From contig JBFLWF010000001.1 in NCBI GenBank assembly GCA_040758355.1, positions 160,001-224,000 of the forward strand: a stretch of 64,000 bases of DNA. The letters are read 5' to 3'. A program made the position numbers and the translations under genes. The notes below the pieces were generated by a model. That model did no database searches. It was not told the DNA's origin and worked only from the letters and a program-made list of their open reading frames with translations. Positions 1 through 64,000 of this stretch are shown piece after piece. The number at the start of each line of letters is the position of its first letter. Within the stretch, counting starts at the first letter, position 1. The DNA comes from Nitrospirota bacterium (GTDB taxonomy: Bacteria > Nitrospirota > Thermodesulfovibrionia > Thermodesulfovibrionales > Dissulfurispiraceae).

Positions 1-2081
1 TCGATTGTCTGTTGGAGTTCTTTTATCTCTCTTTTCCTTTTCAGGATATCCTTCCCGTGTCCTGCAAACAACCACCCGTCGCTGGTTATAATCTCCCCAT
101 CGAGGGTAACGAGATGAACGGGATGGGTGAATGGGCGAATGGGCGAATGGGTGAAAAGGATTCCCATAGCAGTTTGTAAGTCTTTTACTATATAGGTAGT
201 GTCTGTTATGCCAAATACCTTTTCCTTGACTTCGTTATCCTCGAATGTTGCAAAGTCTGATGCCTTGCCAATAATGTTGTCATGAGTAATATTTGCTGTC
301 GTCTGTCCTTTGTCCTCTGTCGTCTGACTTCTGTCGTCTGTCCTCTGTCCTCTGTATAATATGGCTGTCCTTCCAAGATTCTTCTCTTTGACAATATCTA
401 TTACCGAGATGGCGTCTTCGATATTATCTATTATCAGGGCATTGATTTTTTCTGAAAGGGCAGCCTCGATGGCCATTTCATAATCCTTATTTGCATTAAT
501 GATATCGGACAGGACCCTGTATCCACGTCCTTCGGATACGAAGTCCGCGATGGATCTGTCCACGATTAATTCCTTTAATGAATTAAGCCTGGATATATTG
601 GAGGCAAGGTCTTCTCTCTCTTGAGAAAGGAGCGTTTTTTTGCTTTCAATATCATCCTTTAACTGCGCTATCTCTGAGGTTATTGCGTCTTTTTCGGATT
701 TAAGCCTCAGGATATCGTCTGTTTTTATCTTTATGGATTCCTCGGCTTCTCTAATGGCCTTTTCCAGTTCGTCCATACCTGCTTTTATAGTCTCTATATC
801 CTTGAGGGCAACCGATTCCCGGTATTTCATGTTCTCAAGGGAAGACTGGAGCTTGTGGAACTCATTCTTTCTATTGCTGAGATTTTCGGATGCCTTGAAG
901 ATCTCTTTTCTTTGATTTTCAATCTCGGATTCCTTGTCTGTAATCTTAGTCTCGATGTCCGCTATCCAGTCCTTCTTTTCGTTCAACTCCATGGATATGT
1001 TTTCTATGCTGGACAGCAGTGCGTTTTCTGTGTCGTCGAGTTCTGAAATCTTTCCTGAGAGTTCTTCTTTTTTATTCTTTATTTCTTCCTGCTGATTGGT
1101 AAGCCTGATGATATCCTCTTTTTTATTTTCGATGTTTGTTTTTAGCACCGCTATGTGTTTTTCGGAGTCCGATATAGACCGTTCTTTCTCGTGCAGGTTG
1201 TTTTCGAGTTCTGTCAGGGCCTTCTCTCTTTCTGCAAGCTCAAGGCGTTTGGTTTCTATGAGGTTTTCTAAGATGGAGAGTTCGCTCCTCTGAGAGGCAT
1301 CTATTTCCCTCAGTTTTTCGATCTCTGATAATATCTCGCTCAGAACCGTGCCGAGCCTTGTGTACTCTCTCTTTGCCGTTCTTAGTTCCACCTCTTTCAG
1401 CTCGCCTATCAATCTCTTGTATCGCTCGGCCTTTTTTACCTGCCTGTCGAGGCTGTTTATCTGGCGTTTTACTTCATATACAATGTCGTTTATCCTCTGT
1501 AAGTTCTGTTTTGATGATTCGAGCTTTGAAAGGGCCTCTGCCTTTCTGACCTTGTATTTCATTACCCCGGCTACCTCTTCTATAAGGAACCGCCTTTCAT
1601 GGGGCTTGGTATTGATGATCTCTCCTATCCTGCCCTGGTCGAGTATGGAGTAGCTTTTTACATCGAGCCCTGTGTCGAGGAATATATCCTTTATATCTTT
1701 AAGCCTGCACTGTTTCTTGTTTAATAGGTATTCGCTTTCACCGGACCTGTACAGTCTTCTGGCAACATAAATTTCATTAGCGTCTTCATCGGGTGAGCCG
1801 TTACCGTTTTTAGCATCGCTTTTCTGTGAGATAATCAACGTAACCTCGGCCATTCCCTTCTGCTTCTTTGTGGCTGACCCCTGGAATATTACCTCTTCCA
1901 TTTTTTCGCCGCGCAGGCTCTTTGCGCTCTGCTCCCCGAGCACCCACCTGAAGGCATCTACCACGTTGCTCTTCCCGCAGCCATTGGGGCCTACGATGCA
2001 GGTAATGCCGCTGTGGAGGGGGAACGGTGTCTTGTCAGCAAAGGATTTGAACCCGATAAGCTCGATCTGTTTGATTTTCAT
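1..2081 (-). CDS. smc: Chromosome segregation protein SMC, 5' part; runs off the window start
   Basis: Starts MKIKQIELIGFKSFADKT with a GPNGCGKSN P-loop. I translated the hinge region by hand (..KNLGRTAI..HLVTLDGEII..) and it is open. Probably absent from the ORF track because no stop lies in the window. Confidence 0.95.
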   Translation of the reverse strand, partial: MKIKQIELIGFKSFADKTPFPLHSGITCIVGPNGCGKSNVVDAFRWVLGEQSAKSLRGEKMEEVIFQGSATKKQKGMAEVTLIISQKSDAKNGNGSPDEDANEIYVARRLYRSGESEYLLNKKQCRLKDIKDIFLDTGLDVKSYSILDQGRIGEIINTKPHERRFLIEEVAGVMKYKVRKAEALSKLESSKQNLQRINDIVYEVKRQINSLDRQVKKAERYKRLIGELKEVELRTAKREYTRLGTVLSEILSEIEKLREIDASQRSELSILENLIETKRLELAEREKALTELENNLHEKERSISDSEKHIAVLKTNIENKKEDIIRLTNQQEEIKNKKEELSGKISELDDTENALLSSIENISMELNEKKDWIADIETKITDKESEIENQRKEIFKASENLSNRKNEFHKLQSSLENMKYRESVALKDIETIKAGMDELEKAIREAEESIKIKTDDILRLKSEKDAITSEIAQLKDDIESKKTLLSQEREDLASNISRLNSLKELIVDRSIADFVSEGRGYRVLSDIINANKDYEMAIEAALSEKINALIIDNIEDAISVIDIVKEKNLGRTAILYRGQRTDDRSQTTEDKGQTTANITHDNIIGKASDFATFEDNEVKEKVFGITDTTYIVKDLQTAMGILFTHSPIRPFTHPVHLVTLDGEIITSDGWLFAGHGKDILKRKREIKELQQTI
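122..155. repeat. 8-bp tandem array (GAATGGG[C/T]) in frame in the smc hinge
   Basis: gatgggt gaatgggc gaatgggc gaatgggt gaa; encodes FTHSPIRPFTHP. Confidence 0.9.
296..355. repeat. 7-bp tandem array (CTGTCCT-like) in frame in the smc hinge
   Basis: About 8 degenerate units; encodes RGQRTDDRSQTTEDKGQTT. Confidence 0.9.
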
Positions 2082-2159
2082 AATGCCCTTCATTTTACGC
2101 AGTAGACACCAAAACGGTCAAGTTAAAGTTTAAAATAAAGCTAATATAATAATAAATTT

Positions 2160-2196
2160 TTTTTATTTGACGATTCCTGTATTTCTATATTAGCCT
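2160..2196 (+). promoter_or_regulatory. Putative sigma70 promoter of dsrAB, motif shared with the dsrC upstream region
   Basis: TTTTATTTGAC-N12-TCTATATTA; TTGACG at 2167, TAGCCT 18 nt later. Confidence 0.5.
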
Positions 2197-2253
2197 GTAA
2201 TGCCTTTTTGGTGAATTCTTAAGCCTTTAAAATCAAATAAAGAGGAGGATTTT

Positions 2254-3438
2254 ATGCCAAAGAAGTATGAGACTCCCCTGTTGGACGAGCTGGAAAAAGG
2301 CCCATTCCCAAGCTTCGTAACAGAGATCAAGAAAGCAGCAGCAAAGAGCGACATGGCTGCCGACGAGCTTGGGCAGCTCGAAAAGTCCTATAGGGACAAG
2401 CGCGGTTACTGGAAGCACGGCGGCATCGTTGGTGTCAGGGGGTACGGAGGCGGTGTTATCGGAAGGTATTCATCCCTTCCCGAGGAATTCCCCGATGTTG
2501 CAAACTTCCATACCGTCAGAATTAACTCCATTGCAGGATTTTTCTACACATCCAAATTCCTGAATGAGATGTGCGACATATGGGACAAGTATGGAAGCGG
2601 TCTCACAAACCTCCATGGTTCTACCGGAGACCTTGTTCTCCTCGGAACAAACACAGAAAACCTCGAACCTATCTTCGCCGAATTCTCATCCCGCGGATGG
2701 GACCTCGGAGGCTCCGGTTCTGCTTTGAGGACACCGAGCTGCTGCGTCGGTCCAGCAAGGTGCGAGTGGTCAAACATCGATACCCTCGACATTACATACA
2801 GTATTACACAGGAGTGGCAGGACGAAATGCACAGGCCTGCATTCCCTTATAAATTCAAATTCAAGACAGCAGGATGCGCAGTTGACTGCATTGCATCAAT
2901 TGCCCGTGCAGACTGCTCTATTATCGGCACATGGAAAGGCAATATAGCAGTTGATCAGGCCGAGGTTGCCAACTATTCAAAGAAGGGCATGAATATCAAG
3001 GAAGAGATAGTGGATATGTGCCCCAGCAAGTGCATGAGCTATGACGGTAAAGAACTGAAGATAAACGATGCAGACTGCGTAAGGTGCATGCACTGTATTG
3101 CAAAGATGACAAAGGCATTAAAGCCGACCGGTGAGAAGGGTGCAACAATCCTCATCGGCAGCAAGGCGCCGTTCGTTATCGGTGCAACACTCTCATGGGT
3201 AATCGTTCCATTCATAAAGATGGAGCCGCCATATGATGAGTTCAAAGACCTTATCAGGAAGATGTGGGAGTTCTGGGATGAGCACGGAAAGAACAGGGAA
3301 AGGATTGGCGAGCTTATCATCAGAAAGGGCATGAGGGAGTTCCTCGAGTTCATCGGCGTTGAGCCCCAGGCTCAGCAGGTTAAAGAGCCGAGAAGAGACC
3401 CATTCTTCTTCTGGACAGAAGCAGATTTGCAGAAATAA
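2254..3438 (+). CDS. dsrA: Dissimilatory sulfite reductase alpha subunit
   Basis: TPLLDELEKGPFPSFV, WKHGGIVGVRGYGGGVIGRY, siroheme/FeS cysteines, YKFKFK. Confidence 0.98.
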   Translation: MPKKYETPLLDELEKGPFPSFVTEIKKAAAKSDMAADELGQLEKSYRDKRGYWKHGGIVGVRGYGGGVIGRYSSLPEEFPDVANFHTVRINSIAGFFYTSKFLNEMCDIWDKYGSGLTNLHGSTGDLVLLGTNTENLEPIFAEFSSRGWDLGGSGSALRTPSCCVGPARCEWSNIDTLDITYSITQEWQDEMHRPAFPYKFKFKTAGCAVDCIASIARADCSIIGTWKGNIAVDQAEVANYSKKGMNIKEEIVDMCPSKCMSYDGKELKINDADCVRCMHCIAKMTKALKPTGEKGATILIGSKAPFVIGATLSWVIVPFIKMEPPYDEFKDLIRKMWEFWDEHGKNRERIGELIIRKGMREFLEFIGVEPQAQQVKEPRRDPFFFWTEADLQK

Positions 3439-3472
3439 ACATTAAAAAAATTTAAATATAAGGAGGAAAGTT

Positions 3473-4543
3473 ATGGCATTACCACAGAGAAGAACAGATA
3501 TAGGCCCGCCTCATTATAAGGATTTTTTACCTCCGGTAATCCAGAAAAACTATGGAGACTGGAAGTATCACGAAGTTGTCAATGCCGGTGTTATGGTCCA
3601 TGTTGCAAACAGCGGCGATAAGATCTGGTCTGTGCGAGTAGCATCCCCAAGGCTTCTCAGCACAGATACCATAAGGGATATGGCTGCCATTGCCGAAAAA
3701 TACTGTGGAGGCTATATCAGATTTACAACAAGAAACAATGTGGAGTTCCTTATATCTGACGAGAAGAACCTTGAGCCGTTACAGAAAGAGCTTAGAGACA
3801 AAAAATACATGATGGGCGGTATCGGAAACAGGATAAGCAACATCGTCCATACACAGGGATGGATACACTGCCATTCCGCAGCATCCGATGCATCGGGTCT
3901 TGTCAAGGTATTAATGGATGAATTTGCCGACTACTTCACAACAAAGGAAACCCCTAACAAGGTGAGGATGGCAGTTGCATGCTGCGTAAACATGTGCGGT
4001 GCCGTTCACTGCTCTGATATAGCTGTTGTTGCTATCCACAGAAAAGTGCCGACCATCGATCATGATAAGGTAAAGAATATGTGCGAGGTGCCATCAACAA
4101 TTGCTGCCTGCCCGACAGGCGCAATAAGCCCCGAACCTTCGAAGAAAAGCGTGAAGATCAATGCAGACAAATGCATGTACTGCGGCAACTGCTTTACAGT
4201 ATGTCCTCCTATCGAAATTCATGACCCGGAGTTTGACGGCGTAGCAATCGTGGTAGGCGGCAAAGTAGGAAACCTCAGGAGCAATCCCAAGTTCTCCAAG
4301 CTTGCTATTCCTTTTATCAAGAATAATCCTCCGAGGTGGCCTGAAGTTACTGCAGCAGTGAGGAAGATCCTCGATGCCTATGTTGCCGATGCAAAGAAGC
4401 ATGAGAGGGTCGGCGAATGGATAGAAAGAATAGGCTGGGAGAAGTTCTTCAAGGTTACAGGATTGCCATTCACATTCCAGCATATCGATGACTTCGTAAT
4501 TGCAAGGGAGACATTCAGAACAGCAGCAACATTTAAGTGGTAA
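3473..4543 (+). CDS. dsrB: Dissimilatory sulfite reductase beta subunit
   Basis: [37 protein letters not shown]. Confidence 0.98.
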
Positions 4544-4563
4544 GTGTTATACGATAGAGATGC

Positions 4564-4592
4564 CAGCAGGAGGCATGCATGCTTCCTGCTGG
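4564..4592 (+). other. Intergenic hairpin between dsrB and dsrD
   Basis: ccagcaggaggcatgcatgcttcctgctgg, near-perfect inverted repeat without a U-tract. Confidence 0.6.
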
Positions 4593-4632
4593 AAAATATT
4601 AACCGCTAAACTGCTAAAGAGAGGGGTGCGAG

Positions 4633-4848
4633 ATGGAAAAGGAAGAAGTAAAGAAAAAGATTTATGAGTTGGTGGAAAAGTCCACGGGCAAGAAAAAGCT
4701 CAAATCAAGCGACATCCAGAAGACCGTTTCAGCAGAGGCCGGTATCTCGAGGGATGAAGTCAAGGATGCATTGAAGGATCTCATTGACGAAGGCAGGCTT
4801 ATCTATACATACTTTGGCGGTAGCTTTGTAGAGATCCCCCCAAAATAA
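4633..4848 (+). CDS. dsrD: DsrD
   Basis: 71 aa Lys-rich winged-helix-like protein directly after dsrB; LIDEGRLIYTYFGGS. Confidence 0.85.
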   Translation: MEKEEVKKKIYELVEKSTGKKKLKSSDIQKTVSAEAGISRDEVKDALKDLIDEGRLIYTYFGGSFVEIPPK

Positions 4849-4881
4849 ACAGACTTTAAATTTAAATATATTTGTCTTAGA

Positions 4882-4920
4882 CAAGGCAGTCCACCGAAAA
4901 AGCGGCAGACTGCCTTTTTT
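4882..4920 (+). terminator. Probable intrinsic terminator after dsrABD
   Basis: aaggcagtc...gactgcctt followed by a T-run. Confidence 0.65.
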
Positions 4921-4972
4921 GTTTTCATGGATCTCTGTTGTAACAAGCAGAAACAAAATCCGGTATAATTAA

Positions 4973-5566
4973 ATGGATAGTGAGATTAAAATGCAGCCTT
5001 TAAATATTGTAAATACGGCATTAAGAACAAAGCTGATAGTAGCAATTATATTGCTTCTGGTACTTATAGCATCATCGAGTGTTGTATTTTTCTATTACTA
5101 CACCGACAGCGAACTCGGAAAAACCTATGCCCAGAAGGTATTCATGCTTCCCCAATTTAAGGCAATAATCATAAGTAACAGCCTGTATATCTACGCCTTA
5201 TTTGCACTCGTCGCAACCTTAGGAATAGCTGCAATCGTCATTCTGCACACGCATCGGGTTGTAGGTCCGCTTATAAGAATGGAGAGGCTTATGGAGAAGA
5301 TGTCGATGGGTGATTTTGAAGAGGCAGTGAGGTTTAGAAAAATGGATGCAGTTCATCCCCTTGCCGATGCACTGCAAAATGTAGAAATAAAGTATAAGGA
5401 GAGATATTCTGTTATAAGGGAGTCGATACACGCGATGCATAAAGATTCGATCGAGATGTACGAGTTTCTTCAGAATGGCGATATCGAGGCTGCAGAAAAC
5501 AAAAGGCATTATATTAGGAAAAAGGCCGAAGATATAAGCAAGCTCCTTTCCGGGATCAAGTTATGA
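4973..5566 (+). CDS. Membrane protein with 2 TM, HAMP domain and coiled coil; no output domain (start may be 4991)
   Basis: Two hydrophobic segments, THRVVGPLIRMERLMEKMSMGDF..RKMD HAMP-like signature. Confidence 0.75.
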   Translation: MDSEIKMQPLNIVNTALRTKLIVAIILLLVLIASSSVVFFYYYTDSELGKTYAQKVFMLPQFKAIIISNSLYIYALFALVATLGIAAIVILHTHRVVGPLIRMERLMEKMSMGDFEEAVRFRKMDAVHPLADALQNVEIKYKERYSVIRESIHAMHKDSIEMYEFLQNGDIEAAENKRHYIRKKAEDISKLLSGIKL

Positions 5567-6333
5567 AGGTATTTTTAGTTTTGGCATTTATATTCATTTT
5601 ATTCATTATCATTGTGTATGCTGCTATTCAATCCATTCATTCTTTCTCAGAAAATGAGTGCATGAACTGCCACATTGATCACAAAAAGGATCCAAAATCA
5701 TTGAAGGCCCCTGTTACACTGTTATGCAAAAAATGTCATGAGGACATAACAAGCACGTCATCCCATCCCTCTGATATTTACCCTGTTTCGACCAGGATTC
5801 CTCCGGACCTTCCGCTTCACAACGGTATGGTTACATGCAATACATGCCATAATATTCACAGAGAGAGATTTTTAACATCGGGCGAAAAGACATACTTTCT
5901 CAGAAGAACAAAGCTGGGAAGGGCGTTTTGTGTTTCATGCCATATGGTCAAGCCCGAGGGCCATGTAGAGACGTTAATAGCGGCACATCCGAGCAAAAAA
6001 TATAAAGTAATGGATAAATCAAAAACCATCGATCCTATATCCATGGAATGCATCGGATGTCATGACGGAATACAGGGTAGCAATGTCGAGCACAGGTTAG
6101 GTCCCGGCATATGGAGCCACGAGAGTTATTCTCATCCTATAAGTGTTGATTACAATGTTAGCAGGATGAAAGGGAAGAGATTAAAACATATTTCGATGGT
6201 CGACAGGAGGATAAGGTTTTTTGACGGAAGGATTGGATGCGGTACATGTCATGACCTGTATTCAAAACTGCCTAAAAAACTTGTAATGAGCAATAATAGA
6301 AGCAAGCTTTGTTTTGAATGCCATGATATATAG
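5563..6333 (+). CDS. Multiheme cytochrome c with 7 CxxCH motifs (doubled-CXXCH type) and N-terminal signal/anchor
   Basis: CMNCH, CKKCH, CNTCH, CVSCH, CIGCH, CGTCH, CFECH; SHP motifs. Confidence 0.9.
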   Translation: MKVFLVLAFIFILFIIIVYAAIQSIHSFSENECMNCHIDHKKDPKSLKAPVTLLCKKCHEDITSTSSHPSDIYPVSTRIPPDLPLHNGMVTCNTCHNIHRERFLTSGEKTYFLRRTKLGRAFCVSCHMVKPEGHVETLIAAHPSKKYKVMDKSKTIDPISMECIGCHDGIQGSNVEHRLGPGIWSHESYSHPISVDYNVSRMKGKRLKHISMVDRRIRFFDGRIGCGTCHDLYSKLPKKLVMSNNRSKLCFECHDI

Positions 6334-6354
6334 ATTAAGCAGGGAAGGCATGAA

Positions 6355-6909
6355 ATGAAAAGAAAACAATACATGACTCACAAAAGCTACCAAAGAGGAG
6401 TTGTATTGCGGATTGTCCTGATATGCGCCATAGGTCTACTCATAAATCTCGGCATTTTTAACTTTCTTTCGTATAGAGAGGTCGAATCATTGAGATGGAG
6501 AATGCATATCCCTGTAAATACAATCGGCGATATTATCGGACAATATCTTATATATTCGACTATCCCATCTGTAGCCTTTGTAGCGATAGCACTCTTAATA
6601 TATTTCAGGTATCTAATAAAGAATACCGACCGGATGTTATACGGCTTGAAAAACGATATCGAGAAGGTAGCAGACGGAGACCTTTCGTTTAATGTCTCAT
6701 TAGATAAAAGAGACGATTTTAAGAATATATCCGGCGGTTGCAGCAGGATGATAGGTTCTTTCAGGGATAAGTTCTCGTTATTAAAACTAAAAATGCATGA
6801 CATGAATGGAATATTAGAAAGCCTTGAACATGTAAAGGATAAACAAGCCCTAATCCAAAAGACTCAGCTATTAATAGATACCCTTGAGCATCTTGAGAAG
6901 GAAGTCTGA
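6355..6909 (+). CDS. Membrane protein with 2 TM, HAMP domain and coiled coil; no output domain
   Basis: Two TM segments; LKNDIEKVADGDLSFNVSLDKRDDF. Confidence 0.75.
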   Translation: MKRKQYMTHKSYQRGVVLRIVLICAIGLLINLGIFNFLSYREVESLRWRMHIPVNTIGDIIGQYLIYSTIPSVAFVAIALLIYFRYLIKNTDRMLYGLKNDIEKVADGDLSFNVSLDKRDDFKNISGGCSRMIGSFRDKFSLLKLKMHDMNGILESLEHVKDKQALIQKTQLLIDTLEHLEKEV

Positions 6910-6945
6910 ATAAGCATTCTGTTTTAAGTTATAATAAAAATTGCC

Positions 6946-8385
6946 ATGAAAAACCATCCAAGGCTGGTCATTGCCGGAGTCAGAGGCGGCAGCGGAAAAA
7001 CAACCCTCTCCCTCGGCATAATTGCTGCGTTAAGATCCCGGAAAGGTCTGAAGGTCATTCCATTTAAAAAAGGCCCTGATTTCATAGATGCAGGATGGAT
7101 GTCTGTTGCTGCAAAGAACCCATGCTATAATCTCGACCCTTTTCTTATATCGAAGGAAAAGGTTCTGGAATCCTTCATATCACATTTTACTGGCGACATA
7201 GCAATTATAGAAGGCAACAGGGGATTATATGATGGCATGGATACAGAAGGCTCATACAGCACTGCAGAACTGTCAAAGCTTCTAAAATCCTCTGTCATAC
7301 TGATTGTTGACTGCACAAAGATGACGAGGACAGCAGCAGCCGTGGTATTGGGCTGCATGAATCTCGACAGGGATGTCAACATAAAGGGTGTTGTTTTAAA
7401 TCAGGTGGCAGGCAGCCGTCATGAATCAGTGGTGCGCTCATCCATAGAAAAGCATTGCTCATTGCCTGTGCTCGGTGCGATACCGAGATTGAATTCAGGA
7501 GAGTTCCCCGAGCGCCATATGGGCTTAACACCATACCAGGAGCATCATGACACAGGGAATGCACTTTCATTCGTGGAAGACATAGCAAATAAATATCTTG
7601 ACCTTGACAGGATTTTGAGCATAGCAATGGAAGCAGAACCGATAAATAACAGGCACGAGGCTATAGGCTATAGGCAAAAGGCAAAAACCGAAATGCAGGA
7701 TGTAAGTTCCTCATTGCCCATGGCCCATAGCCTATCGCCTGCCGTAAGGATTGGAGTAATAAGGGACTCTGCTTTCCAGTTTTATTATCCTGAAAATATC
7801 GAAGAGCTTGAAAAAAACGGTGCAGAGATTATTGAGGTAAACGCCCTTGAGGATGATCGCCTGCCTGATATCGATGCCCTTTACATAGGAGGAGGCTTCC
7901 CTGAGACAAATGCCATAAGGCTTGCAGAAAATGAAGACTTCAGGGACTCTGTTCTCAATTCAGCAGAAAAGGGTCTTCCCATTTATGCAGAGTGCGGAGG
8001 ACTTATGTTTTTGGGAGACTCCATTATAGTTGACGGCAGGAAATATCCTATGGTAGGTATTTTCCCAATAACCTTTGAAATGAAGAAAAAACCACAAGCG
8101 CATGGCTACACAATCGTTGAAGTAGAAAAAGAGAACCCATTTTATCCTGTAGGAACAGTGCTGCACGGACATGAGTTTCATTATTCTGCTGTTGCCAGCA
8201 TATCAGAAAACGACAGTGCATTTACAGCCTTTAGAATGAAGAGGGGGCATGGCATAAAGAATAAAATGGACGGGATATGTTATAAGAATGTCTTTGCAAC
8301 TTATACGCATATACATGCCCTCGGTGCGGAAGAATGGGTGAGAGGACTTATAAATAAGGCAAAGGAGTTCAAGAAGGCAAAATGA
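6946..8385 (+). CDS. dsrN: Siroheme amidase DsrN (CbiA/CobB family)
   Basis: GGSGKTT, FKKGPDFID, EGNRGLYDG, ERHMGL, YAECGGLM. It lies in the dsr cluster and a separate cbiA lies in the cob operon. Confidence 0.88.
   Translation: MKNHPRLVIAGVRGGSGKTTLSLGIIAALRSRKGLKVIPFKKGPDFIDAGWMSVAAKNPCYNLDPFLISKEKVLESFISHFTGDIAIIEGNRGLYDGMDTEGSYSTAELSKLLKSSVILIVDCTKMTRTAAAVVLGCMNLDRDVNIKGVVLNQVAGSRHESVVRSSIEKHCSLPVLGAIPRLNSGEFPERHMGLTPYQEHHDTGNALSFVEDIANKYLDLDRILSIAMEAEPINNRHEAIGYRQKAKTEMQDVSSSLPMAHSLSPAVRIGVIRDSAFQFYYPENIEELEKNGAEIIEVNALEDDRLPDIDALYIGGGFPETNAIRLAENEDFRDSVLNSAEKGLPIYAECGGLMFLGDSIIVDGRKYPMVGIFPITFEMKKKPQAHGYTIVEVEKENPFYPVGTVLHGHEFHYSAVASISENDSAFTAFRMKRGHGIKNKMDGICYKNVFATYTHIHALGAEEWVRGLINKAKEFKKAK
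7651..7740. repeat. Inverted pair of 7-bp arrays, (AGGCTAT)n ... (ATAGCCT)n, in frame in the dsrN domain linker
   Basis: aggcacg aggctat aggctat aggcaaa aggcaaa / ttgccc atggccc atagcct atcgcct. Confidence 0.85.
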
Positions 8386-9425
8386 ATAAATATCCGCCTG
8401 AATGTCCGTTTTGCGGACGGCATATTGTTCGTCCCGAGACAACAAGGACCGAATTCGGAGAAGTTTTGAGCGGTAGATGCAACTGTGGTGCGGTCTATGT
8501 GTGCGATCCCACCGGGCATAATGCAGGCGAGGCATACATGGAAGCCATGGCAATGGCAAAGGGGGACTGGGATATAGGCCTGATGGATGAAGATATGGAC
8601 TACCAGACCGAGGATATGGATTACGACTTGAAGAACCATATGAGGCTTTATTCAGCAGGCATGGGCGAGACGCGGGGAAAGCTTATCTTTGTAAAACTCA
8701 AGAGGCCTGATGCACAGCAATCGCAACCTGCGGAGATACCATCGAAAACAGCATCTGTGTCGGAAGATAGAGGTAAAAAAGGCGATCTGAAGGAAAGGAT
8801 TAAGGATGCCCTCAGTGCCCGATCCTACGACGAGATTACAGACATGGCAAGGAGGGATAAAGGCGTGATACGGCGTCTCATATCCCTCGCATACGATAAG
8901 GACGATGTCATGGGCTGGAGGGCCATAGAGGCAATGGGATATGTAGCAGGCGAGTTGTCAAAACAAAGGATCGATATTGTAAGAGATACCATAAGGAGAC
9001 TTCTATGGTCTATGGGAGAGGAGTCCGGCGGCATTGGATGGAGCGCTGCAGAGATGATTGGAGAGATCGTCAGGAGCAATCCCGACCAATTTACCGACAT
9101 TGTTCCAATTGTCTGGTCTTTCCATGAAGAGGAGATGTTCAGGGAAGGAACAGTCTGGGCGATGGGACGGATAGCTTCTGTGAGGCCTGACCTCGTGAAA
9201 TTTATATTAAAGGATATACAGGGCATGTTAACAGACAAAAACCCTGCTGTCAGGGGATATGCCGCATGGGTTATAGGCATCCTAAGAGAGGACGGTTTCT
9301 TGGGAGATATCAATAAACTCACATCCGATAACAGCACCGTGAATTTTTATCAGGAAGGCGAACTGACAAGGAAGACGGTTGCCGAAATAGTTAAAGCAGC
9401 AATGAACAAGATAACTCATAAATAG
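8382..9425 (+). CDS. N-terminal Cys-rich Zn-ribbon-like domain fused to a HEAT-repeat domain (DVU0298-like, from memory)
   Basis: CPFC..CNC..C; IRRLLWSMGEESGGIGW; ATGA overlap with dsrN. Confidence 0.7.
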   Translation: MNKYPPECPFCGRHIVRPETTRTEFGEVLSGRCNCGAVYVCDPTGHNAGEAYMEAMAMAKGDWDIGLMDEDMDYQTEDMDYDLKNHMRLYSAGMGETRGKLIFVKLKRPDAQQSQPAEIPSKTASVSEDRGKKGDLKERIKDALSARSYDEITDMARRDKGVIRRLISLAYDKDDVMGWRAIEAMGYVAGELSKQRIDIVRDTIRRLLWSMGEESGGIGWSAAEMIGEIVRSNPDQFTDIVPIVWSFHEEEMFREGTVWAMGRIASVRPDLVKFILKDIQGMLTDKNPAVRGYAAWVIGILREDGFLGDINKLTSDNSTVNFYQEGELTRKTVAEIVKAAMNKITHK

Positions 9426-9446
9426 AATAAATAAAAATATAATATT

Positions 9447-9483
9447 ATTTTATTTGACCTGACCTTCGGGTCTATATTATTTT
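9447..9483 (+). promoter_or_regulatory. Putative promoter of dsrC, same motif as upstream of dsrA
   Basis: TTTTATTTGAC-N12-TCTATATTA. Confidence 0.5.
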
Positions 9484-9578
9484 CTTACCACTTTTGTTTT
9501 TTTTGATTTTGAATAAAAGCCATCAAAGTAGTATAATTACAGTCTTCAGCAATTAAAACAAAGAAAGGAGGTAGCACA

Positions 9579-9914
9579 ATGCCAACAATTGATTTTCAGG
9601 GAAAACAAATTGAGGTGGACGAGGACGGGTATCTTGTAAATCTTGATGACTGGCAGAAGGATCTCGGTATCCAGATGGCTAAGGGAGATGGCTTGGATCT
9701 TACCGAAGCCCACTGGGAGGTTATCAACTTCCTCAGAGATTACTATGCAAAGTACCAGATTGCTCCGATGATAAAGATCCTCGTGAAAGAGATCGCCAAG
9801 GTCATGGGCCCGGAGAAAGGTAACACAAAATACCTCTACGAACTCTTCCCGGACGGACCTGCAAAACAGGCATGTAGGTACGCAGGACTTCCAAAGCCGA
9901 CAGGTTGCGTATAG
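9579..9914 (+). CDS. dsrC: Sulfur carrier DsrC
   Basis: DEDGYL; C-terminal CRYAGLPKPTGCV with both cysteines; strong SD. Confidence 0.97.
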   Translation: MPTIDFQGKQIEVDEDGYLVNLDDWQKDLGIQMAKGDGLDLTEAHWEVINFLRDYYAKYQIAPMIKILVKEIAKVMGPEKGNTKYLYELFPDGPAKQACRYAGLPKPTGCV

Positions 9915-9927
9915 TTCCCAAAATAAT

Positions 9928-9979
9928 GTTTAAGGTTTGGTGCCCCTGTGATATTTCATTCGGGGTACCATCCTTGAAC
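9928..9979 (+). other. Stem-loop after dsrC
   Basis: gtttaaggtttggtgcccc ... ggggtaccatccttgaac. Confidence 0.55.
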
Positions 9980-10046
9980 CAAATAAAAACAGATATGCAA
10001 CCCAGATATGCAACAATTGAACAGTCCATTTGAACGGGGAGGAGGG

Positions 10047-10637
10047 GTGTCATCTTTACAGAGTATTAGGAGTCTGAATGAACTTCTGTCAGAAAAAAAG
10101 CAGGCCATCTTAGAAAAATGGTTTGACTCGGTATTAGAGACGTATCCTCACGACACTGCTAAATTCCTCAAGAGACAAAAAGACCAATTTGCCAACCCGG
10201 TAGGGAGCACCATTTACAAAGGGATGGGTTCTCTTCTCGATTTGATTGTAAACAGCGCCGATGCAGATAACATAACAAAATCCCTTGACGAGATTATAAG
10301 GATAAGGGCGATTCAGGATTTTACACCTTCACATGCCCTTGCCTTTGTTGTCGAGCTCAAGAGGATCGTCAGGGAAGAAATAAAAGGCGAGACCTGCGCA
10401 TCGCAATTAATCGATGAATTGCCGGAATTTGATCGCAGGGTAGATAGTCTTTTACTGCTGTCCTTCGACATATATATGAAATGCAGGGAAAAGATTTACG
10501 AGCTTAAGGCCAATGAACTCAGGAACATGACGTCCAAGCTCGTGGAAAGGGCAAACCGTATATTCGAGGCAAAGTATCGCAACGTTGACCTTGAAGATAT
10601 AATTTCACAAGGCAATAAAACAGAAAGAGGTGAGTAG
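10047..10637 (+). CDS. dsrT: DsrT (RsbRD N-terminal domain); GTG start preferred, ORF open from 10008
   Basis: KDQFANPVG, IIRIRAIQDFTPSHA, FDIYMKCREKIY; directly upstream of dsrM. Confidence 0.9.
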   Translation: MSSLQSIRSLNELLSEKKQAILEKWFDSVLETYPHDTAKFLKRQKDQFANPVGSTIYKGMGSLLDLIVNSADADNITKSLDEIIRIRAIQDFTPSHALAFVVELKRIVREEIKGETCASQLIDELPEFDRRVDSLLLLSFDIYMKCREKIYELKANELRNMTSKLVERANRIFEAKYRNVDLEDIISQGNKTERGE

Positions 10638-11630
10638 ATGAAGATCTTGTTTCCATTTTTCGCAGTAATATCGCTTGTCCTGCTTGCCGTAGTCGGTGTA
10701 AAGGGAGCCAATCTGCACTTCCTTTTCGGAGTTGTTGTTCCCTATGCCGCTGTTTTTACTTTTATCATAGGGGTTATATATCGCGTTTTAAAATGGGCTA
10801 AGTCGCCCGTGCCGTTCTCCATAGCAACCACATGCGGACAGCAAAAGACCCTTCCGTGGATCAAACAGAACAAGCTCGAAAACCCTTCGAGCACATTGCA
10901 TGTTATAGGCAGGATGGCATTGGAGGTGCTTCTTTTCAGGTCGCTGTTCAGGAACATTAAGGGGGAACTGAAAGACAGTTCACGGCTTATTTACGGTTCC
11001 GACAAGTGGTTATGGCTTGCAGGCATTGCATTCCATTATTCTTTCTTGATCGTTTTGCTGAGACATATAAGACTATTTGCCGAGCCCGCACCTTTTTATC
11101 TCCATCTCTTTGAGACCTTTGACGGCTTTTTGCAGATAGGCATTCCGAGGCTTTTCATGACAGGTGTAATACTGCTTGCAGCCGTAACATTCCTCTTTAT
11201 CAGAAGGCTCTATATCCCGCAGGTGCGCTACATCTCCCTTGCAGCAGATTATTTCCCCCTCTTCCTGATAATCGGAATTGCTACGACAGGAATACTGATG
11301 AGGTATTTCTTGAAAACCGATATAGTAGGAGTGAAAGAACTCACTATGGGATTGGTGAGCCTTAGTCCTGTTATCCCGGAAGGGGTCGGTGCGGTATTCT
11401 ATGTCCACCTGCTGCTTGTGAGCATGTTGTTCGCATATTTTCCGTTCAGCAAGCTGATGCATATGGGCGGAGTCTTCCTCAGCCCCACAAGGAACCTCAC
11501 CGGCAACAGCCGTGAATACAGGCGCATCAATCCATGGAACTACCCTGTTGAGGTACACACCTACGAGGAATACGAGGAAGAATTCAGGGATAAAATGAAA
11601 ATGGCTGAAATACCTGTGGAAAAGGAGTAA
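10638..11630 (+). CDS. dsrM: DsrM, membrane cytochrome b
   Basis: TTCGQQKTLPW, FHYS..RHIR, YFPFSKLMH. Confidence 0.95.
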   Translation: MKILFPFFAVISLVLLAVVGVKGANLHFLFGVVVPYAAVFTFIIGVIYRVLKWAKSPVPFSIATTCGQQKTLPWIKQNKLENPSSTLHVIGRMALEVLLFRSLFRNIKGELKDSSRLIYGSDKWLWLAGIAFHYSFLIVLLRHIRLFAEPAPFYLHLFETFDGFLQIGIPRLFMTGVILLAAVTFLFIRRLYIPQVRYISLAADYFPLFLIIGIATTGILMRYFLKTDIVGVKELTMGLVSLSPVIPEGVGAVFYVHLLLVSMLFAYFPFSKLMHMGGVFLSPTRNLTGNSREYRRINPWNYPVEVHTYEEYEEEFRDKMKMAEIPVEKE

Positions 11631-11632
11631 AT

Positions 11633-13243
11633 ATGGCAAAGTTTACCGCAAAACCTGCTGAACTGTTAAAAATTGACTTTAAAACACCAAAGACGGATTG
11701 GATGGATACCCCAGTTGAAATCAGGGAGCATATGTACTGTCATCCCTCAAAGGCAAAGGATCTCGAGACTGTCGGCTTTCCGAATATCCACGAATGGAGA
11801 CCGGTCGATGAGAATTGGAACCTTCCTGAAAACTGGAAAGAGACAGTCATAAACGGCATAAAGGAAAGGCTCCAGAAATACCGCTCATTCCATGTCTTTA
11901 TGGATATCTGCGTGAGATGCGGCGCATGTGCCGATAAGTGCCATTTCTATCTCGGCACCGGCGATCCCAAAAATATGCCTGTTTTGAGGGCAGAGCTCCT
12001 GAGGTCGGTGTACAGGAAATATTTCACCACCGGAGGAAAAATATTCGGAAAGACAGCCGGAGCGAGGGAGCTGACAGAGGATGTATTGAAAGAACTCTGG
12101 TATTACTACTACCAGTGCACTGAATGCCGCCGCTGTTCCGTATTCTGTCCTTATGGCATCGACCAGGCAGAAATTACCATGATAGGCAGGGAGCTCACCA
12201 ATCTCCTCGGCTTACAGTTAGGCTGGATTGCAGGGCCTGTCGCAAACTGCTACATGAAAGGCAACCACCTCGGTCTTGAGCCCCATACCATCAAGAGCAA
12301 TATCGAAATGATGCTCGATGATATTGAGACCATAACAGGCGTAAGGATTAACCCTACATTTAACAGAAAGGGCGCAGAAATCCTGTTTGTTACACCTTCA
12401 GGCGACCTGTTTGCTATGCCGGGCATTTATACCGCTATGGGATACCTTATGCTCTTTCACGAACTCGGACTCGACTATACATGGAGTACATATGCATCGG
12501 AAGGCGGAAACTTCGGCTTTTTCACATCAAACGAGATGGCGAAAAGGCTCAATTCCAAGATTTACGCCGAGGCCAAGAGATTAGGCGTAAAGTGGATACT
12601 CGGCGGCGAGTGCGGCCATATGTGGAGGGTGCTGCACCAGTATATGGATACATGGAACGGTCCTGCAGATTTCCTCGAAGTGCCCAAGTCTCCAATAACT
12701 GGAACTGTATTTGAGAATGCAAAGTCATTAAAGATGACTCATGTCATAGAGTTTGCAGCGGACCTGATAAAACACGGCAAGCTTAAGATCGATCCGAGCA
12801 GGAACGACCATCTTAAGGTGACCTTCCATGACTCCTGCAATGTTTCCCGCGGTATGGGAATGTTCGAGGAGCCGAGGTATGTCATCAAAAATATTTGCAA
12901 CCATTTCTATGAAATGCCGGAAAATACTATCAGGGAAAAGACCTTCTGCTGCGGAAGCGGCACCGGCCTGAATGCCTCTGAAAATATGGAATTAAGGATG
13001 AGGGGGGGATTGCCGAGGGCAAATGCGGTTAAATATGTTCGCGATCAGCACGGCGTAAACATGCTCGCAAATATTTGCGCTATTGACAGGGCGACCCTTT
13101 CTGCATCAATGGATTACTGGGTGCCTGGTACGGCTGTTGCCGGAATCCATGAACTCATTGGCAATGCACTGGTGATGAAGGGAGAAAAGGAGAGGACCAC
13201 CGACTTGCGCGGTGAACCACTTCCTGGAAAGGAGGGCGCTTAA
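11633..13243 (+). CDS. dsrK: DsrK, FeS/CCG subunit
   Basis: CVRCGACADKCH, CTECRRCSVFCPYGID, GECGH, FHDSCN, FCCGSG. Confidence 0.96.
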   Translation: MAKFTAKPAELLKIDFKTPKTDWMDTPVEIREHMYCHPSKAKDLETVGFPNIHEWRPVDENWNLPENWKETVINGIKERLQKYRSFHVFMDICVRCGACADKCHFYLGTGDPKNMPVLRAELLRSVYRKYFTTGGKIFGKTAGARELTEDVLKELWYYYYQCTECRRCSVFCPYGIDQAEITMIGRELTNLLGLQLGWIAGPVANCYMKGNHLGLEPHTIKSNIEMMLDDIETITGVRINPTFNRKGAEILFVTPSGDLFAMPGIYTAMGYLMLFHELGLDYTWSTYASEGGNFGFFTSNEMAKRLNSKIYAEAKRLGVKWILGGECGHMWRVLHQYMDTWNGPADFLEVPKSPITGTVFENAKSLKMTHVIEFAADLIKHGKLKIDPSRNDHLKVTFHDSCNVSRGMGMFEEPRYVIKNICNHFYEMPENTIREKTFCCGSGTGLNASENMELRMRGGLPRANAVKYVRDQHGVNMLANICAIDRATLSASMDYWVPGTAVAGIHELIGNALVMKGEKERTTDLRGEPLPGKEGA

Positions 13244-13244
13244 C

Positions 13245-13643
13245 ATGTATAATGGCGGGAAAATTTTAATAGGGATAATCATCTTTGTGCTTTTTGCAAC
13301 ATTCCCCTTTTACAATAATGCAGGCAAGGTCAGCGCAAAACCCGAGCCTAAACTGGATACCCCTGTTATTCAGCAATTGGCTGAAAAGAAGTGCGTGGAG
13401 CCAAAGGAATTTATGAAGGCAGAACATATGCAGTTGTTGGATGACTGGAGGGATTCTGCCATCCGGGAAGGCAAGAGGGTATATATAAACTCAGAGGGCA
13501 AGGAGTTCAGGATAAGTCTTCAGAATACATGTATGAACTGCCATTCCAACAAGAAGGAGTTTTGCGATAAGTGCCACAACTATGCAGCAGTAAAACCTTA
13601 CTGCTGGACCTGTCATATCGAGCCAAAGGAGAAACAGTTATGA
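13245..13643 (+). CDS. dsrJ: DsrJ, triheme cytochrome c
   Basis: HMQLLDDWRD, CMNCH, CDKCH, CWTCH. Confidence 0.95.
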   Translation: MYNGGKILIGIIIFVLFATFPFYNNAGKVSAKPEPKLDTPVIQQLAEKKCVEPKEFMKAEHMQLLDDWRDSAIREGKRVYINSEGKEFRISLQNTCMNCHSNKKEFCDKCHNYAAVKPYCWTCHIEPKEKQL

Positions 13644-14455
13644 GCATGGATAGAAGACAATTCTTAAAAATAGCTGGACTTTCGACAATTGGAATAGGTG
13701 CAGGGTGGATACTCAGCAGGCCCGGAGAGTTCCTTGAGGCCTCCCAATTCTTACAGACAAAGGAACTCCTGAAGGCAAAGCAGTGGGCAATGGTTGTTGA
13801 TATGAGGAAGTTCAAGACAGAGGAAGACTACAAAAAGGTCATCGATGCATGCCATAAAATTCATAATGTCCCGGATTTCGGCAACCCGAAGGACGAGATC
13901 AAGTGGATATGGTCAGATACCTTTGAGCATGCATTCCCCGGGCAGGAAAGCGAGTTTATGCCCGAGCAAATGAAGCACAAGCCCTTTGTTCTCCTCTGCA
14001 ACCACTGTGAAAACCCTCCATGCGTAAGGGTTTGCCCCACAAAGGCCACATTCAAGAGAAAAGACGGCATCACAATGCAGGATCTCCACAGATGCATCGG
14101 ATGCAGATACTGCATGGCAGCCTGTCCCTTTGGAGCAAGGAGCTTCAATTACAGGGATCCAAAACCGGCCATTAAAGAGCCGAATCCCGAATATCCCACA
14201 AGGATGATAGGTGTCGTGGAGAAGTGCACATTCTGCGAAGAGAGGCTCGCTAAAGGCCAGATGCCTGCATGCGTGGAGGCATCCAACGGTGCATTGGCCT
14301 TCGGAGATATTTCAGACCCAAATTCCGAGGTCAGGAAAATCCTAAATGCCAATTATACCATCAGGAGAAAGGCCGAACTCGGAACGCGCCCAAGTGTTTA
14401 TTACATATTAGACATACCAACTTCAGTTGTATCGGGAGGTGAAAGCAATGCTTGA
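13640..14455 (+). CDS. dsrO: DsrO, Tat-exported FeS protein
   Basis: DRRQFLK twin-arginine signal; CNHCENPPCVRVCP; CIGCRYCMAACP. Confidence 0.95.
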   Translation: MSMDRRQFLKIAGLSTIGIGAGWILSRPGEFLEASQFLQTKELLKAKQWAMVVDMRKFKTEEDYKKVIDACHKIHNVPDFGNPKDEIKWIWSDTFEHAFPGQESEFMPEQMKHKPFVLLCNHCENPPCVRVCPTKATFKRKDGITMQDLHRCIGCRYCMAACPFGARSFNYRDPKPAIKEPNPEYPTRMIGVVEKCTFCEERLAKGQMPACVEASNGALAFGDISDPNSEVRKILNANYTIRRKAELGTRPSVYYILDIPTSVVSGGESNA

Positions 14456-15620
14456 GAAGGCGTTAGTCGGAAGTAAAAGATATTGGACATGGATATTCTT
14501 CTTGCTCGGCGTTGTGGGCATAGGCTTTATCACATATCTTCAGCAGTTTAAATTGGGTTTGGGAATAACAGGACTGAGCAGGGATGTTTCATGGGGACTG
14601 TACATAGGGCAGTTCACATTCCTCGTCGGTGTGGCTGCTTCTGCAGTTATGCTTGTTATCCCTTATTACCTGCACGACTTCAAGAAATTCAGCAAGATCG
14701 TTATCCTTGGAGAGTTTCTTGCTGTCTCTGCGGTGACAATGTGTATCCTCTTTATATTTGTTGACATGGGACAGCCGATGAGGATAATGAACGTCATGCT
14801 CCATCCTACTCCCAACTCCGTAATGTTCTGGGACAGCGTTGTATTGGGCGGATATTTAGGTTTAAATATAATAATAGGCTGGGCAACACTGCATGCTGAT
14901 AAAAAGGGGACAATGCCTGCTGCGTGGGTAAAGCCCCTCATATATCTCTCCATACCATGGGCTGTCAGCATTCATACCGTCACTGCTTTCCTGTATGCAG
15001 GACTTCCCGGAAGGCATTTCTGGCTGAGCGCAATCATGGCTGCCCGATTCCTGGCATCGGCATTTGCAGGAGGTCCGGCACTTCTCATAATCCTCGCATT
15101 GATTGTCAGGAAGTTCACGAAGTTCGATCCCGGCAAGGAGGCGATTCAGGCCATAGGCAAGATCGTCACATATGCGATGATTGCAAACGTGTTTTTCCTA
15201 TTGCTCGAAATCTTTACTGCTGCCTACAGCACCATACCGGGGCATACACATCCTTTCAAATATCTGTATTTCGGTCTTGAAGGGCATGCAAGGCTTGTCC
15301 CTCTGATGTGGACATCATCCATCCTTGCAATAGTATCCCTTGTGCTTCTCATATTCCCGGCCATAAGGAGGAATGAGAGCATGCTGGCACTTGCATGCAT
15401 ATCATTATTCGTATCCTTATGGATAGACAAAGGATTCGGTCTGATCATCGGCGGCTTTGTGCCCAACATGTTCGAAAAGGTCACAGAATACTGGCCAACA
15501 CTGCCGGAGACCATAATTACCATCAGTGTGTGGGCAGTCGGCTTTCTGGTTCTTACCATACTCTATAAGGTGGCTGTTTCTGTCAGGGAAGAGACAGCGG
15601 GAGTTGAGCTGGAGCACTGA
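14448..15620 (+). CDS. dsrP: DsrP, NrfD-family membrane protein
   Basis: TGLSRDVSWGLYI, SIHTVTAFLY, ARFLASAF. Confidence 0.95.
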   Translation: MLEKALVGSKRYWTWIFFLLGVVGIGFITYLQQFKLGLGITGLSRDVSWGLYIGQFTFLVGVAASAVMLVIPYYLHDFKKFSKIVILGEFLAVSAVTMCILFIFVDMGQPMRIMNVMLHPTPNSVMFWDSVVLGGYLGLNIIIGWATLHADKKGTMPAAWVKPLIYLSIPWAVSIHTVTAFLYAGLPGRHFWLSAIMAARFLASAFAGGPALLIILALIVRKFTKFDPGKEAIQAIGKIVTYAMIANVFFLLLEIFTAAYSTIPGHTHPFKYLYFGLEGHARLVPLMWTSSILAIVSLVLLIFPAIRRNESMLALACISLFVSLWIDKGFGLIIGGFVPNMFEKVTEYWPTLPETIITISVWAVGFLVLTILYKVAVSVREETAGVELEH

Positions 15621-15694
15621 TAAGGCAGAAAATATTGGACATTTTTTGGTTAAATTTTTTAGATTATAAGGATTATTTTACAGGAGGTGATTAA

Positions 15695-15880
15695 ATGTAT
15701 CTCGTAGCAGTTGATGCCGCAAAGTGCGAAGGATGCGAGGAGTGCGTCAATAACTGTCCACAGGCTGTATTCAGGATGATGGATGGAAAGTCCGACCCTT
15801 ATCAGTCATCCGAATGTGTTTTCTGCGAGACATGCTTGCAGGTATGTGCACCTGGTGCAATTACCATAACCGAGATGTAA
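15695..15880 (+). CDS. 2[4Fe-4S] ferredoxin
   Basis: CEGCEECVNNCP and CVFCETCLQVC; strong SD ggaggtg. Confidence 0.92.
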   Translation: MYLVAVDAAKCEGCEECVNNCPQAVFRMMDGKSDPYQSSECVFCETCLQVCAPGAITITEM

Positions 15881-15889
15881 GAGAGCAAT

Positions 15890-15927
15890 AAAAAAGGGCG
15901 TCCCGAATATTCGGGACGCCCTTTTTT
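15890..15927. terminator. Bidirectional intrinsic terminator
   Basis: Perfect palindrome aaaaaagggcgtcccgaatattcgggacgcccttttt(t) between convergent genes. Confidence 0.9.
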
Positions 15928-15938
15928 ATTTTGCCTAA

Positions 15939-16187
15939 TTAGCTTTTCTTGACGTAAAGTTCCCAATAACCCTTGTCCTCAAGCTTTACGGATTCAAACT
16001 CATAGCCCTGCTTTTCAGCATACCTTGGAATCGAATCCTCAGCAGATGCAGGAGCGTCACATATTATCTTGAGAATTCCGCCGCTTGCCATTTTCTCCAG
16101 TGCTTTTTTGGTTAATACCAGGGGATAGGGACATACCCTACCCAATACATCCAATGTCTCTGCTGGTGTTTGATCTTTTAAAGCCAT
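15939..16187 (-). CDS. tusA: Sulfur carrier TusA family
   Basis: LDVLGRVCPYPLVLTKKAL (CPxP motif). Confidence 0.9.
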   Translation of the reverse strand: MALKDQTPAETLDVLGRVCPYPLVLTKKALEKMASGGILKIICDAPASAEDSIPRYAEKQGYEFESVKLEDKGYWELYVKKS

Positions 16188-16215
16188 TTTATCCTCCTTA
16201 ATATAGTTATATAGT

Positions 16216-16629
16216 TTAAAAGAATTGCAGATGGTTTACGGATTCCATTACCTTTGCAATCTCGCTGTATGGCACTATCCGGGCCTTTGTTTCTCCGCCG
16301 ATATCTTCAGCATCCATTATAAGCGCTTCTTCTTTTATGCCGAGTCTTTCTATATCTTCTTTACAAATCATGATATTCAGGTCGAGAAGGAGCCCGTTCT
16401 TTACATGCTGCTCAATGCTTGTGATGCCGTAATGCTTCATTGCCTGCTGGCTCTTAAGGCAGTTGAGTACTCCGTCTCCGATAAAGCAAAGTACCGGCTC
16501 AACATTGTCCCCGTCCTCTAAATATATCTCCACGGTCTGGCTTGCTATCGCGTGTGTGAGTGCAAGCCTTGATGCCTCAGTTTTATAGGGAAGCGACCTT
16601 ACTATAAATGCGAGTTTTGTAATAGCCAT
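16216..16629 (-). CDS. DsrF/TusC-like protein (DsrE/F family)
   Basis: Starts MAITKLAFIVRSLPY after SD ggaggtg; FIGDGVL. Confidence 0.75.
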   Translation of the reverse strand: MAITKLAFIVRSLPYKTEASRLALTHAIASQTVEIYLEDGDNVEPVLCFIGDGVLNCLKSQQAMKHYGITSIEQHVKNGLLLDLNIMICKEDIERLGIKEEALIMDAEDIGGETKARIVPYSEIAKVMESVNHLQFF

Positions 16630-16630
16630 A

Positions 16631-16993
16631 TTAATCACCTCCCATGAGAAGCACTCTGTCTGCACTGAAGCAGCTTGCAAGATACCAGTCCATGCTGCGC
16701 CTTCCCCAGCCTTCCATTGTGTCATCCTTATGATAGCCCCTCGCCTCAGCACATGCCTCGCAGGCTACTGCCTTGAATTTGCCTGTTGCGAAGAGTTCCG
16801 TGAGTGTTTTTGCAAGGTGGGAGTAATCTTTAAATGCCTTTTGGCCCTTTTTTGAAAGCATTGTTGCATTGCTTGATACCCAAAAGTCTACCTCGTGTCC
16901 CTTTTTTACGGCTGCATCTGCCAGTTTCACCGAAAAGTCGAGGGATACGGAGCCGACCAGTGATGAAAAACAGCCTATAGTCAATTTGCCCAT
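16631..16993 (-). CDS. DsrE/TusD-like sulfurtransferase
   Basis: AAVKKGHEV, ACEACAEARG (putative active-site Cys region). Confidence 0.8.
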   Translation of the reverse strand: MGKLTIGCFSSLVGSVSLDFSVKLADAAVKKGHEVDFWVSSNATMLSKKGQKAFKDYSHLAKTLTELFATGKFKAVACEACAEARGYHKDDTMEGWGRRSMDWYLASCFSADRVLLMGGD

Positions 16994-17006
16994 AATTGCC
17001 TCCTTT

Positions 17007-17303
17007 CTATATCCATATTATTTTTTCATAGTCATTGAAAATAAGGTCAACCACATCGCTGTAAGTGACAGGCTTTACGCGGCTGTCCACATCGGCAGAA
17101 CCGAATCCCCTGCTTTCGAGGTCTTCTGACAGCACATAGAAATTTGCTGATTTGTCCAGCAGAGGTGAAGATTTTCCAGTTTCTTTTGTTGTTGCGTGAT
17201 AAATGCCGTTACCTACGAGGATGATGCCGAGTTTCTCTGCACTCAATCTGTCGAGGACATCGGAACCGCCTCTGAAATCGCTCATAAAAACGCCAAGCTT
17301 CAT
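17007..17303 (-). CDS. DsrH/TusB-like protein
   Basis: GNGIYHA, FYVLSEDLESRG, VTYSDVVDLI. Confidence 0.8.
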   Translation of the reverse strand: MKLGVFMSDFRGGSDVLDRLSAEKLGIILVGNGIYHATTKETGKSSPLLDKSANFYVLSEDLESRGFGSADVDSRVKPVTYSDVVDLIFNDYEKIIWI

Positions 17304-17455
17304 AGAAACACCTCCTGTTCATGGATTTTAGAGTCTGGCATGCAGACTATATTTACAAATAAAATGACAAGCAACTTTACAGGTATGACTTTATACCAGT
17401 TATAAGCTATACTTGTCAATAAAAAAATCTGCCAATTCAGCAATTAAAAAACTAT

Positions 17456-18319
17456 ATGACTTTTGAGACAGAATTTTATGCCGGACGCAGAAATATGCCC
17501 CTTGCAGTTTTTATCCACGGCATGGGAATGAATGCAAAAGTGTGGAGCAATCCGCATGATGCAAGGATTTTAGGCGGAAAGTATCCGTTAAGAGTCTTGC
17601 TCGGCGGGATTGATGAAATGAGGACATCGTTCATGGATTTGAGGGATATCGGATTTTCCGTTCTTTCATGGAAACAGAGGCGGCCTGCAGGCCCGATGAA
17701 TACGGCGGTTGCAGAACTTAAAGATCTGATTTATGAATATAGAAATCACATTAGAGACGGCATAATCCTTGTAGGCCACAGCAGGGGAGGGCTGATTGCA
17801 AGGAAATACCTTGAAGAAAGGAATGAATTCATAAGGGGATTTATAACCATTGCAACGCCCCATCACGGCACAACAATGGCCAAATGGGCGGCCCATATTT
17901 CACCCATTGCCTCTTTATTAAATCAGCTCTTGGGAGAGCCGCACAAAAAGGACATAAGGTCAGTGCTTAAAAGGATACTCGGATTTCTCAGCAGCGAAGG
18001 ATTAAAGGAGCTTCTTCCCGATGCGAAATTTTATTCAGGGCTGAAAGATGTTAAGCATCAAGGTGTGCGCTATATATCAATAGGCGGAACAAGTCCTGAC
18101 ATTCTGAAAATAAATTCCATACCCATGTCAGACTTTATTATAAAAGCGATTCCTGAAAGGCTTATTCCTGAAGAACTGAGGGAAGGGTATGGAGACGGGC
18201 TTGTCTCAGCCTCAAGCTCTGTGCTTCCTTATGCAGATATGCATTATGACTTCCATGTAAATCATGTGCGAATCTTATTTGACAGGCAAGTCAGGGAATG
18301 CATTATTAATGCATTTTAG
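17456..18319 (+). CDS. Alpha/beta hydrolase (lipase/esterase-like)
   Basis: FIHGMG, GHSRGG nucleophile elbow, TPHHGT, GDGLV. Confidence 0.85.
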   Translation: MTFETEFYAGRRNMPLAVFIHGMGMNAKVWSNPHDARILGGKYPLRVLLGGIDEMRTSFMDLRDIGFSVLSWKQRRPAGPMNTAVAELKDLIYEYRNHIRDGIILVGHSRGGLIARKYLEERNEFIRGFITIATPHHGTTMAKWAAHISPIASLLNQLLGEPHKKDIRSVLKRILGFLSSEGLKELLPDAKFYSGLKDVKHQGVRYISIGGTSPDILKINSIPMSDFIIKAIPERLIPEELREGYGDGLVSASSSVLPYADMHYDFHVNHVRILFDRQVRECIINAF

Positions 18320-19617
18320 CACTTTCCTCCGTTTCTTATCTCATCATCAAACATACCCTTCAAAATCCTCGATGCGCAGAACTGTCCGCACATGGTGCAT
18401 GAGTCTTCGGCTGATGGCTGCCTTTCGCTTCTTATCCTCACTGCCTCATCCTTTGCGATTGCCAGATCAAACTGTTTATGCCAGTCGAGGTCTCTCCTTG
18501 CAATGGACATCTCCTTGTCCCTGTCTCGTTTCTTCAGCTTCACCATATCGCCGATGTATGCCGCAATCCTTGCTGTAATTACACCCTGCTTAACATCTTC
18601 AGGAAATGGCAGGCCTAAATGCTCGGCTGGAGTCACATAGCAGATGAAATCAGCGCCATAGGCAGATGAGAGCGCAGCACCGATGGCCGATGTTATGTGG
18701 TCGTATCCGGGTGCGATGTCTGTTGTTATCGGGCCTAACATGTAAAATGGCGATTCTCCGCTCATCTTTTTTTCGAGGAGCACATTTGCCTCTATTTCAT
18801 CGATGGGAATATGTCCGGGTCCTTCCACCATTGTCTGGCATCCCATGTTTCTTCCGATCTCTGCAAGCTCGCAGTTGATTATCAATTCCTGAATCTGCAC
18901 CCTGTCTGATGAATCATGTATTGCGCCTGCCCTGAATCCATTCCCGAGGCTCAATACAACATCATGCTTTTTTAGTATTTCAACAACCCTGTCGAATTTC
19001 TCATACAAAGGGTTTTCTTTATTATTGTGAAGCATCCATGCCGTGAGATACGAACCGCCCTTTGATACAAGTCCACCGTAGCGATAACCCTGCTTTTTCA
19101 GTCTTTCTATGGTCATGAGATTTATGCCGCAGTGGATTGCCATGAATGCTACTCCTTCTTCACACTGCATTTCCAGTACATCCCATAGCAGTTCCTCCGG
19201 CATATCTACAGCACTGCCGTATTTCTCTATGGCAATTGCAAATGCCTCATAAAGGGGGACAGTGCCTATCGGGAGATTTATAGCTTCCATAACAGCCCTT
19301 CTTATTCCACGAACATCGCCTCCTACGCTTAAATCCATGAGCGTATCAGCACCGTGCTGCTCTGCGACCTTTGCCTTTTCCACTTCCATGAGTATATCCG
19401 CAATGTCAGTGGATGAGCCGATGGATGCGTTTATCTTTGTCCTTAAACCCTTTCCTATGCCGACGATTTTACTTTTTCTGTTCTTATTGGCAGGGATTAC
19501 TATTTTCCCCGCTGCAACCCTTGACCTTACGGTTTCTACATCAACACCTTCTTCCAATGCTACTTTTTTTACCTCTTCTGTTGTTACTCCTCTTTTTGTC
19601 TTTTCAAGCTGTGTCAT
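18316..19617 (-). CDS. ThiC-family radical SAM enzyme, probably 5-hydroxybenzimidazole synthase BzaF
   Basis: TKINASIG, SKGGS, EGPGH, VTPAEHL, CTMCGQFC; last gene of the cobamide operon. Confidence 0.75.
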   Translation of the reverse strand: MTQLEKTKRGVTTEEVKKVALEEGVDVETVRSRVAAGKIVIPANKNRKSKIVGIGKGLRTKINASIGSSTDIADILMEVEKAKVAEQHGADTLMDLSVGGDVRGIRRAVMEAINLPIGTVPLYEAFAIAIEKYGSAVDMPEELLWDVLEMQCEEGVAFMAIHCGINLMTIERLKKQGYRYGGLVSKGGSYLTAWMLHNNKENPLYEKFDRVVEILKKHDVVLSLGNGFRAGAIHDSSDRVQIQELIINCELAEIGRNMGCQTMVEGPGHIPIDEIEANVLLEKKMSGESPFYMLGPITTDIAPGYDHITSAIGAALSSAYGADFICYVTPAEHLGLPFPEDVKQGVITARIAAYIGDMVKLKKRDRDKEMSIARRDLDWHKQFDLAIAKDEAVRIRSERQPSAEDSCTMCGQFCASRILKGMFDDEIRNGGKC

Positions 19618-19625
19618 TGCGCCTC

Positions 19626-20858
19626 CTATATTTTTAATAGTATATATAAAATTTTGTCTACCTCGTCTATGAGCTTCTTAAATAACCCTCCATGACTCTT
19701 TGAGTTTCCAAAAAGCTCTGTCCGCATTTCCTGTATTTCAGGGTCATCACACTTTTCGTATGTAATATGCCCGTTCTGCATTGCATATCTTTCTAAAATC
19801 AAGAGTCGTTTTGCATTTTCTATAAATGGCATTAACAATTCTTTTATTTTGTTTAAATCTGACTGCTGACTGCTGACTGCTGACTGCTGTTTTTTAATTA
19901 TTTCCGCAATCTCTTTTATCATGGCGTATAATGTGCAGTATTCGAGTCCCCTTACTCCCCTCCGCCACTGCAAAAGCATGGGATTTCTCCAGAACCAGAG
20001 AAAGTTGCGAGTGCCGAGTGATATTAAATCATCGACTGCTGATTCAAGGTCGGCAAGAATAGATGGAGCAATGGAGTAATAGAGTGATGAGTTAAGTTTC
20101 TGGGCTTCTTCTGACTTTTGACCGGAGAGGTATTCCCAGAGATTTTTTAAAACCCTTGCTCCGTTTGTGTCGTCTGGTGTATCAAAGTGTATTAATGATA
20201 AAATTACTTTGCCTTTTCCGAAACTTCCCTCCACCACTGAAGGCGCATCTTTTAATCTCCGGGGATTCAGATTGATTTTATAAATATCTTCCAATTCCGA
20301 CCAGCCGCCGTTGGCTTCCACATCTCCTACATTCAAATCCGAACTGAACGAGTCGGAAAGTGCATCTCCATAAGTGGCGAGTATTTTTATGGGCGTATCA
20401 TCGACTAAAAATTGTGAAGGCCACCATGCGTGAAAGATAGCTGATGGAGTGATGGAGTGATGGAGTGATGAGTTCCATATAGGATGTCCATTTACATTCA
20501 GATGAATACGGCCGCTGAAGCTCGGCACCCTCTGTTTTGTGGGCATCCTGTTTATATTTAAAAGCCCTATACCATCAAGCGTTGCAAGGCCTGCTCCTCC
20601 GCAGAAACCCAAATAATTACCGCCGCTATTCACAAAATTCTTTATTTCGCCGATGCCCTTTTCACCGAGGGTTTTCATCTTATTCGATGCCCATCCACCG
20701 GGCACAAAGAGCATCCTGTAATTTTTTAGTTCTCCTTTCTTTATATCATCTGAACGGATAAGTTCAAAAGAAAGATTACAGGCCTTCAGAGCCTTATATG
20801 ACATCAATCCCCAAAGAAACGATTCGTCCCATAGAAAAGCAATTGTTTTATTTACCAT
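19626..20858 (-). CDS. BPL_N / class-I glutamine-amidotransferase-like protein of unknown function
   Basis: LFVPGGW, NYLGFCGGAGL; translationally coupled within the cob operon. Confidence 0.7.
   Translation of the reverse strand: MVNKTIAFLWDESFLWGLMSYKALKACNLSFELIRSDDIKKGELKNYRMLFVPGGWASNKMKTLGEKGIGEIKNFVNSGGNYLGFCGGAGLATLDGIGLLNINRMPTKQRVPSFSGRIHLNVNGHPIWNSSLHHSITPSAIFHAWWPSQFLVDDTPIKILATYGDALSDSFSSDLNVGDVEANGGWSELEDIYKINLNPRRLKDAPSVVEGSFGKGKVILSLIHFDTPDDTNGARVLKNLWEYLSGQKSEEAQKLNSSLYYSIAPSILADLESAVDDLISLGTRNFLWFWRNPMLLQWRRGVRGLEYCTLYAMIKEIAEIIKKQQSAVSSQQSDLNKIKELLMPFIENAKRLLILERYAMQNGHITYEKCDDPEIQEMRTELFGNSKSHGGLFKKLIDEVDKILYILLKI
19859..19889. repeat. (CTGACTG)n array, in frame
   Basis: Encodes QQSAVSSQQS. 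Confidence 0.9.
20062..20092. repeat. 8-bp (ATGGAGT[G/A])n array, in frame
   Basis: Encodes SSLYYSIAPS. Confidence 0.8.
20442..20473. repeat. 8-bp (TGATGGAG)n array, in frame
   Basis: Encodes SSLHHSITPS. Confidence 0.9.
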
Positions 20859-20882
20859 TACTCCAGCACTCCATTACTCCAC
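20855..20882. repeat. 8-bp array supplying the cbiG-cbiH stop and the next ATG
   Basis: Minus strand tggagtaa tggagtgc tggagTAA TGg. Confidence 0.85.
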
Positions 20883-22696
20883 TTTTTTTCATAACCCCTC
20901 GGTGTAATCATATAGTTATTCAATGTAAATGTCTGAGAGTTTCCTATTATCACTGTTGTCTGCATGTCGATCTCGTAATTGAGCATGTCCCTCAGATTTG
21001 CGATAATAATCCTTTCATTTTCTCTCGTTGCACCCTTTACTATGCCTACAGGTGTTTCGGTGCTCCGGTGTTTGAGGAATATAGCCCTTGCCTTATTGAT
21101 ATGCTCAGGCCTTCCCATGCTTTTGGGATTATAGAGGACTGTTACAAAATCAGACATCGCCGCTGCTGCAAGCCTTTTCTCAATCAATTCCCACGGTGTG
21201 AGTCTATCTGAAAGGCTTATTACTGCGAAATCATGCATGAGCGGCGCGCCGAGCCTTGCTGCGCAGGCATTCAGGGCAGATATACCGGGGATGACTTCTA
21301 CAGCGATGCGTGATGCATTACTTCCTTTTATCTCATTACGCATTACGGATAACGCATTACGGTCTTTAAGTATCTCAAACACCAGCCCTGCCATGGCATA
21401 TATTCCTGGGTCTCCGCCGCTTATGACAGAAACGGTTTTTCCAGACAGTGCAAGCTCAACTGCCTTTTTGCACCTGTCAATTTCCTGCGTCATGCCGGTG
21501 GATACAACCTCTTTGTCTTTGATCAGTTCCTGTATCAAATCGAGATATGTTCCGTATCCAACAATAACATCTGACTTTCTTATGGCATCCTGTGCATAGG
21601 GGGTTATATGTTCAATGCTTCCGGGCCCGGTGCCGACAATGTAAAGCTTTGGAGTGATGGAGTGCTGGAGTATTGGAGCAACTAATTCAGCAACTGCGAT
21701 TGTCACATTTCCGATTTTCTGCTTCGGAACAAGCAACTCCGAAGCGCCTGATGCAAGGAGCGCCGCAGGCTCTGAAACAGCATTTGCGCCTGTTGCCTTA
21801 AAGACTGCCTCTGATTTAGCCATGCCTTCAACTGAGTTTAGTTCTTCAGCCTTAAAGCCGGTAATTGTAAATCCATACCTTTGGGCGAATTTGATCAAGC
21901 CATCTTCTTTACACTTTATGTCAATAGTTGCGAGGGAGTGAATGGACAGAAACGAGAGATTATTATTTTTAAGTACAGCCTTGACTGCTCCTTCTATCTC
22001 TTCTTCTGATGTCCCACTGTTGCATCCGATGCCTACAATAAGATTTTTAGGGCGAAGATAAAGCTGTCCTTTTACGCGGCATGAGCCTGTCGAACATTCT
22101 GCGGATGAGCATTGAGGTTCTTTTAAATAAATATCTTTTTTATTTGTTATGATCGCATCTGCAAATCTGGGCTCGCTTACCTTGAGAAATTCATCAGGCA
22201 GAGATATTTCTATTTCTGAATATACGCGCAATGCGCCATTGTTAAGGTATCGCGTGGCAACATGCGGCATTATCTCCCAGTCTTCGATAGCGAGACTATT
22301 TTCTGATACCCATATATCTATCGCAGTCAGGTTATTTACATCGGATGCGGTTGTTATAATTGCTTCGCCTTTCAAAAAATTCGCAATCTCTTTTGCCAGT
22401 TTGTTTCCTCCGCCTAAATGTCCGCTTAAGAGGCTTATGGCATATTTCCCTTTTTCATCGAGAACAACAACTGCAGGATCTATTTTTTTGTCTTTTATTA
22501 AAGGCGCTATAGTCCTTACCACAATGCCTGTTGCCATGATAAATATGAGATTTTTGCATTCATTCCATATCTCAGGAACAACTTCTGATTTGAATTTTAA
22601 AATTTGAGTATCCTTATAAAGACTTTTAAGCCTTTCAGCGAGCTTCAATCCATTTTCTGTTATATAAAATATTGCGGTTTTATTTTCTATATTCAT
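20858..22696 (-). CDS. cbiG-cbiH: CbiG-CbiH(CobJ) fusion: cobalt-precorrin-5A hydrolase / C17-methyltransferase
   Basis: DPAVVVLDE..SLLSGHLGG, VGIGC; then LYIVGTGPG, SGGDPGIY, ISLSDRLTPW, YNPKS, ITPRGY. Confidence 0.92.
   Translation of the reverse strand: MNIENKTAIFYITENGLKLAERLKSLYKDTQILKFKSEVVPEIWNECKNLIFIMATGIVVRTIAPLIKDKKIDPAVVVLDEKGKYAISLLSGHLGGGNKLAKEIANFLKGEAIITTASDVNNLTAIDIWVSENSLAIEDWEIMPHVATRYLNNGALRVYSEIEISLPDEFLKVSEPRFADAIITNKKDIYLKEPQCSSAECSTGSCRVKGQLYLRPKNLIVGIGCNSGTSEEEIEGAVKAVLKNNNLSFLSIHSLATIDIKCKEDGLIKFAQRYGFTITGFKAEELNSVEGMAKSEAVFKATGANAVSEPAALLASGASELLVPKQKIGNVTIAVAELVAPILQHSITPKLYIVGTGPGSIEHITPYAQDAIRKSDVIVGYGTYLDLIQELIKDKEVVSTGMTQEIDRCKKAVELALSGKTVSVISGGDPGIYAMAGLVFEILKDRNALSVMRNEIKGSNASRIAVEVIPGISALNACAARLGAPLMHDFAVISLSDRLTPWELIEKRLAAAAMSDFVTVLYNPKSMGRPEHINKARAIFLKHRSTETPVGIVKGATRENERIIIANLRDMLNYEIDMQTTVIIGNSQTFTLNNYMITPRGYEKKWSNGVLE
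21303..21362. repeat. Inverted pair (CGTAATG)n / (CATCACG)n in frame in the cbiH domain
   Basis: Encodes RNALSVMRNEIKGSNASRIA. Confidence 0.85.
21650..21680. repeat. 8-bp (TGGAGT..)n array forming the CbiG/CbiH linker
   Basis: Encodes APILQHSITP. Confidence 0.85.
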
Positions 22697-23435
22697 GCTT
22701 AAAATCCTTGTTATAGAGTTTTGATTCCTTGCCTAAAGAACTCTCCGACGCCATTAATGATTTGCCTATATAAATTAATGCGGTCTTTTTAATACCAGCA
22801 TCTTTCACCATCTCGACAATATCTTTCAATATACCTTTCAGAATTCTCTGCTCAGGCCATGAAGCCTTTTCAATGACTACAACTGGAGTATCTTCGGGAT
22901 AGCCCTCCAAAAGCTCATCTTTTACTTTTTCGACCATTCCCACACTCAAAAAAATCACCATTGTTGCTTTATGCTTTGCCAATTCGCTCAACTTCTCGGT
23001 TTCGGGAACAGGCGTCCGTCCTTCCATGCGTGTAAATATAACGGTTTGGCTGATTTCGGGTATGGTGAGTTCCTGTCCAAGTACAGCTGCACCTGCCATT
23101 GCTGAAGATACGCCGGGAATGACTTCGTATTCAATATTTAATCCTCTCAACCGCTCTATCTGCTCTGATATGGCGCTGTAAAAGGATGTGTCGCCTGTGT
23201 GCAGCCTGACAACTGTTTTCTTGGCTGCAATGGACTTTTTAATAACTTCTGTTGTCTCATCGAGTGTCATGCTTGCAGAGTTATATATCTCTGCCTTTAT
23301 GCCCTTTAATAATTCAGGGTTAACAAGGCTTCCTGCATAAATAACGACATCAGCGTTATCGAGCAGTTTCCTGCCTTTAATGGTTATCAGTTCAGGGTCT
23401 CCCGGCCCTGCGCCTATGAAATATACCTTACTCAT
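22680..23435 (-). CDS. cbiF: Precorrin-4 C11-methyltransferase
   Basis: VYFIGAGPGDPELITIKG, YAGSLV, ELTIPEISQTVI, KASWPE, SKLY. Confidence 0.95.
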   Translation of the reverse strand: MSKVYFIGAGPGDPELITIKGRKLLDNADVVIYAGSLVNPELLKGIKAEIYNSASMTLDETTEVIKKSIAAKKTVVRLHTGDTSFYSAISEQIERLRGLNIEYEVIPGVSSAMAGAAVLGQELTIPEISQTVIFTRMEGRTPVPETEKLSELAKHKATMVIFLSVGMVEKVKDELLEGYPEDTPVVVIEKASWPEQRILKGILKDIVEMVKDAGIKKTALIYIGKSLMASESSLGKESKLYNKDFKHEYRK

Positions 23436-24181
23436 TTCTTGATTATCACCACCGAAAAATAGTTGAGGTCGCCTTCCTTGATGTCCCTTATATTTTTGAA
23501 TATCTTTTCATCATCCATGCCTGCCCGTGAGACATAAACTGCATTATTCGTTAGATTCATTTCATTAAGAATAGTTAGAACCCTATCAAAGACCCTGTGA
23601 ACCTTCATGAGAACGATGGTGTCAAACCTCTCCAGAGTCTCTTTTATGTTATCAGTGTAGGTTGCAGGAAGGATGGCGATTTTTTCATCAGCAAGGCTTA
23701 AGGACAGGTTTGCCCTTGCTGCTGCGGTATTTATGGATGACACGCCCGGAATTATTTCTATACTGAGTTCAGGATTGAGTTCGAGGAGCTTGTCGTATAA
23801 ATAGAAAAATGTGCTGTAAATGGTGGGGTCTCCGATAGTTATGAAAGCCATATCAGTGCCTTTATTCAACCTGCTGTAAACCGTCTCGATTGTTTCCTGC
23901 CATTTGGTATCAAGCATGCATAAATCATTTTTTTCTTTCTGACCGCTGACTGCTGACTGCTGACTGCTTTTCGTTTTTCTCATGGGAAAATGTGCTTCGA
24001 TAATCTCTTTGCCGTCGAGATTCAATGCCTTTTCCACAATGGATAATGCCATGCTGCTGCCTTCTTCCCTTCCCTTTGGAACGCAGATGCATTGAACCTC
24101 TTTAAAGATTCTCACTGCCTTCAATGTCAACAGTTCAGGGTCTCCGGGACCGACTCCTATGACATAAAGTTTTCCTGTCAT
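23432..24181 (-). CDS. cbiL: Precorrin-2 C20-methyltransferase
   Basis: GVGPGDPELLTLKA, FPM, TIGDPTIYSTF, VLMK, YFS. Confidence 0.93.
   Translation of the reverse strand: MTGKLYVIGVGPGDPELLTLKAVRIFKEVQCICVPKGREEGSSMALSIVEKALNLDGKEIIEAHFPMRKTKSSQQSAVSGQKEKNDLCMLDTKWQETIETVYSRLNKGTDMAFITIGDPTIYSTFFYLYDKLLELNPELSIEIIPGVSSINTAAARANLSLSLADEKIAILPATYTDNIKETLERFDTIVLMKVHRVFDRVLTILNEMNLTNNAVYVSRAGMDDEKIFKNIRDIKEGDLNYFSVVIIKK
23939..23968. repeat. (CTGACTG)n array in frame in cbiL
   Basis: Encodes SSQQSAVSGQ. Confidence 0.9.
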
Positions 24182-25458
24182 CTTTCACCTTTTATCACAA
24201 ATACTGGATTCAATGCGCTCATGTGTCTTTTGCCTGCTATATCCTTTGATCTCGATACGGATATCTCAGAGACTTCTGGCTCGAATCCATTGCTTTCAAG
24301 GTGTTGGATTGCCTCATTCAAAGTCTCTATGGTTGTGGCATTTATGACAATATGTTTGCAAGTCATGCTGGAGATAAAATCTATTATCTCTTTGAGTCTT
24401 CCGCTACTGCCGCCAACAAACACCCTGTCGGGAGATGGAAGGTTTATCAAGGCATCAGGGGCTTCACCGCTTATTATTTCAATATTAAGTGAGTTAAATC
24501 TCTCCTTATTTTCTCTGATATGGTTAATTTGTTCTTTGTCTTTTTCGACAGCAAAGACCTTCAATTCCGGATATAATCTTGCAGCCTCTATTGATACAGA
24601 GCCGGAGCCTGCGCCGATATCCCAGAATACGCCCCTTTGCGGAAGCCTTAATTTATGTATCGTCACCGCCCTTACTTCGTCTTTTGTTATCAGTCCTTTG
24701 GAGTGGGAAATCTCGGTCTCTTTTAATCCAAAGGCGGTAGCTGATGACTGACTGTTGATGGCTGACCGCTGAATTATTACCACATTCGGCTCTGAAAACG
24801 TCATTCCTGCAATCTCTTCAGGCGTGCCTTCTGTAATTTTCTCATCTTGGTAACCCAGCCTTTCGCAGACATACATAACAGGCAATAGGCTATGGGCAAT
24901 AGGCGATAGGTTAAGGATTTTGGCTATTTCTGAAGGATTGTTTTCTCTGTCTGTAAGTATGGCGACTTTATTATGTCTTTGCAGTAAAGATGGAATATCA
25001 TTTATCGTATACGGCAATCTTCTTCTCTTTTCCGGATCAGGACCTCCGTGAAGACTCATTAAAAATGCATCGTCCCACGGCTCTTTTATCCTTGAAAATG
25101 CAATCTGAACGCTCGATAAATCAGGCAATATCTCAACCATGTCTCTCCCAAATTCTTTAACTGCCCTTCTGCCTATTCCAAAGAACATCGGGTCTCCGGA
25201 GGCGAGAAGGACGACGGGGAATGATGGGGTGCTGGAGTGTTGGAGTAGTGAGTGAATGAATTCAATTGTCTCATTCACATTATTAATTACCTTTACCTTA
25301 TCTTTAACTGCCTCAAATTCATCATAGCCTTTAAAGACTTCAAAGAGTCTGTTGGATGCAAGGATAACGCCTGCACGGGAAATAATCTCCCGTGCTTTCT
25401 TATCAAGTGGCTTATAGCCAATGCCTATTACATAGAGTTTATTACTCATTATTGTCAT
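24178..25458 (-). CDS. cbiET: CbiE-CbiT (CobL) bifunctional methyltransferase/decarboxylase (start may be 25449)
   Basis: ASGDPMFFGIG, SLHG, ERLG..E, GLITKDEVR, WDIGAGSGSVSIE. Confidence 0.93.
   Translation of the reverse strand: MTIMSNKLYVIGIGYKPLDKKAREIISRAGVILASNRLFEVFKGYDEFEAVKDKVKVINNVNETIEFIHSLLQHSSTPSFPVVLLASGDPMFFGIGRRAVKEFGRDMVEILPDLSSVQIAFSRIKEPWDDAFLMSLHGGPDPEKRRRLPYTINDIPSLLQRHNKVAILTDRENNPSEIAKILNLSPIAHSLLPVMYVCERLGYQDEKITEGTPEEIAGMTFSEPNVVIIQRSAINSQSSATAFGLKETEISHSKGLITKDEVRAVTIHKLRLPQRGVFWDIGAGSGSVSIEAARLYPELKVFAVEKDKEQINHIRENKERFNSLNIEIISGEAPDALINLPSPDRVFVGGSSGRLKEIIDFISSMTCKHIVINATTIETLNEAIQHLESNGFEPEVSEISVSRSKDIAGKRHMSALNPVFVIKGER
24740..24772. repeat. (GCTGA..)n 7-bp array forming the CbiE/CbiT linker
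   Basis: Encodes QRSAINSQSS. Confidence 0.8.
24880..24910. repeat. (AGGCAAT/AGGCTAT)n array in cbiE
   Basis: Encodes LSPIAHSLLP. Confidence 0.85.
25218..25260. repeat. 8-bp (TGGAGTG.)n array in cbiE
   Basis: Encodes HSLLQHSSTPSF. Confidence 0.75.
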
Positions 25459-26221
25459 GGGCCCTCAAAATATATGTCTCCATTATCCAGCCGTTATTCT
25501 TTTTTGCCTCATTCCTTGTCCTTATAATCTCATCGAGGACTTCCTTTAGTCTGCCAGAAATGAGAATCTCTTCTCCTGTTCCGAGATAACCACCCCAGTA
25601 AATATGGAGGTCTGCATCCGTAAAGTTTCTGTAAGTTAGATAATTATCCAGCAGCACCACACTATTTTTAACATCATCAGGATGAATCTCTTTCAGTCTC
25701 CTGCCCGTAGTGATAAGGATACTCTCGCCAATGAAATTCAGGGGAATCTTATGCCTTGCTGTCAATACCTGCATGCTTGTTATTCCTGGTATAACTTCAA
25801 ATTCGAAATCTACCCGTCCTTCTTTAAGGATATAATTGAGTATCTCTGTATGGCCGTCATAAAGGGAAGGATCGCCCCAGATGAGAATGGCGCCTGTTTC
25901 ACCATCAGTTATCTCCTGTTTTATTAAGGTAGATATAATCTCTGCCTTTTGTTTTCTCCATGAGGCGACCTTTTCTTTATAGACCTCTAATTCCTTGCCA
26001 CCCTTTTTTCTTTCAGGAATCTTTACTGTCATAACCCTGTATCTTTCATCGGGCAGATACCTTTGTAATATCTCCTTCCTGAGTTTAACAAGGTCTTCGT
26101 TTTTTTCAGACTCCTTCTCAAGAATAAAAAAGACATTTACCTTTTTTAATGTATTTATAGCCTGAATCGTGAGATGTTCAGGATTGCCGGTACCTATGCC
26201 GATAAGATATATTTTTTTCAT
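25442..26221 (-). CDS. cobF: Precorrin-6A synthase (deacetylating)
   Basis: IGIGTGNPEHLTIQAI, LIWGDPSLYD, VIPGITSMQVLTARHKIPLN, ITTGRRL, IYWGGYLG, GWIMETY. Confidence 0.85.
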   Translation of the reverse strand: MKKIYLIGIGTGNPEHLTIQAINTLKKVNVFFILEKESEKNEDLVKLRKEILQRYLPDERYRVMTVKIPERKKGGKELEVYKEKVASWRKQKAEIISTLIKQEITDGETGAILIWGDPSLYDGHTEILNYILKEGRVDFEFEVIPGITSMQVLTARHKIPLNFIGESILITTGRRLKEIHPDDVKNSVVLLDNYLTYRNFTDADLHIYWGGYLGTGEEILISGRLKEVLDEIIRTRNEAKKNNGWIMETYILRAHDNNE

Positions 26222-26248
26222 TTTATCCCCTTTTTGTCAGTCTATTTG

Positions 26249-26767
26249 TTAGTGTTCAATGCCCCTTCTCGCTTTTACGCCTTTTTTGTAGTAATGCTTT
26301 ATTTCCTTCATTTCCGTTACAAGGTCTGCCATTTCTATAATTTTCTCATCGGCATATCTGCCTGTAAGAACAACCTCCATGCCTGAAGGCCTGGAATTTA
26401 ACAAATCCACAATGTCTTCGACATTCAGGAGTTTGTAGTGCACTGCGACATTTATCTCATCCAGCACCACCAGGTCATAGGTTTTAGATGAAATTATGTT
26501 TTTCACCTCTTCAAATCCTTTTTGGGCTGCTTCGATCTCTGATTGCGTCGGCTTTTCGCCCTTTATAAATCCTGTCCCGTATTGTTTGACGGTAATCAGG
26601 TCTTTAAACCTATCCAGTGCCTTGTGCTCGCTGCATCTCCTTTTCTTAATAAACTGCGCAATGAATACTTTGAGTCCTGCGCCTGCTGCCCTCAATGCGA
26701 GACCAAGGGCTGCCGTAGTTTTTCCTTTGCTGTTGCCGGTGTAAACCTGTACGTACCCTTTACGCAT
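26249..26767 (-). CDS. cobO: Cob(I)yrinate adenosyltransferase CobO/BtuR
   Basis: QVYTGNSKGKTTAALGLALRA, LDEIN, LTGR, ADLVTEM. Confidence 0.95.
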   Translation of the reverse strand: MRKGYVQVYTGNSKGKTTAALGLALRAAGAGLKVFIAQFIKKRRCSEHKALDRFKDLITVKQYGTGFIKGEKPTQSEIEAAQKGFEEVKNIISSKTYDLVVLDEINVAVHYKLLNVEDIVDLLNSRPSGMEVVLTGRYADEKIIEMADLVTEMKEIKHYYKKGVKARRGIEH

Positions 26768-27611
26768 ACAACCTCGCTATCTCTCTTCTTGCCTCGCCGA
26801 TGGTGAGAGGGATTCTCTCAAAGGGCATATTATCCTCATGCTTTAGCTTGTAAATTAGTTCCGCAATCTGTGGTAGCCTGAGTTTGACATTTGACATATC
26901 CTCCGGCGCTGTGAAGACATCCTCGGGAATGCCTCCCCTCGCAACACGACCCCTGCTTAAAATATAAAGCCTGTCGAGGAATAATGGGACAAGGTCAACG
27001 CTGTGTGTAGCCATGACAATGGTTACTCCATTTCCCTTGTTCAGCTTTGTGAGGAGATTCATCATTTTATACTCTCCCATGGGATCCAATCCTGCAGTGG
27101 GTTCATCAAGGAGCAGTATCTCATGCCCCATAGCAAGAAGCCCTGCAATGCACACCCTTTTCTTTTGCCCGAAGCTGAGGTTGTGAATGGACTTTTTTGC
27201 ATATCCATCCATCTCCACATATTTAAGGGCATTATTAACTCGACTGACAACCTCATTTTCTGAAAAGCCCATATTTATCGGCCCGAATGCCACATCTTCG
27301 AATACTGTTGCAGCAAAAAGCTGGTCGTCAGGGTTTTGAAAGACAAGACCAGCCTTTCTATATATCTCTTTTGGAGATAGTTTTTTAATATTAGCTCCAT
27401 CAAGGAGAATATTTCCCTCAAAGTCCTTAAGCAGTCCGTCCATTATCTTTAATAATGTTGTTTTCCCCGAACCGTTTGAACCCAGTATGCCGATGAATTC
27501 ACCCCTTTTTATCTCAAGGCTTATGTCAGACAGGGCTGTTGTCCCGTCAGGATATTTAAATGAATTAATATTTACAGATAGTCTTATCTGACTGCTTTTT
27601 ATATTTTCCAT
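26760..27611 (-). CDS. cbiO: Cobalt ECF transporter ATPase
   Basis: GSNGSGKT, VFQNPDDQLF, LSFGQKKR, LDEPT. Confidence 0.93.
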   Translation of the reverse strand: MENIKSSQIRLSVNINSFKYPDGTTALSDISLEIKRGEFIGILGSNGSGKTTLLKIMDGLLKDFEGNILLDGANIKKLSPKEIYRKAGLVFQNPDDQLFAATVFEDVAFGPINMGFSENEVVSRVNNALKYVEMDGYAKKSIHNLSFGQKKRVCIAGLLAMGHEILLLDEPTAGLDPMGEYKMMNLLTKLNKGNGVTIVMATHSVDLVPLFLDRLYILSRGRVARGGIPEDVFTAPEDMSNVKLRLPQIAELIYKLKHEDNMPFERIPLTIGEARREIARLYA

Positions 27612-28366
27612 ATAAATCCCATTGCAGTTATGAATAGCGCCGAGACAATAACTTCAGCCGGTTTGAAGGGCTTATGCCTTAACATCGGGATATTTCCGTC
27701 ATAGCCCCTTTGAATCATTGACACTGTGATATTGTGGCTGTGCTCAAATGCCTTGAGCATCAGGGATCCGGCGAGGGTGCCGAATGAGCCGAGTCCACGC
27801 CTTATGTTTGAGTAACCGAGGCGATTTTTCTGTGCATTATAAATGACCATTGCATCCTCAAAGAGAACAAAAATATATCTATATGCAAACATCAATACCT
27901 CTATAAAACCTTTTGGAATTCTCAGCCATGAAAGTCCTGCGATAAATTCCGTAAACGGCGTAGAAAATCCCATTACAGCAACAATGGAGACCGCGCCCAG
28001 GATTCTGATTGCAATCATCAACCCATCCATAAGTCCGTCTTTATATCCTGTTAAAGTGAGAAGTGAGAAGTGAGAGGTAGGAAGCGAGATGGAGAAAAGC
28101 ACATCCTTCCCTGAAAAAAATAATTTCAGGAGGATTATTATCGATGCAATGAAGACCGGCTCTGAAAATCTTAATAAAAAGACCTTCAACGGTATTCTCA
28201 TCCACATGCAGAGAAAGAGGCATATTGATGTTACGAACAATGGAAGGGCAAAGCCCTTATAGCTCAAGACCATTACAAGAATGGCAAGGCTGACAAGTAT
28301 CTTTACCCTCGAATCGATCTTTGAAAGGATATGTTCTTTTTTGAAATATTCAGAAAATAGTTCCAT
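27599..28366 (-). CDS. cbiQ: Cobalt ECF transporter T component
   Basis: IDSRVK, YRYIFVL, AQKNRLGY, MIQRGYDG. Confidence 0.92.
   Translation of the reverse strand: MELFSEYFKKEHILSKIDSRVKILVSLAILVMVLSYKGFALPLFVTSICLFLCMWMRIPLKVFLLRFSEPVFIASIIILLKLFFSGKDVLFSISLPTSHFSLLTLTGYKDGLMDGLMIAIRILGAVSIVAVMGFSTPFTEFIAGLSWLRIPKGFIEVLMFAYRYIFVLFEDAMVIYNAQKNRLGYSNIRRGLGSFGTLAGSLMLKAFEHSHNITVSMIQRGYDGNIPMLRHKPFKPAEVIVSALFITAMGFIWKI
28054..28089. repeat. (AAGTGAG)n array in frame in cbiQ
   Basis: Encodes SLPTSHFSLLT. Confidence 0.85.
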
Positions 28367-28370
28367 GCCT

Positions 28371-28697
28371 CTATTTGTTTCCTGTAACCTGTATTCTTGC
28401 TTCTGATTTCCGGCTTCTGCCCTCTGTCAGTGACCTCCAATAATATCCTGCTGCAAATCCTCCTACTGCACCTGCGAGGAGAAAGACAAAGAGCAGCAGG
28501 TCTCCCTGGTCTGTGTTTATCAATGGTTCTTTTGCCTCCCTGCCATGCTCCTTTGCGAATTTCTCTATTACGGATTCGTCAACGCCGGACCATTTGTCAG
28601 AGGCAAAAACAACAGTGAATAGTGAACAGTGAATAGCGAACAGTAAGAAAACAATCAAGAAAATTTGAAATTTGAAATTTGAAATTTGAAATCTCAT
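28371..28697 (-). CDS. CbiN-like cobalt transport accessory protein
   Basis: WSGVDESVIEKFA..GR..INTDQGDLLLFVFLLAGAVGGF; lies between cbiM and cbiQ. Confidence 0.8.
   Translation of the reverse strand: MRFQISNFKFQIFLIVFLLFAIHCSLFTVVFASDKWSGVDESVIEKFAKEHGREAKEPLINTDQGDLLLFVFLLAGAVGGFAAGYYWRSLTEGRSRKSEARIQVTGNK
28611..28694. repeat. (AATAGTG)n plus (GAAATTT)n arrays encoding the CbiN-like leader
   Basis: [25 protein letters not shown]. Confidence 0.92.
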
Positions 28698-29464
28698 GCT
28701 GTCACCTCCTCGGGCTTAAGGACACGCATCTTTACAAGAAGATCTGGACGCTTTTTATAAAGCAGTACAACCATTCCTGCTGTCATTGCACCCTCAAGGA
28801 TTCCGAGGGGTAGTTGTGTAGGTATGAATGCAATGAGTATCTTCCAGAAAAGCGGCATGAATGGAGAGTCTCCCTTTATGCCTGATGCAAGCTCAACCGA
28901 TGTGGTGAAGTATGTTGCCCAGTCTGCAAACAATCCTGCCATGAATCCCGAGATTGCCATGTTTATTTTCAGTGAGCGCAATGCCCTGAAGGTCAAGAAT
29001 CCTGCAAAGGAGCCCATTACGCCCATTGATACTATATCTGCGCCCCATGTGCTTAGACCTCCATGAGCAAGGAATAATGCCTGAATAAGCAATGCCACTG
29101 CCGTAATCAGTATGCTGATTGCCGGTCCTACAAGTATACCCGATATTCCTGTGCCGCAAGGGTGCGAGCATGTGCCTGCGGTCGGCACGGGTATGGGCAT
29201 GCACGAGATGATAAAAACAACTGCTGCCATGAGTCCCACAAGTGGTTTGAATGACAGGTCAATTGAAGATTGCTTTTTTAGTTTATACAATCCCCATGCT
29301 ACAAAGGGTGCTGCAACGACTGACCAGAATAATGCCCAGTTAAATGGCAATATGCCCTCTGAAATATGCATGGCGTGGGCATCAGAAACAGTAAACAGTG
29401 AATAGTGAATAGTGAATAGTGATAAAAAAATTTGAAATTTGAAATTTGAAATTTGAAATTTCAT
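28694..29464 (-). CDS. cbiM: Cobalt ECF transporter S component
   Basis: AHA|MHISEGILP, GTCSHPCG, QALFLAHGG, PTQLPLGILEG. Confidence 0.95.
   Translation of the reverse strand: MKFQISNFKFQIFLSLFTIHYSLFTVSDAHAMHISEGILPFNWALFWSVVAAPFVAWGLYKLKKQSSIDLSFKPLVGLMAAVVFIISCMPIPVPTAGTCSHPCGTGISGILVGPAISILITAVALLIQALFLAHGGLSTWGADIVSMGVMGSFAGFLTFRALRSLKINMAISGFMAGLFADWATYFTTSVELASGIKGDSPFMPLFWKILIAFIPTQLPLGILEGAMTAGMVVLLYKKRPDLLVKMRVLKPEEVTA
29387..29462. repeat. (AATAGTG)n plus (GAAATTT)n arrays encoding the CbiM leader
   Basis: MKFQISNFKFQIFLSLFTIHYSLFTV. Confidence 0.95.
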
Positions 29465-30471
29465 AGTCCCTCCTTTGATATTTTTAATAATGCATTTATA
29501 ATTGCTACTGCCACTGGCGTGCCACCCTTTCTGCTTAAATTTGTTATAAACGGAAATTTCTGTGCTGCAAGCAGTGCCTTTGATTCCAATGCCTTGACAA
29601 AGCCAACAGGGACACCGACGACGAGAATGGGTGAATGGGTGAATAGGTGAATAGGTGAATTGAACATTTCGATAACTTTCAATAATGCGGTCGGCGCATT
29701 GCCTATAGCGATGATGCCTATATTGTTGTTTGCCTGCAATGCCTTTTTAATGGCTATTTCAGAACGGGTCTTGCCCGTGTCCTTTGAGAGCCTGACAACA
29801 TCTTCATCATTGATATTGCAGATAACCTTTCCGCCATATGGCTCAAGCCATCTTTTGATAATTCCAGTTTTTACCATTTCAACATCAGTAAGGATGTTCT
29901 TGCCTGCTTTTATAGCATCTATTCCTGTCCTTATGGCATCTGGATGGAACATGAGCGTATTCTTGAATTCAAAGTCGGCAGTGGAATGTATTACTCTTTT
30001 TATAATGGGCAGTTGCTCCGGCGGCATATCGCTTAAATCGGCCTCCTCAGAGATTATCTCAAAGCTCCTCTTCTCAATATCATGCGGTTTTAAACCATTT
30101 GCTGTATGTATCCTTTCCATCACCACATGCACCAATTTTTCGTGGATGCCGAGTGGCTCTGTGTAAATGAATTCCCTGTCAGGATACATATCTTTTGCCT
30201 CCTTTATTATCTCAGGGATATCCTTCGTGACATGCATGCCGCTGCTTAAAAAATAGGGATGGATGACTATCCTTTTGGCCCCGCTAAGAACACACTCCTT
30301 GATTGCGTCCGCAATCCCGGGCTCTGCAAACTGAAGGTATGCGACCTTTACACAGTTGTTGTTGCAGTTTGGATGAATTGCACTGTGCAGAAGCCTGCCT
30401 GTGAGTTCGATGTTGTTGGCGTCTTTTTTAGGACTTCCGTGTCCTATAAGTATTATGTTCTCCATTATCAC
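29461..30471 (-). CDS. cbiX-cbiC: CbiX cobaltochelatase (single domain) fused to CbiC/CobH methylmutase
   Basis: GHGS, AYLQFAEP, HPYFL..G.HV..DIP; then IEKRSFEII, RVIHSTAD, GNAPTAL, PVGFV, RKGGT. Confidence 0.92.
   Translation of the reverse strand: MIMENIILIGHGSPKKDANNIELTGRLLHSAIHPNCNNNCVKVAYLQFAEPGIADAIKECVLSGAKRIVIHPYFLSSGMHVTKDIPEIIKEAKDMYPDREFIYTEPLGIHEKLVHVVMERIHTANGLKPHDIEKRSFEIISEEADLSDMPPEQLPIIKRVIHSTADFEFKNTLMFHPDAIRTGIDAIKAGKNILTDVEMVKTGIIKRWLEPYGGKVICNINDEDVVRLSKDTGKTRSEIAIKKALQANNNIGIIAIGNAPTALLKVIEMFNSPIHLFTHSPILVVGVPVGFVKALESKALLAAQKFPFITNLSRKGGTPVAVAIINALLKISKEGL
29625..29661. repeat. 8-bp (GAAT[G/A]GGT)n array in cbiC, same family as 122-155
   Basis: Encodes NSPIHLFTHSPI. 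Confidence 0.92.
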
Positions 30472-31811
30472 TCCTTTATAAAATTTATAAAAGTCTTTGC
30501 AATATTGCTATTGCTTCCAAAATGCAGATGCACATAGCTCGCAAGGGTATTTTCAATCCTGTATCCTTCGTTTTGAAGATCTTGGCCAGTATTATCAAAC
30601 AGTGAATAACAAGTAGTTAGGGCTGAAGGCTGAAGGCTGAAGGCTGAAGGCTTTATCTCCGAATAATGGAATTCATGTCCTCTCAGTTTGTCTCCTTTTT
30701 TGCCGTGTATGCAGTCATCGTTTAATATGACCTCTCTGTAGCCTAAATGAGATCGTCCATTTTTCATCTGTGTCTCGAAAGGAAATACACCGGCCATTTT
30801 GAAGAAATTACCATCACAATCATGAATTCCCCTTGACAGATACATTAAGCCTCCGCATTCGGCATACATTGGCTTTCCTGAGTCAGCCCAGTTATAAATG
30901 GCCTCAAGCATCGATTGGTTTTTTGATAGCTCCCCGGCATAAAGCTCTGGATAGCCGCCGCCGATGTATATGGCATCGGCTTCAGGGATAGCTTGATTAT
31001 AAAGAGGGCTGAATTTTATTATCTCCGCTCCGGCGTCTTTTAATAGGTCAAGATTGTCTTCATAATAAAAGCAGAAGGCTCTGTCGTAAGCGATGGCGAT
31101 TTTTGGAGCCGATGTCGGGGACAGTCCCGATTCTACGGCTGCGCCCGTAAATCTGGGACAGTCCCCTATGGCAAGAATCGCTTCTATATGCACATGCTTT
31201 AAAACCGCATCCGCAAGCCTTTCAATGTTCTCTCCGGCAATAGGATTTTCTTCTGCAACGGCTAATCCGAGATGTCTGTGCGGAATCTCGAAGTTCAAAT
31301 CCCTCGGCAGGTATCCTAAAACCTCAACACCACGAACACTATTTTTAAGCCTTTTGAAATGCCTTTCCGATGCCACCCGATTAAAGATTATGCCTTTAAT
31401 TAAATTTGGATTTTTGTATTCCATAAAGCCTTTCACAACTGCCCCTGCGCTTTCTGCCATGCCGTACGCATCGACAACCAGGATAACGGGCAGATTAAGC
31501 GCATCTGCCAATCTTGCCGTGCTGAAGTCTCCGTCATATAGGCCCATGACGCCTTCTACAACCGATATGTCAACACCTGTTGAGTGTTTATGAAAGCAGG
31601 CTTTCACGTAATCCTCGCCGCACATCCATAAATCGAGGTTTCTTGATGGTCTGCCGGTAATCATTCTGTGGAGTCCTGTGTCTATGAAGTCAGGGCCTGC
31701 CTTGAATGACTGAACAGCCATCCCCTTTTTCTTTAAGGCTGCAAGCACGCCTAAAGTAATCGTTGTCTTCCCGCAGCCGCTGTGTGTGCCTGCTATTACT
31801 ACCCCCGGCAT
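30468..31811 (-). CDS. cbiA: Cobyrinate a,c-diamide synthase
   Basis: SGCGKTT, FKAGPDFID, EGVMGLYDG, HRHLGL, YAECGGLMYL, GHEFHYS. Confidence 0.95.
   Translation of the reverse strand: MPGVVIAGTHSGCGKTTITLGVLAALKKKGMAVQSFKAGPDFIDTGLHRMITGRPSRNLDLWMCGEDYVKACFHKHSTGVDISVVEGVMGLYDGDFSTARLADALNLPVILVVDAYGMAESAGAVVKGFMEYKNPNLIKGIIFNRVASERHFKRLKNSVRGVEVLGYLPRDLNFEIPHRHLGLAVAEENPIAGENIERLADAVLKHVHIEAILAIGDCPRFTGAAVESGLSPTSAPKIAIAYDRAFCFYYEDNLDLLKDAGAEIIKFSPLYNQAIPEADAIYIGGGYPELYAGELSKNQSMLEAIYNWADSGKPMYAECGGLMYLSRGIHDCDGNFFKMAGVFPFETQMKNGRSHLGYREVILNDDCIHGKKGDKLRGHEFHYSEIKPSAFSLQPSALTTCYSLFDNTGQDLQNEGYRIENTLASYVHLHFGSNSNIAKTFINFIKE
30620..30652. repeat. (GGCTGAA)n array in cbiA
   Basis: Encodes KPSAFSLQPSA. 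Confidence 0.92.
31117..31166. repeat. REP-like palindrome with GGGACAGTCCC ends, in frame in the cbiA linker
   Basis: ggggacagtccc gattctacgg ctgcgc ccgtaaatct gggacagtcccc; encodes GDCPRFTGAAVESGLSP. Confidence 0.85.
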
Positions 31812-32935
31812 ATATACGCAAGCTCCTTAAGCAGTTTCATGTTGTCCTTGTTTGATTTTACTGCAATTCTCATATATGAGCTATCGAGTCCCATGAAATT
31901 GGAACAATCCCTTATCATCACTCCTCTATTTCTAAGGGATGAAATTATCTTTTGAGCATTCTCATGCTTAATTAAATAAAAATTGACAGTTGATGGAAAA
32001 TAAGTGATGCCCAGCAATTTGAAGCCGTCTTCAAGTACCTTCTTCTCATTACGCATGACCTTGAATGTCTGGGTTTTATATCCTGCATCATTTAGCGCAG
32101 CAATTCCTGCTGTCTGTGCAATGGTATTTACGGTCCATGGCTCTTTATGTCTTTTAACAGTGTCAAGAATGTTCTGTGGAAATATGCCATAACCTATTCT
32201 CATGCCTGAAAGGGCATAGAATTTCGTCATTGACCTCAGCACAATAAGGTAGGGATTATTTTGAACCTCTTTAATCACAGACTCTTCAGGCACAAAATCT
32301 ATGAATGCCTCATCAACTACGAGATAGCATTTAAGGCCTCTGGCAGCCTCTGCGATCTTCAGCACATCCTCTTTTTTCATCAGTCTGCCTGTAGGGTTGT
32401 TAGGGTTGCAAAGGAATGCCATATCCACTGATGTGGTGAGGGATGATTTGTATGTTGCCGATGAATCATTTCCCGACATTGCAGCAATGAACTTCTCAGG
32501 ATTTATTTCGAATGCATCTTTCTCCCAAAGGACAAAATACGAAATTTTCCCCTTAATGTCCTTTTCGGGATGTATGCTCTCGAATGCCCGCTCATATTCC
32601 GAAAATGTCGGCATGGGTATAAGAATCTTTTCTGGTTTTAATGCCCTTACAGTGAGGTATATGAGTTCTGTACTGCCGTTTCCGCACAGGATGTACTGAG
32701 GGTCTATGCCCAGATGCTTTGCAAGCGCATGCGTGAGATGTTTCGCATCGGGGTCAGGGTAATGGCACAGGTATTTAATATTGTCTTTGATTTTTTCTAT
32801 TACAGTTTTGGGTACACCGAGGGGATTTATGGATGCGCTGAAATCAATGACTTCATCCATCCTGATATTCCTTTCTTCAATGAACCTGTAGATATTCCCG
32901 CCGTGTGGCTCTAAATTTTTCTCCTGCCCGTTCAT
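31799..32935 (-). CDS. cobD: Threonine-phosphate decarboxylase
   Basis: HGGN, DFSASINPLG, CNPNNPTG, VDEAF, RSMTKFYALSGMRIGY. Confidence 0.93.
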   Translation of the reverse strand: MNGQEKNLEPHGGNIYRFIEERNIRMDEVIDFSASINPLGVPKTVIEKIKDNIKYLCHYPDPDAKHLTHALAKHLGIDPQYILCGNGSTELIYLTVRALKPEKILIPMPTFSEYERAFESIHPEKDIKGKISYFVLWEKDAFEINPEKFIAAMSGNDSSATYKSSLTTSVDMAFLCNPNNPTGRLMKKEDVLKIAEAARGLKCYLVVDEAFIDFVPEESVIKEVQNNPYLIVLRSMTKFYALSGMRIGYGIFPQNILDTVKRHKEPWTVNTIAQTAGIAALNDAGYKTQTFKVMRNEKKVLEDGFKLLGITYFPSTVNFYLIKHENAQKIISSLRNRGVMIRDCSNFMGLDSSYMRIAVKSNKDNMKLLKELAYICRG

Positions 32936-33945
32936 CCTGTAATCCTTATATATAGAATAATTACGGCAATGCCTGTTCCAATCAGCGATGACACCTTGAT
33001 TATATCCATCGCCTTTTCAGAGGCAATCAAGTAGTTTCCCGTTTTTTCTATCCCGATGTAAGGCTTCTGTATCTCAATGCCGTTGTATATCGAGGGCCCT
33101 CCTAATTTTACACCCAATGCGCCTGCAATGGCAGCCTCCGGGATGCCTGCATTCGGGCTTAAGTGTTTTCTCCCATCATTAATCATGGTTTTCAGTGAAC
33201 AGTGAACAGTGAACAGTGAACGGGAAACAAAGAAAGATACAATAACAATCAATATCCCGCTAATCCGTGCAGGTATATAATTGGCAATATCATCGAGGCG
33301 TGCTGCTGCCCGGCCGAAGTCTTTGTACTTATCATTCTTATACCCGACCATGGAATCCAGAGTGTTTACTGCCTTATATGCCATTGCAAGTGGAAGACCG
33401 CCTATTGCGAGATAGAACAGGGGAGCGATAATGCCGTCTGAGAGGTTTTCCGATAAGGTCTCTATTGTTGCCTTTAATATCCCCTTCTCTGAAAGGTTTC
33501 CGGTATCGCGTCCGACAATCATCCCCAGATTGCTTTTTGCTGACTCTATATCTTTATTTTTTACCGATTCGATTACAATTCTTGCGGAATTGATTAATTC
33601 TCTGACAGCAATTGTGGTGGACGTAAGATAAATGAGCACAATTAAGCCTAAGGCATTTATGGAGTAATGGAGTGATGGAGTATTGGACACGATTATTTTT
33701 TGAATAAAAAATGCAATTCCAAACACAGGAACAACAATCATGATAACAAGAAGAACGCCTCCGGATTTTTCTTGCAAAGGTGTTTTTAGATACCTTCTCA
33801 AAATTACCTCTGTTTTGGCAATAGCGCTTCCTATAATCCTTACCGGATGGGGCAGCCATCCGGGATCGCCAATGGCGAGATCCAGCAGGAATGCCAGCAG
33901 GAGTATTAATGGATGAATGATAAATGGCGAGGTAAAGTCCATCAT
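32932..33945 (-). CDS. cbiB: Adenosylcobinamide-phosphate synthase
   Basis: GDP..HPV, IVGRDT, ENLSDG, YKAVNTLDSMVGY, SPNAG.PEA. Confidence 0.95.
   Translation of the reverse strand: MMDFTSPFIIHPLILLLAFLLDLAIGDPGWLPHPVRIIGSAIAKTEVILRRYLKTPLQEKSGGVLLVIMIVVPVFGIAFFIQKIIVSNTPSLHYSINALGLIVLIYLTSTTIAVRELINSARIVIESVKNKDIESAKSNLGMIVGRDTGNLSEKGILKATIETLSENLSDGIIAPLFYLAIGGLPLAMAYKAVNTLDSMVGYKNDKYKDFGRAAARLDDIANYIPARISGILIVIVSFFVSRSLFTVHCSLKTMINDGRKHLSPNAGIPEAAIAGALGVKLGGPSIYNGIEIQKPYIGIEKTGNYLIASEKAMDIIKVSSLIGTGIAVIILYIRITG
33193..33229. repeat. (CAGTGAA)n array in cbiB
   Basis: Encodes VSRSLFTVHCSL. Confidence 0.92.
33659..33687. repeat. 8-bp (ATGGAGT.)n array in cbiB
   Basis: Encodes SNTPSLHYSI. 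Confidence 0.88.
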
Positions 33946-35468
33946 ATTTTGACAAGCCTCTTTATAAAATCCATATCTATGTTTTCCTTTACAACATATG
34001 CGAGGTTATCGATTGCCCTGTCTTTGATCTCGGAATATCTCACAGTCAAATCGAGAGGCGGGAGATTCTTATTCTTTCTTACATTGTTTATTATCCCCCT
34101 TCTGAATGGGTCATTTTCAAAAATCCCATGCAGATAAGTCCCCCAGCAGTTGTTGTTTATTGAACCATCCATAACATCCGTGATGCGTGATGCGTGATGC
34201 GTGATGCGTGAAATCTTAAATAGGCCAATGTCTCCTTTGCTTGTTCCCATATGTATCTCATAGCCTTTAAGGTTGAAGGCTGAGGGCTGACGGCTGAAAG
34301 CTAAAAAGGAGGGATTAATTATTTCTGCTTCTACCTGTGCTGTTACCTTTGTTTTTTCAAATGCCGTCTCTATATTCAGAAGACCTATGCCTTCAATCTC
34401 TTTGTGACTGCTCTCTACGCCATATGGGTCATATATTTTTTTGCCCAGCATCTGGTATCCGCCGCACATGCCTATAATCTGAACTCCCTTTGCATAAGCC
34501 CTCTTGATGCTCTCTTTGAGATGTCTTTCCTTCAAGAATAGCAAGTCTTTCACGGTATTCTTTGTCCCGGGTATGATAACAATGTCAGCATTTTCTATGT
34601 CAGCCGGATTATCGGAATATACAAGCTCAACATCAGGCTCATATAAAAACGGATCAAAATCTGTGAAGTTGGATATGTACTGAAGCCTTACTACTACAAT
34701 TTTAATTGATGGCTGAAGGCTAAAGGCTGAAGGCTGAAGGCTGATTTTTTGAAGGGCAAGTCCATCCTCCTCCGGCAATCCGATGTCTTTTATATAAGGC
34801 AAGACCCCTATCACAGGTTTCCCTGTCCTGTCCTTTATCATTTCGAGTCCAGGACTGAGTATTCCAATATCCCCGCGAAATTTGTTAATGATAAATGCCT
34901 TGATGTATCTGCTATCCCTTCCGAGGAGCTTGATGGTCCCATAGAGAGATGCAAAGACTCCCCCTTTATCTATGTCTCCGACCAAAATTACAGGCGCCTT
35001 TGCATGTTTGGACATGGACATGTTTACGATATCCACATCCATGAGGTTTATCTCTGCAGGGCTTCCCGCGCCTTCCATGATTATGAACTCATATTTCTGA
35101 GAAAGTCTTTCAAAGGATTCCTTTACAGCCTCCCATGCGGTTTTTTTAAAGGCATAATACTCCTTTGCCTTCATTGTGGAATGTACTTTTCCCTGAATAA
35201 TTACCTGAGAGCCCATATCCCCTGATGCCTTGAGCAATACCGGATTCATATCAATTGAGGGTTCTATCCTTGCTGCCTCTGCCTGAAGCGCCTGCGCCCT
35301 TCCTATTTCTCCGCCATCAATGGTTATATATGAATTCAGCGCCATGTTCTGCGCCTTGAAAGGAGCTGTATTGATGCCCATATCTCTGAAAATCCTGCAG
35401 AGGGCAGCTACAATCAGGCTTTTGCCTGCCCCAGAGCCTGTTCCCTGTATCATCAAAGTTTTAGCCAA
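33942..35468 (-). CDS. cbiP: Cobyric acid synthase CbiP/CobQ
   Basis: MIQGTGSGAGKS, PFKAQNM, EGAGSPAE, NKFRGD, ISNFTDFDP, GYEIHMG, GTYLHG. Confidence 0.96.
   Translation of the reverse strand: MAKTLMIQGTGSGAGKSLIVAALCRIFRDMGINTAPFKAQNMALNSYITIDGGEIGRAQALQAEAARIEPSIDMNPVLLKASGDMGSQVIIQGKVHSTMKAKEYYAFKKTAWEAVKESFERLSQKYEFIIMEGAGSPAEINLMDVDIVNMSMSKHAKAPVILVGDIDKGGVFASLYGTIKLLGRDSRYIKAFIINKFRGDIGILSPGLEMIKDRTGKPVIGVLPYIKDIGLPEEDGLALQKISLQPSAFSLQPSIKIVVVRLQYISNFTDFDPFLYEPDVELVYSDNPADIENADIVIIPGTKNTVKDLLFLKERHLKESIKRAYAKGVQIIGMCGGYQMLGKKIYDPYGVESSHKEIEGIGLLNIETAFEKTKVTAQVEAEIINPSFLAFSRQPSAFNLKGYEIHMGTSKGDIGLFKISRITHHASRITDVMDGSINNNCWGTYLHGIFENDPFRRGIINNVRKNKNLPPLDLTVRYSEIKDRAIDNLAYVVKENIDMDFIKRLVKI
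34179..34211. repeat. (CGTGATG)n array in cbiP
   Basis: Encodes SRITHHASRIT. Confidence 0.93.
34269..34305. repeat. Degenerate (GGCTGAA)n array in cbiP
   Basis: Encodes LAFSRQPSAFNL. Confidence 0.85.
34707..34744. repeat. (GGCTGAA)n array in the cbiP domain linker
   Basis: Encodes SLQPSAFSLQPS. Confidence 0.92.
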
Positions 35469-36099
35469 TTAGGCCTCCATTTAAGAGCTTTACAATAGGG
35501 TACTTTTCCCAGAACTCGATGATATTCACAGCAGCATTATCCTGCTCTATCCTGAATATATTCTCAAGTGGAATCCCCATTATATGGCAGAGGATTATCC
35601 TGTTAACGCCGCCGTGAGCAACTATAGCGATATTTATTGCCCCCTGAGAGTTGTGATCATTCAGAATTTTGTTCAAAGCGATTATGACCCTGTCTCTGAC
35701 CTCAAGTGTGCTCTCTCCTCCCATGGGACTGTATTTAAGTGGATTGCCTGCCCATGCCTCGAATTCCTCCGGATACTTATCTTTTATTTCATTGAATGAC
35801 ATTCCCTCCCATATGCCGAAACTCCTTTCTCTCAAGTCAGGTATTTCAATGGGTTTTAAACCATGAGGTTCAGCAACTATCTCTGCACTCTTTAATGCCC
35901 TGTTAAGGGGAGAGCAGTAAACGGCTTTCAAGCCATTATAGGTCTTATAGGACTTATATGACCTATTTAAATACTTGGCAACTTGCTCCATCTGCCTTAT
36001 GCCCTTTTCTGACAAAGGCACATCAATGCTCCCTTTGTATCGTTTTACTTCACTGCCTTCGGTCTCGCCGTGCCTGACTAAATAAAGTGTCGTAACCAT
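35461..36099 (-). CDS. cobC: Alpha-ribazole phosphatase
   Basis: LVRHGET, ERSFGIWEG, GES, VAHGGVNR; operon context. Confidence 0.9.
   Translation of the reverse strand: MVTTLYLVRHGETEGSEVKRYKGSIDVPLSEKGIRQMEQVAKYLNRSYKSYKTYNGLKAVYCSPLNRALKSAEIVAEPHGLKPIEIPDLRERSFGIWEGMSFNEIKDKYPEEFEAWAGNPLKYSPMGGESTLEVRDRVIIALNKILNDHNSQGAINIAIVAHGGVNRIILCHIMGIPLENIFRIEQDNAAVNIIEFWEKYPIVKLLNGGLIG
35936..35967. repeat. 9-bp (TTATAGG[A/T]C)n array in cobC
   Basis: Encodes NRSYKSYKTY. Confidence 0.75.
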
Positions 36100-36890
36100 A
36101 CTGTTATCACCATTAAAAACAATATTTCCGAGATCTCGCTCAGCGCGCCTAAATTATCACCAGTGAGGCCGTTGAATTTTTTATTGCAGAACTTCACTGT
36201 CATGAAGCTGAACATATACAAAAGTGCAAATAGCATAATAAACAGTGTTACACTGCCTGTCCCGTAAACCTTTAAGAGGTGCAGTTCCGCTATCAGTATG
36301 TACAGCACAATGACCAGCAGTGATGAAAATACGACAGTATTTATTTTTACATTATTCAGGAATATTCTGCCGAGGCCATCCTGCCGTGCTGATGTGCCGT
36401 GATGCATGGCTATAACCATTATCCACTTTGAAAACACAGGCATGAGAAACAGCATGGAATAAACTGTAAATATGGATGAATTTGTAAAGAGGCTGCTTAT
36501 GAAGAGGAACTTGAGCAGGATTACAGAAACTATGGCGACAACTCCTATGGCCCCTGTTGTGCTGTCTTTCATCACAGCAAGCCTTTTCTCAATGTCCGTT
36601 TCTCTATCTCCTGTTGATTTCACAGACAGTGCATCAAAAGTGTCTGCAAGTCCGTCAAGGTGAAAGCCCCCGTTGCTTATTATTAGCATTGAAATAATCA
36701 GCCCTGCTGCAATTTCTGGAGAAAATATCTTTAAAAACAGCATGGCAGATAAAACCCCCAGCAGTCCCTGAAATGCACCTGCTAAAGGGAAAAAGGCTGC
36801 TGATTGCGCTATCTCTTTTTCGGAGACACCACCATTCACCCTTACAGGTACTATCGTAAGAAACTGGAATGCAAGGAGTAATTGCTTCAT
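36078..36890 (-). CDS. cobS: Cobalamin synthase
   Basis: AFQFLT, GGFHLDGLADTFD, MKDSTTGAIG, GLTGDNLGA. Confidence 0.95.
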   Translation of the reverse strand: MKQLLLAFQFLTIVPVRVNGGVSEKEIAQSAAFFPLAGAFQGLLGVLSAMLFLKIFSPEIAAGLIISMLIISNGGFHLDGLADTFDALSVKSTGDRETDIEKRLAVMKDSTTGAIGVVAIVSVILLKFLFISSLFTNSSIFTVYSMLFLMPVFSKWIMVIAMHHGTSARQDGLGRIFLNNVKINTVVFSSLLVIVLYILIAELHLLKVYGTGSVTLFIMLFALLYMFSFMTVKFCNKKFNGLTGDNLGALSEISEILFLMVITVWLRHFI

Positions 36891-37952
36891 TTAATTCTGT
36901 ATCTCGCTTGAAACCCCGGCCTCGCCAAAGGTTGCCATTTCTTTATATATCTTTAATCCTGCCTCTATCATAAGCATTGCCAATGCTGCGCCTGTGCCTT
37001 CACCGAGCCTCAAATCAAGGTCAAGGACAGACCTTAACCCCATTTTATCGAGCATTGCCTTGTGCCCAATTTCAACGGAGTTATGGGCTGCAAACATATA
37101 ATCTTTTACCCCTGGCTCGATGCAATATGCGATTAATGCGCCTGCTGTGGAGATGAACCCGTCAATGACAACCGGAATCCTGTTTGATGCTGCACCGAGG
37201 ACCAATCCCGCGATGCCTCCAATCTCTGCACCGCCCACTTTTGCGAGGACGTCTATTGCGTCTTCAGGATTTGGCTTATTCAATTTTATGCCGTTCTCTA
37301 TTACCGTAATCTTCCTTTTTAATGATTCGTCAGTTATTCCCGTACCTTTGCCTGTAACCTCAGAAACGGGTTTGCCAGTAAGCACAGATGCAATAGCGCT
37401 CGATGGCGTTGTATTCCCTATCCCCATCTCTCCTGTGCCGAATATCTTATAGCCCTTTTTGGCATATCCGTTTGCAAGCTCGATCCCTACATCTATGCAT
37501 CTTATTGTCTCATCCCTTGTCATTGCAGGGCCTTTTGTGAAGTTTTTGGTTCCTTTTATCACCTTCATGTTTACCAGTCCTTCAATCTCTCCAAAATCGT
37601 GGTCAACGCCTATATCCACAACAACAACCTCTGCTCCTGCATGTCTTGCAAGGACATTGATGCCTGCACCTCCTCTCAGGAAATTAAATACCATCTGAGG
37701 GGTGACCTCTTTTGGATAGGCTGATACGCCATCTTCTGTAATGCCGTGGTCTCCTGCGAAAGTGAAGATTACCTTTTTATCCAGAACCGGGCTTTTGTTC
37801 TCGGTAATGGCGACAAATCTCCGTGCAAACTCCTCAAGCCTTCCGAGGCTTCCGAGGGGCTTTGTGAGGTTGTCGAGGTGCTTTTGAGCCAGGCCATACC
37901 ATTCTTCATTCACTGACCTGATATTTTTTAGTGTTGCATTGAGTAAATCCAT
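36891..37952 (-). CDS. cobT: Nicotinate-nucleotide-dimethylbenzimidazole phosphoribosyltransferase
   Basis: [37 protein letters not shown]. Confidence 0.97.
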
Positions 37953-37962
37953 CTGTCTTCTC

Positions 37963-38508
37963 CTACTTTATTTTTAAAGGTATTCCTGCGGTCACAAGAT
38001 ATACTTCGTCTGCTAAGGCTGCCATCTTTTGATTTAAATAGCCGGATAAATCTCTGAATCTCCTTGATAATGCATTGTCAGGAACGATTCCAAGACCGAC
38101 CTCGTTCGAAACAGTGAATAGTGAACAGTGAATAGTGGATAAGGAAGAAATAAAAGACTCTGTTTCTGCTTCAACATCCTTATTATTAAGCATCAGATTC
38201 GAAAGCCATAGTGTCAGGCAGTCAACAAGGATTACATCATAGCTTTTATGAATGTCAGATATCAGCGTCGAGATATTCAGCGGCTCTTCGAAGGTTGTCC
38301 ACTCACCTGGCCGTTCTTTTTTGTGTTTCTTAATCCGTTCCTTCATCTCATCATCCAGAGCCTGTGCAGTAGCAATATATGCCTTGCGCATGGAGGAGAT
38401 TGCATCTCCTCCATGAACCCCCTCTTTAGAAGGGATATAATTATTGGCAAGCTGCAGGGCAAACCTGCTTTTTCCGCTTCTCGCACCGCCTATGATGAAT
38501 GTTATCAA
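37963..38508 (-). CDS. cobU: Adenosylcobinamide kinase/guanylyltransferase (TTG start)
   Basis: [34 protein letters not shown]. Confidence 0.95.
38110..38141. repeat. (AATAGTG/AACAGTG)n array in cobU
   Basis: Encodes [11 protein letters not shown]. Confidence 0.9.
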
Positions 38509-38519
38509 CTCAGCACCCC

Positions 38520-38560
38520 TAAAAATAAAAAATCCTCATGGCAAAATGCCATGAGGATTG
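38520..38560 (-). terminator. Leader terminator, likely the riboswitch expression platform
   Basis: Minus strand aatcctcatggca-tttt-gccatgaggatt plus a U-rich tail just before the cobU SD. Confidence 0.8.
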
Positions 38561-38629
38561 CACCCTGTTTCACTTCATCCTCTCCTTCATCCACGTGAAG
38601 GCTTTAAATCCTATTCCCTAATTTCTGTC

Positions 38630-38810
38630 GTCAGGCAGGTCTTCTGGCTCCCGGGTAGTTTCTATAGTTTGGCCTACTCGCCAGCCTTCCCATCCTGTTT
38701 GCATCTGTATATGAGCGGACAGTGGCTCATTGGCTTTCGTCCCCGGTTACAGCGGCGGGACCGCTCCCGAATTGCACGGGATTCCCTATTAAGCACTTCG
38801 GCGCCTAAGA
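38630..38810 (-). ncRNA. Cobalamin (AdoCbl) riboswitch
   Basis: Minus strand aatagggaatcccgtgcaattcgggagcggtcccgccgctgtaa..gccactg..gggaagg..gagccagaagacctgcc; upstream of the cob operon. Confidence 0.95.
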
Positions 38811-38912
38811 AACATATTGTATCTAAACCATCAGCACAAAAGTCAAGGAGGGACTGGGGAGGGAAATATCCCTGCATTTGACGAAGACAAGGGATTGGAG
38901 GGATTTAACGGG

Positions 38913-39038
38913 CTAACACCAATTGACTCTCGATATCAATCCACGGATGATTTCCAGCCGCTGCTTTAACGGATACTCAAAATATATGGAACTCTCCATG
39001 AGTATGGATACAATTTCTTTGATTTTCTGCCTTTCCAT
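38913..39038 (-). CDS. Small 41-aa hypothetical protein MERQKIKEIVSILMESSIYFEYPLKQRLEIIRGLISRVNWC
   Basis: SD aaggag 6 nt before ATG 39038; sigma28-like promoter upstream. Confidence 0.6.
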   Translation of the reverse strand: MERQKIKEIVSILMESSIYFEYPLKQRLEIIRGLISRVNWC

Positions 39039-39070
39039 GGCCAACTCCTTCGAATCCTTTCTTGCTTTAG

Positions 39071-39097
39071 TTATCGGGTAAAAAATAAAGTGCTTTA
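39071..39097 (-). promoter_or_regulatory. Sigma28 (FliA)-type promoter
   Basis: TAAA-N15-CCCGATAA versus consensus TAAA-N15-GCCGATAA. Confidence 0.6.
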
Positions 39098-39117
39098 GTT
39101 CAGAAAATACTTCCATT

Positions 39118-39461
39118 TGGTGGAGGCGGCGGGAATCGAACCCGCGTCCGAAAGTACTACTCTCAAGCCTCTACATGCTTATCCAGCCTATTTAATCTCG
39201 GATACCAGATTGCCGGCAGGCAGGCCTGCTGATATCCTATCCCTTAAGCTTTCGCTGGATTTAAAGGAGTCATCCAGCGGCAGCCTGCTGATCGACGCTG
39301 TCCCTGAAGCACAGGCAACCTCAGGGGAGCGTGCTGCTATTGGTTAAGCAGCGAGTGCCAGTTCGTTGTTGGCGTTTGTGTTTTTTCCATCTTTTTAGGT
39401 GGTGATGGAGCCACCGCATGCCACTTGAGCCTCATAACCCCCGTCGAGCCCTATCGCCCCC
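39118..39461 (-). ncRNA. ssrA: tmRNA, tag (A)ANNELALAA at 39373-39344
   Basis: 5' gggggcgatagggctcgacgg; 3' ggacgcgggttcgattcccgccgcctccacca; adjacent to smpB. Confidence 0.97.
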
Positions 39462-39463
39462 GG

Positions 39464-39499
39464 TTGAACAGCTTAAACCATTTAAACGGCTTGAACTGT
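39464..39499. repeat. 9-bp (TT[G/A]AACxxx)n intergenic array
   Basis: ttgaacagc ttaaaccat ttaaacggc ttgaactgt. Confidence 0.75.
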
Positions 39500-39518
39500 T
39501 ATTTATATAATAACATAT

Positions 39519-39974
39519 TTAGCGATTTTTCATCGCCTTTTCTATCGCCCTCTTTGCCTCCCGCTCTTTTATCGTCTCCCGTTTTTCGTATTGCCTCTTG
39601 CCTTTTGCAAGTCCTACCTCAACCTTTGCATAAGGGCCTTTGAAATATATCTTAAGCGGGATTAATGTATAACCCTTCTGCTGCATCTTGCCCCTTAATC
39701 TCTCTATCTCTTTCCTGTGAAGCAGGAGCTTCCTTGTTCTCAGGGGGTCGTGGTTCAAGATGTTTCCGTGAGAATAAGGGCTTATGTGGCAGTTGAGCAG
39801 AATGACCTCCGAGTCTTTAATCAGGACGTAGCTGTCTTTAAGGTTGGCCTTGCCATCTCTCAGGGACTTGACCTCTGTGCCTAAAAGCTGGATACCTGCC
39901 TCAACAGTCTCTTCAATGCTGTAGTCATGGTATGCCTTTCTGTTCTGGCATACTATTTTTATGTCCGGGCTCAC
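39519..39974 (-). CDS. smpB: SsrA-binding protein
   Basis: [33 protein letters not shown]. Confidence 0.98.
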
Positions 39975-40059
39975 AATTATATGATAACAGTATTATGATT
40001 GAACTTTAAAGCCGTGTTTCATTATAATTCAGGGCAGCTATAAAAGAGCGGAGGTTTTT

Positions 40060-40485
40060 ATGAAGAGGCTTTTGGTTTATGCAATCATAGCATTTGTTTT
40101 TGTTGCTTCATGCGGTAAAGGCGAGGTCAAAAAGGTATCCGAGGATTCAAAGATGGCAACAGAGGCATTCTCCCTTGCTGAAAAGATAAGGGAATCATAT
40201 GCAAAAAAAGACCTATCGACCATTGAAAAGAACTCAACGAGGGAGGGATTCAGGACAATCAGCAGTGCCTTTAAAACCTTTGATTCTGTTGACCTTACAT
40301 TCAGTCCGGTGTGGGTTGAAATAGAAGACAATGTGGTGCATCTCAATATCTCATGGAAAGGCACATGGCAGAAGGGCGGAAAGACCACCGAAGAGAGAGG
40401 CATGGCAGTGTTTGTTTTAAAGGGCAGGCCTCTTAAGGTGGACAACATACTCAGGGCAAATCCATTCAGGTATCCGGCAGATTAG
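40060..40485 (+). CDS. Putative lipoprotein
   Basis: Signal peptide with VASC lipobox; SD ggagg. Confidence 0.75.
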   Translation: MKRLLVYAIIAFVFVASCGKGEVKKVSEDSKMATEAFSLAEKIRESYAKKDLSTIEKNSTREGFRTISSAFKTFDSVDLTFSPVWVEIEDNVVHLNISWKGTWQKGGKTTEERGMAVFVLKGRPLKVDNILRANPFRYPAD

Positions 40486-40489
40486 TTTT

Positions 40490-41173
40490 TTAGTGATGTA
40501 TCCACGTGCCTTGTCGCGTAGGCATTTTTAGTGCCTGTTTTAGCATTTTCATAAATTCGGAGCGGGGGATTTCCTTTGCACCGAGGCTTATCAGATGCCC
40601 TGTTGTTACCTGACAGTCAATCAATCCGAAACCCCACTTTATCGATTGCTGGATAAGGTGCACAAAGGCGACCTTAGAGGCATTGGACTTTTTGCTGAAC
40701 ATGGACTCTCCGAAAAAAGCTCCTCCCAGCGATACTCCATAGAGACCCCCGGCCAATTCACCCTCATGCCAGCTCTCAACAGAATGGGCAAATCCTGAAT
40801 TGTGAAGATTTATATAAGCATCTATCATTTTTTCTGTAATCCATGTCCCGTTATGCCTTTTCTTATGCACGCCCGCGCAACTTTTTATAACATCTTCAAA
40901 GGCATTGTCCATCGTTATTTTAAATGTGTTTTTATTGATAACCTGTCTTAGACTCCTCGATATTTTGAGTTCTTCAGGTATCATTACGAGGCGAGGATCT
41001 GGAGACCACCATAATATTGGAGAGTCTTCAGAATACCAGGGGAAAATTCCCATGGAGTAGGCAAGCAAAAGGCGCTCTTCGCTGAGATCGCCTCCTACTG
41101 CCAGAAGACCATCTGGTTCTGAGAATTCAATGGGTGGAAAAATAAGTTTTTCGGATAACTGAAAGACAGGCAT
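40490..41173 (-). CDS. aat: Leucyl/phenylalanyl-tRNA-protein transferase
   Basis: [33 protein letters not shown]. Confidence 0.96.
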
Positions 41174-41185
41174 AAAAGATTGTTT

Positions 41186-41389
41186 TTATTTACAAGAACT
41201 GCAGGAACTTGAACTGCATGAAGAACATCCGGAGGATGTCTGGTGTTCCACACCGCTCATGCCGAAAACAGAGAATTTTTTTTTGACATTTTCTGCTCTG
41301 CATACGGGACAGGTTACTTTTGAGTTGCCGAAAACGAGCTTTTCGAATTCATGTCCGCATTTATCGCATTTATATTCAAAAATTGGCAT
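41186..41389 (-). CDS. FmdB-family zinc-ribbon protein
   Basis: [20 protein letters not shown]; Cys/Ser tail. Confidence 0.9.
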
Positions 41390-41471
41390 AATCCATTATA
41401 ACATAGTGCTTGAATTATTAAACAAAATCATTTATGGTAATAAAAACAATAATAATGTGGAGGAAATTTTT

Positions 41472-41711
41472 ATGGGAGGGAATAAGGGCCAGAATCTTCA
41501 GGACAGCTTCCTAAACCAGTTGAGAAAGGAAAAGATCCCTGTAGTGGTTTATCTCACGAATGGCGTCAGATTAAAAGGCGTAATCAAGGGATTTGACAAT
41601 TTCGTTGTCTTGCTTAAAGAGGCGAACGAACAGCTTATCTACAAACATGCCATATCTACAGTCGTTCCTGAAAAGAGCGTGGATATCAGGTTCGAAAATC
41701 CTGAAGAGTAG
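41472..41711 (+). CDS. hfq: RNA chaperone Hfq
   Basis: [33 protein letters not shown]. Confidence 0.97.
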
Positions 41712-41727
41712 CAGGAGGTATTAATCG

Positions 41728-42393
41728 ATGCTAAAGACCATGAGAAAACATGCAAAATTCTTTTATTTTCTGTTTTTCATTGTAATTCTCTCCTTTATAT
41801 TCTGGGGAGTTGGCACTCTCGATAAGCCTACTGCTGTGAGCGTTGCCGAAATAGGCAAGGAGAAGATTACTGTTGAGGAGTACTGGAGGGCATACGAGAA
41901 TGTAAGGCAGCAATTAAGGGATATTTATAAAGAAAAGTTTAATGAAGAGATGGAAAAGAGCCTGAAACTCAAAGAGACGGTACTTAACAGTCTCATAGAT
42001 GAGAGGGTGCTTTTGATTTCGGCTGCAGAATTGGGAGTAAAGGTGACAGATAAGGAACTTCAGGATGCAATTGTGAATGACCCTCGGTTTATGAGGGACG
42101 GCATTTTCCGGAAGGATGTATATTTCAGAACCCTTGATCTCAACAGGCTTACACCCGAGATGTTTGAGAACTCAATGAGACAACAGCTTACGCTTATTAA
42201 GATGAGGAGGTTCATCGCATCTACCATCGATATAAATCCGCTGGATTTGAAGGGCGTAGCGGGTGATGAGAAGAAGGTTAATGAGGCAAGGCAGGCAATA
42301 CTTGCGGATAAAAGCAATGCAGCCATAAAGTCTTATGTGGACAGCGTAAAGCAGAGGATGAAGTTCAAGGTCAATATGGACCTCATATCTTAG
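41728..42393 (+). CDS. SurA/PpiD N-terminal-domain membrane-anchored chaperone
   Basis: MLKTMRK..FIFWGVG, VAEIG..IT, LIDERVLL. Confidence 0.85.
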   Translation: MLKTMRKHAKFFYFLFFIVILSFIFWGVGTLDKPTAVSVAEIGKEKITVEEYWRAYENVRQQLRDIYKEKFNEEMEKSLKLKETVLNSLIDERVLLISAAELGVKVTDKELQDAIVNDPRFMRDGIFRKDVYFRTLDLNRLTPEMFENSMRQQLTLIKMRRFIASTIDINPLDLKGVAGDEKKVNEARQAILADKSNAAIKSYVDSVKQRMKFKVNMDLIS

Positions 42394-42431
42394 CTATATC
42401 CCTTTTGGAAATGCACAAAAACATGTTATAA

Positions 42432-45456
<3,025 letters not shown>

Positions 45457-45457
<1 letters not shown>

Positions 45458-46359
45458 TGGACATAAAGGCCTACCTTAAAGAAAAAAAAACACTGATAGA
45501 CTCATTCCTTGAGTCGTATTTTTCTGCACCTATCAATCCCAGGACACTGCAAGATTCTATGACATATTCCCTTTCTGCTGGAGGGAAAAGGATAAGGCCT
45601 GTTTTATGCATCGCAGCATACGAGGCATGCGCCAAAGACAACAAAGTTAAGGCAGGAGACATAATCCCCTATGCCTCTGCCCTTGAGTTCATACACACTT
45701 ATTCATTAATACACGATGACCTCCCTGCAATGGACAATGATGACCTCAGGCGCGGAAAGCCAACAAATCATAAGGTTTTTGGCGAGGGCATGGCCATTTT
45801 AGCAGGGGACGGCTTGTTAACAGAGGCCTTTTATTTGCTGTCCAACAATACCCATAATGTTTCTCACTTTTCACCTTATGCAATTTTAAAAGTAATTCGC
45901 GAGATTGCCATGGCAGCAGGTGCGCACGGAATGGTGGGAGGCCAGGCACAGGATTTATTATCAGAGGATGCAGAGCCTGATGCAGAAACACTATCTTTCA
46001 TACATAGCCACAAGACCGCTGCACTCATAACGGTCTCTGTCCGTTCAGGGGGCATACTGGCAAACTGCAGCGACCACGAATTGTTCAGGCTCACGAAATA
46101 CGGAGAGAATATAGGGTTAGCATTTCAGGTTATTGATGATATACTTGATGTAGAAGGAGAGACAGAGGTAATAGGCAAGCCCAAAGGCTCTGATGAAAAG
46201 AAAAAGAAGATGACTTATCCCAGGCTTTATGGCATAGATAAGTCGAGGGAAAAGGCAAAGGAACTGATTAATGGTGCAATCAATTCGCTGGAGACTTTTG
46301 ATGAAAAGGCAGAGCCATTGAGGGCTATCGCAAGGTATATGCTTGAAAGGAAAAGTTAG
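45457..46359 (+). CDS. ispA: Farnesyl/geranyl diphosphate synthase
   Basis: GGKRIRP, IHDDLPAMDNDDLRRG, FQVIDDILD. Confidence 0.93.
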
Positions 46360-46451
46360 GCTTATGTTTATATATGTCAAGTACAGCTCAAAGCCACCTC
46401 TTTTTGCCGCACCTGACATATATTTTCTGAATTAGGATAGCTCAATTTTGG
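46353..46451. repeat. Internally deleted copy of the ~210-bp palindromic element
   Basis: tatatgtcaagtacagctcaaag..gcacctgacatatatttt..ttaggatagctcaattttgg. Confidence 0.75.
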
Positions 46452-46457
46452 TTTAAA

Positions 46458-48440
46458 ATGTTTATAGAGAAAATAAAATCCCCGCAGGACTTAAAATCCC
46501 TCAAGACAGAAGACCTGAATGCCCTTGCCGAGGAACTGCGAAATGTAATCATTGAAAGGGTTTCCATTAATGGCGGGCATCTTGCATCTAATTTAGGAGT
46601 TGTGGAACTGACCATAGCACTCCATTATGTCTTTAATTCCCCTGAAGACAAGATTGTCTGGGATGTGGGACATCAGTCATACTCCCATAAGCTTTTAACA
46701 GGAAGATTTCATATTTTCCATACGCTCAGGAAATATAAGGGATTATCAGGGTTTCCGAAGATTTCAGAAAGTCCCCATGATGCCTTTGGCACTGGACACA
46801 GTTCCACTTCCATATCCGCTGCTATTGGAATACTGGAGGCGAGGGACATTATTAAAAAATTTCAAATTTCAAATCTCAGATTTCAAATTCCCAATAAGGT
46901 TATAGCAGTTATAGGCGATGGCGCTTTAACATCAGGACTGGCGTTTGAAGGACTTAATCATGCAGGGCATCTCAAAAAAGACCTTATCGTAATTCTCAAT
47001 GACAACGAGATGTCCATATCTCCGAATGTTGGAGCCTTGTCCAACTATCTTAATAAGGTCTTGACAGGTACATTCTACAAAAAATTCAAGAAAGAGACAA
47101 AGGCATTTTTGGAAGGCATTCCCAAGATCGGAGAAACAGTCGCAAAGATTGCCCAGAAGGCAGAAGGCAGCATGAAGGGATTTTTCCTGCCAGGAGGATT
47201 GTTTGAGGATCTTGGATTTAATTATTTAGGCCCAATCGACGGCCATGATATACCATTACTGATCGAAACATTAAACAGCATTAAAGATGCGAATGAGCCG
47301 ACATTAATTCATGTAGTAACCAAGAAAGGCAAAGGATACAAGTTTTCAGAGGAAGACCCGTGCATATATCATGGAGTGGGGCCATTTGAGGCAGATACGG
47401 GAATACAGAAAGAAGGGTCAGGGGTCAAAGGTCAAGGGTCAAAGGCCGAAGAAAACTTGGAAAACTTGCCTGTTGTCCATTGCATCTCGCCGCTTGCATA
47501 CAGCGATGTATTCGGTAATGCACTTATGGAAATTGCAGAGGCTGATAAAAGGGTTGTAGCTATAACTGCTGCAATGAAAGAGGGGACAGGCCTTGCAACA
47601 TTTGCTGAGAGATTTCCAGAAAGATTTTATGATGTGGGCATTGCAGAGCCCCATACAGTAACCTTTGCAGCAGGCCTTGCAGCACAGGGATTAAAGCCGG
47701 TTGTGGCAATATACTCCACATTCATCCAGAGGGCTTATGATGAAATTATCCATGATGTCTGCCTCCAGAACCTCCCTGTTGTATTTGCCATAGACAGGGC
47801 AGGTATAGTTGGCGAGGACGGCGCAACGCATCAGGGTCTGTTCGACATATCATTTCTGAGGCATATCCCAAATCTCTTGTTTATGGCCCCAAAAGACGGG
47901 CAGGAATTGAAAGACATGCTTAAGTTCGCAGTTCAGTATAATGGCCCTTCAGTCATAAGGTATCCGAGGGGAAAGGTGAGTCAGGAGTCAAGAGTTAAGA
48001 GTCAAGAGTCAGAAATAATAAGGGGGAAATTCGAAATTTTGATGGAAGGTGATGATGTAGCAATCATTGCTGTGGGTAATGCAGTGCATCCATCATTGAA
48101 GGCGGCAGAGATGTTGAAGGGAGATGGCATAAATGCCTGCGTTGTAAATGCACGGTTCATCAAGCCCCTTGATGAGGAACTCATAATATCAATGTCAGAG
48201 AGGACAAAGAGAATAATTACTGTAGAAGAGAATGTCCTTGCAGGAGGCTTTGGCTCAGCGGTTCTTGAATGCGTAAACAAGGCAGGATTGACGGATATTG
48301 CAGTCAAAAGAATCGGCATAGATGACGAATTCGTAGAGCACGGCTCTCAGGGAATCCTGAGAAAAGAATACGGTCTTGACGAAGATGGAATATATAAAAC
48401 TGCACTGGCATTTCTGAGCCAACATTGTGCAAGGCTATAA
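46458..48440 (+). CDS. dxs: 1-deoxy-D-xylulose-5-phosphate synthase
   Basis: GGHLASNLG, WDVGHQ, GHSSTSIS, GDGA..LNDN, DRAG..GEDG.THQG. Confidence 0.98.
   Translation: MFIEKIKSPQDLKSLKTEDLNALAEELRNVIIERVSINGGHLASNLGVVELTIALHYVFNSPEDKIVWDVGHQSYSHKLLTGRFHIFHTLRKYKGLSGFPKISESPHDAFGTGHSSTSISAAIGILEARDIIKKFQISNLRFQIPNKVIAVIGDGALTSGLAFEGLNHAGHLKKDLIVILNDNEMSISPNVGALSNYLNKVLTGTFYKKFKKETKAFLEGIPKIGETVAKIAQKAEGSMKGFFLPGGLFEDLGFNYLGPIDGHDIPLLIETLNSIKDANEPTLIHVVTKKGKGYKFSEEDPCIYHGVGPFEADTGIQKEGSGVKGQGSKAEENLENLPVVHCISPLAYSDVFGNALMEIAEADKRVVAITAAMKEGTGLATFAERFPERFYDVGIAEPHTVTFAAGLAAQGLKPVVAIYSTFIQRAYDEIIHDVCLQNLPVVFAIDRAGIVGEDGATHQGLFDISFLRHIPNLLFMAPKDGQELKDMLKFAVQYNGPSVIRYPRGKVSQESRVKSQESEIIRGKFEILMEGDDVAIIAVGNAVHPSLKAAEMLKGDGINACVVNARFIKPLDEELIISMSERTKRIITVEENVLAGGFGSAVLECVNKAGLTDIAVKRIGIDDEFVEHGSQGILRKEYGLDEDGIYKTALAFLSQHCARL
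46857..46890. repeat. (AAATTTC)n array in dxs
   Basis: Encodes KFQISNLRFQI. Confidence 0.9.
47414..47447. repeat. (AGGGTCA)n array in the dxs linker
   Basis: Encodes GSGVKGQGSKA. Confidence 0.88.
47978..48013. repeat. (GAGTCAA)n array in the dxs linker
   Basis: Encodes SQESRVKSQES. Confidence 0.9.
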
Positions 48441-48456
48441 TGGTCATAATCTGTAT

Positions 48457-48666
48457 CTAAGTTGAGTGATTTTTATATGTCAGTTACTGCTCAAAGACTT
48501 TAAAAAGTGTTGATTCAAGTGCATACGAGAGATTTTAAATATATTATTCATCAAGTATCCAATGTAGTAGATGACGGATGCAAGATAAATGTTTTTACAA
48601 GTGCGTGGTTTGAAGTCTTTTCGCAGCACCTGACATATATTTTTAGATTAGAATCGCTCAATTTGG
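48457..48666. mobile_element. ~210-bp non-coding palindromic (MITE-like) element, copy 1
   Basis: Long nested inverted repeats; highly similar to 50619-50835. Confidence 0.7.
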
Positions 48667-48673
48667 GTACAAA

Positions 48674-49411
48674 ATGAAATCCCGTCTCGATAAAATCATT
48701 GTTGACAAAGGCATTGCACCAAGCCGTGAACGCGCGCAGGCGCTTATCATGGAAGGCAGGGTTTTTGTTGGCGGCATTCCTGTTACTAAGGCTGGGGCGA
48801 TGGTTGACGAAGGCGCAGCAGTCGAACTAAAGGGTGAAGATATCCCGTATGTCAGCCGAGGAGGCCTTAAGCTTGAGGCAGCAATCAGGCATTTCAATAT
48901 ATCGATGAAAGAAAAAATTGCAATGGATGTGGGATCTTCGACAGGCGGATTTACAGACTGTATGCTTCAGAATGGTGTCAAAAAGGTTTATTGCATCGAT
49001 GTCGGATACGGACAGCTTGCATGGAAGCTGAGACAGGACCCAAGGGTTGTGCTTATTGAGAGGACGAATATACGCTACCTCGAAAGGGAGAGGGTTCCCG
49101 AAGATATAGACATCGTAACCATCGATGTATCATTCATATCACTAATAAAAGTTGTGCCAAATGTATTAGAGTTTCTGAAAGAGAACGGAGAGATTATAGC
49201 CCTCATAAAACCGCAGTTCGAGGTTGGAAAGGGAGAAGTGGGCAAGGGAGGCATCGTAAAGGATGAGGCAAAGAGGTTAAAGGCTGTGGATCGTGTGAAG
49301 GAAAATCTCGATGCCCTCGGGCTTCAGACTATCGGGGTGATGCAGTCGCCAATCCCCGGCCAGAAGGGCAATATCGAATATCTTATTTATATGAAAAGGC
49401 ACACTATATAA
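48674..49411 (+). CDS. tlyA: TlyA-family rRNA 2'-O-methyltransferase
   Basis: S4 domain RLD..SRERA; YVSRGGLKL, DVGSSTGGFTD, KPQFE. Confidence 0.95.
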   Translation: MKSRLDKIIVDKGIAPSRERAQALIMEGRVFVGGIPVTKAGAMVDEGAAVELKGEDIPYVSRGGLKLEAAIRHFNISMKEKIAMDVGSSTGGFTDCMLQNGVKKVYCIDVGYGQLAWKLRQDPRVVLIERTNIRYLERERVPEDIDIVTIDVSFISLIKVVPNVLEFLKENGEIIALIKPQFEVGKGEVGKGGIVKDEAKRLKAVDRVKENLDALGLQTIGVMQSPIPGQKGNIEYLIYMKRHTI

Positions 49412-49481
49412 TATGTTGGAATTTATTATATAATATTCACTCCATTGGTAAGTGGGATAGTAAATTAACCGGAGTTAAGAG

Positions 49482-50615
49482 ATGGAAATGCCTTCTGATT
49501 TTGTAAAAAAATCGACATGGAATAAGGTGCTTAATTATATAGCATTAAGCGATGAGCTTCCTCCATATCTTCTTGTGGATAAAGAGGTTGTGAAGGAGAA
49601 GGTCGCTGTCATAGGCAAGAATATCAAAAACTCAAAGGTATTTTATGCTGTCAAGGCTAATCCCGATGTGGAGGTCTTGAGATTTCTGAACAGCCTCGGC
49701 ACAGGTTTTGAAATTGCATCAGAGGGAGAATTGCAGATACTTGCCTCACTTGGTGTCGAGCCTGAAAGGATTATAACGAGCAATCCAATGAAGACCTTTA
49801 AATTCTTAGAGCAGGCAGTTGATTACGGGGTGAACTATTTTGCCTACGACTCAATGGTGGAGGTGGAAAAGCTCGCGAGGTATGCTCCTGGATGTAATGT
49901 GTATGTAAGATTATCTGTCCCGAACGAAGGAAGCGAATGGCCTTTAAGCAAGAAATTTGGGGTTGAGATTGATGTTGCATCGGAGCTGCTCGTGTATGCA
50001 AAGGAAAAAGGGCTTAATCCCGTAGGCATTACCTTTCACGTTGGCTCACAGTGCAATAATGTCTATAACTGGAACACTGCTGTTGATAAGGCCAGGGATC
50101 TCTGGGAGAATGCAGAACAGAACGGGATAAAACTTAGAATGCTCAACATCGGCGGCGGCTATCCGATCCGATACACAAAGAATGTGGTTGATGTGGAGAC
50201 GATAGAGAAAAAGGTCAATAAGGTCATATACCAGAAATTCCCCCAGGATATCGATATATTCATCGAGCCGGGGAGGGCTGTTGTCGGAGATGCGGGAATA
50301 TTTGTCTCCACGGTTATAGGCAAGGCAATGCGAGGGGACGAGAACTGGCTCTATATAGATGTGGGGGTTTTTAATGGATTGATGGAGAGTGTCGGAGGCA
50401 TTAAATATACCTATGTTGTTGGAAGCAGGAATGAGCCAAAGACATGGACTATTTCAGGGCCGAGCTGCGACAGCTTCGATGTTATAGACAAGGAGGTCGA
50501 ACTCCCTGAGCCTGAGGTGGGCAACAGGATACTGATACTTTCAAGCGGCGCATACACGATTTCGTATGCCTCGGAGTTTAACGGATTTTCGATACCGAAG
50601 ACGATTTTGATTTAA
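49482..50615 (+). CDS. Fold-type III PLP ornithine/lysine decarboxylase
   Basis: FYAVKAN, SKKFG, FHVGSQC, GGGYP, EPGR, GPSCDSFD, GAYT. Confidence 0.92.
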   Translation: MEMPSDFVKKSTWNKVLNYIALSDELPPYLLVDKEVVKEKVAVIGKNIKNSKVFYAVKANPDVEVLRFLNSLGTGFEIASEGELQILASLGVEPERIITSNPMKTFKFLEQAVDYGVNYFAYDSMVEVEKLARYAPGCNVYVRLSVPNEGSEWPLSKKFGVEIDVASELLVYAKEKGLNPVGITFHVGSQCNNVYNWNTAVDKARDLWENAEQNGIKLRMLNIGGGYPIRYTKNVVDVETIEKKVNKVIYQKFPQDIDIFIEPGRAVVGDAGIFVSTVIGKAMRGDENWLYIDVGVFNGLMESVGGIKYTYVVGSRNEPKTWTISGPSCDSFDVIDKEVELPEPEVGNRILILSSGAYTISYASEFNGFSIPKTILI

Positions 50616-50618
50616 ATA

Positions 50619-50861
50619 TAAGTTGAGCGATTTTAATATATGTCAGGCACTGTTCAAAGACTTTAAAAAGTGTTGGTTCAAGTGTATATGAGAGACAATA
50701 AATGCATCATCCATCAAGTATCCAATGTAGTAGATGACGGATACAAGATAAATGTTTTTACAAGTGCGTGGTTTAAAGTCTTTTCGCAGCACCTGACATA
50801 TATTTTTAAAATTAGATTAGAATCGCTCGACTTAGGTTAGATTAGAGTCATTCAATTTAGG
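50619..50861. mobile_element. ~215-bp palindromic (MITE-like) element, copy 2, with a duplicated right end
   Basis: taagttgagcgattttaat..attagaatcgctcgactta, then an extra ttagattagagtcattcaatttagg. Confidence 0.7.
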
Positions 50862-50881
50862 ACTAAAAGCAGGAGGATTTT

Positions 50882-51718
50882 ATGATCAAGTTTTTCGAAA
50901 AAGACCCATATGCCCCGATTCAATATGTGTATGAAGTTGAAAAGGTGCTGCATAAAAGCAAGAGCGAGTTTCAAGAGGTAATGGTTATCCAAAACCCCCA
51001 TTTTGGCAAGATGCTCATTCTCGACGGAGTTGTGCAGATAACTGAAAGGGATGAGCTTTTTTACCATGAGATGCTCGTCCATCCCGTTATGCACGCCCAT
51101 CCGAATCCAAAGAAGGTTATAGTTATAGGCGGCGGAGACGGAGGGACTGTCAGAGAGGTTTTGAAGCACGATTCTGTGGAAAAGGTCTATTTTATCGAGA
51201 TAGACGAAGATGTAATCAATGTATCAAAGGAGTTTTTCCCGACAGTGGCATGCGGAGTTGATGACAAGCGTGTGGAGATAAAGTGTATGGACGGCGCAGA
51301 ATTTGTAAAGGGAAGGGAAGGGGACATCGATGCCGTCATCGTTGACTCAACCGATATCGTGGGTTTTGCAAAAAGCCTGTTCACAGTCGAGTTCTTTAAA
51401 TCCGTTAAAGACTCCCTTACGGATGAAGGCATGTTCGTGACCCTTTCGGAGTCTCTCCATTTCCATAAAGACCTGGTAATCGAGGTTCAGGAGGCAATGA
51501 AGCTGATATTCCCGATTGTTGATCTTTACACCGCTTCCATAGCCACATATGCAGGCAACTGGTGGACATTCTCTGCAGCATCAAAGAAGCACGATTTGAG
51601 GCAGATGAGAAGGGAATATAAGACAGATACCAGATATTACAGCGATGAGATCCACCAGCAGGCGTTTATGCCGCCAAAGATGTATGAGAGGCTGATGCAG
51701 AGAAAGCTCCAGTGGTAA
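50882..51718 (+). CDS. speE: Polyamine aminopropyltransferase (spermidine synthase)
   Basis: LDGVVQ.TERDE..YHEM, IGGGDGG, EID, VDSTD. Confidence 0.93.
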   Translation: MIKFFEKDPYAPIQYVYEVEKVLHKSKSEFQEVMVIQNPHFGKMLILDGVVQITERDELFYHEMLVHPVMHAHPNPKKVIVIGGGDGGTVREVLKHDSVEKVYFIEIDEDVINVSKEFFPTVACGVDDKRVEIKCMDGAEFVKGREGDIDAVIVDSTDIVGFAKSLFTVEFFKSVKDSLTDEGMFVTLSESLHFHKDLVIEVQEAMKLIFPIVDLYTASIATYAGNWWTFSAASKKHDLRQMRREYKTDTRYYSDEIHQQAFMPPKMYERLMQRKLQW

Positions 51719-51728
51719 TGCTGTCTTC

Positions 51729-51758
51729 TTGACAGGAGCATTCCCTACTTGTTAAATT
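51729..51758 (+). promoter_or_regulatory. Sigma70 promoter of the hrcA operon
   Basis: TTGACA-N18-TAAATT immediately before CIRCE. Confidence 0.65.
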
Positions 51759-51759
51759 A

Positions 51760-51786
51760 TTAGCACTCTCATCATGAGAGTGCTAA
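51760..51786. promoter_or_regulatory. CIRCE operator
   Basis: Perfect TTAGCACTC-N9-GAGTGCTAA upstream of hrcA. Confidence 0.98.
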
Positions 51787-51825
51787 TAATTTGATTATCA
51801 GGTATCAGGCAGGGCGATAACGACG

Positions 51826-52872
51826 ATGGTGATGGAATTTTTGGATGAGAGAAGCAAGCAGATCCTCTATGCGGTTGTCCAGAGCTATATAAGCAAGCCT
51901 GACCCTGTCGGCTCAAGATTTGTAACAAAAAAGTATTCCTTTGGTTTTTCGCCTGCTACTGTAAGAAATATAATGGCCGACCTCGAAGACCTTGGTTTCT
52001 TGAGCCAGCCCCACACCTCTGCGGGCAGGGTTCCAACGGATAAAGGCTATAGGTTTTATGTGGATTCCATCATGGTCGTCAGGGAGACGGGCGAATTCGA
52101 TTCAGGAGAGGGTGACTTTGTCCAGCAGTTTGCTAAAAAGCTCGAGAACATAAGAAGCGATGTAAACAATATGTTTTTGGAGGTTACAAACTCCCTCTCG
52201 ATGATGTCGAATTATATAGGCGTTGTAACGCCTCCAAGGGCCGAAAAGACGATATTCGACAGGATAGATTTCATAAGGTACAAGGAAGATAAGGTCGTAG
52301 CCATTCTGATGACCGAAGAGGGCGTGATAAAGAACAAGATAATTGGTGTGGATTCAAGGCTTACGCAGGATGACCTCAACAGAATAGCCGACTATCTTAA
52401 TGCAGAATACTCGGGGCGAACCATAGATGAGATAAAGAACCTGCTTGTAAGAAAGGCCTACCGTGAGAAGGCATTATGGGACAAGCTGATAGCAAGGGCA
52501 ATAAAGATATATGAGCAGGCAATATCATTTACGGAGGACGATGTTTATGTGTCAGGGCTTTACGATGTCATGAACCTCCCGGACTTTTCCGACATCTCAA
52601 AGATAAGGGAGATATCGAAGGCCATAAAAGACAAGCATATCATACTGAAGCTCCTTGACGAGCTTTCGGATTCGGAAGGCGTGCATGTATTCATAGGCAA
52701 CGAGAATCCTGTTGAAGAGATGAAAAACCTGAGCGTGGTTGCCTCTACATACAAGGAAAGAGAGAGGCCTATGGGCGTAATAGCATTGATAGGTCCTACA
52801 AGAATGGACTATTCAAAGGCCATATACATGGTGGATACCATTGCGAAATGCATAAGCAGGACATTTGATTGA
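51826..52872 (+). CDS. hrcA: Heat-inducible repressor HrcA
   Basis: PVGS, SPATVRN.MADLE, QPHTSAGRVPT.KGYR, IGPTRMDY. Confidence 0.97.
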   Translation: MVMEFLDERSKQILYAVVQSYISKPDPVGSRFVTKKYSFGFSPATVRNIMADLEDLGFLSQPHTSAGRVPTDKGYRFYVDSIMVVRETGEFDSGEGDFVQQFAKKLENIRSDVNNMFLEVTNSLSMMSNYIGVVTPPRAEKTIFDRIDFIRYKEDKVVAILMTEEGVIKNKIIGVDSRLTQDDLNRIADYLNAEYSGRTIDEIKNLLVRKAYREKALWDKLIARAIKIYEQAISFTEDDVYVSGLYDVMNLPDFSDISKIREISKAIKDKHIILKLLDELSDSEGVHVFIGNENPVEEMKNLSVVASTYKERERPMGVIALIGPTRMDYSKAIYMVDTIAKCISRTFD

Positions 52873-52886
52873 TGGCCGGAGGTAAT

Positions 52887-53405
52887 ATGGAAGAAACTAA
52901 AAAAAACGAAGAAATAGGCGTTTCTGTTGAGATCGAAGATAAGACGGCAGAGGCTGTAGAAGCCATACAGGCCGAGCTTGCAGAGGCAAAGGATAAATAT
53001 CTGAGGCTTTATGCGGAATTCGAAAATTACAAGAAAAAGGTTCAGAGAGACAGGGAAGATCTTATAAAGTATTCCAACGAGTCTCTGGTCTATGAGCTTT
53101 TGCCAGCACTGGACAATCTGGAGATGGCATTAAGGCATTCCGCGGAAGCAAATTCAGAATCCCTGATAAAGGGAGTGGAGAATACATTCAGGGAATTTGC
53201 GCGAATACTCGAAAAATTCGGGCTTAAATCCATAGATGCACTCGGCAAACCCTTTGACCCTGCATACCACCATGCAATGTCCCAGGTGGAAAGGAATGAT
53301 GTTGAGGGCAATACAGTAGTGGAAGAATTCAGAAAAGGTTATCTCTATAATGAAAAGGTTTTAAGGCCATCACTTGTGGCAGTATCGAAAAAAGGCAGCA
53401 GTTAG
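52887..53405 (+). CDS. grpE: Nucleotide exchange factor GrpE
   Basis: [27 protein letters not shown]. Confidence 0.96.
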
Positions 53406-53426
53406 TAATCAGCAGTCAGCAGTTAG
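53396..53426. repeat. (CAGCAGT)n array straddling the grpE stop codon
   Basis: cagcagt TAGtaat cagcagt cagcagt tag. Confidence 0.75.
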
Positions 53427-53476
53427 GGAAGAATAAAAAGAAACTTAAGTACATAAGAATAAAGGAGGATGAAGAG

Positions 53477-55387
53477 ATGGGAAAGGCAATAGGAATAGAT
53501 CTCGGCACCACAAACTCGGTTGTTGCGGTTGTGGTCGGCGGCGAGCCGGTAGTAATACCCAATCAGGAAGGCAACAGGACAACGCCTTCTGTTGTTGCAT
53601 TCACAGAAAAGGGCGAGAGGCTTGTCGGGCAGATAGCAAAGAGGCAGGCCATAACAAACCCCGAAAATACTATATTTTCCATAAAAAGGCTGATGGGCAG
53701 AAAGTATAATTCCCCGCAGGTTGACCACGCAAAAAAGAGGCTTCCGTATCATATAGTCGAGGCGCCGAACGGTGACGCACATGTAGAGGCAAGGGGCAAG
53801 AAGTATTCTCCACCCGAGATATCTGCCATGATACTCCAGAAGCTGAAACAGGCAGCAGAAGACTATCTCGGAGAAACCGTTACAGAAGCGGTCATTACTG
53901 TCCCTGCATATTTTGACGACAGCCAGAGGCAGGCAACAAAGGATGCAGGACAGATTGCAGGGCTCAATGTCTTGAGGATTATTAATGAGCCTACTGCAGC
54001 GGCTCTCGCATATGGACTTGAAAAGAAAAAGGAAGAAAGGGTTGCTGTATACGACCTCGGAGGAGGAACCTTTGATATCTCGGTGCTCGAAATAGGAGAG
54101 GGCGTCATAGAGGTTAAATCTACAAACGGCGATACATATCTCGGCGGCGATGACTTTGATCTGAGGATCATCGATTGGATGGTCGAGGAGTTCAAAAAGG
54201 AGCAGGGAATAGACCTCAAACAGGATAAGATGGCTCTCCAGAGACTGAAGGAGGCTGCTGAAAGGGCAAAGATAGAGCTTTCCACGGCATCAGAGACAGA
54301 GATAAACCTGCCGTTTGTAACTGCCGATGCAACAGGGCCCAAGCATTTATTGATGAAGCTCTCAAGGGCAAAGTTCGAGCAGCTCACAGATGACCTTGTA
54401 CAGAATACTATAGGGCCTTGCAAAATGGCGCTTTCTGATGCAGGTTTTTCCACAGGCAATATAGATGAGATTATACTCGTTGGAGGACAGACAAGGGCGC
54501 CAAAGGTGCAGCAAGTGGTGCAGGAATATTTTGGGAAAGAGCCCCACAAGGGCGTCAATCCTGACGAAGTTGTTGCAGTTGGCGCTGCTATTCAGGCTGC
54601 TGTTTTAAAGGGTGAGGTAAAGGAAGTCCTTCTTCTGGATGTAACTCCCCTATCCCTTGGTATCGAAACCCTCGGCGGCATATTTACAAAGATGATAGAG
54701 AGGAATACGACAATACCCACAAAGAAATCCCAGATATTCTCCACGGCATCCGACAATCAGCCTGCCGTTACCATTAAAGTCCATCAGGGAGAGAGGGAAA
54801 TGGCTTCAGACAACAAGCTGCTCGGGGTATTCGAACTTGTTGGAATACCTCCTGCACCGAGGGGCATGCCTCAGATTGATGTTACATTTGATATCGATGC
54901 AAACGGCATACTCCATGTCTCTGCAAAAGACCTTGGCACAGGAAAGGAGCAGTCCATAAGGATTACTGCATCCAGCGGTCTTACAGATGAAGAGATAAAA
55001 AGGATGATGCGCGATGCAGAATCACATGCAGCAGAAGACCATAAGAAAAAAGAGCTGGCTGAGGCAAGGAATAATGCTGATACCCTCATCTATTCTGTCG
55101 AGAAGTCTGTTAAGGAATACGGCGACAAGCTTACAGAGGACGAGAAAAAGGATGTTGAGGCTGCCCTCGAAAAATGCAGGAAGGTCAAAGAATCCAGCAG
55201 CGATGCATCTGAAATTAAGACAGCGATAGAGGAGCTTACAAAGGCATCCCACAAGATTGCCGAGCATGTATACAAGGCAGCGCAGGAACAGCAGGCCGGT
55301 GCAGGGGCAGGAGCAGAGTCCAAGGCCAAATCTCCAGAGGAAGAAGTGGTTGAAGCAGAATTCGAGGATGTGGATAAGAATAAATAA
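53477..55387 (+). CDS. dnaK: Chaperone DnaK
   Basis: [24 protein letters not shown]. Confidence 0.99.
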
Positions 55388-56508
55388 TGAAAGATTATTA
55401 TAAAATTATTGGAGTCAGCCGGGATGCCACGCAGGACGAGATTAAAAAGGCATTCCGGCAGCTTGCCTTAAAATACCATCCTGACAGGAATCAGGGAGAT
55501 AAGGCTGCAGAGGAAAAGTTCAAGGAGATAAACGAGGCATACACATGCCTTGGCGATGCTGAAAAGCGCGCCAATTACGACAGGTACGGCACATCAGAGG
55601 GCTTTGGTGCAGGCGCTGGTTTTGGAGGATTCGGAGCCGGAGCAGGCGCTGGATTTGGCGGCTTTACAGATATATTCGAAGACATATTCGATGACTTCTT
55701 CGGCACATTTGGCGGATATAAAAAGGCAAAGCCCACAAAGGGCGCTGACCTAAGATACAACCTTAACATAACCCTCGAAGATGCTGCCTTCGGCTCTGAA
55801 AATACCATAAAGGTTCCGAGGTGGCAGTCATGCGATGTATGCAGTGGAATAGGCGCTGAACCCGGAACATCACCTGAAACCTGCCCCAATTGCAAAGGCA
55901 CCGGACATATAAGATTCCAGCAGGGATTTTTCAGTGTTTCAAAGACATGCGGAAAGTGTCATGGCACGGGAAGGATAATCACAAGCCCATGCAAGAGCTG
56001 CAAAGGGAACGGTAAGGTCAGGGTTCAGAGGGAAATATCTGTAAAGATACCAGCAGGAGTTGACAATGGCTCACGGTTGAGACTGAGCGGTGAGGGTGAT
56101 TTCGGAAGTTATGGCGGCCCTCCCGGAGATTTGTATGTGGTAATAAATGTAGATGAACATTCATTCTTCAAAAGGGATGGCATGGACATTTACTGTCAGG
56201 TGCCTTTATCCTTTCCAAAGGCTGTTTTCGGAGGCGAGATAGAAGTCCCAACGCTGAACGGGCCTGCTAAACTCAAGATTCCTACAGGCACATCTTCAGG
56301 AAAATCCTTCCATCTAAAGGGCAAGGGCATGCCGAGGCTCGGAAGCCATCAGAGGGGAGACCAGGTAGTAAGCGTTTATATAGATGTGCCGAAAAAACTC
56401 ACTCCGCGGCAGAGGGAACTCCTCGAAGAATTCGCAAGCATAAGCGAGGAGAATGTAGAGGAGACAAAGGGGTTTAAGAATAAGCTGAAGGATCTGTTTT
56501 CGGTGTAG
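55387..56508 (+). CDS. dnaJ: Chaperone DnaJ
   Basis: HPD, G/F region, four CxxCxGxG motifs. Confidence 0.98.
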   Translation: MKDYYKIIGVSRDATQDEIKKAFRQLALKYHPDRNQGDKAAEEKFKEINEAYTCLGDAEKRANYDRYGTSEGFGAGAGFGGFGAGAGAGFGGFTDIFEDIFDDFFGTFGGYKKAKPTKGADLRYNLNITLEDAAFGSENTIKVPRWQSCDVCSGIGAEPGTSPETCPNCKGTGHIRFQQGFFSVSKTCGKCHGTGRIITSPCKSCKGNGKVRVQREISVKIPAGVDNGSRLRLSGEGDFGSYGGPPGDLYVVINVDEHSFFKRDGMDIYCQVPLSFPKAVFGGEIEVPTLNGPAKLKIPTGTSSGKSFHLKGKGMPRLGSHQRGDQVVSVYIDVPKKLTPRQRELLEEFASISEENVEETKGFKNKLKDLFSV

Positions 56509-56509
56509 T

Positions 56510-56812
56510 TTAACTGAGCCAGTAGCCAAGTATTGTACCAATTGCTCCATATGCCCATCTCTTATCCGGTTCTTTATATTTCTTAGATAATAGAACATAT
56601 AAAGAAGAGATAAGCACTACAACTGTAACAAGAGAAGCCATAACAGCTTTTGTTATAACAACATCAGAAATGATAAGACCGGGTTGTCTTATACTCATCA
56701 GGGGTGAATAAAACTTATAGTGAAGCGGCGATACTTTTATTAAAAGTAGTCCTATGATAGACAAGATGATCGTAATTTGCGGTAGCTTTATAAGTTTTAG
56801 AGATCTCAACAC
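56510..56812 (-). CDS. Small AT-rich hypothetical membrane protein
   Basis: Hydrophobic segments, C-terminal KRWAYGAIGTILGYWLS; start uncertain. Confidence 0.5.
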   Translation of the reverse strand: MLRSLKLIKLPQITIILSIIGLLLIKVSPLHYKFYSPLMSIRQPGLIISDVVITKAVMASLVTVVVLISSLYVLLSKKYKEPDKRWAYGAIGTILGYWLS

Positions 56813-56899
56813 AATTCCACATCTCCTTTATAAGCAAAACATACCAAATCATCTATAGGCTGTCAAGTTTTCAATAGGTTATGGCATAATTTTAAGGAT

Positions 56900-57688
56900 A
56901 TGAGAATATTTGTCCTTCCTGAAGATATAGCAAAAAAAGAAGGCATTAAACTTAATGCCGACAAATCTCATTATCTCATTTCTGTTCTGAGATGTAAAAA
57001 AGGCGATGTTATTACAATCATTGACGGCAAAGGCAAGGCATATGAGGCCGAGGTTGCTGAGATTGCAAAAGGAAATGTCTTGATTACTGTTATTAATGAA
57101 ATTCAATTAGACACGGAATCCTCTTTAAATCTCATTCTCTGTCAGGGGATACTGAAAGGCGAGAAGATGGATCTGGTTATTCAAAAGACTACCGAACTTG
57201 GAGTAAAAGAGATAATCCCACTTATTACAGAGAGGTGTGTTGTTAAGGAGACGAGAAAGGTGAAGAGGTGGCAGAAGATTGCAGAGGAGGCTGCAGAGCA
57301 GTGCGGAAGGACAGTTATCCCGACTGTTCATGAACCGATTGAATACCGTAATGCGTTATGCGTGATGAGTGATGAGTATAAAAAATTTCTTTTAACCCAT
57401 CACGATTTACCCATTACGGATTACGGGTTAAACGGATTTATTTTCTGGGAAGAGGGCGGTTTGGCTTTAAAAGAGGCAATTAAAAAGCTTTTGCCTTCTC
57501 CATCACTCCATAACTCCAACACTCCAATCTTTGTGTTTGTCGGCCCTGAGGGCGGTTTTACAGCCGAAGAAGTAAAGCTGTCAGAGGAGCATGGGCTTAT
57601 CAGAACGACACTCGGCAAACGGACTCTCCGTGCAGAGACAGCGGCAATTGTATCGGTGGCATTAGTGCAGTTTTTGCTTGAATCCTGA
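56900..57688 (+). CDS. rsmE: 16S rRNA m3U1498 methyltransferase
   Basis: HYLISVLR, QKTTELGV, EAAEQCGR, GPEGGF, LRAETA. Confidence 0.96.
   Translation: MRIFVLPEDIAKKEGIKLNADKSHYLISVLRCKKGDVITIIDGKGKAYEAEVAEIAKGNVLITVINEIQLDTESSLNLILCQGILKGEKMDLVIQKTTELGVKEIIPLITERCVVKETRKVKRWQKIAEEAAEQCGRTVIPTVHEPIEYRNALCVMSDEYKKFLLTHHDLPITDYGLNGFIFWEEGGLALKEAIKKLLPSPSLHNSNTPIFVFVGPEGGFTAEEVKLSEEHGLIRTTLGKRTLRAETAAIVSVALVQFLLES
57346..57426. repeat. Inverted pair (CGTAATG)n / (CATTACG)n in frame in rsmE
   Basis: ccgtaat..attacgg termini; encodes RNALCVMSDEYKKFLLTHHDLPITDYG. Confidence 0.88.
57498..57528. repeat. 8-bp (ACTCCATC)n array in rsmE
   Basis: Encodes SPSLHNSNTPI. Confidence 0.85.
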
Positions 57689-57744
57689 GAAATTGGCTCT
57701 GAATTCTGCTATAATATTCACAAAATCGGAAAGGAGAAACACAC

Positions 57745-58113
57745 ATAGAAAGCAAGGCTAAGGCAATAGAGGCTGCACAGGCGGCACTCGATAAAAAGGC
57801 AAAGGACACAGTTGTCCTCGAATTAAAGGACCTTACGATAATTGCAGATTATTTTGTCGTCTGCTCTGGCGAAAGCACTACACAGGTCAAGGCAATCGTC
57901 GAAAATGTGGAGAAGAAATTAAGGGAACACAGGCAAAAGCCAGCGGGCATCGAAGGCTTGAATACTGCCCGATGGGTTCTGATGGATTATGGAGATGTAA
58001 TTGTCCATGTCTTTGAAGAAGAGACAAGGGCGTATTATGAGCTTGAGAAGTTCTGGCTGGATGCACCGAGGATACTCTTTGAAAAGGAAGGGGTTCTCGT
58101 AGGGGAAAAGTAG
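57745..58113 (+). CDS. rsfS: Ribosome silencing factor RsfS, apparent ATA start
   Basis: AAQAALDKKAKD.VVLEL..IADYFVVCSGEST.QV..WVLMDYGDVIVHVF..R.YYELEKFW; SD aaggag 8 nt before ATA. Confidence 0.9.
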   Translation: MESKAKAIEAAQAALDKKAKDTVVLELKDLTIIADYFVVCSGESTTQVKAIVENVEKKLREHRQKPAGIEGLNTARWVLMDYGDVIVHVFEEETRAYYELEKFWLDAPRILFEKEGVLVGEK

Positions 58114-58128
58114 TTTCCCCTATGCTTT

Positions 58129-58566
58129 ATGAAAATACGCATATTCTGGGTAGGAAAGACAAAGGAGCGGTATCTGATTGAAGGAATTAATCACTACCTT
58201 AAATTGCTAAGATACATGGCTCAGATTTCTATAATAGAGATAAAAGACGAAAAAGGGAAGATAAGGGATGAGGCACTTTCCCTGGAGGGCAGGAGGGTAT
58301 TGAAACAGACAGATTCTTATATACTGCTCGATGAGCGCGGGAAAGAATTCAGTTCAAAGGATTTTGCCCGATATTTAAATGATAAAAGCAGTGTCGATTT
58401 TGTTATGGGCGGTGCATTCGGGGTTTCTGACGAGGTCAGGGAAAAGGCGTCAGATACTATTGCATTGTCAAAGATGACTTTAACTCATGAAATGACGAGA
58501 TTGGTATTTCTGGAGCAGCTTTACAGGGCAATGACCATTATAAAGGGTAAGAATTATCATTATTAA
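58129..58566 (+). CDS. rlmH: 23S rRNA m3Psi1915 methyltransferase
   Basis: VGK, LDERGK, GGAFG, LSKMTLTHEM.R..EQLYRA..YH. Confidence 0.96.
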   Translation: MKIRIFWVGKTKERYLIEGINHYLKLLRYMAQISIIEIKDEKGKIRDEALSLEGRRVLKQTDSYILLDERGKEFSSKDFARYLNDKSSVDFVMGGAFGVSDEVREKASDTIALSKMTLTHEMTRLVFLEQLYRAMTIIKGKNYHY

Positions 58567-58612
58567 TGTCAGAGATATTAATAACAACTGAGAAATTTTG
58601 TAAAAGGGGGTT

Positions 58613-58643
58613 TTCGCAAGGGGGACAAAGTCCCACTTGCGAA
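58613..58643. repeat. GGGAC/GTCCC-core hairpin just before the lapAB start
   Basis: ttcgcaag-g-gggac-aaa-gtccc-a-cttgcgaa. Confidence 0.6.
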
Positions 58644-58651
58644 GTGAACTG

Positions 58652-59965
58652 ATGGGCAAGATAGCAATACTGATATTTTTGGTCTTTCTTGCAATACTCG
58701 GATTTTTCGCGGTCGAAAATAAAGATATTGTGAGCATAAAGGTTCCTTTCGGAAGCATTTATGAGATCCCGAAGATTGCCCTCATTCTCCTCTCTACAAC
58801 CGTGGGCGCCCTTGCTGTACTCATTATTTTCTTTATACGCGATACAAAGAGGGTCATAGACAATCTCCAGTATCAGAAGAGGCAGAAAAGAGAGGCGAGG
58901 ATACAGGAGTTCTATTCAAGGGCACTGAATGCCATACTCGGCGACAAAGAGGAAGAGGCAAAGGATGCCTTGAAGGATATACTCAAGGAAGACCCTGAAC
59001 ATATAGATGCCCTTCTGAGACTGGGCGACATATCTCTTAACAATAAGGATTACAAGACAGCACTTGACTATTACAGAAAGGCAAAAGACATCGATCCAAA
59101 AAATCTGCAGGCTCTTCTTTCCATAGAGACAGTGACGGAGAGGATGCAGAGGCATGACGATGCCCTTAAATACCTCGATGAGATACTCGATATAGATTCT
59201 GAAAACCTTACTGCCCTTTACAGGAAGCGTGCAATCCTCGAAAAGAAGGATATGTGGGATGACCTCCTATCCCTGCAGAGGACAATAATCAAGCTCGAGC
59301 ACAGCGAAAGCGACAAGCAGCAGGAAGAACACAGACTGCTCGGCTATAAATATGAATATGCACGCTCAAGCCTCGAAAGTGGCGAATTGGAGAAGGCAGA
59401 AAAGGCATTCAGGACAATGATAAAGATGAATGACGGTTTTATCCCTGCTTATCTCGGCCTTGCAGAGGTCATCCTGACCAGAGGAGAAACAGAGGAGGCC
59501 ATAAACTTCCTGGAAAAGGCATACGAGCAGTTGAAATCCATAATAATACTTGCACGCCTCGAAGACCTGCTCATCAATGTTGGAGAGCCGGGAAGACTGA
59601 TACGGTTTTACAGGAATGCCATAGCGAAAAGCCCGCAGGACAACGGGCTGAGATTTCTCCTTGGAAAACTTTACTACAGGCTTGAGATGGTGGAGGATGC
59701 GATGGATTTATTGAATTCCATAGATACCAATGTTTTTTCCGTGCCAGAGCTTTTCAGCCTGCGGGGTGAATTGTATATAAAGAGAAACCAGATTCCAAAG
59801 GCGCTTGACGAGCTTAAAAAGGCATGCGGGATACGGCGTCCCTTCAGGATACAGTACTGCTGCTCCAATTGCGGTTTCAGGTCGGAGGACTGGTCAGGGA
59901 GATGTCCTCAGTGCATGGAATGGAATACTTACCGTCTTGATGTATATGGCACCTGCAAAGCGTAA
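58652..59965 (+). CDS. LapA-like membrane domain, TPR repeats and rubredoxin-like domain (LapA-LapB/YciM-like fusion)
   Basis: FAVEN..V.. plus two TM segments; TPR repeats; CSNCG..CPQC..W. Confidence 0.8.
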   Translation: MGKIAILIFLVFLAILGFFAVENKDIVSIKVPFGSIYEIPKIALILLSTTVGALAVLIIFFIRDTKRVIDNLQYQKRQKREARIQEFYSRALNAILGDKEEEAKDALKDILKEDPEHIDALLRLGDISLNNKDYKTALDYYRKAKDIDPKNLQALLSIETVTERMQRHDDALKYLDEILDIDSENLTALYRKRAILEKKDMWDDLLSLQRTIIKLEHSESDKQQEEHRLLGYKYEYARSSLESGELEKAEKAFRTMIKMNDGFIPAYLGLAEVILTRGETEEAINFLEKAYEQLKSIIILARLEDLLINVGEPGRLIRFYRNAIAKSPQDNGLRFLLGKLYYRLEMVEDAMDLLNSIDTNVFSVPELFSLRGELYIKRNQIPKALDELKKACGIRRPFRIQYCCSNCGFRSEDWSGRCPQCMEWNTYRLDVYGTCKA

Positions 59966-60626
59966 AAAGAGTGATGAGTCATCATCACCAATTACCCATC
60001 ACCCATCACAGCCGTTAAATGTTGTTCTGGATACGAGCCTCTTTGTGAATCCTGATGTGAGGACGAGTCTTGGTAGTAATCCCACAGAGGCTTTGGAGAC
60101 ATTCCTTTTCCTCGCAGCACAGATACACGTGCTTGAATTTTACATGCCCCCTTCCATTTTCGAGGAGCTTCTGCACTTTGTAGAGAGGGACAAAATACCT
60201 GCAGACCTCCTCCTGATTTTGCACCAGAAGCCTCCGAAGAAACATGAATTGAAAACCCCTGCATTCCTATTGTACGAGCTAATCGAGGATATAAGGGAAA
60301 GGGTTAATAAGGGGTTGAGGGTTGCAGAGAAGGCTGTAAGGAGTGCGGAGAGCAAAAAGGCTGACGAGATTATTCAGGACATGAGGAGGAAATACAGAGA
60401 GGCGCTGCGTGAAGGCATAATCGACAGCAAGGAGGATGTGGACCTGCTTTTGCTCGCAATGGAGCTTGATGCCCTGCTCATTACAGCAGACCATGGTCTG
60501 ATAAAATGGGCTGAAAAGTTGGGCATACGATGGCTCTTTCCCGAGAAGTTCAAGGAATACCTGATGAGCGCCATAAAGAGGACAGAGTTAATCAAAAAAT
60601 CCTTTGCCCATGAGCCTGTGCCTTAG
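59946..60626 (+). CDS. Protein-only RNase P of HARP/Aq_880 type (PIN domain, 'RNA ligase partner' family)
   Basis: VLDTSLFVNPDVR, FYMPPSIF.EL, RERVNKGLRVAE, KYREALREGIIDSKEDVDLLLLA.EL, AD.GL..WAEKLG. Confidence 0.9.
   Translation: MAPAKRKKSDESSSPITHHPSQPLNVVLDTSLFVNPDVRTSLGSNPTEALETFLFLAAQIHVLEFYMPPSIFEELLHFVERDKIPADLLLILHQKPPKKHELKTPAFLLYELIEDIRERVNKGLRVAEKAVRSAESKKADEIIQDMRRKYREALREGIIDSKEDVDLLLLAMELDALLITADHGLIKWAEKLGIRWLFPEKFKEYLMSAIKRTELIKKSFAHEPVP
59969..60011. repeat. (GAGTGAT)/(CCCATCA)n arrays forming the HARP N-terminal extension
   Basis: Encodes SDESSSPITHHPSQ. Confidence 0.8.
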
Positions 60627-61718
60627 TTCTCTCGTGCCCTTGATGTAGATCCTGTAAAACTTCAGCCTGTAATAATCGCCCGATTTTTCCACGGATACAA
60701 GCTGGGTGCGGACACCCGAGCGGTTCAGGTGTTGTATTAATTCATCCACCGTATTTTTGTTTCTCACTCTGACATGAAAAAACTCCTTTACGCTTTCGCC
60801 TTCTGCAACTGCCCTTAAAGTCTCTTCTGGTATGAGGTATAATGCCTTTGCAGAGCTTATAAGATATTCGCTGCTGAACGGTATTCCGAATTCGTGGCAG
60901 AAAAACACAGCCCTCAATATCCTCTGCGTAAAGAAACCCGCGGGTAGCTCTGTGATGAGATGGGTTGTTGCCTGCAAATCCCTGAGACATGAAGAGAGTG
61001 TGACATACTTTACCGGTTTGCCATCGGAAACAGGCTTGATCACTATTCCTTCCCTGCCATCCCTGTCCAGTTCGAGGATAATATTTTTTACGGCATCCAC
61101 ATCCGATGTGCCGCCCGATACATTAAACGGCCCCCATCTTCTTATCTGCTGTATATTAAAGCGTTCAAATATCCTGTAACGTTCTTCTACAGGCAAATGA
61201 TTTCCCTTTTCATTTAGAAGGTCGAAGGCAAAGAGGACAACATCTTCATCGATATACGGGATGATTTCTGTATTGTAAGGACTTCCTGGACCCACGACCT
61301 CACAGCAGATTATGTATTCCGGATATTCATTGAAGAAATTAATGTCGATGAGGTCCTGTATTCTGTCTGTAGTAAATGGACATACAAATCCTCCCCGTGT
61401 AAATGCAATAGGAGTCCCGTTTATGGCAGCTACCCTCACATTGTATCCATCCACCTTTTCTTCGACATAGAATTTATTTTTGAAATATCGGTTTATTCCA
61501 TTGGCAAGATGGAGTATCCTCATAATCTTCGGATAGCCAGGTATAATGCCTTTATCATAAAAAACAGTGCCCCGCGGATAGCATTTATATTCCTGCGAGA
61601 GCCTTACAAAGGTGATGTTATTGAACTGGGACGTGTGGAGGGATTCTCTTTCTTTGAGTGTTGTTATATCTTTTTCTGCGAGATGCTTTTCTAAGAAGTC
61701 AGGATAAGGTGTGTTCAT
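60588..61718 (-). CDS. ATP-dependent RNA ligase, Rnl3 (Pab1020-like) family
   Basis: EEKVDGYNVR (motif I), TRGGFVCPFTT, EVVGP..PY, FAFD, REGIVIK, VKYVT. Confidence 0.9.
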   Translation of the reverse strand: MNTPYPDFLEKHLAEKDITTLKERESLHTSQFNNITFVRLSQEYKCYPRGTVFYDKGIIPGYPKIMRILHLANGINRYFKNKFYVEEKVDGYNVRVAAINGTPIAFTRGGFVCPFTTDRIQDLIDINFFNEYPEYIICCEVVGPGSPYNTEIIPYIDEDVVLFAFDLLNEKGNHLPVEERYRIFERFNIQQIRRWGPFNVSGGTSDVDAVKNIILELDRDGREGIVIKPVSDGKPVKYVTLSSCLRDLQATTHLITELPAGFFTQRILRAVFFCHEFGIPFSSEYLISSAKALYLIPEETLRAVAEGESVKEFFHVRVRNKNTVDELIQHLNRSGVRTQLVSVEKSGDYYRLKFYRIYIKGTRELRHRLMGKGFFD

Positions 61719-61861
61719 CTTTGAAGTGTTTTTTCTTCTTCTTTTAATGCCTTTTCCATGAGTTTTCTCTTCTTGGATGGCACGACCTTTCCTTTCAAGG
61801 ATGATACAGGAATCTTTTCTCTGGAAGACTTTTTGATTAATTTTATGGTTTCTTTTTTCAT
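61715..61861 (-). CDS. 48-aa Lys-rich protein coupled to the RNA ligase
   Basis: MKKETIKLIKKSSREKIPVSSLKGKVVPSKKRKLMEKALKEEEKTLQR; its TGA overlaps the ligase ATG (ATGA); below the ORF-track cutoff; no clear SD. Confidence 0.55.
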   Translation of the reverse strand: MKKETIKLIKKSSREKIPVSSLKGKVVPSKKRKLMEKALKEEEKTLQR

Positions 61862-61881
61862 TTTTCAGGAAAATGAAATAT

Positions 61882-61908
61882 CCCTAAAAAGTCTCCGACT
61901 TTTTAGGG
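61882..61908 (-). other. Hairpin 3' of tRNA-Leu
   Basis: ccctaaaaagtc-tcc-gactttttaggg, perfect 12-bp stem. Confidence 0.7.
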
Positions 61909-61914
61909 CTGCAA

Positions 61915-61998
61915 TGCCGAAGGCGGGAGTCGAACCCGCACGGCCTTTCGACCACTAGACCCTGAACCTAGCGCGTCTGCCAATTCCGCCACTTCGGC
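61915..61998 (-). tRNA. tRNA-Leu(CAG), CCA not encoded
   Basis: gccgaagtggcggaattggcagacgcgctaggttCAGggtctag..gggttcgactcccgccttcggca; long variable arm. Confidence 0.96.
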
Positions 61999-62053
61999 TG
62001 GTTTTATTTTACCATAAATCTTATAAATGAGGATGTGTTAAAATATTCAGACT

Positions 62054-63745
62054 ATGGAAATAACGACCCCTAATTTTATTCGCAATATTGTCGCAGAAGA
62101 CGTGGCTGCAGGAAAGCATGGCGGCAAGGTAATTACAAGATTCCCGCCTGAACCGAACGGCTATCTGCACATAGGGCACGCCAAATCCATATGCCTTAAC
62201 TTCGGTCTTGCTGCCGAATTCGGCGGTATCTGCAATCTCAGATTTGATGATACAAATCCAAGCAAAGAGGAACAGGAATATGTTGACTCGATAATTGAGG
62301 ATGTCCGCTGGCTGGGCTTTGACTGGGGAGACAGGCTTTATTATGCATCTGACTATTTTGACAAGCTGTACGAATGGGCAGTGCAGTTAATAAAAATGGG
62401 CAAGGCATATGTCTGCGACCTGAGTGCCGAAGAAATACGGGAATACCGCGGAACCTTGACAGAACCCGGAAAAGAGAGCCCTTATCGCAACCGCTCAGTG
62501 GAGGAAAACCTCGACCTCTTTGAGCGTATGCGTAAAGGGGAGTTTCCAGACGGCTTAAAAACCTTGCGCGCAAAGATCGATATGTCATCAGGCAATATCA
62601 ATATGCGCGACCCTGTGATGTACCGCGTCAAACACGAGGATCACCACCGCACAGGGAACAAATGGTGCATATACCCTATGTATGATTATGCACACGGACA
62701 GAGCGATTCCATAGAGGGCGTTACGCATTCCATATGCACGATGGAGTATGAAGACCACAGGCCTTTGTACGACTGGTTTTTAGACCAGTTGAATGTATTT
62801 CATCCACAACAGATTGAGTTTGCACGCCTGAACTTAAGCCATACTGTATTAAGCAAGAGAAGGCTTTTAAAACTGGTGAATGAGGGATATGTCAAAGGAT
62901 GGAATGACCCGAGGATGCCGACCCTTGCAGGCATGAGAAGGCGAGGATACACGCCTGATGCAATCAGAAATTTCTGCAACCGCATCGGCATTGCCAAAAA
63001 AGAAAGCCTCGTGGATATGGGACTCCTTGAGTATTGCGTGCGCGAGCATTTAAACAAGGTTGCTCCAAGGGTAATGGCTGTGCTGCGCCCGCTTAAGGTT
63101 GTAATTACAAACTATCCTGATGTTTGGCCTGAAGGTCAGGAAGAATACCTCGATGCAATAAACAACCCCGAAGACCCGAATGCAGGGACAAGAAAGGTTC
63201 CATTCTCAAAGGTGCTTTATATAGAAAAAGACGACTTCATGGAAACCCCTCCAAAGCAATTCTTTCGTCTCGCTCCAGGACGTGAAGTAAGGCTGAGGTA
63301 TGCCTATTTCATTAAATGCGAGAATGTTGTGAAGGATGAAAACGGAGAGATAGTCGAACTCCACTGCACCTATGATCCTGCCACAAGGGGCGGCGATGCG
63401 CCTGATGGCCGAAAGGTCAAGGCAACGCTGCACTGGGTCTCTGCTCCTCATGCCATCGAAGCCGAAGTCAGGCTTTATGACCACCTCTTTGTTAAAGAAG
63501 ATCCAAACGATGTTGAAGAAGGTAAAGATTTCACGGATTACATAAATCCAAAATCCCTCGAAGTGCTGAAATCATGCAAGCTTGAGCCTTCCTTGAAAGA
63601 CGCAAAACCCGGAGACAGGTTCCAGTTCGAGCGCCTTGGCTATTTCTGCGTTGACACAGTTGATTCAACACCGGGAAAACCTGTCTTCAACCGCATCGTT
63701 ACCCTGAAAGACGAATGGACAAAGATTCAGAAGGGGAAGAAGTAA
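62054..63745 (+). CDS. glnS: Glutaminyl-tRNA synthetase
   Basis: [36 protein letters not shown]. Confidence 0.97.
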
Positions 63746-63760
63746 GACTACAGGTGTTGT

Positions 63761-64000
63761 ATGAAAACCTACGAGTATATTAACGATTTCATGTATTTTA
63801 TGATAAGGCCTGATAAAAGCAGAGGCGATGGTGCATTCATCTATTGTTCCGGCGTTAATTTGTTTCGTTTCCTCCCCATTACAAAGGGGCGGCATGGTCT
63901 TGGCTCAAATCCTGCCATGAGGGGGCTTCAACTTGTAAATATGGGTATCAGGAACATGGCACTGTCAAAAGGAGCAACTCCAAAGGCTATTCGAGGAGAT
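63761..64000 (+). CDS. Hypothetical protein, truncated by the window end
   Basis: Open for 80 codons, MKTYEYINDFMYFMIRPDK..; weak SD aggtg. Confidence 0.55.
   Translation, partial: MKTYEYINDFMYFMIRPDKSRGDGAFIYCSGVNLFRFLPITKGRHGLGSNPAMRGLQLVNMGIRNMALSKGATPKAIRGD

Follow-up and report, generated by a model that had tools for sequence, protein, structure and literature searches.

The 64,000-nt stretch analysed here (the window) carries short tandem arrays lying in frame inside conserved genes, although their usual unit lengths, 7 and 8 nt, are not multiples of three. How do such arrays enter genes, and what keeps the reading frame?

Arrays in the window and in the genome

About 30 arrays are present in the window and about 500 genome-wide, nearly all of period 7 or 8 and 28–36 nt long. 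Our detector called 32 arrays of period 7, 8 or 9 in the window, in line with the more than 30 announced in a preliminary description of this DNA, and TRF listed the named arrays at their positions. One of these calls, in dxs (47154–47170), was rejected as it reflects only a conserved QKAEG peptide; another, at 61849, is a weak intergenic array. In the whole genome, 210 arrays have period 7, 65 period 8 and 5 period 9, while the remaining periods between 4 and 13 have 0–10 arrays each. Compared with synonymous-shuffle and codon-shuffle controls over 2.44 Mb of predicted CDS (score of at least 11), a clear excess was seen for period 7 (214 real arrays versus 6 and 1, respectively) and period 8 (38 versus 4 and 2). 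Period 9 gave 12, 11 and 3, so that 9-mers barely exceed chance.

Median array length is 30–33 nt for coding and intergenic arrays alike, and purity is high (median 96% identity to the array's own unit). In the commonest family, CAGCAGT (45 arrays), 38 of 40 arrays fall within 24–39 nt. Intergenic arrays make up 207 of 502 (∼40%), a share in which frame-breaking arrays in pseudogenes would be included, given our home-made simple gene caller. The coding sites comprise more than 200 protein loops and leader peptides of this sulfur bacterium; array-bearing ORFs are open and the majority match family models along their length. Genes whose codon bias points to high expression have a 7–8 times lower array density (2.1 versus 14.6–17.1 per 100 kb), and dsrAB, dsrMKJOP, guaAB, dnaKJ and glnS are devoid of arrays, as had been noticed. 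Read support, on which the preliminary description had made the arrays depend, was obtained for four parts of the window: in run X1, possibly the sample from which this genome came, Logan contigs span 19870–23461, 29432–30650, 31139–33221 and 33193–38600 with identical letters.

The recurrence of families in different genes was also borne out, with the GAAATTT type at 28661, 29428 and 46857 and the GAATGGGT type at 123 and 29625. The motifs had been called ‘unrelated’; in fact they share a T-N-A grammar and a G-rich/C-rich polarity.

Arms, hairpins and four-helix-bundle cassettes

All six TIGR02436 (four-helix-bundle) genes of the genome, and its one GxxExxY gene, have inverted 7/8-mer arms on both sides. 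These seven cassettes lie among protein genes and outside the window, which, as previously stated, holds no such gene. In relatives, 23 of 26 cassettes have at least one arm, and both were detected for 16. In-gene arrays share the motifs, polarity and hairpin layout of cassette arms, and 12.7% of 221 have a unit identical to a cassette-arm unit, compared to 2.3 ± 1.0% with shuffled units. The cobC/cobQ junction (35461–35468, minus strand), empty in this genome, holds an empty hairpin in relative G006, a full four-helix-bundle cassette in G003 and a REP-like hairpin in G019. The suspected link to such cassettes is thus upheld: the arrays match solo arms or empty hairpins of four-helix-bundle (IVS/Avd-like) or GxxExxY cassettes.

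Among 55 hairpins, the left arm is richer in G than in C in 45 and the right arm richer in C than in G in 44. A partner arm was found on the inner side of 86/158 intergenic and 23/173 coding arrays, and on the outer side of 10/158 and 4/173, respectively; no excess of decayed partner arms was seen alongside coding solo arrays (P = 0.9). Hairpin loops differ from one another and more than 130 distinct arm units occur. Array density is raised within 20 kb of cassettes (31 versus 17 per 100 kb) but not within 5 kb (P = 0.15). In the co-occurrence check suggested earlier, 20 of 27 relatives with TIGR02436 match one arm pattern and 12 of 14 without it do not, these kin not being independent. Two results weigh against the derivation of arrays from arm DNA that we favour below: seven relatives with a four-helix-bundle gene lack a match to the tested pattern, and no cassette among the genome's seven matches the CAGCAGT family.

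The best PDB match of the four-helix-bundle protein is 2GSC, and both its PDB relatives are five-chain. The same protein family and a heptamer-armed stem are found in the Coxiella 23S rRNA IVS where, in the parts of the source available, an S23p ORF lies in the stem and the 5′ arm consists of tandem GACAGAT heptamers of varying copy number (PMC4990558). Here, in contrast, cassettes and arrays sit among or in protein genes rather than at rRNA genes, and gene-less arms or hairpins occupy more than 200 coding sites. Neither did we observe a clear G-U bias over A-C on the transcribed strand (80 versus 67; 28 versus 16 hairpins), and a hairpin acting at the RNA level was rejected on this ground.

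Rickettsia palindromic elements (RPE), REP/REPIN, cyanobacterial SDR and Borg tandem repeats likewise look like selfish DNA that is translated in frame into surface or disordered peptides. Copies of RPE or REP share one conserved sequence including the loop, whereas here many motifs of unit 7 or 8 replace each other, loops differ and shared flanks are at chance level. One conserved sequence with conserved ends, as in MITEs, RPE or REP, elements that often show a target duplication, was found solely for a separate element class, the REP-like GGGACTGTCCC hairpin, which has 18 match places in the genome and lies in frame in cbiA (31115–31170, minus strand; fold z −6.6).

Motif replacement at shared sites

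Relatives often carry another motif at the same site. In the cbi/cob region (all sites on the minus strand), the CAGCAGT array of a BPL_N-domain gene (19859–19889) is CAGAAGT, decayed or a hairpin in relatives, a decayed right-arm 8-mer array (20063–20084) corresponds to five other motifs or hairpins, and a CATCACTC 8-mer array (20442–20470) to TTCACCCA, TTCAGCC or hairpins. In cbiG/H, relatives have other hairpins or solo arms at a degenerate hairpin-type pair, GCGTAAT … CATCACG (21305–21370), which folded no better than shuffles; the linker between the cbiG and cbiH domains holds a right-arm 8-mer array (21650–21678). In G002, the closest relative, CAGCAGT of cbiL (23939–23968) is a right-arm 8-mer, TTCACCCA of cbiX/C (29625–29660) is AAATCTC, and the 9-mer array of cobC (35936–35966) is one unit shorter. 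The cbiQ array CTCACTT (28054–28089) is common within the genus and missing from G004, G009 and G018; TTCAGCC in cbiA (30621–30652) corresponds to other arms and hairpins in relatives, and a right-arm 8-mer in cbiB (33659–33687) has its nearest allele in G019. TTCAGCC also occupies cobQ at aa 391–401 (34269–34302), where five relatives share a hairpin, and in the linker at aa 242–255 (34707–34744), where relatives have at least four other motifs. Further arrays are TATTGCC (right arm) in cbiE/T (24880–24910), TTCACTG in cbiB (33193–33221), CATCACG in cobQ at aa 420–431 (34179–34211) and TTCACTA/TTCACTG in cobU (38110–38141).

Two arrays constitute the signal-peptide-like leader of a small gene in the cbiN position (MRFQISNFKFQ...; 28611–28692), and two others that of cbiM (MKFQISNFKFQ...LFTIHYSLFTVSDAHA; 29386–29461). 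The former is 94% identical to G011, from another genus (72% in the rest), and the latter 89% identical to G018 (69% in the rest). Such leaders are carried by 19 of 46 genes with N-terminal arrays, compared to 336 of 2466 other genes, and arms provide their charged and hydrophobic parts. Some alleles cross genera as 60–170-nt patches; the pooled horizontal-patch signal is weak (synonymous identity 0.57 versus 0.52 within 8 codons, the pairs being non-independent).

On the minus strand, smc contains an 8-mer array of the TTCACCCA type with right-arm polarity (123–155) and a CAGAGGA/CAGACGA-type 7-mer array with left-arm polarity (296–355). The remaining sites are on the plus strand. The cobB-like gene dsrN carries an in-frame empty hairpin (7658–7740; fold z −3.4) with an AGGCTAT/AGGCAAA left arm, a 25-nt spacer and a CATTGCC/CATAGCC right arm; G002 retains the right arm alone and is 54 nt shorter, and G001 has a different hairpin. 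In rsmE, an in-frame hairpin GCGTGAT … CCATCAC/CATTACG (57347–57424; fold z −4.5) precedes a CTCCATCA array (57498–57527) which is TTCACCCA in G001, and an ACCCATC array close to the N-terminus of the PIN_5 gene (59983–60009) corresponds to a decayed hairpin in G002. The three dxs arrays were placed on the protein by alignment: AAATTTC at aa 134–145 (46857–46889) adds 10 aa relative to array-poor kin and is CAGAAGT in G001; GGGTCAA lies in a variable linker at aa 320–329 (47413–47445); GAGTCAA at aa 507–519 (47978–48011) stands in place of the native loop with no net gain in length, and relatives have four other motifs and one hairpin there. Arrays had been described as inserts; this holds for some, while in alignments with relatives many are replacements of similar length.

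We compared the genome systematically with G002 (flanks 91% identical) over 842 kb of the ∼2.6 Mb of G002, with usable flanks at 112 of 429 sites. Coding sites differed in 47 of 87 cases, and 31 of 44 changed 7/8-mer coding sites carry another family in G002, showing that different motifs can occupy the same site in relatives. The family had changed at 42% of shared coding array sites, for a four-fold-site divergence of 0.29. Of 22 solo-solo swaps, 19 preserved polarity, compared to a mean of 11 under permutation (P = 0.0006). Replacements span 20–80 nt with no target duplication visible by eye, shared junction bases are in excess only for 2–3 nt, and divergence is elevated over 20–30 nt beside swapped sites only, in part perhaps through misalignment. 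Donor flanks were co-copied between loci no more than by chance (just one local intergenic and one segmental duplicate), which lends no support to donor-to-target copying inside the genome and counts against the overwriting favoured below. Such same-site swaps to other families, mostly of the same arm polarity, between sister species are new; our literature search turned up no report of motif swapping in proteins on the scale of a genome.

Among length changes, 47 of 50 in coding DNA but only 4 of 18 between genes are divisible by 3. The frame is therefore kept by selection and not by the writer, contrary to the earlier idea that writing itself is in frame. Coding tandem repeats of Borgs reportedly arise locally, with units divisible by 3.

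Could these be ordinary long microsatellites that arise by local slippage, drift in sequence as mutation and re-amplification proceed, and persist in frame where loops tolerate them? Their high purity, the lack of co-copied flanks and the changes in unit number (9-nt and 21-nt steps relative to G002, a 16-nt loss in run X3) would fit. However, the length distribution is peaked (28–36 nt) instead of geometric, enrichment is restricted to periods 7 and 8, a small set of families keeps reappearing, at dozens of sites as well as on the arms of cassettes, and 7-mer/8-mer and solo/hairpin exchanges occur. Other-family swaps predominate over unit changes, and swapped motifs are no nearer than random (3.27 versus 3.46, P = 0.15), which rules out a stepwise motif walk and already weakens this explanation. 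We regard it as improbable, and the earlier argument that local slippage alone is insufficient stands.

Heptamer repeats are reportedly known in bacteria from STRR and from Mrazek 2007. In the available parts of PMC4679880 and PMC4692102, heptamer SSRs of Beggiatoaceae, Cyanobacteria and Xanthomonas show, as here, a 7-nt excess, 2–6 copies and inverted pairs, with stop codons limiting orientation; they are described as mostly intergenic single motifs with peripheral in-ORF cases, unlike the same-site protein swaps and cassette link seen here. The P6b hairpin of the Nostoc tRNA-Leu intron, likewise built of heptamers, switches repeatedly between classes TDNGATT and NNTGAGT out of step with phylogeny (PMC4476775, in the parts available). 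That is one non-coding site with two classes, whereas we observe dozens of coding sites and over 100 units, together with solo arms and a cassette link.

Another explanation is an untargeted rain of cassettes that insert anywhere and lose their cargo and often one arm, re-use of sites reflecting loop tolerance and alleles spreading by homologous recombination between lineages. The clean loss of one arm in dsrN, the cross-genus patches and the rarity of arrays in genes with high-expression codons agree with it. So do the dxs sites, which coincide with multi-residue indel loops of array-poor kin, and the CobQ linker, where other phyla carry arrays of different motifs; site re-use is thus partly plain tolerance, which also counts against the overwriting favoured below. 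Nevertheless, swaps are clean and length-neutral with little remnant, 60 of 74 in-gene arrays of G002 (81%) fall on array sites of our genome while many tolerant sites are empty (112 indel regions have no detected array), and no full cassette lies inside any examined dxs or cob orthologue. Polarity is kept though array-peptide and flank hydropathy are unlinked (rho −0.02), and hydropathy matching was rejected as its cause. We consider such a rain unlikely, if worth keeping in view.

A proposed mechanism: short-patch overwriting by arm DNA

The preliminary description had called for an active writing or homing mechanism. The call remains justified insofar as slippage does not suffice, but no writing enzyme was found, and a retro-homing writer such as a DGR or group II intron is not supported. 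RVT_1 had no match in this genome (99% complete) nor in five other array-rich relatives (G002, G016, G017, G019 and G036) and showed no tie to array load; a reverse transcriptase was therefore rejected. Loss of mismatch repair or DprA was rejected too, as 39 and 40 of the 41 genomes retain them.

An enzyme might instead extend DNA breaks at their 3′ ends by some five G-rich units, as in telomere healing, one healed end giving a solo arm and two a hairpin. The G-rich arm does come first in hairpins, array length is defined, loops vary, polarity is retained per site and both target duplication and co-copied flanks are absent. Against this, more than 130 units would need many templates, six array-rich genomes lack a reverse transcriptase, arms consistently enclose a four-helix-bundle or GxxExxY gene as cargo, and hairpins of other classes, whose loops are conserved, enter the same sites in the same manner. 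De novo end-writing is, in our opinion, improbable.

We lean, by a modest degree, towards arm DNA overwriting host sequence as ∼30–35-nt pieces through short-patch, microhomology-type recombination, probably favouring resident arms. As donor we propose single strands of arm or hairpin DNA, which the genome itself or related cells would supply. Resident arms would be favoured landing sites because arms of the same polarity share the T-N-A register. Selection would then retain in-frame outcomes where weakly expressed genes have tolerant loops, linkers or leaders, and slippage would later trim and homogenise arrays; a pentameric four-helix-bundle protein might, speculatively, set arm length by binding about five units. 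A mechanistic analogy is SPDIR of Acinetobacter baylyi, in which heterologous single strands of intra- or extra-genomic origin replace 3–∼100 bp at microhomologies with no target duplication, very rarely in wild type and suppressed by DprA and RecA (bioRxiv 10.1101/2023.11.22.568220, in the parts available). That rarity and suppression would argue against an SPDIR-type mechanism here, since this genome has dprA and mutS. In addition, SPDIR is sequence-unspecific, whereas here replacement occurs often and mainly involves a single class of element.

Arrays are a large source of protein change, being involved in 59 of 121 indels of at least 3 residues between two sister species. We know of no accepted mechanism for the bacterial 7-nt repeat excess or for Nostoc P6b class switching; this lineage ties the excess and P6b-type switching to the arms of four-helix-bundle cassettes, and the cassette link together with dozens of orthologous before/after sites makes the question testable. 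As a more tentative possibility, the arms may be landing pads of a selfish system free of transposase and reverse transcriptase, whose pentameric four-helix-bundle protein binds about five T-N-A units of 7/8 nt and directs arm-for-arm replacement within the genome and across genera. If so, loops and signal peptides would be rewritten as ten-residue blocks faster than by neutral base change.

Arrays as arms of gene cassettes

Repeat detection recovered the microsatellite arrays claimed for the window, whose genes comprise part of smc, dsrAB, dsrN, dsrC, dsrMKJOP, a cob/cbi operon, guaBA, dxs, hrcA-grpE-dnaKJ, rsmE and glnS. Over the whole Nitrospirota genome (G000; 2.77 Mb, 99% complete), of which the window is C1:160001-224000, an excess was observed only at periods 7 and 8, with 210 and 65 arrays, respectively, against 0–10 for each other period. 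In coding DNA, 214 arrays of period 7 were found, and two shuffles gave 6 and 1; for period 8 the count was 38 versus 4 and 2. The preliminary description had proposed a 7/8/9-bp system; an excess over shuffled controls holds for periods 7 and 8, but period 9 in coding DNA is close to chance level. Slightly looser cut-offs gave a total of 502 arrays (245 inside predicted genes, 50 at gene ends and 207 intergenic). The cob operon stretch (window 20–40 kb) ranks second in array density among 99 bins of 20 kb, and most cob arrays are unchanged in contigs of the sequencing run X1, possibly the source sample. These contigs are ~3% divergent over window 23461–28689 and identical to the window elsewhere, which suggests a recombined tract between strains. 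For CobQ, four of the six best-scoring named records are from Nitrospirota (63–69% identity).

Inverted 7/8/9-mer arrays flank every one of the six TIGR02436 four-helix-bundle genes, as well as the sole GxxExxY gene of the genome. Among relatives, at least one arm was present at 23 of 26 genes of these types. Exact unit matches to these arms were observed in 12.7% of 221 in-gene arrays compared to 2.3% for shuffled units (5x). The genome also carries 55 hairpins without a gene, the G-rich arm coming first in 45 (left arm G-rich, right arm C-rich, hereafter polarity); in-frame hairpins occur in the window within dsrN (z −3.4) and rsmE (z −4.5, folding against shuffles). The cobC/cobQ junction is empty here and in relatives G001 and G011, and holds an empty hairpin in G006 and a REP-like hairpin in G019. 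In G003 it carries a complete cassette, the right arm of which encodes the N-terminus of CobQ. A common motif grammar was also observed, T-N-A being present in 78% of 444 arrays versus 55±2% in shuffles. Within arrays, variation is highest at the base between T and A, which is also where stems are most often mismatched (81/142). Given the cassette flanks, unit matches, hairpins, cobC/cobQ series and common grammar, the arrays are arms, single or paired, and the suggested tie to four-helix-bundle cassettes is thereby borne out.

Several individual cassettes deserve mention. At G000:C20:34614-34712, a four-helix-bundle gene has lost most of its middle with both arms intact, a state midway from cassette to empty hairpin. 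Another cassette is bracketed by a 21-bp direct repeat (G000:C24:141-161 and 628-648) absent from the rest of the genome; a similar sequence lies after a cassette of the closest relative, G002 (DNA piece L107). In six pieces from relatives (L096, L098, L099, L100, L112 and L120), a ribosome-binding site and ATG precede the right arm of the cassette; this arm would encode the N-terminal end of the next gene product.

Same-site change and tolerance

The comparison with G002 covered 842 kb (about one third of the G002 genome), with usable flanks of 91% identity at 112 of 429 sites. Among 87 coding sites, 31 were the same, 9 length-variable and 47 different, including three 9-mer unit changes. The remaining 44, all 7/8-mer sites, hold another family in 31 cases and the same family in 2; no array was detected in 11, of which roughly half look by eye like decayed arms. 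Motifs exchanged at a site were at no smaller distance than random ones (p=0.15, or 0.69 within polarity), but polarity was retained in 19 of 22 exchanges of one solo arm for another (p=0.0006). That the arrays are plain microsatellites, changing by slippage, is improbable.

Length differences from G002 were divisible by 3 at 47 of 50 coding sites versus only 4 of 18 intergenic ones; the three coding exceptions lie at or near gene ends. The reading frame is therefore kept by selection, and the earlier supposition that the writing itself is in frame is not supported. Array length peaks at 28–36 nt, in coding and intergenic DNA alike. Across at most 30 relatives, a given loop in dxs or a cob protein can hold as many as six or more motifs, or hairpins, or short palindromes of unrelated kinds; often the net length change is zero. 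In 487 orthologue pairs with G002, differing by 0.29 at four-fold sites, arrays are involved in 59 of 121 indels of at least 3 residues, and 60 of 74 G002 arrays (81%) lie at array sites of the genome under study.

The three dxs array sites coincide with loops in which 13 array-poor relatives have multi-residue indels; against E. coli DXS, two are gaps and the third falls in a poorly aligned stretch. CobQ orthologues from many phyla carry arrays in 8 of 79 parsed, inside the gene in 7, all at aa 240–255 or 384–400 and with motifs other than those seen here. The top codon-bias quintile has 2.1 arrays per 100 kb and the middle quintiles have 14.6–17.1, which fits the reported lack of arrays in dsrAB and dnaK. 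Taken together, indel loops and codon bias indicate that tolerance accounts for much of the site re-use. Untargeted insertion plus selection is nevertheless an unlikely full account; clean swaps, retained polarity and the 81% overlap suggest, without proving it, an added preference for occupied sites.

Other elements were also observed. A REP-like GGGACTGTCCC hairpin lies in frame within cbiA (window 31115-31170), with 18 match places in the genome, many adjoining heptamer arrays; short inverted sequences resembling it also end the two Y1/RAYT-type genes. The same tolerant loops take in-frame hairpins CCCCCTT..AAGGGGG, GGGGTCCCC/AAAA..TTTT, GTCATTCCCG and CTGCC..GGCAG (contigs C4, C8, C45 and C54, and cob genes of relatives). 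A 410-aa gene of the cob operon with a weak BPL_N match (window 19626-20858) has three array sites. At window 59946-61718, PIN_5 (RNA ligase partner) and TIGR01209 RNA ligase genes are convergent; their family models are mostly archaeal.

Horizontal patches, leaders and possible mechanism

Over the array-built leader at 28599-28697, identity with G011, from another genus, is 94%, compared to 72% in the remainder of this gene, the tract of raised identity spanning ~170 nt. Similarly, the cbiM leader shares 89% identity with that of G018 (69% for the remainder), and the CobQ linker of G001 is 93–97% identical to those of G006 or G019 (surroundings 77–82%). The pooled flank signal for such patches was weak (synonymous identity 0.57 versus 0.52). 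Among the 46 genes that have an array within their first 40 codons, a simple, purely predictive heuristic scored a signal peptide in 19, versus 336 of 2466 others (p=5e-6). Left arms encode starts rich in K/R, and hydrophobic stretches (LFTIHYSLFT, for example) come from right arms; arm-built leaders are thus predicted as candidate signal peptides. Genes 28371-28697 and 28694-29464 have signal-peptide-like leaders made almost entirely of repeat arms, and ~25 comparable leaders were found across the genome by heuristic and by eye.

By analogy with SPDIR, the short-patch replacement known from Acinetobacter baylyi, we lean towards arm or hairpin DNA overwriting host sites by a short-patch, microhomology-type event; selection and slippage would then act on the overwritten sites. 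We infer a donor, an enzyme and a role of the four-helix-bundle protein in this overwriting. PDB relatives of that protein have five chains, near the 4–5 units per arm, and Xcc0516 is a five-bundle by the title cited in PMC10053308. Arrays at different loci in the genome have no flanks in common beyond chance. As an alternative, de novo end-writing of arms is improbable. The suggested co-occurring reverse transcriptase was not found, a profile search giving no RVT_1 match in this genome or in five other array-rich relatives; mutS and dprA are both present. The pattern TCARNRG x3 had no match in 12 of 14 relatives without TIGR02436 and matched in 20 of 27 with it; the other seven carry the gene without this pattern, which represents one motif class only.

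The closest known systems are the heptamer-bearing intervening sequence of Coxiella (IVS; PMC4990558), the switching repeat classes of Nostoc P6b (PMC4476775) and the heptamer SSRs of Beggiatoaceae, Cyanobacteria and Xanthomonas (PMC4679880, PMC4692102). The open-access texts searched contained no genome-wide same-site motif swapping in proteins and no account of a cassette link of such repeats. The phenomenon is real and its general kind known, although without explanation; swaps, polarity, grammar, patches and leaders are the points tested in the present analysis.
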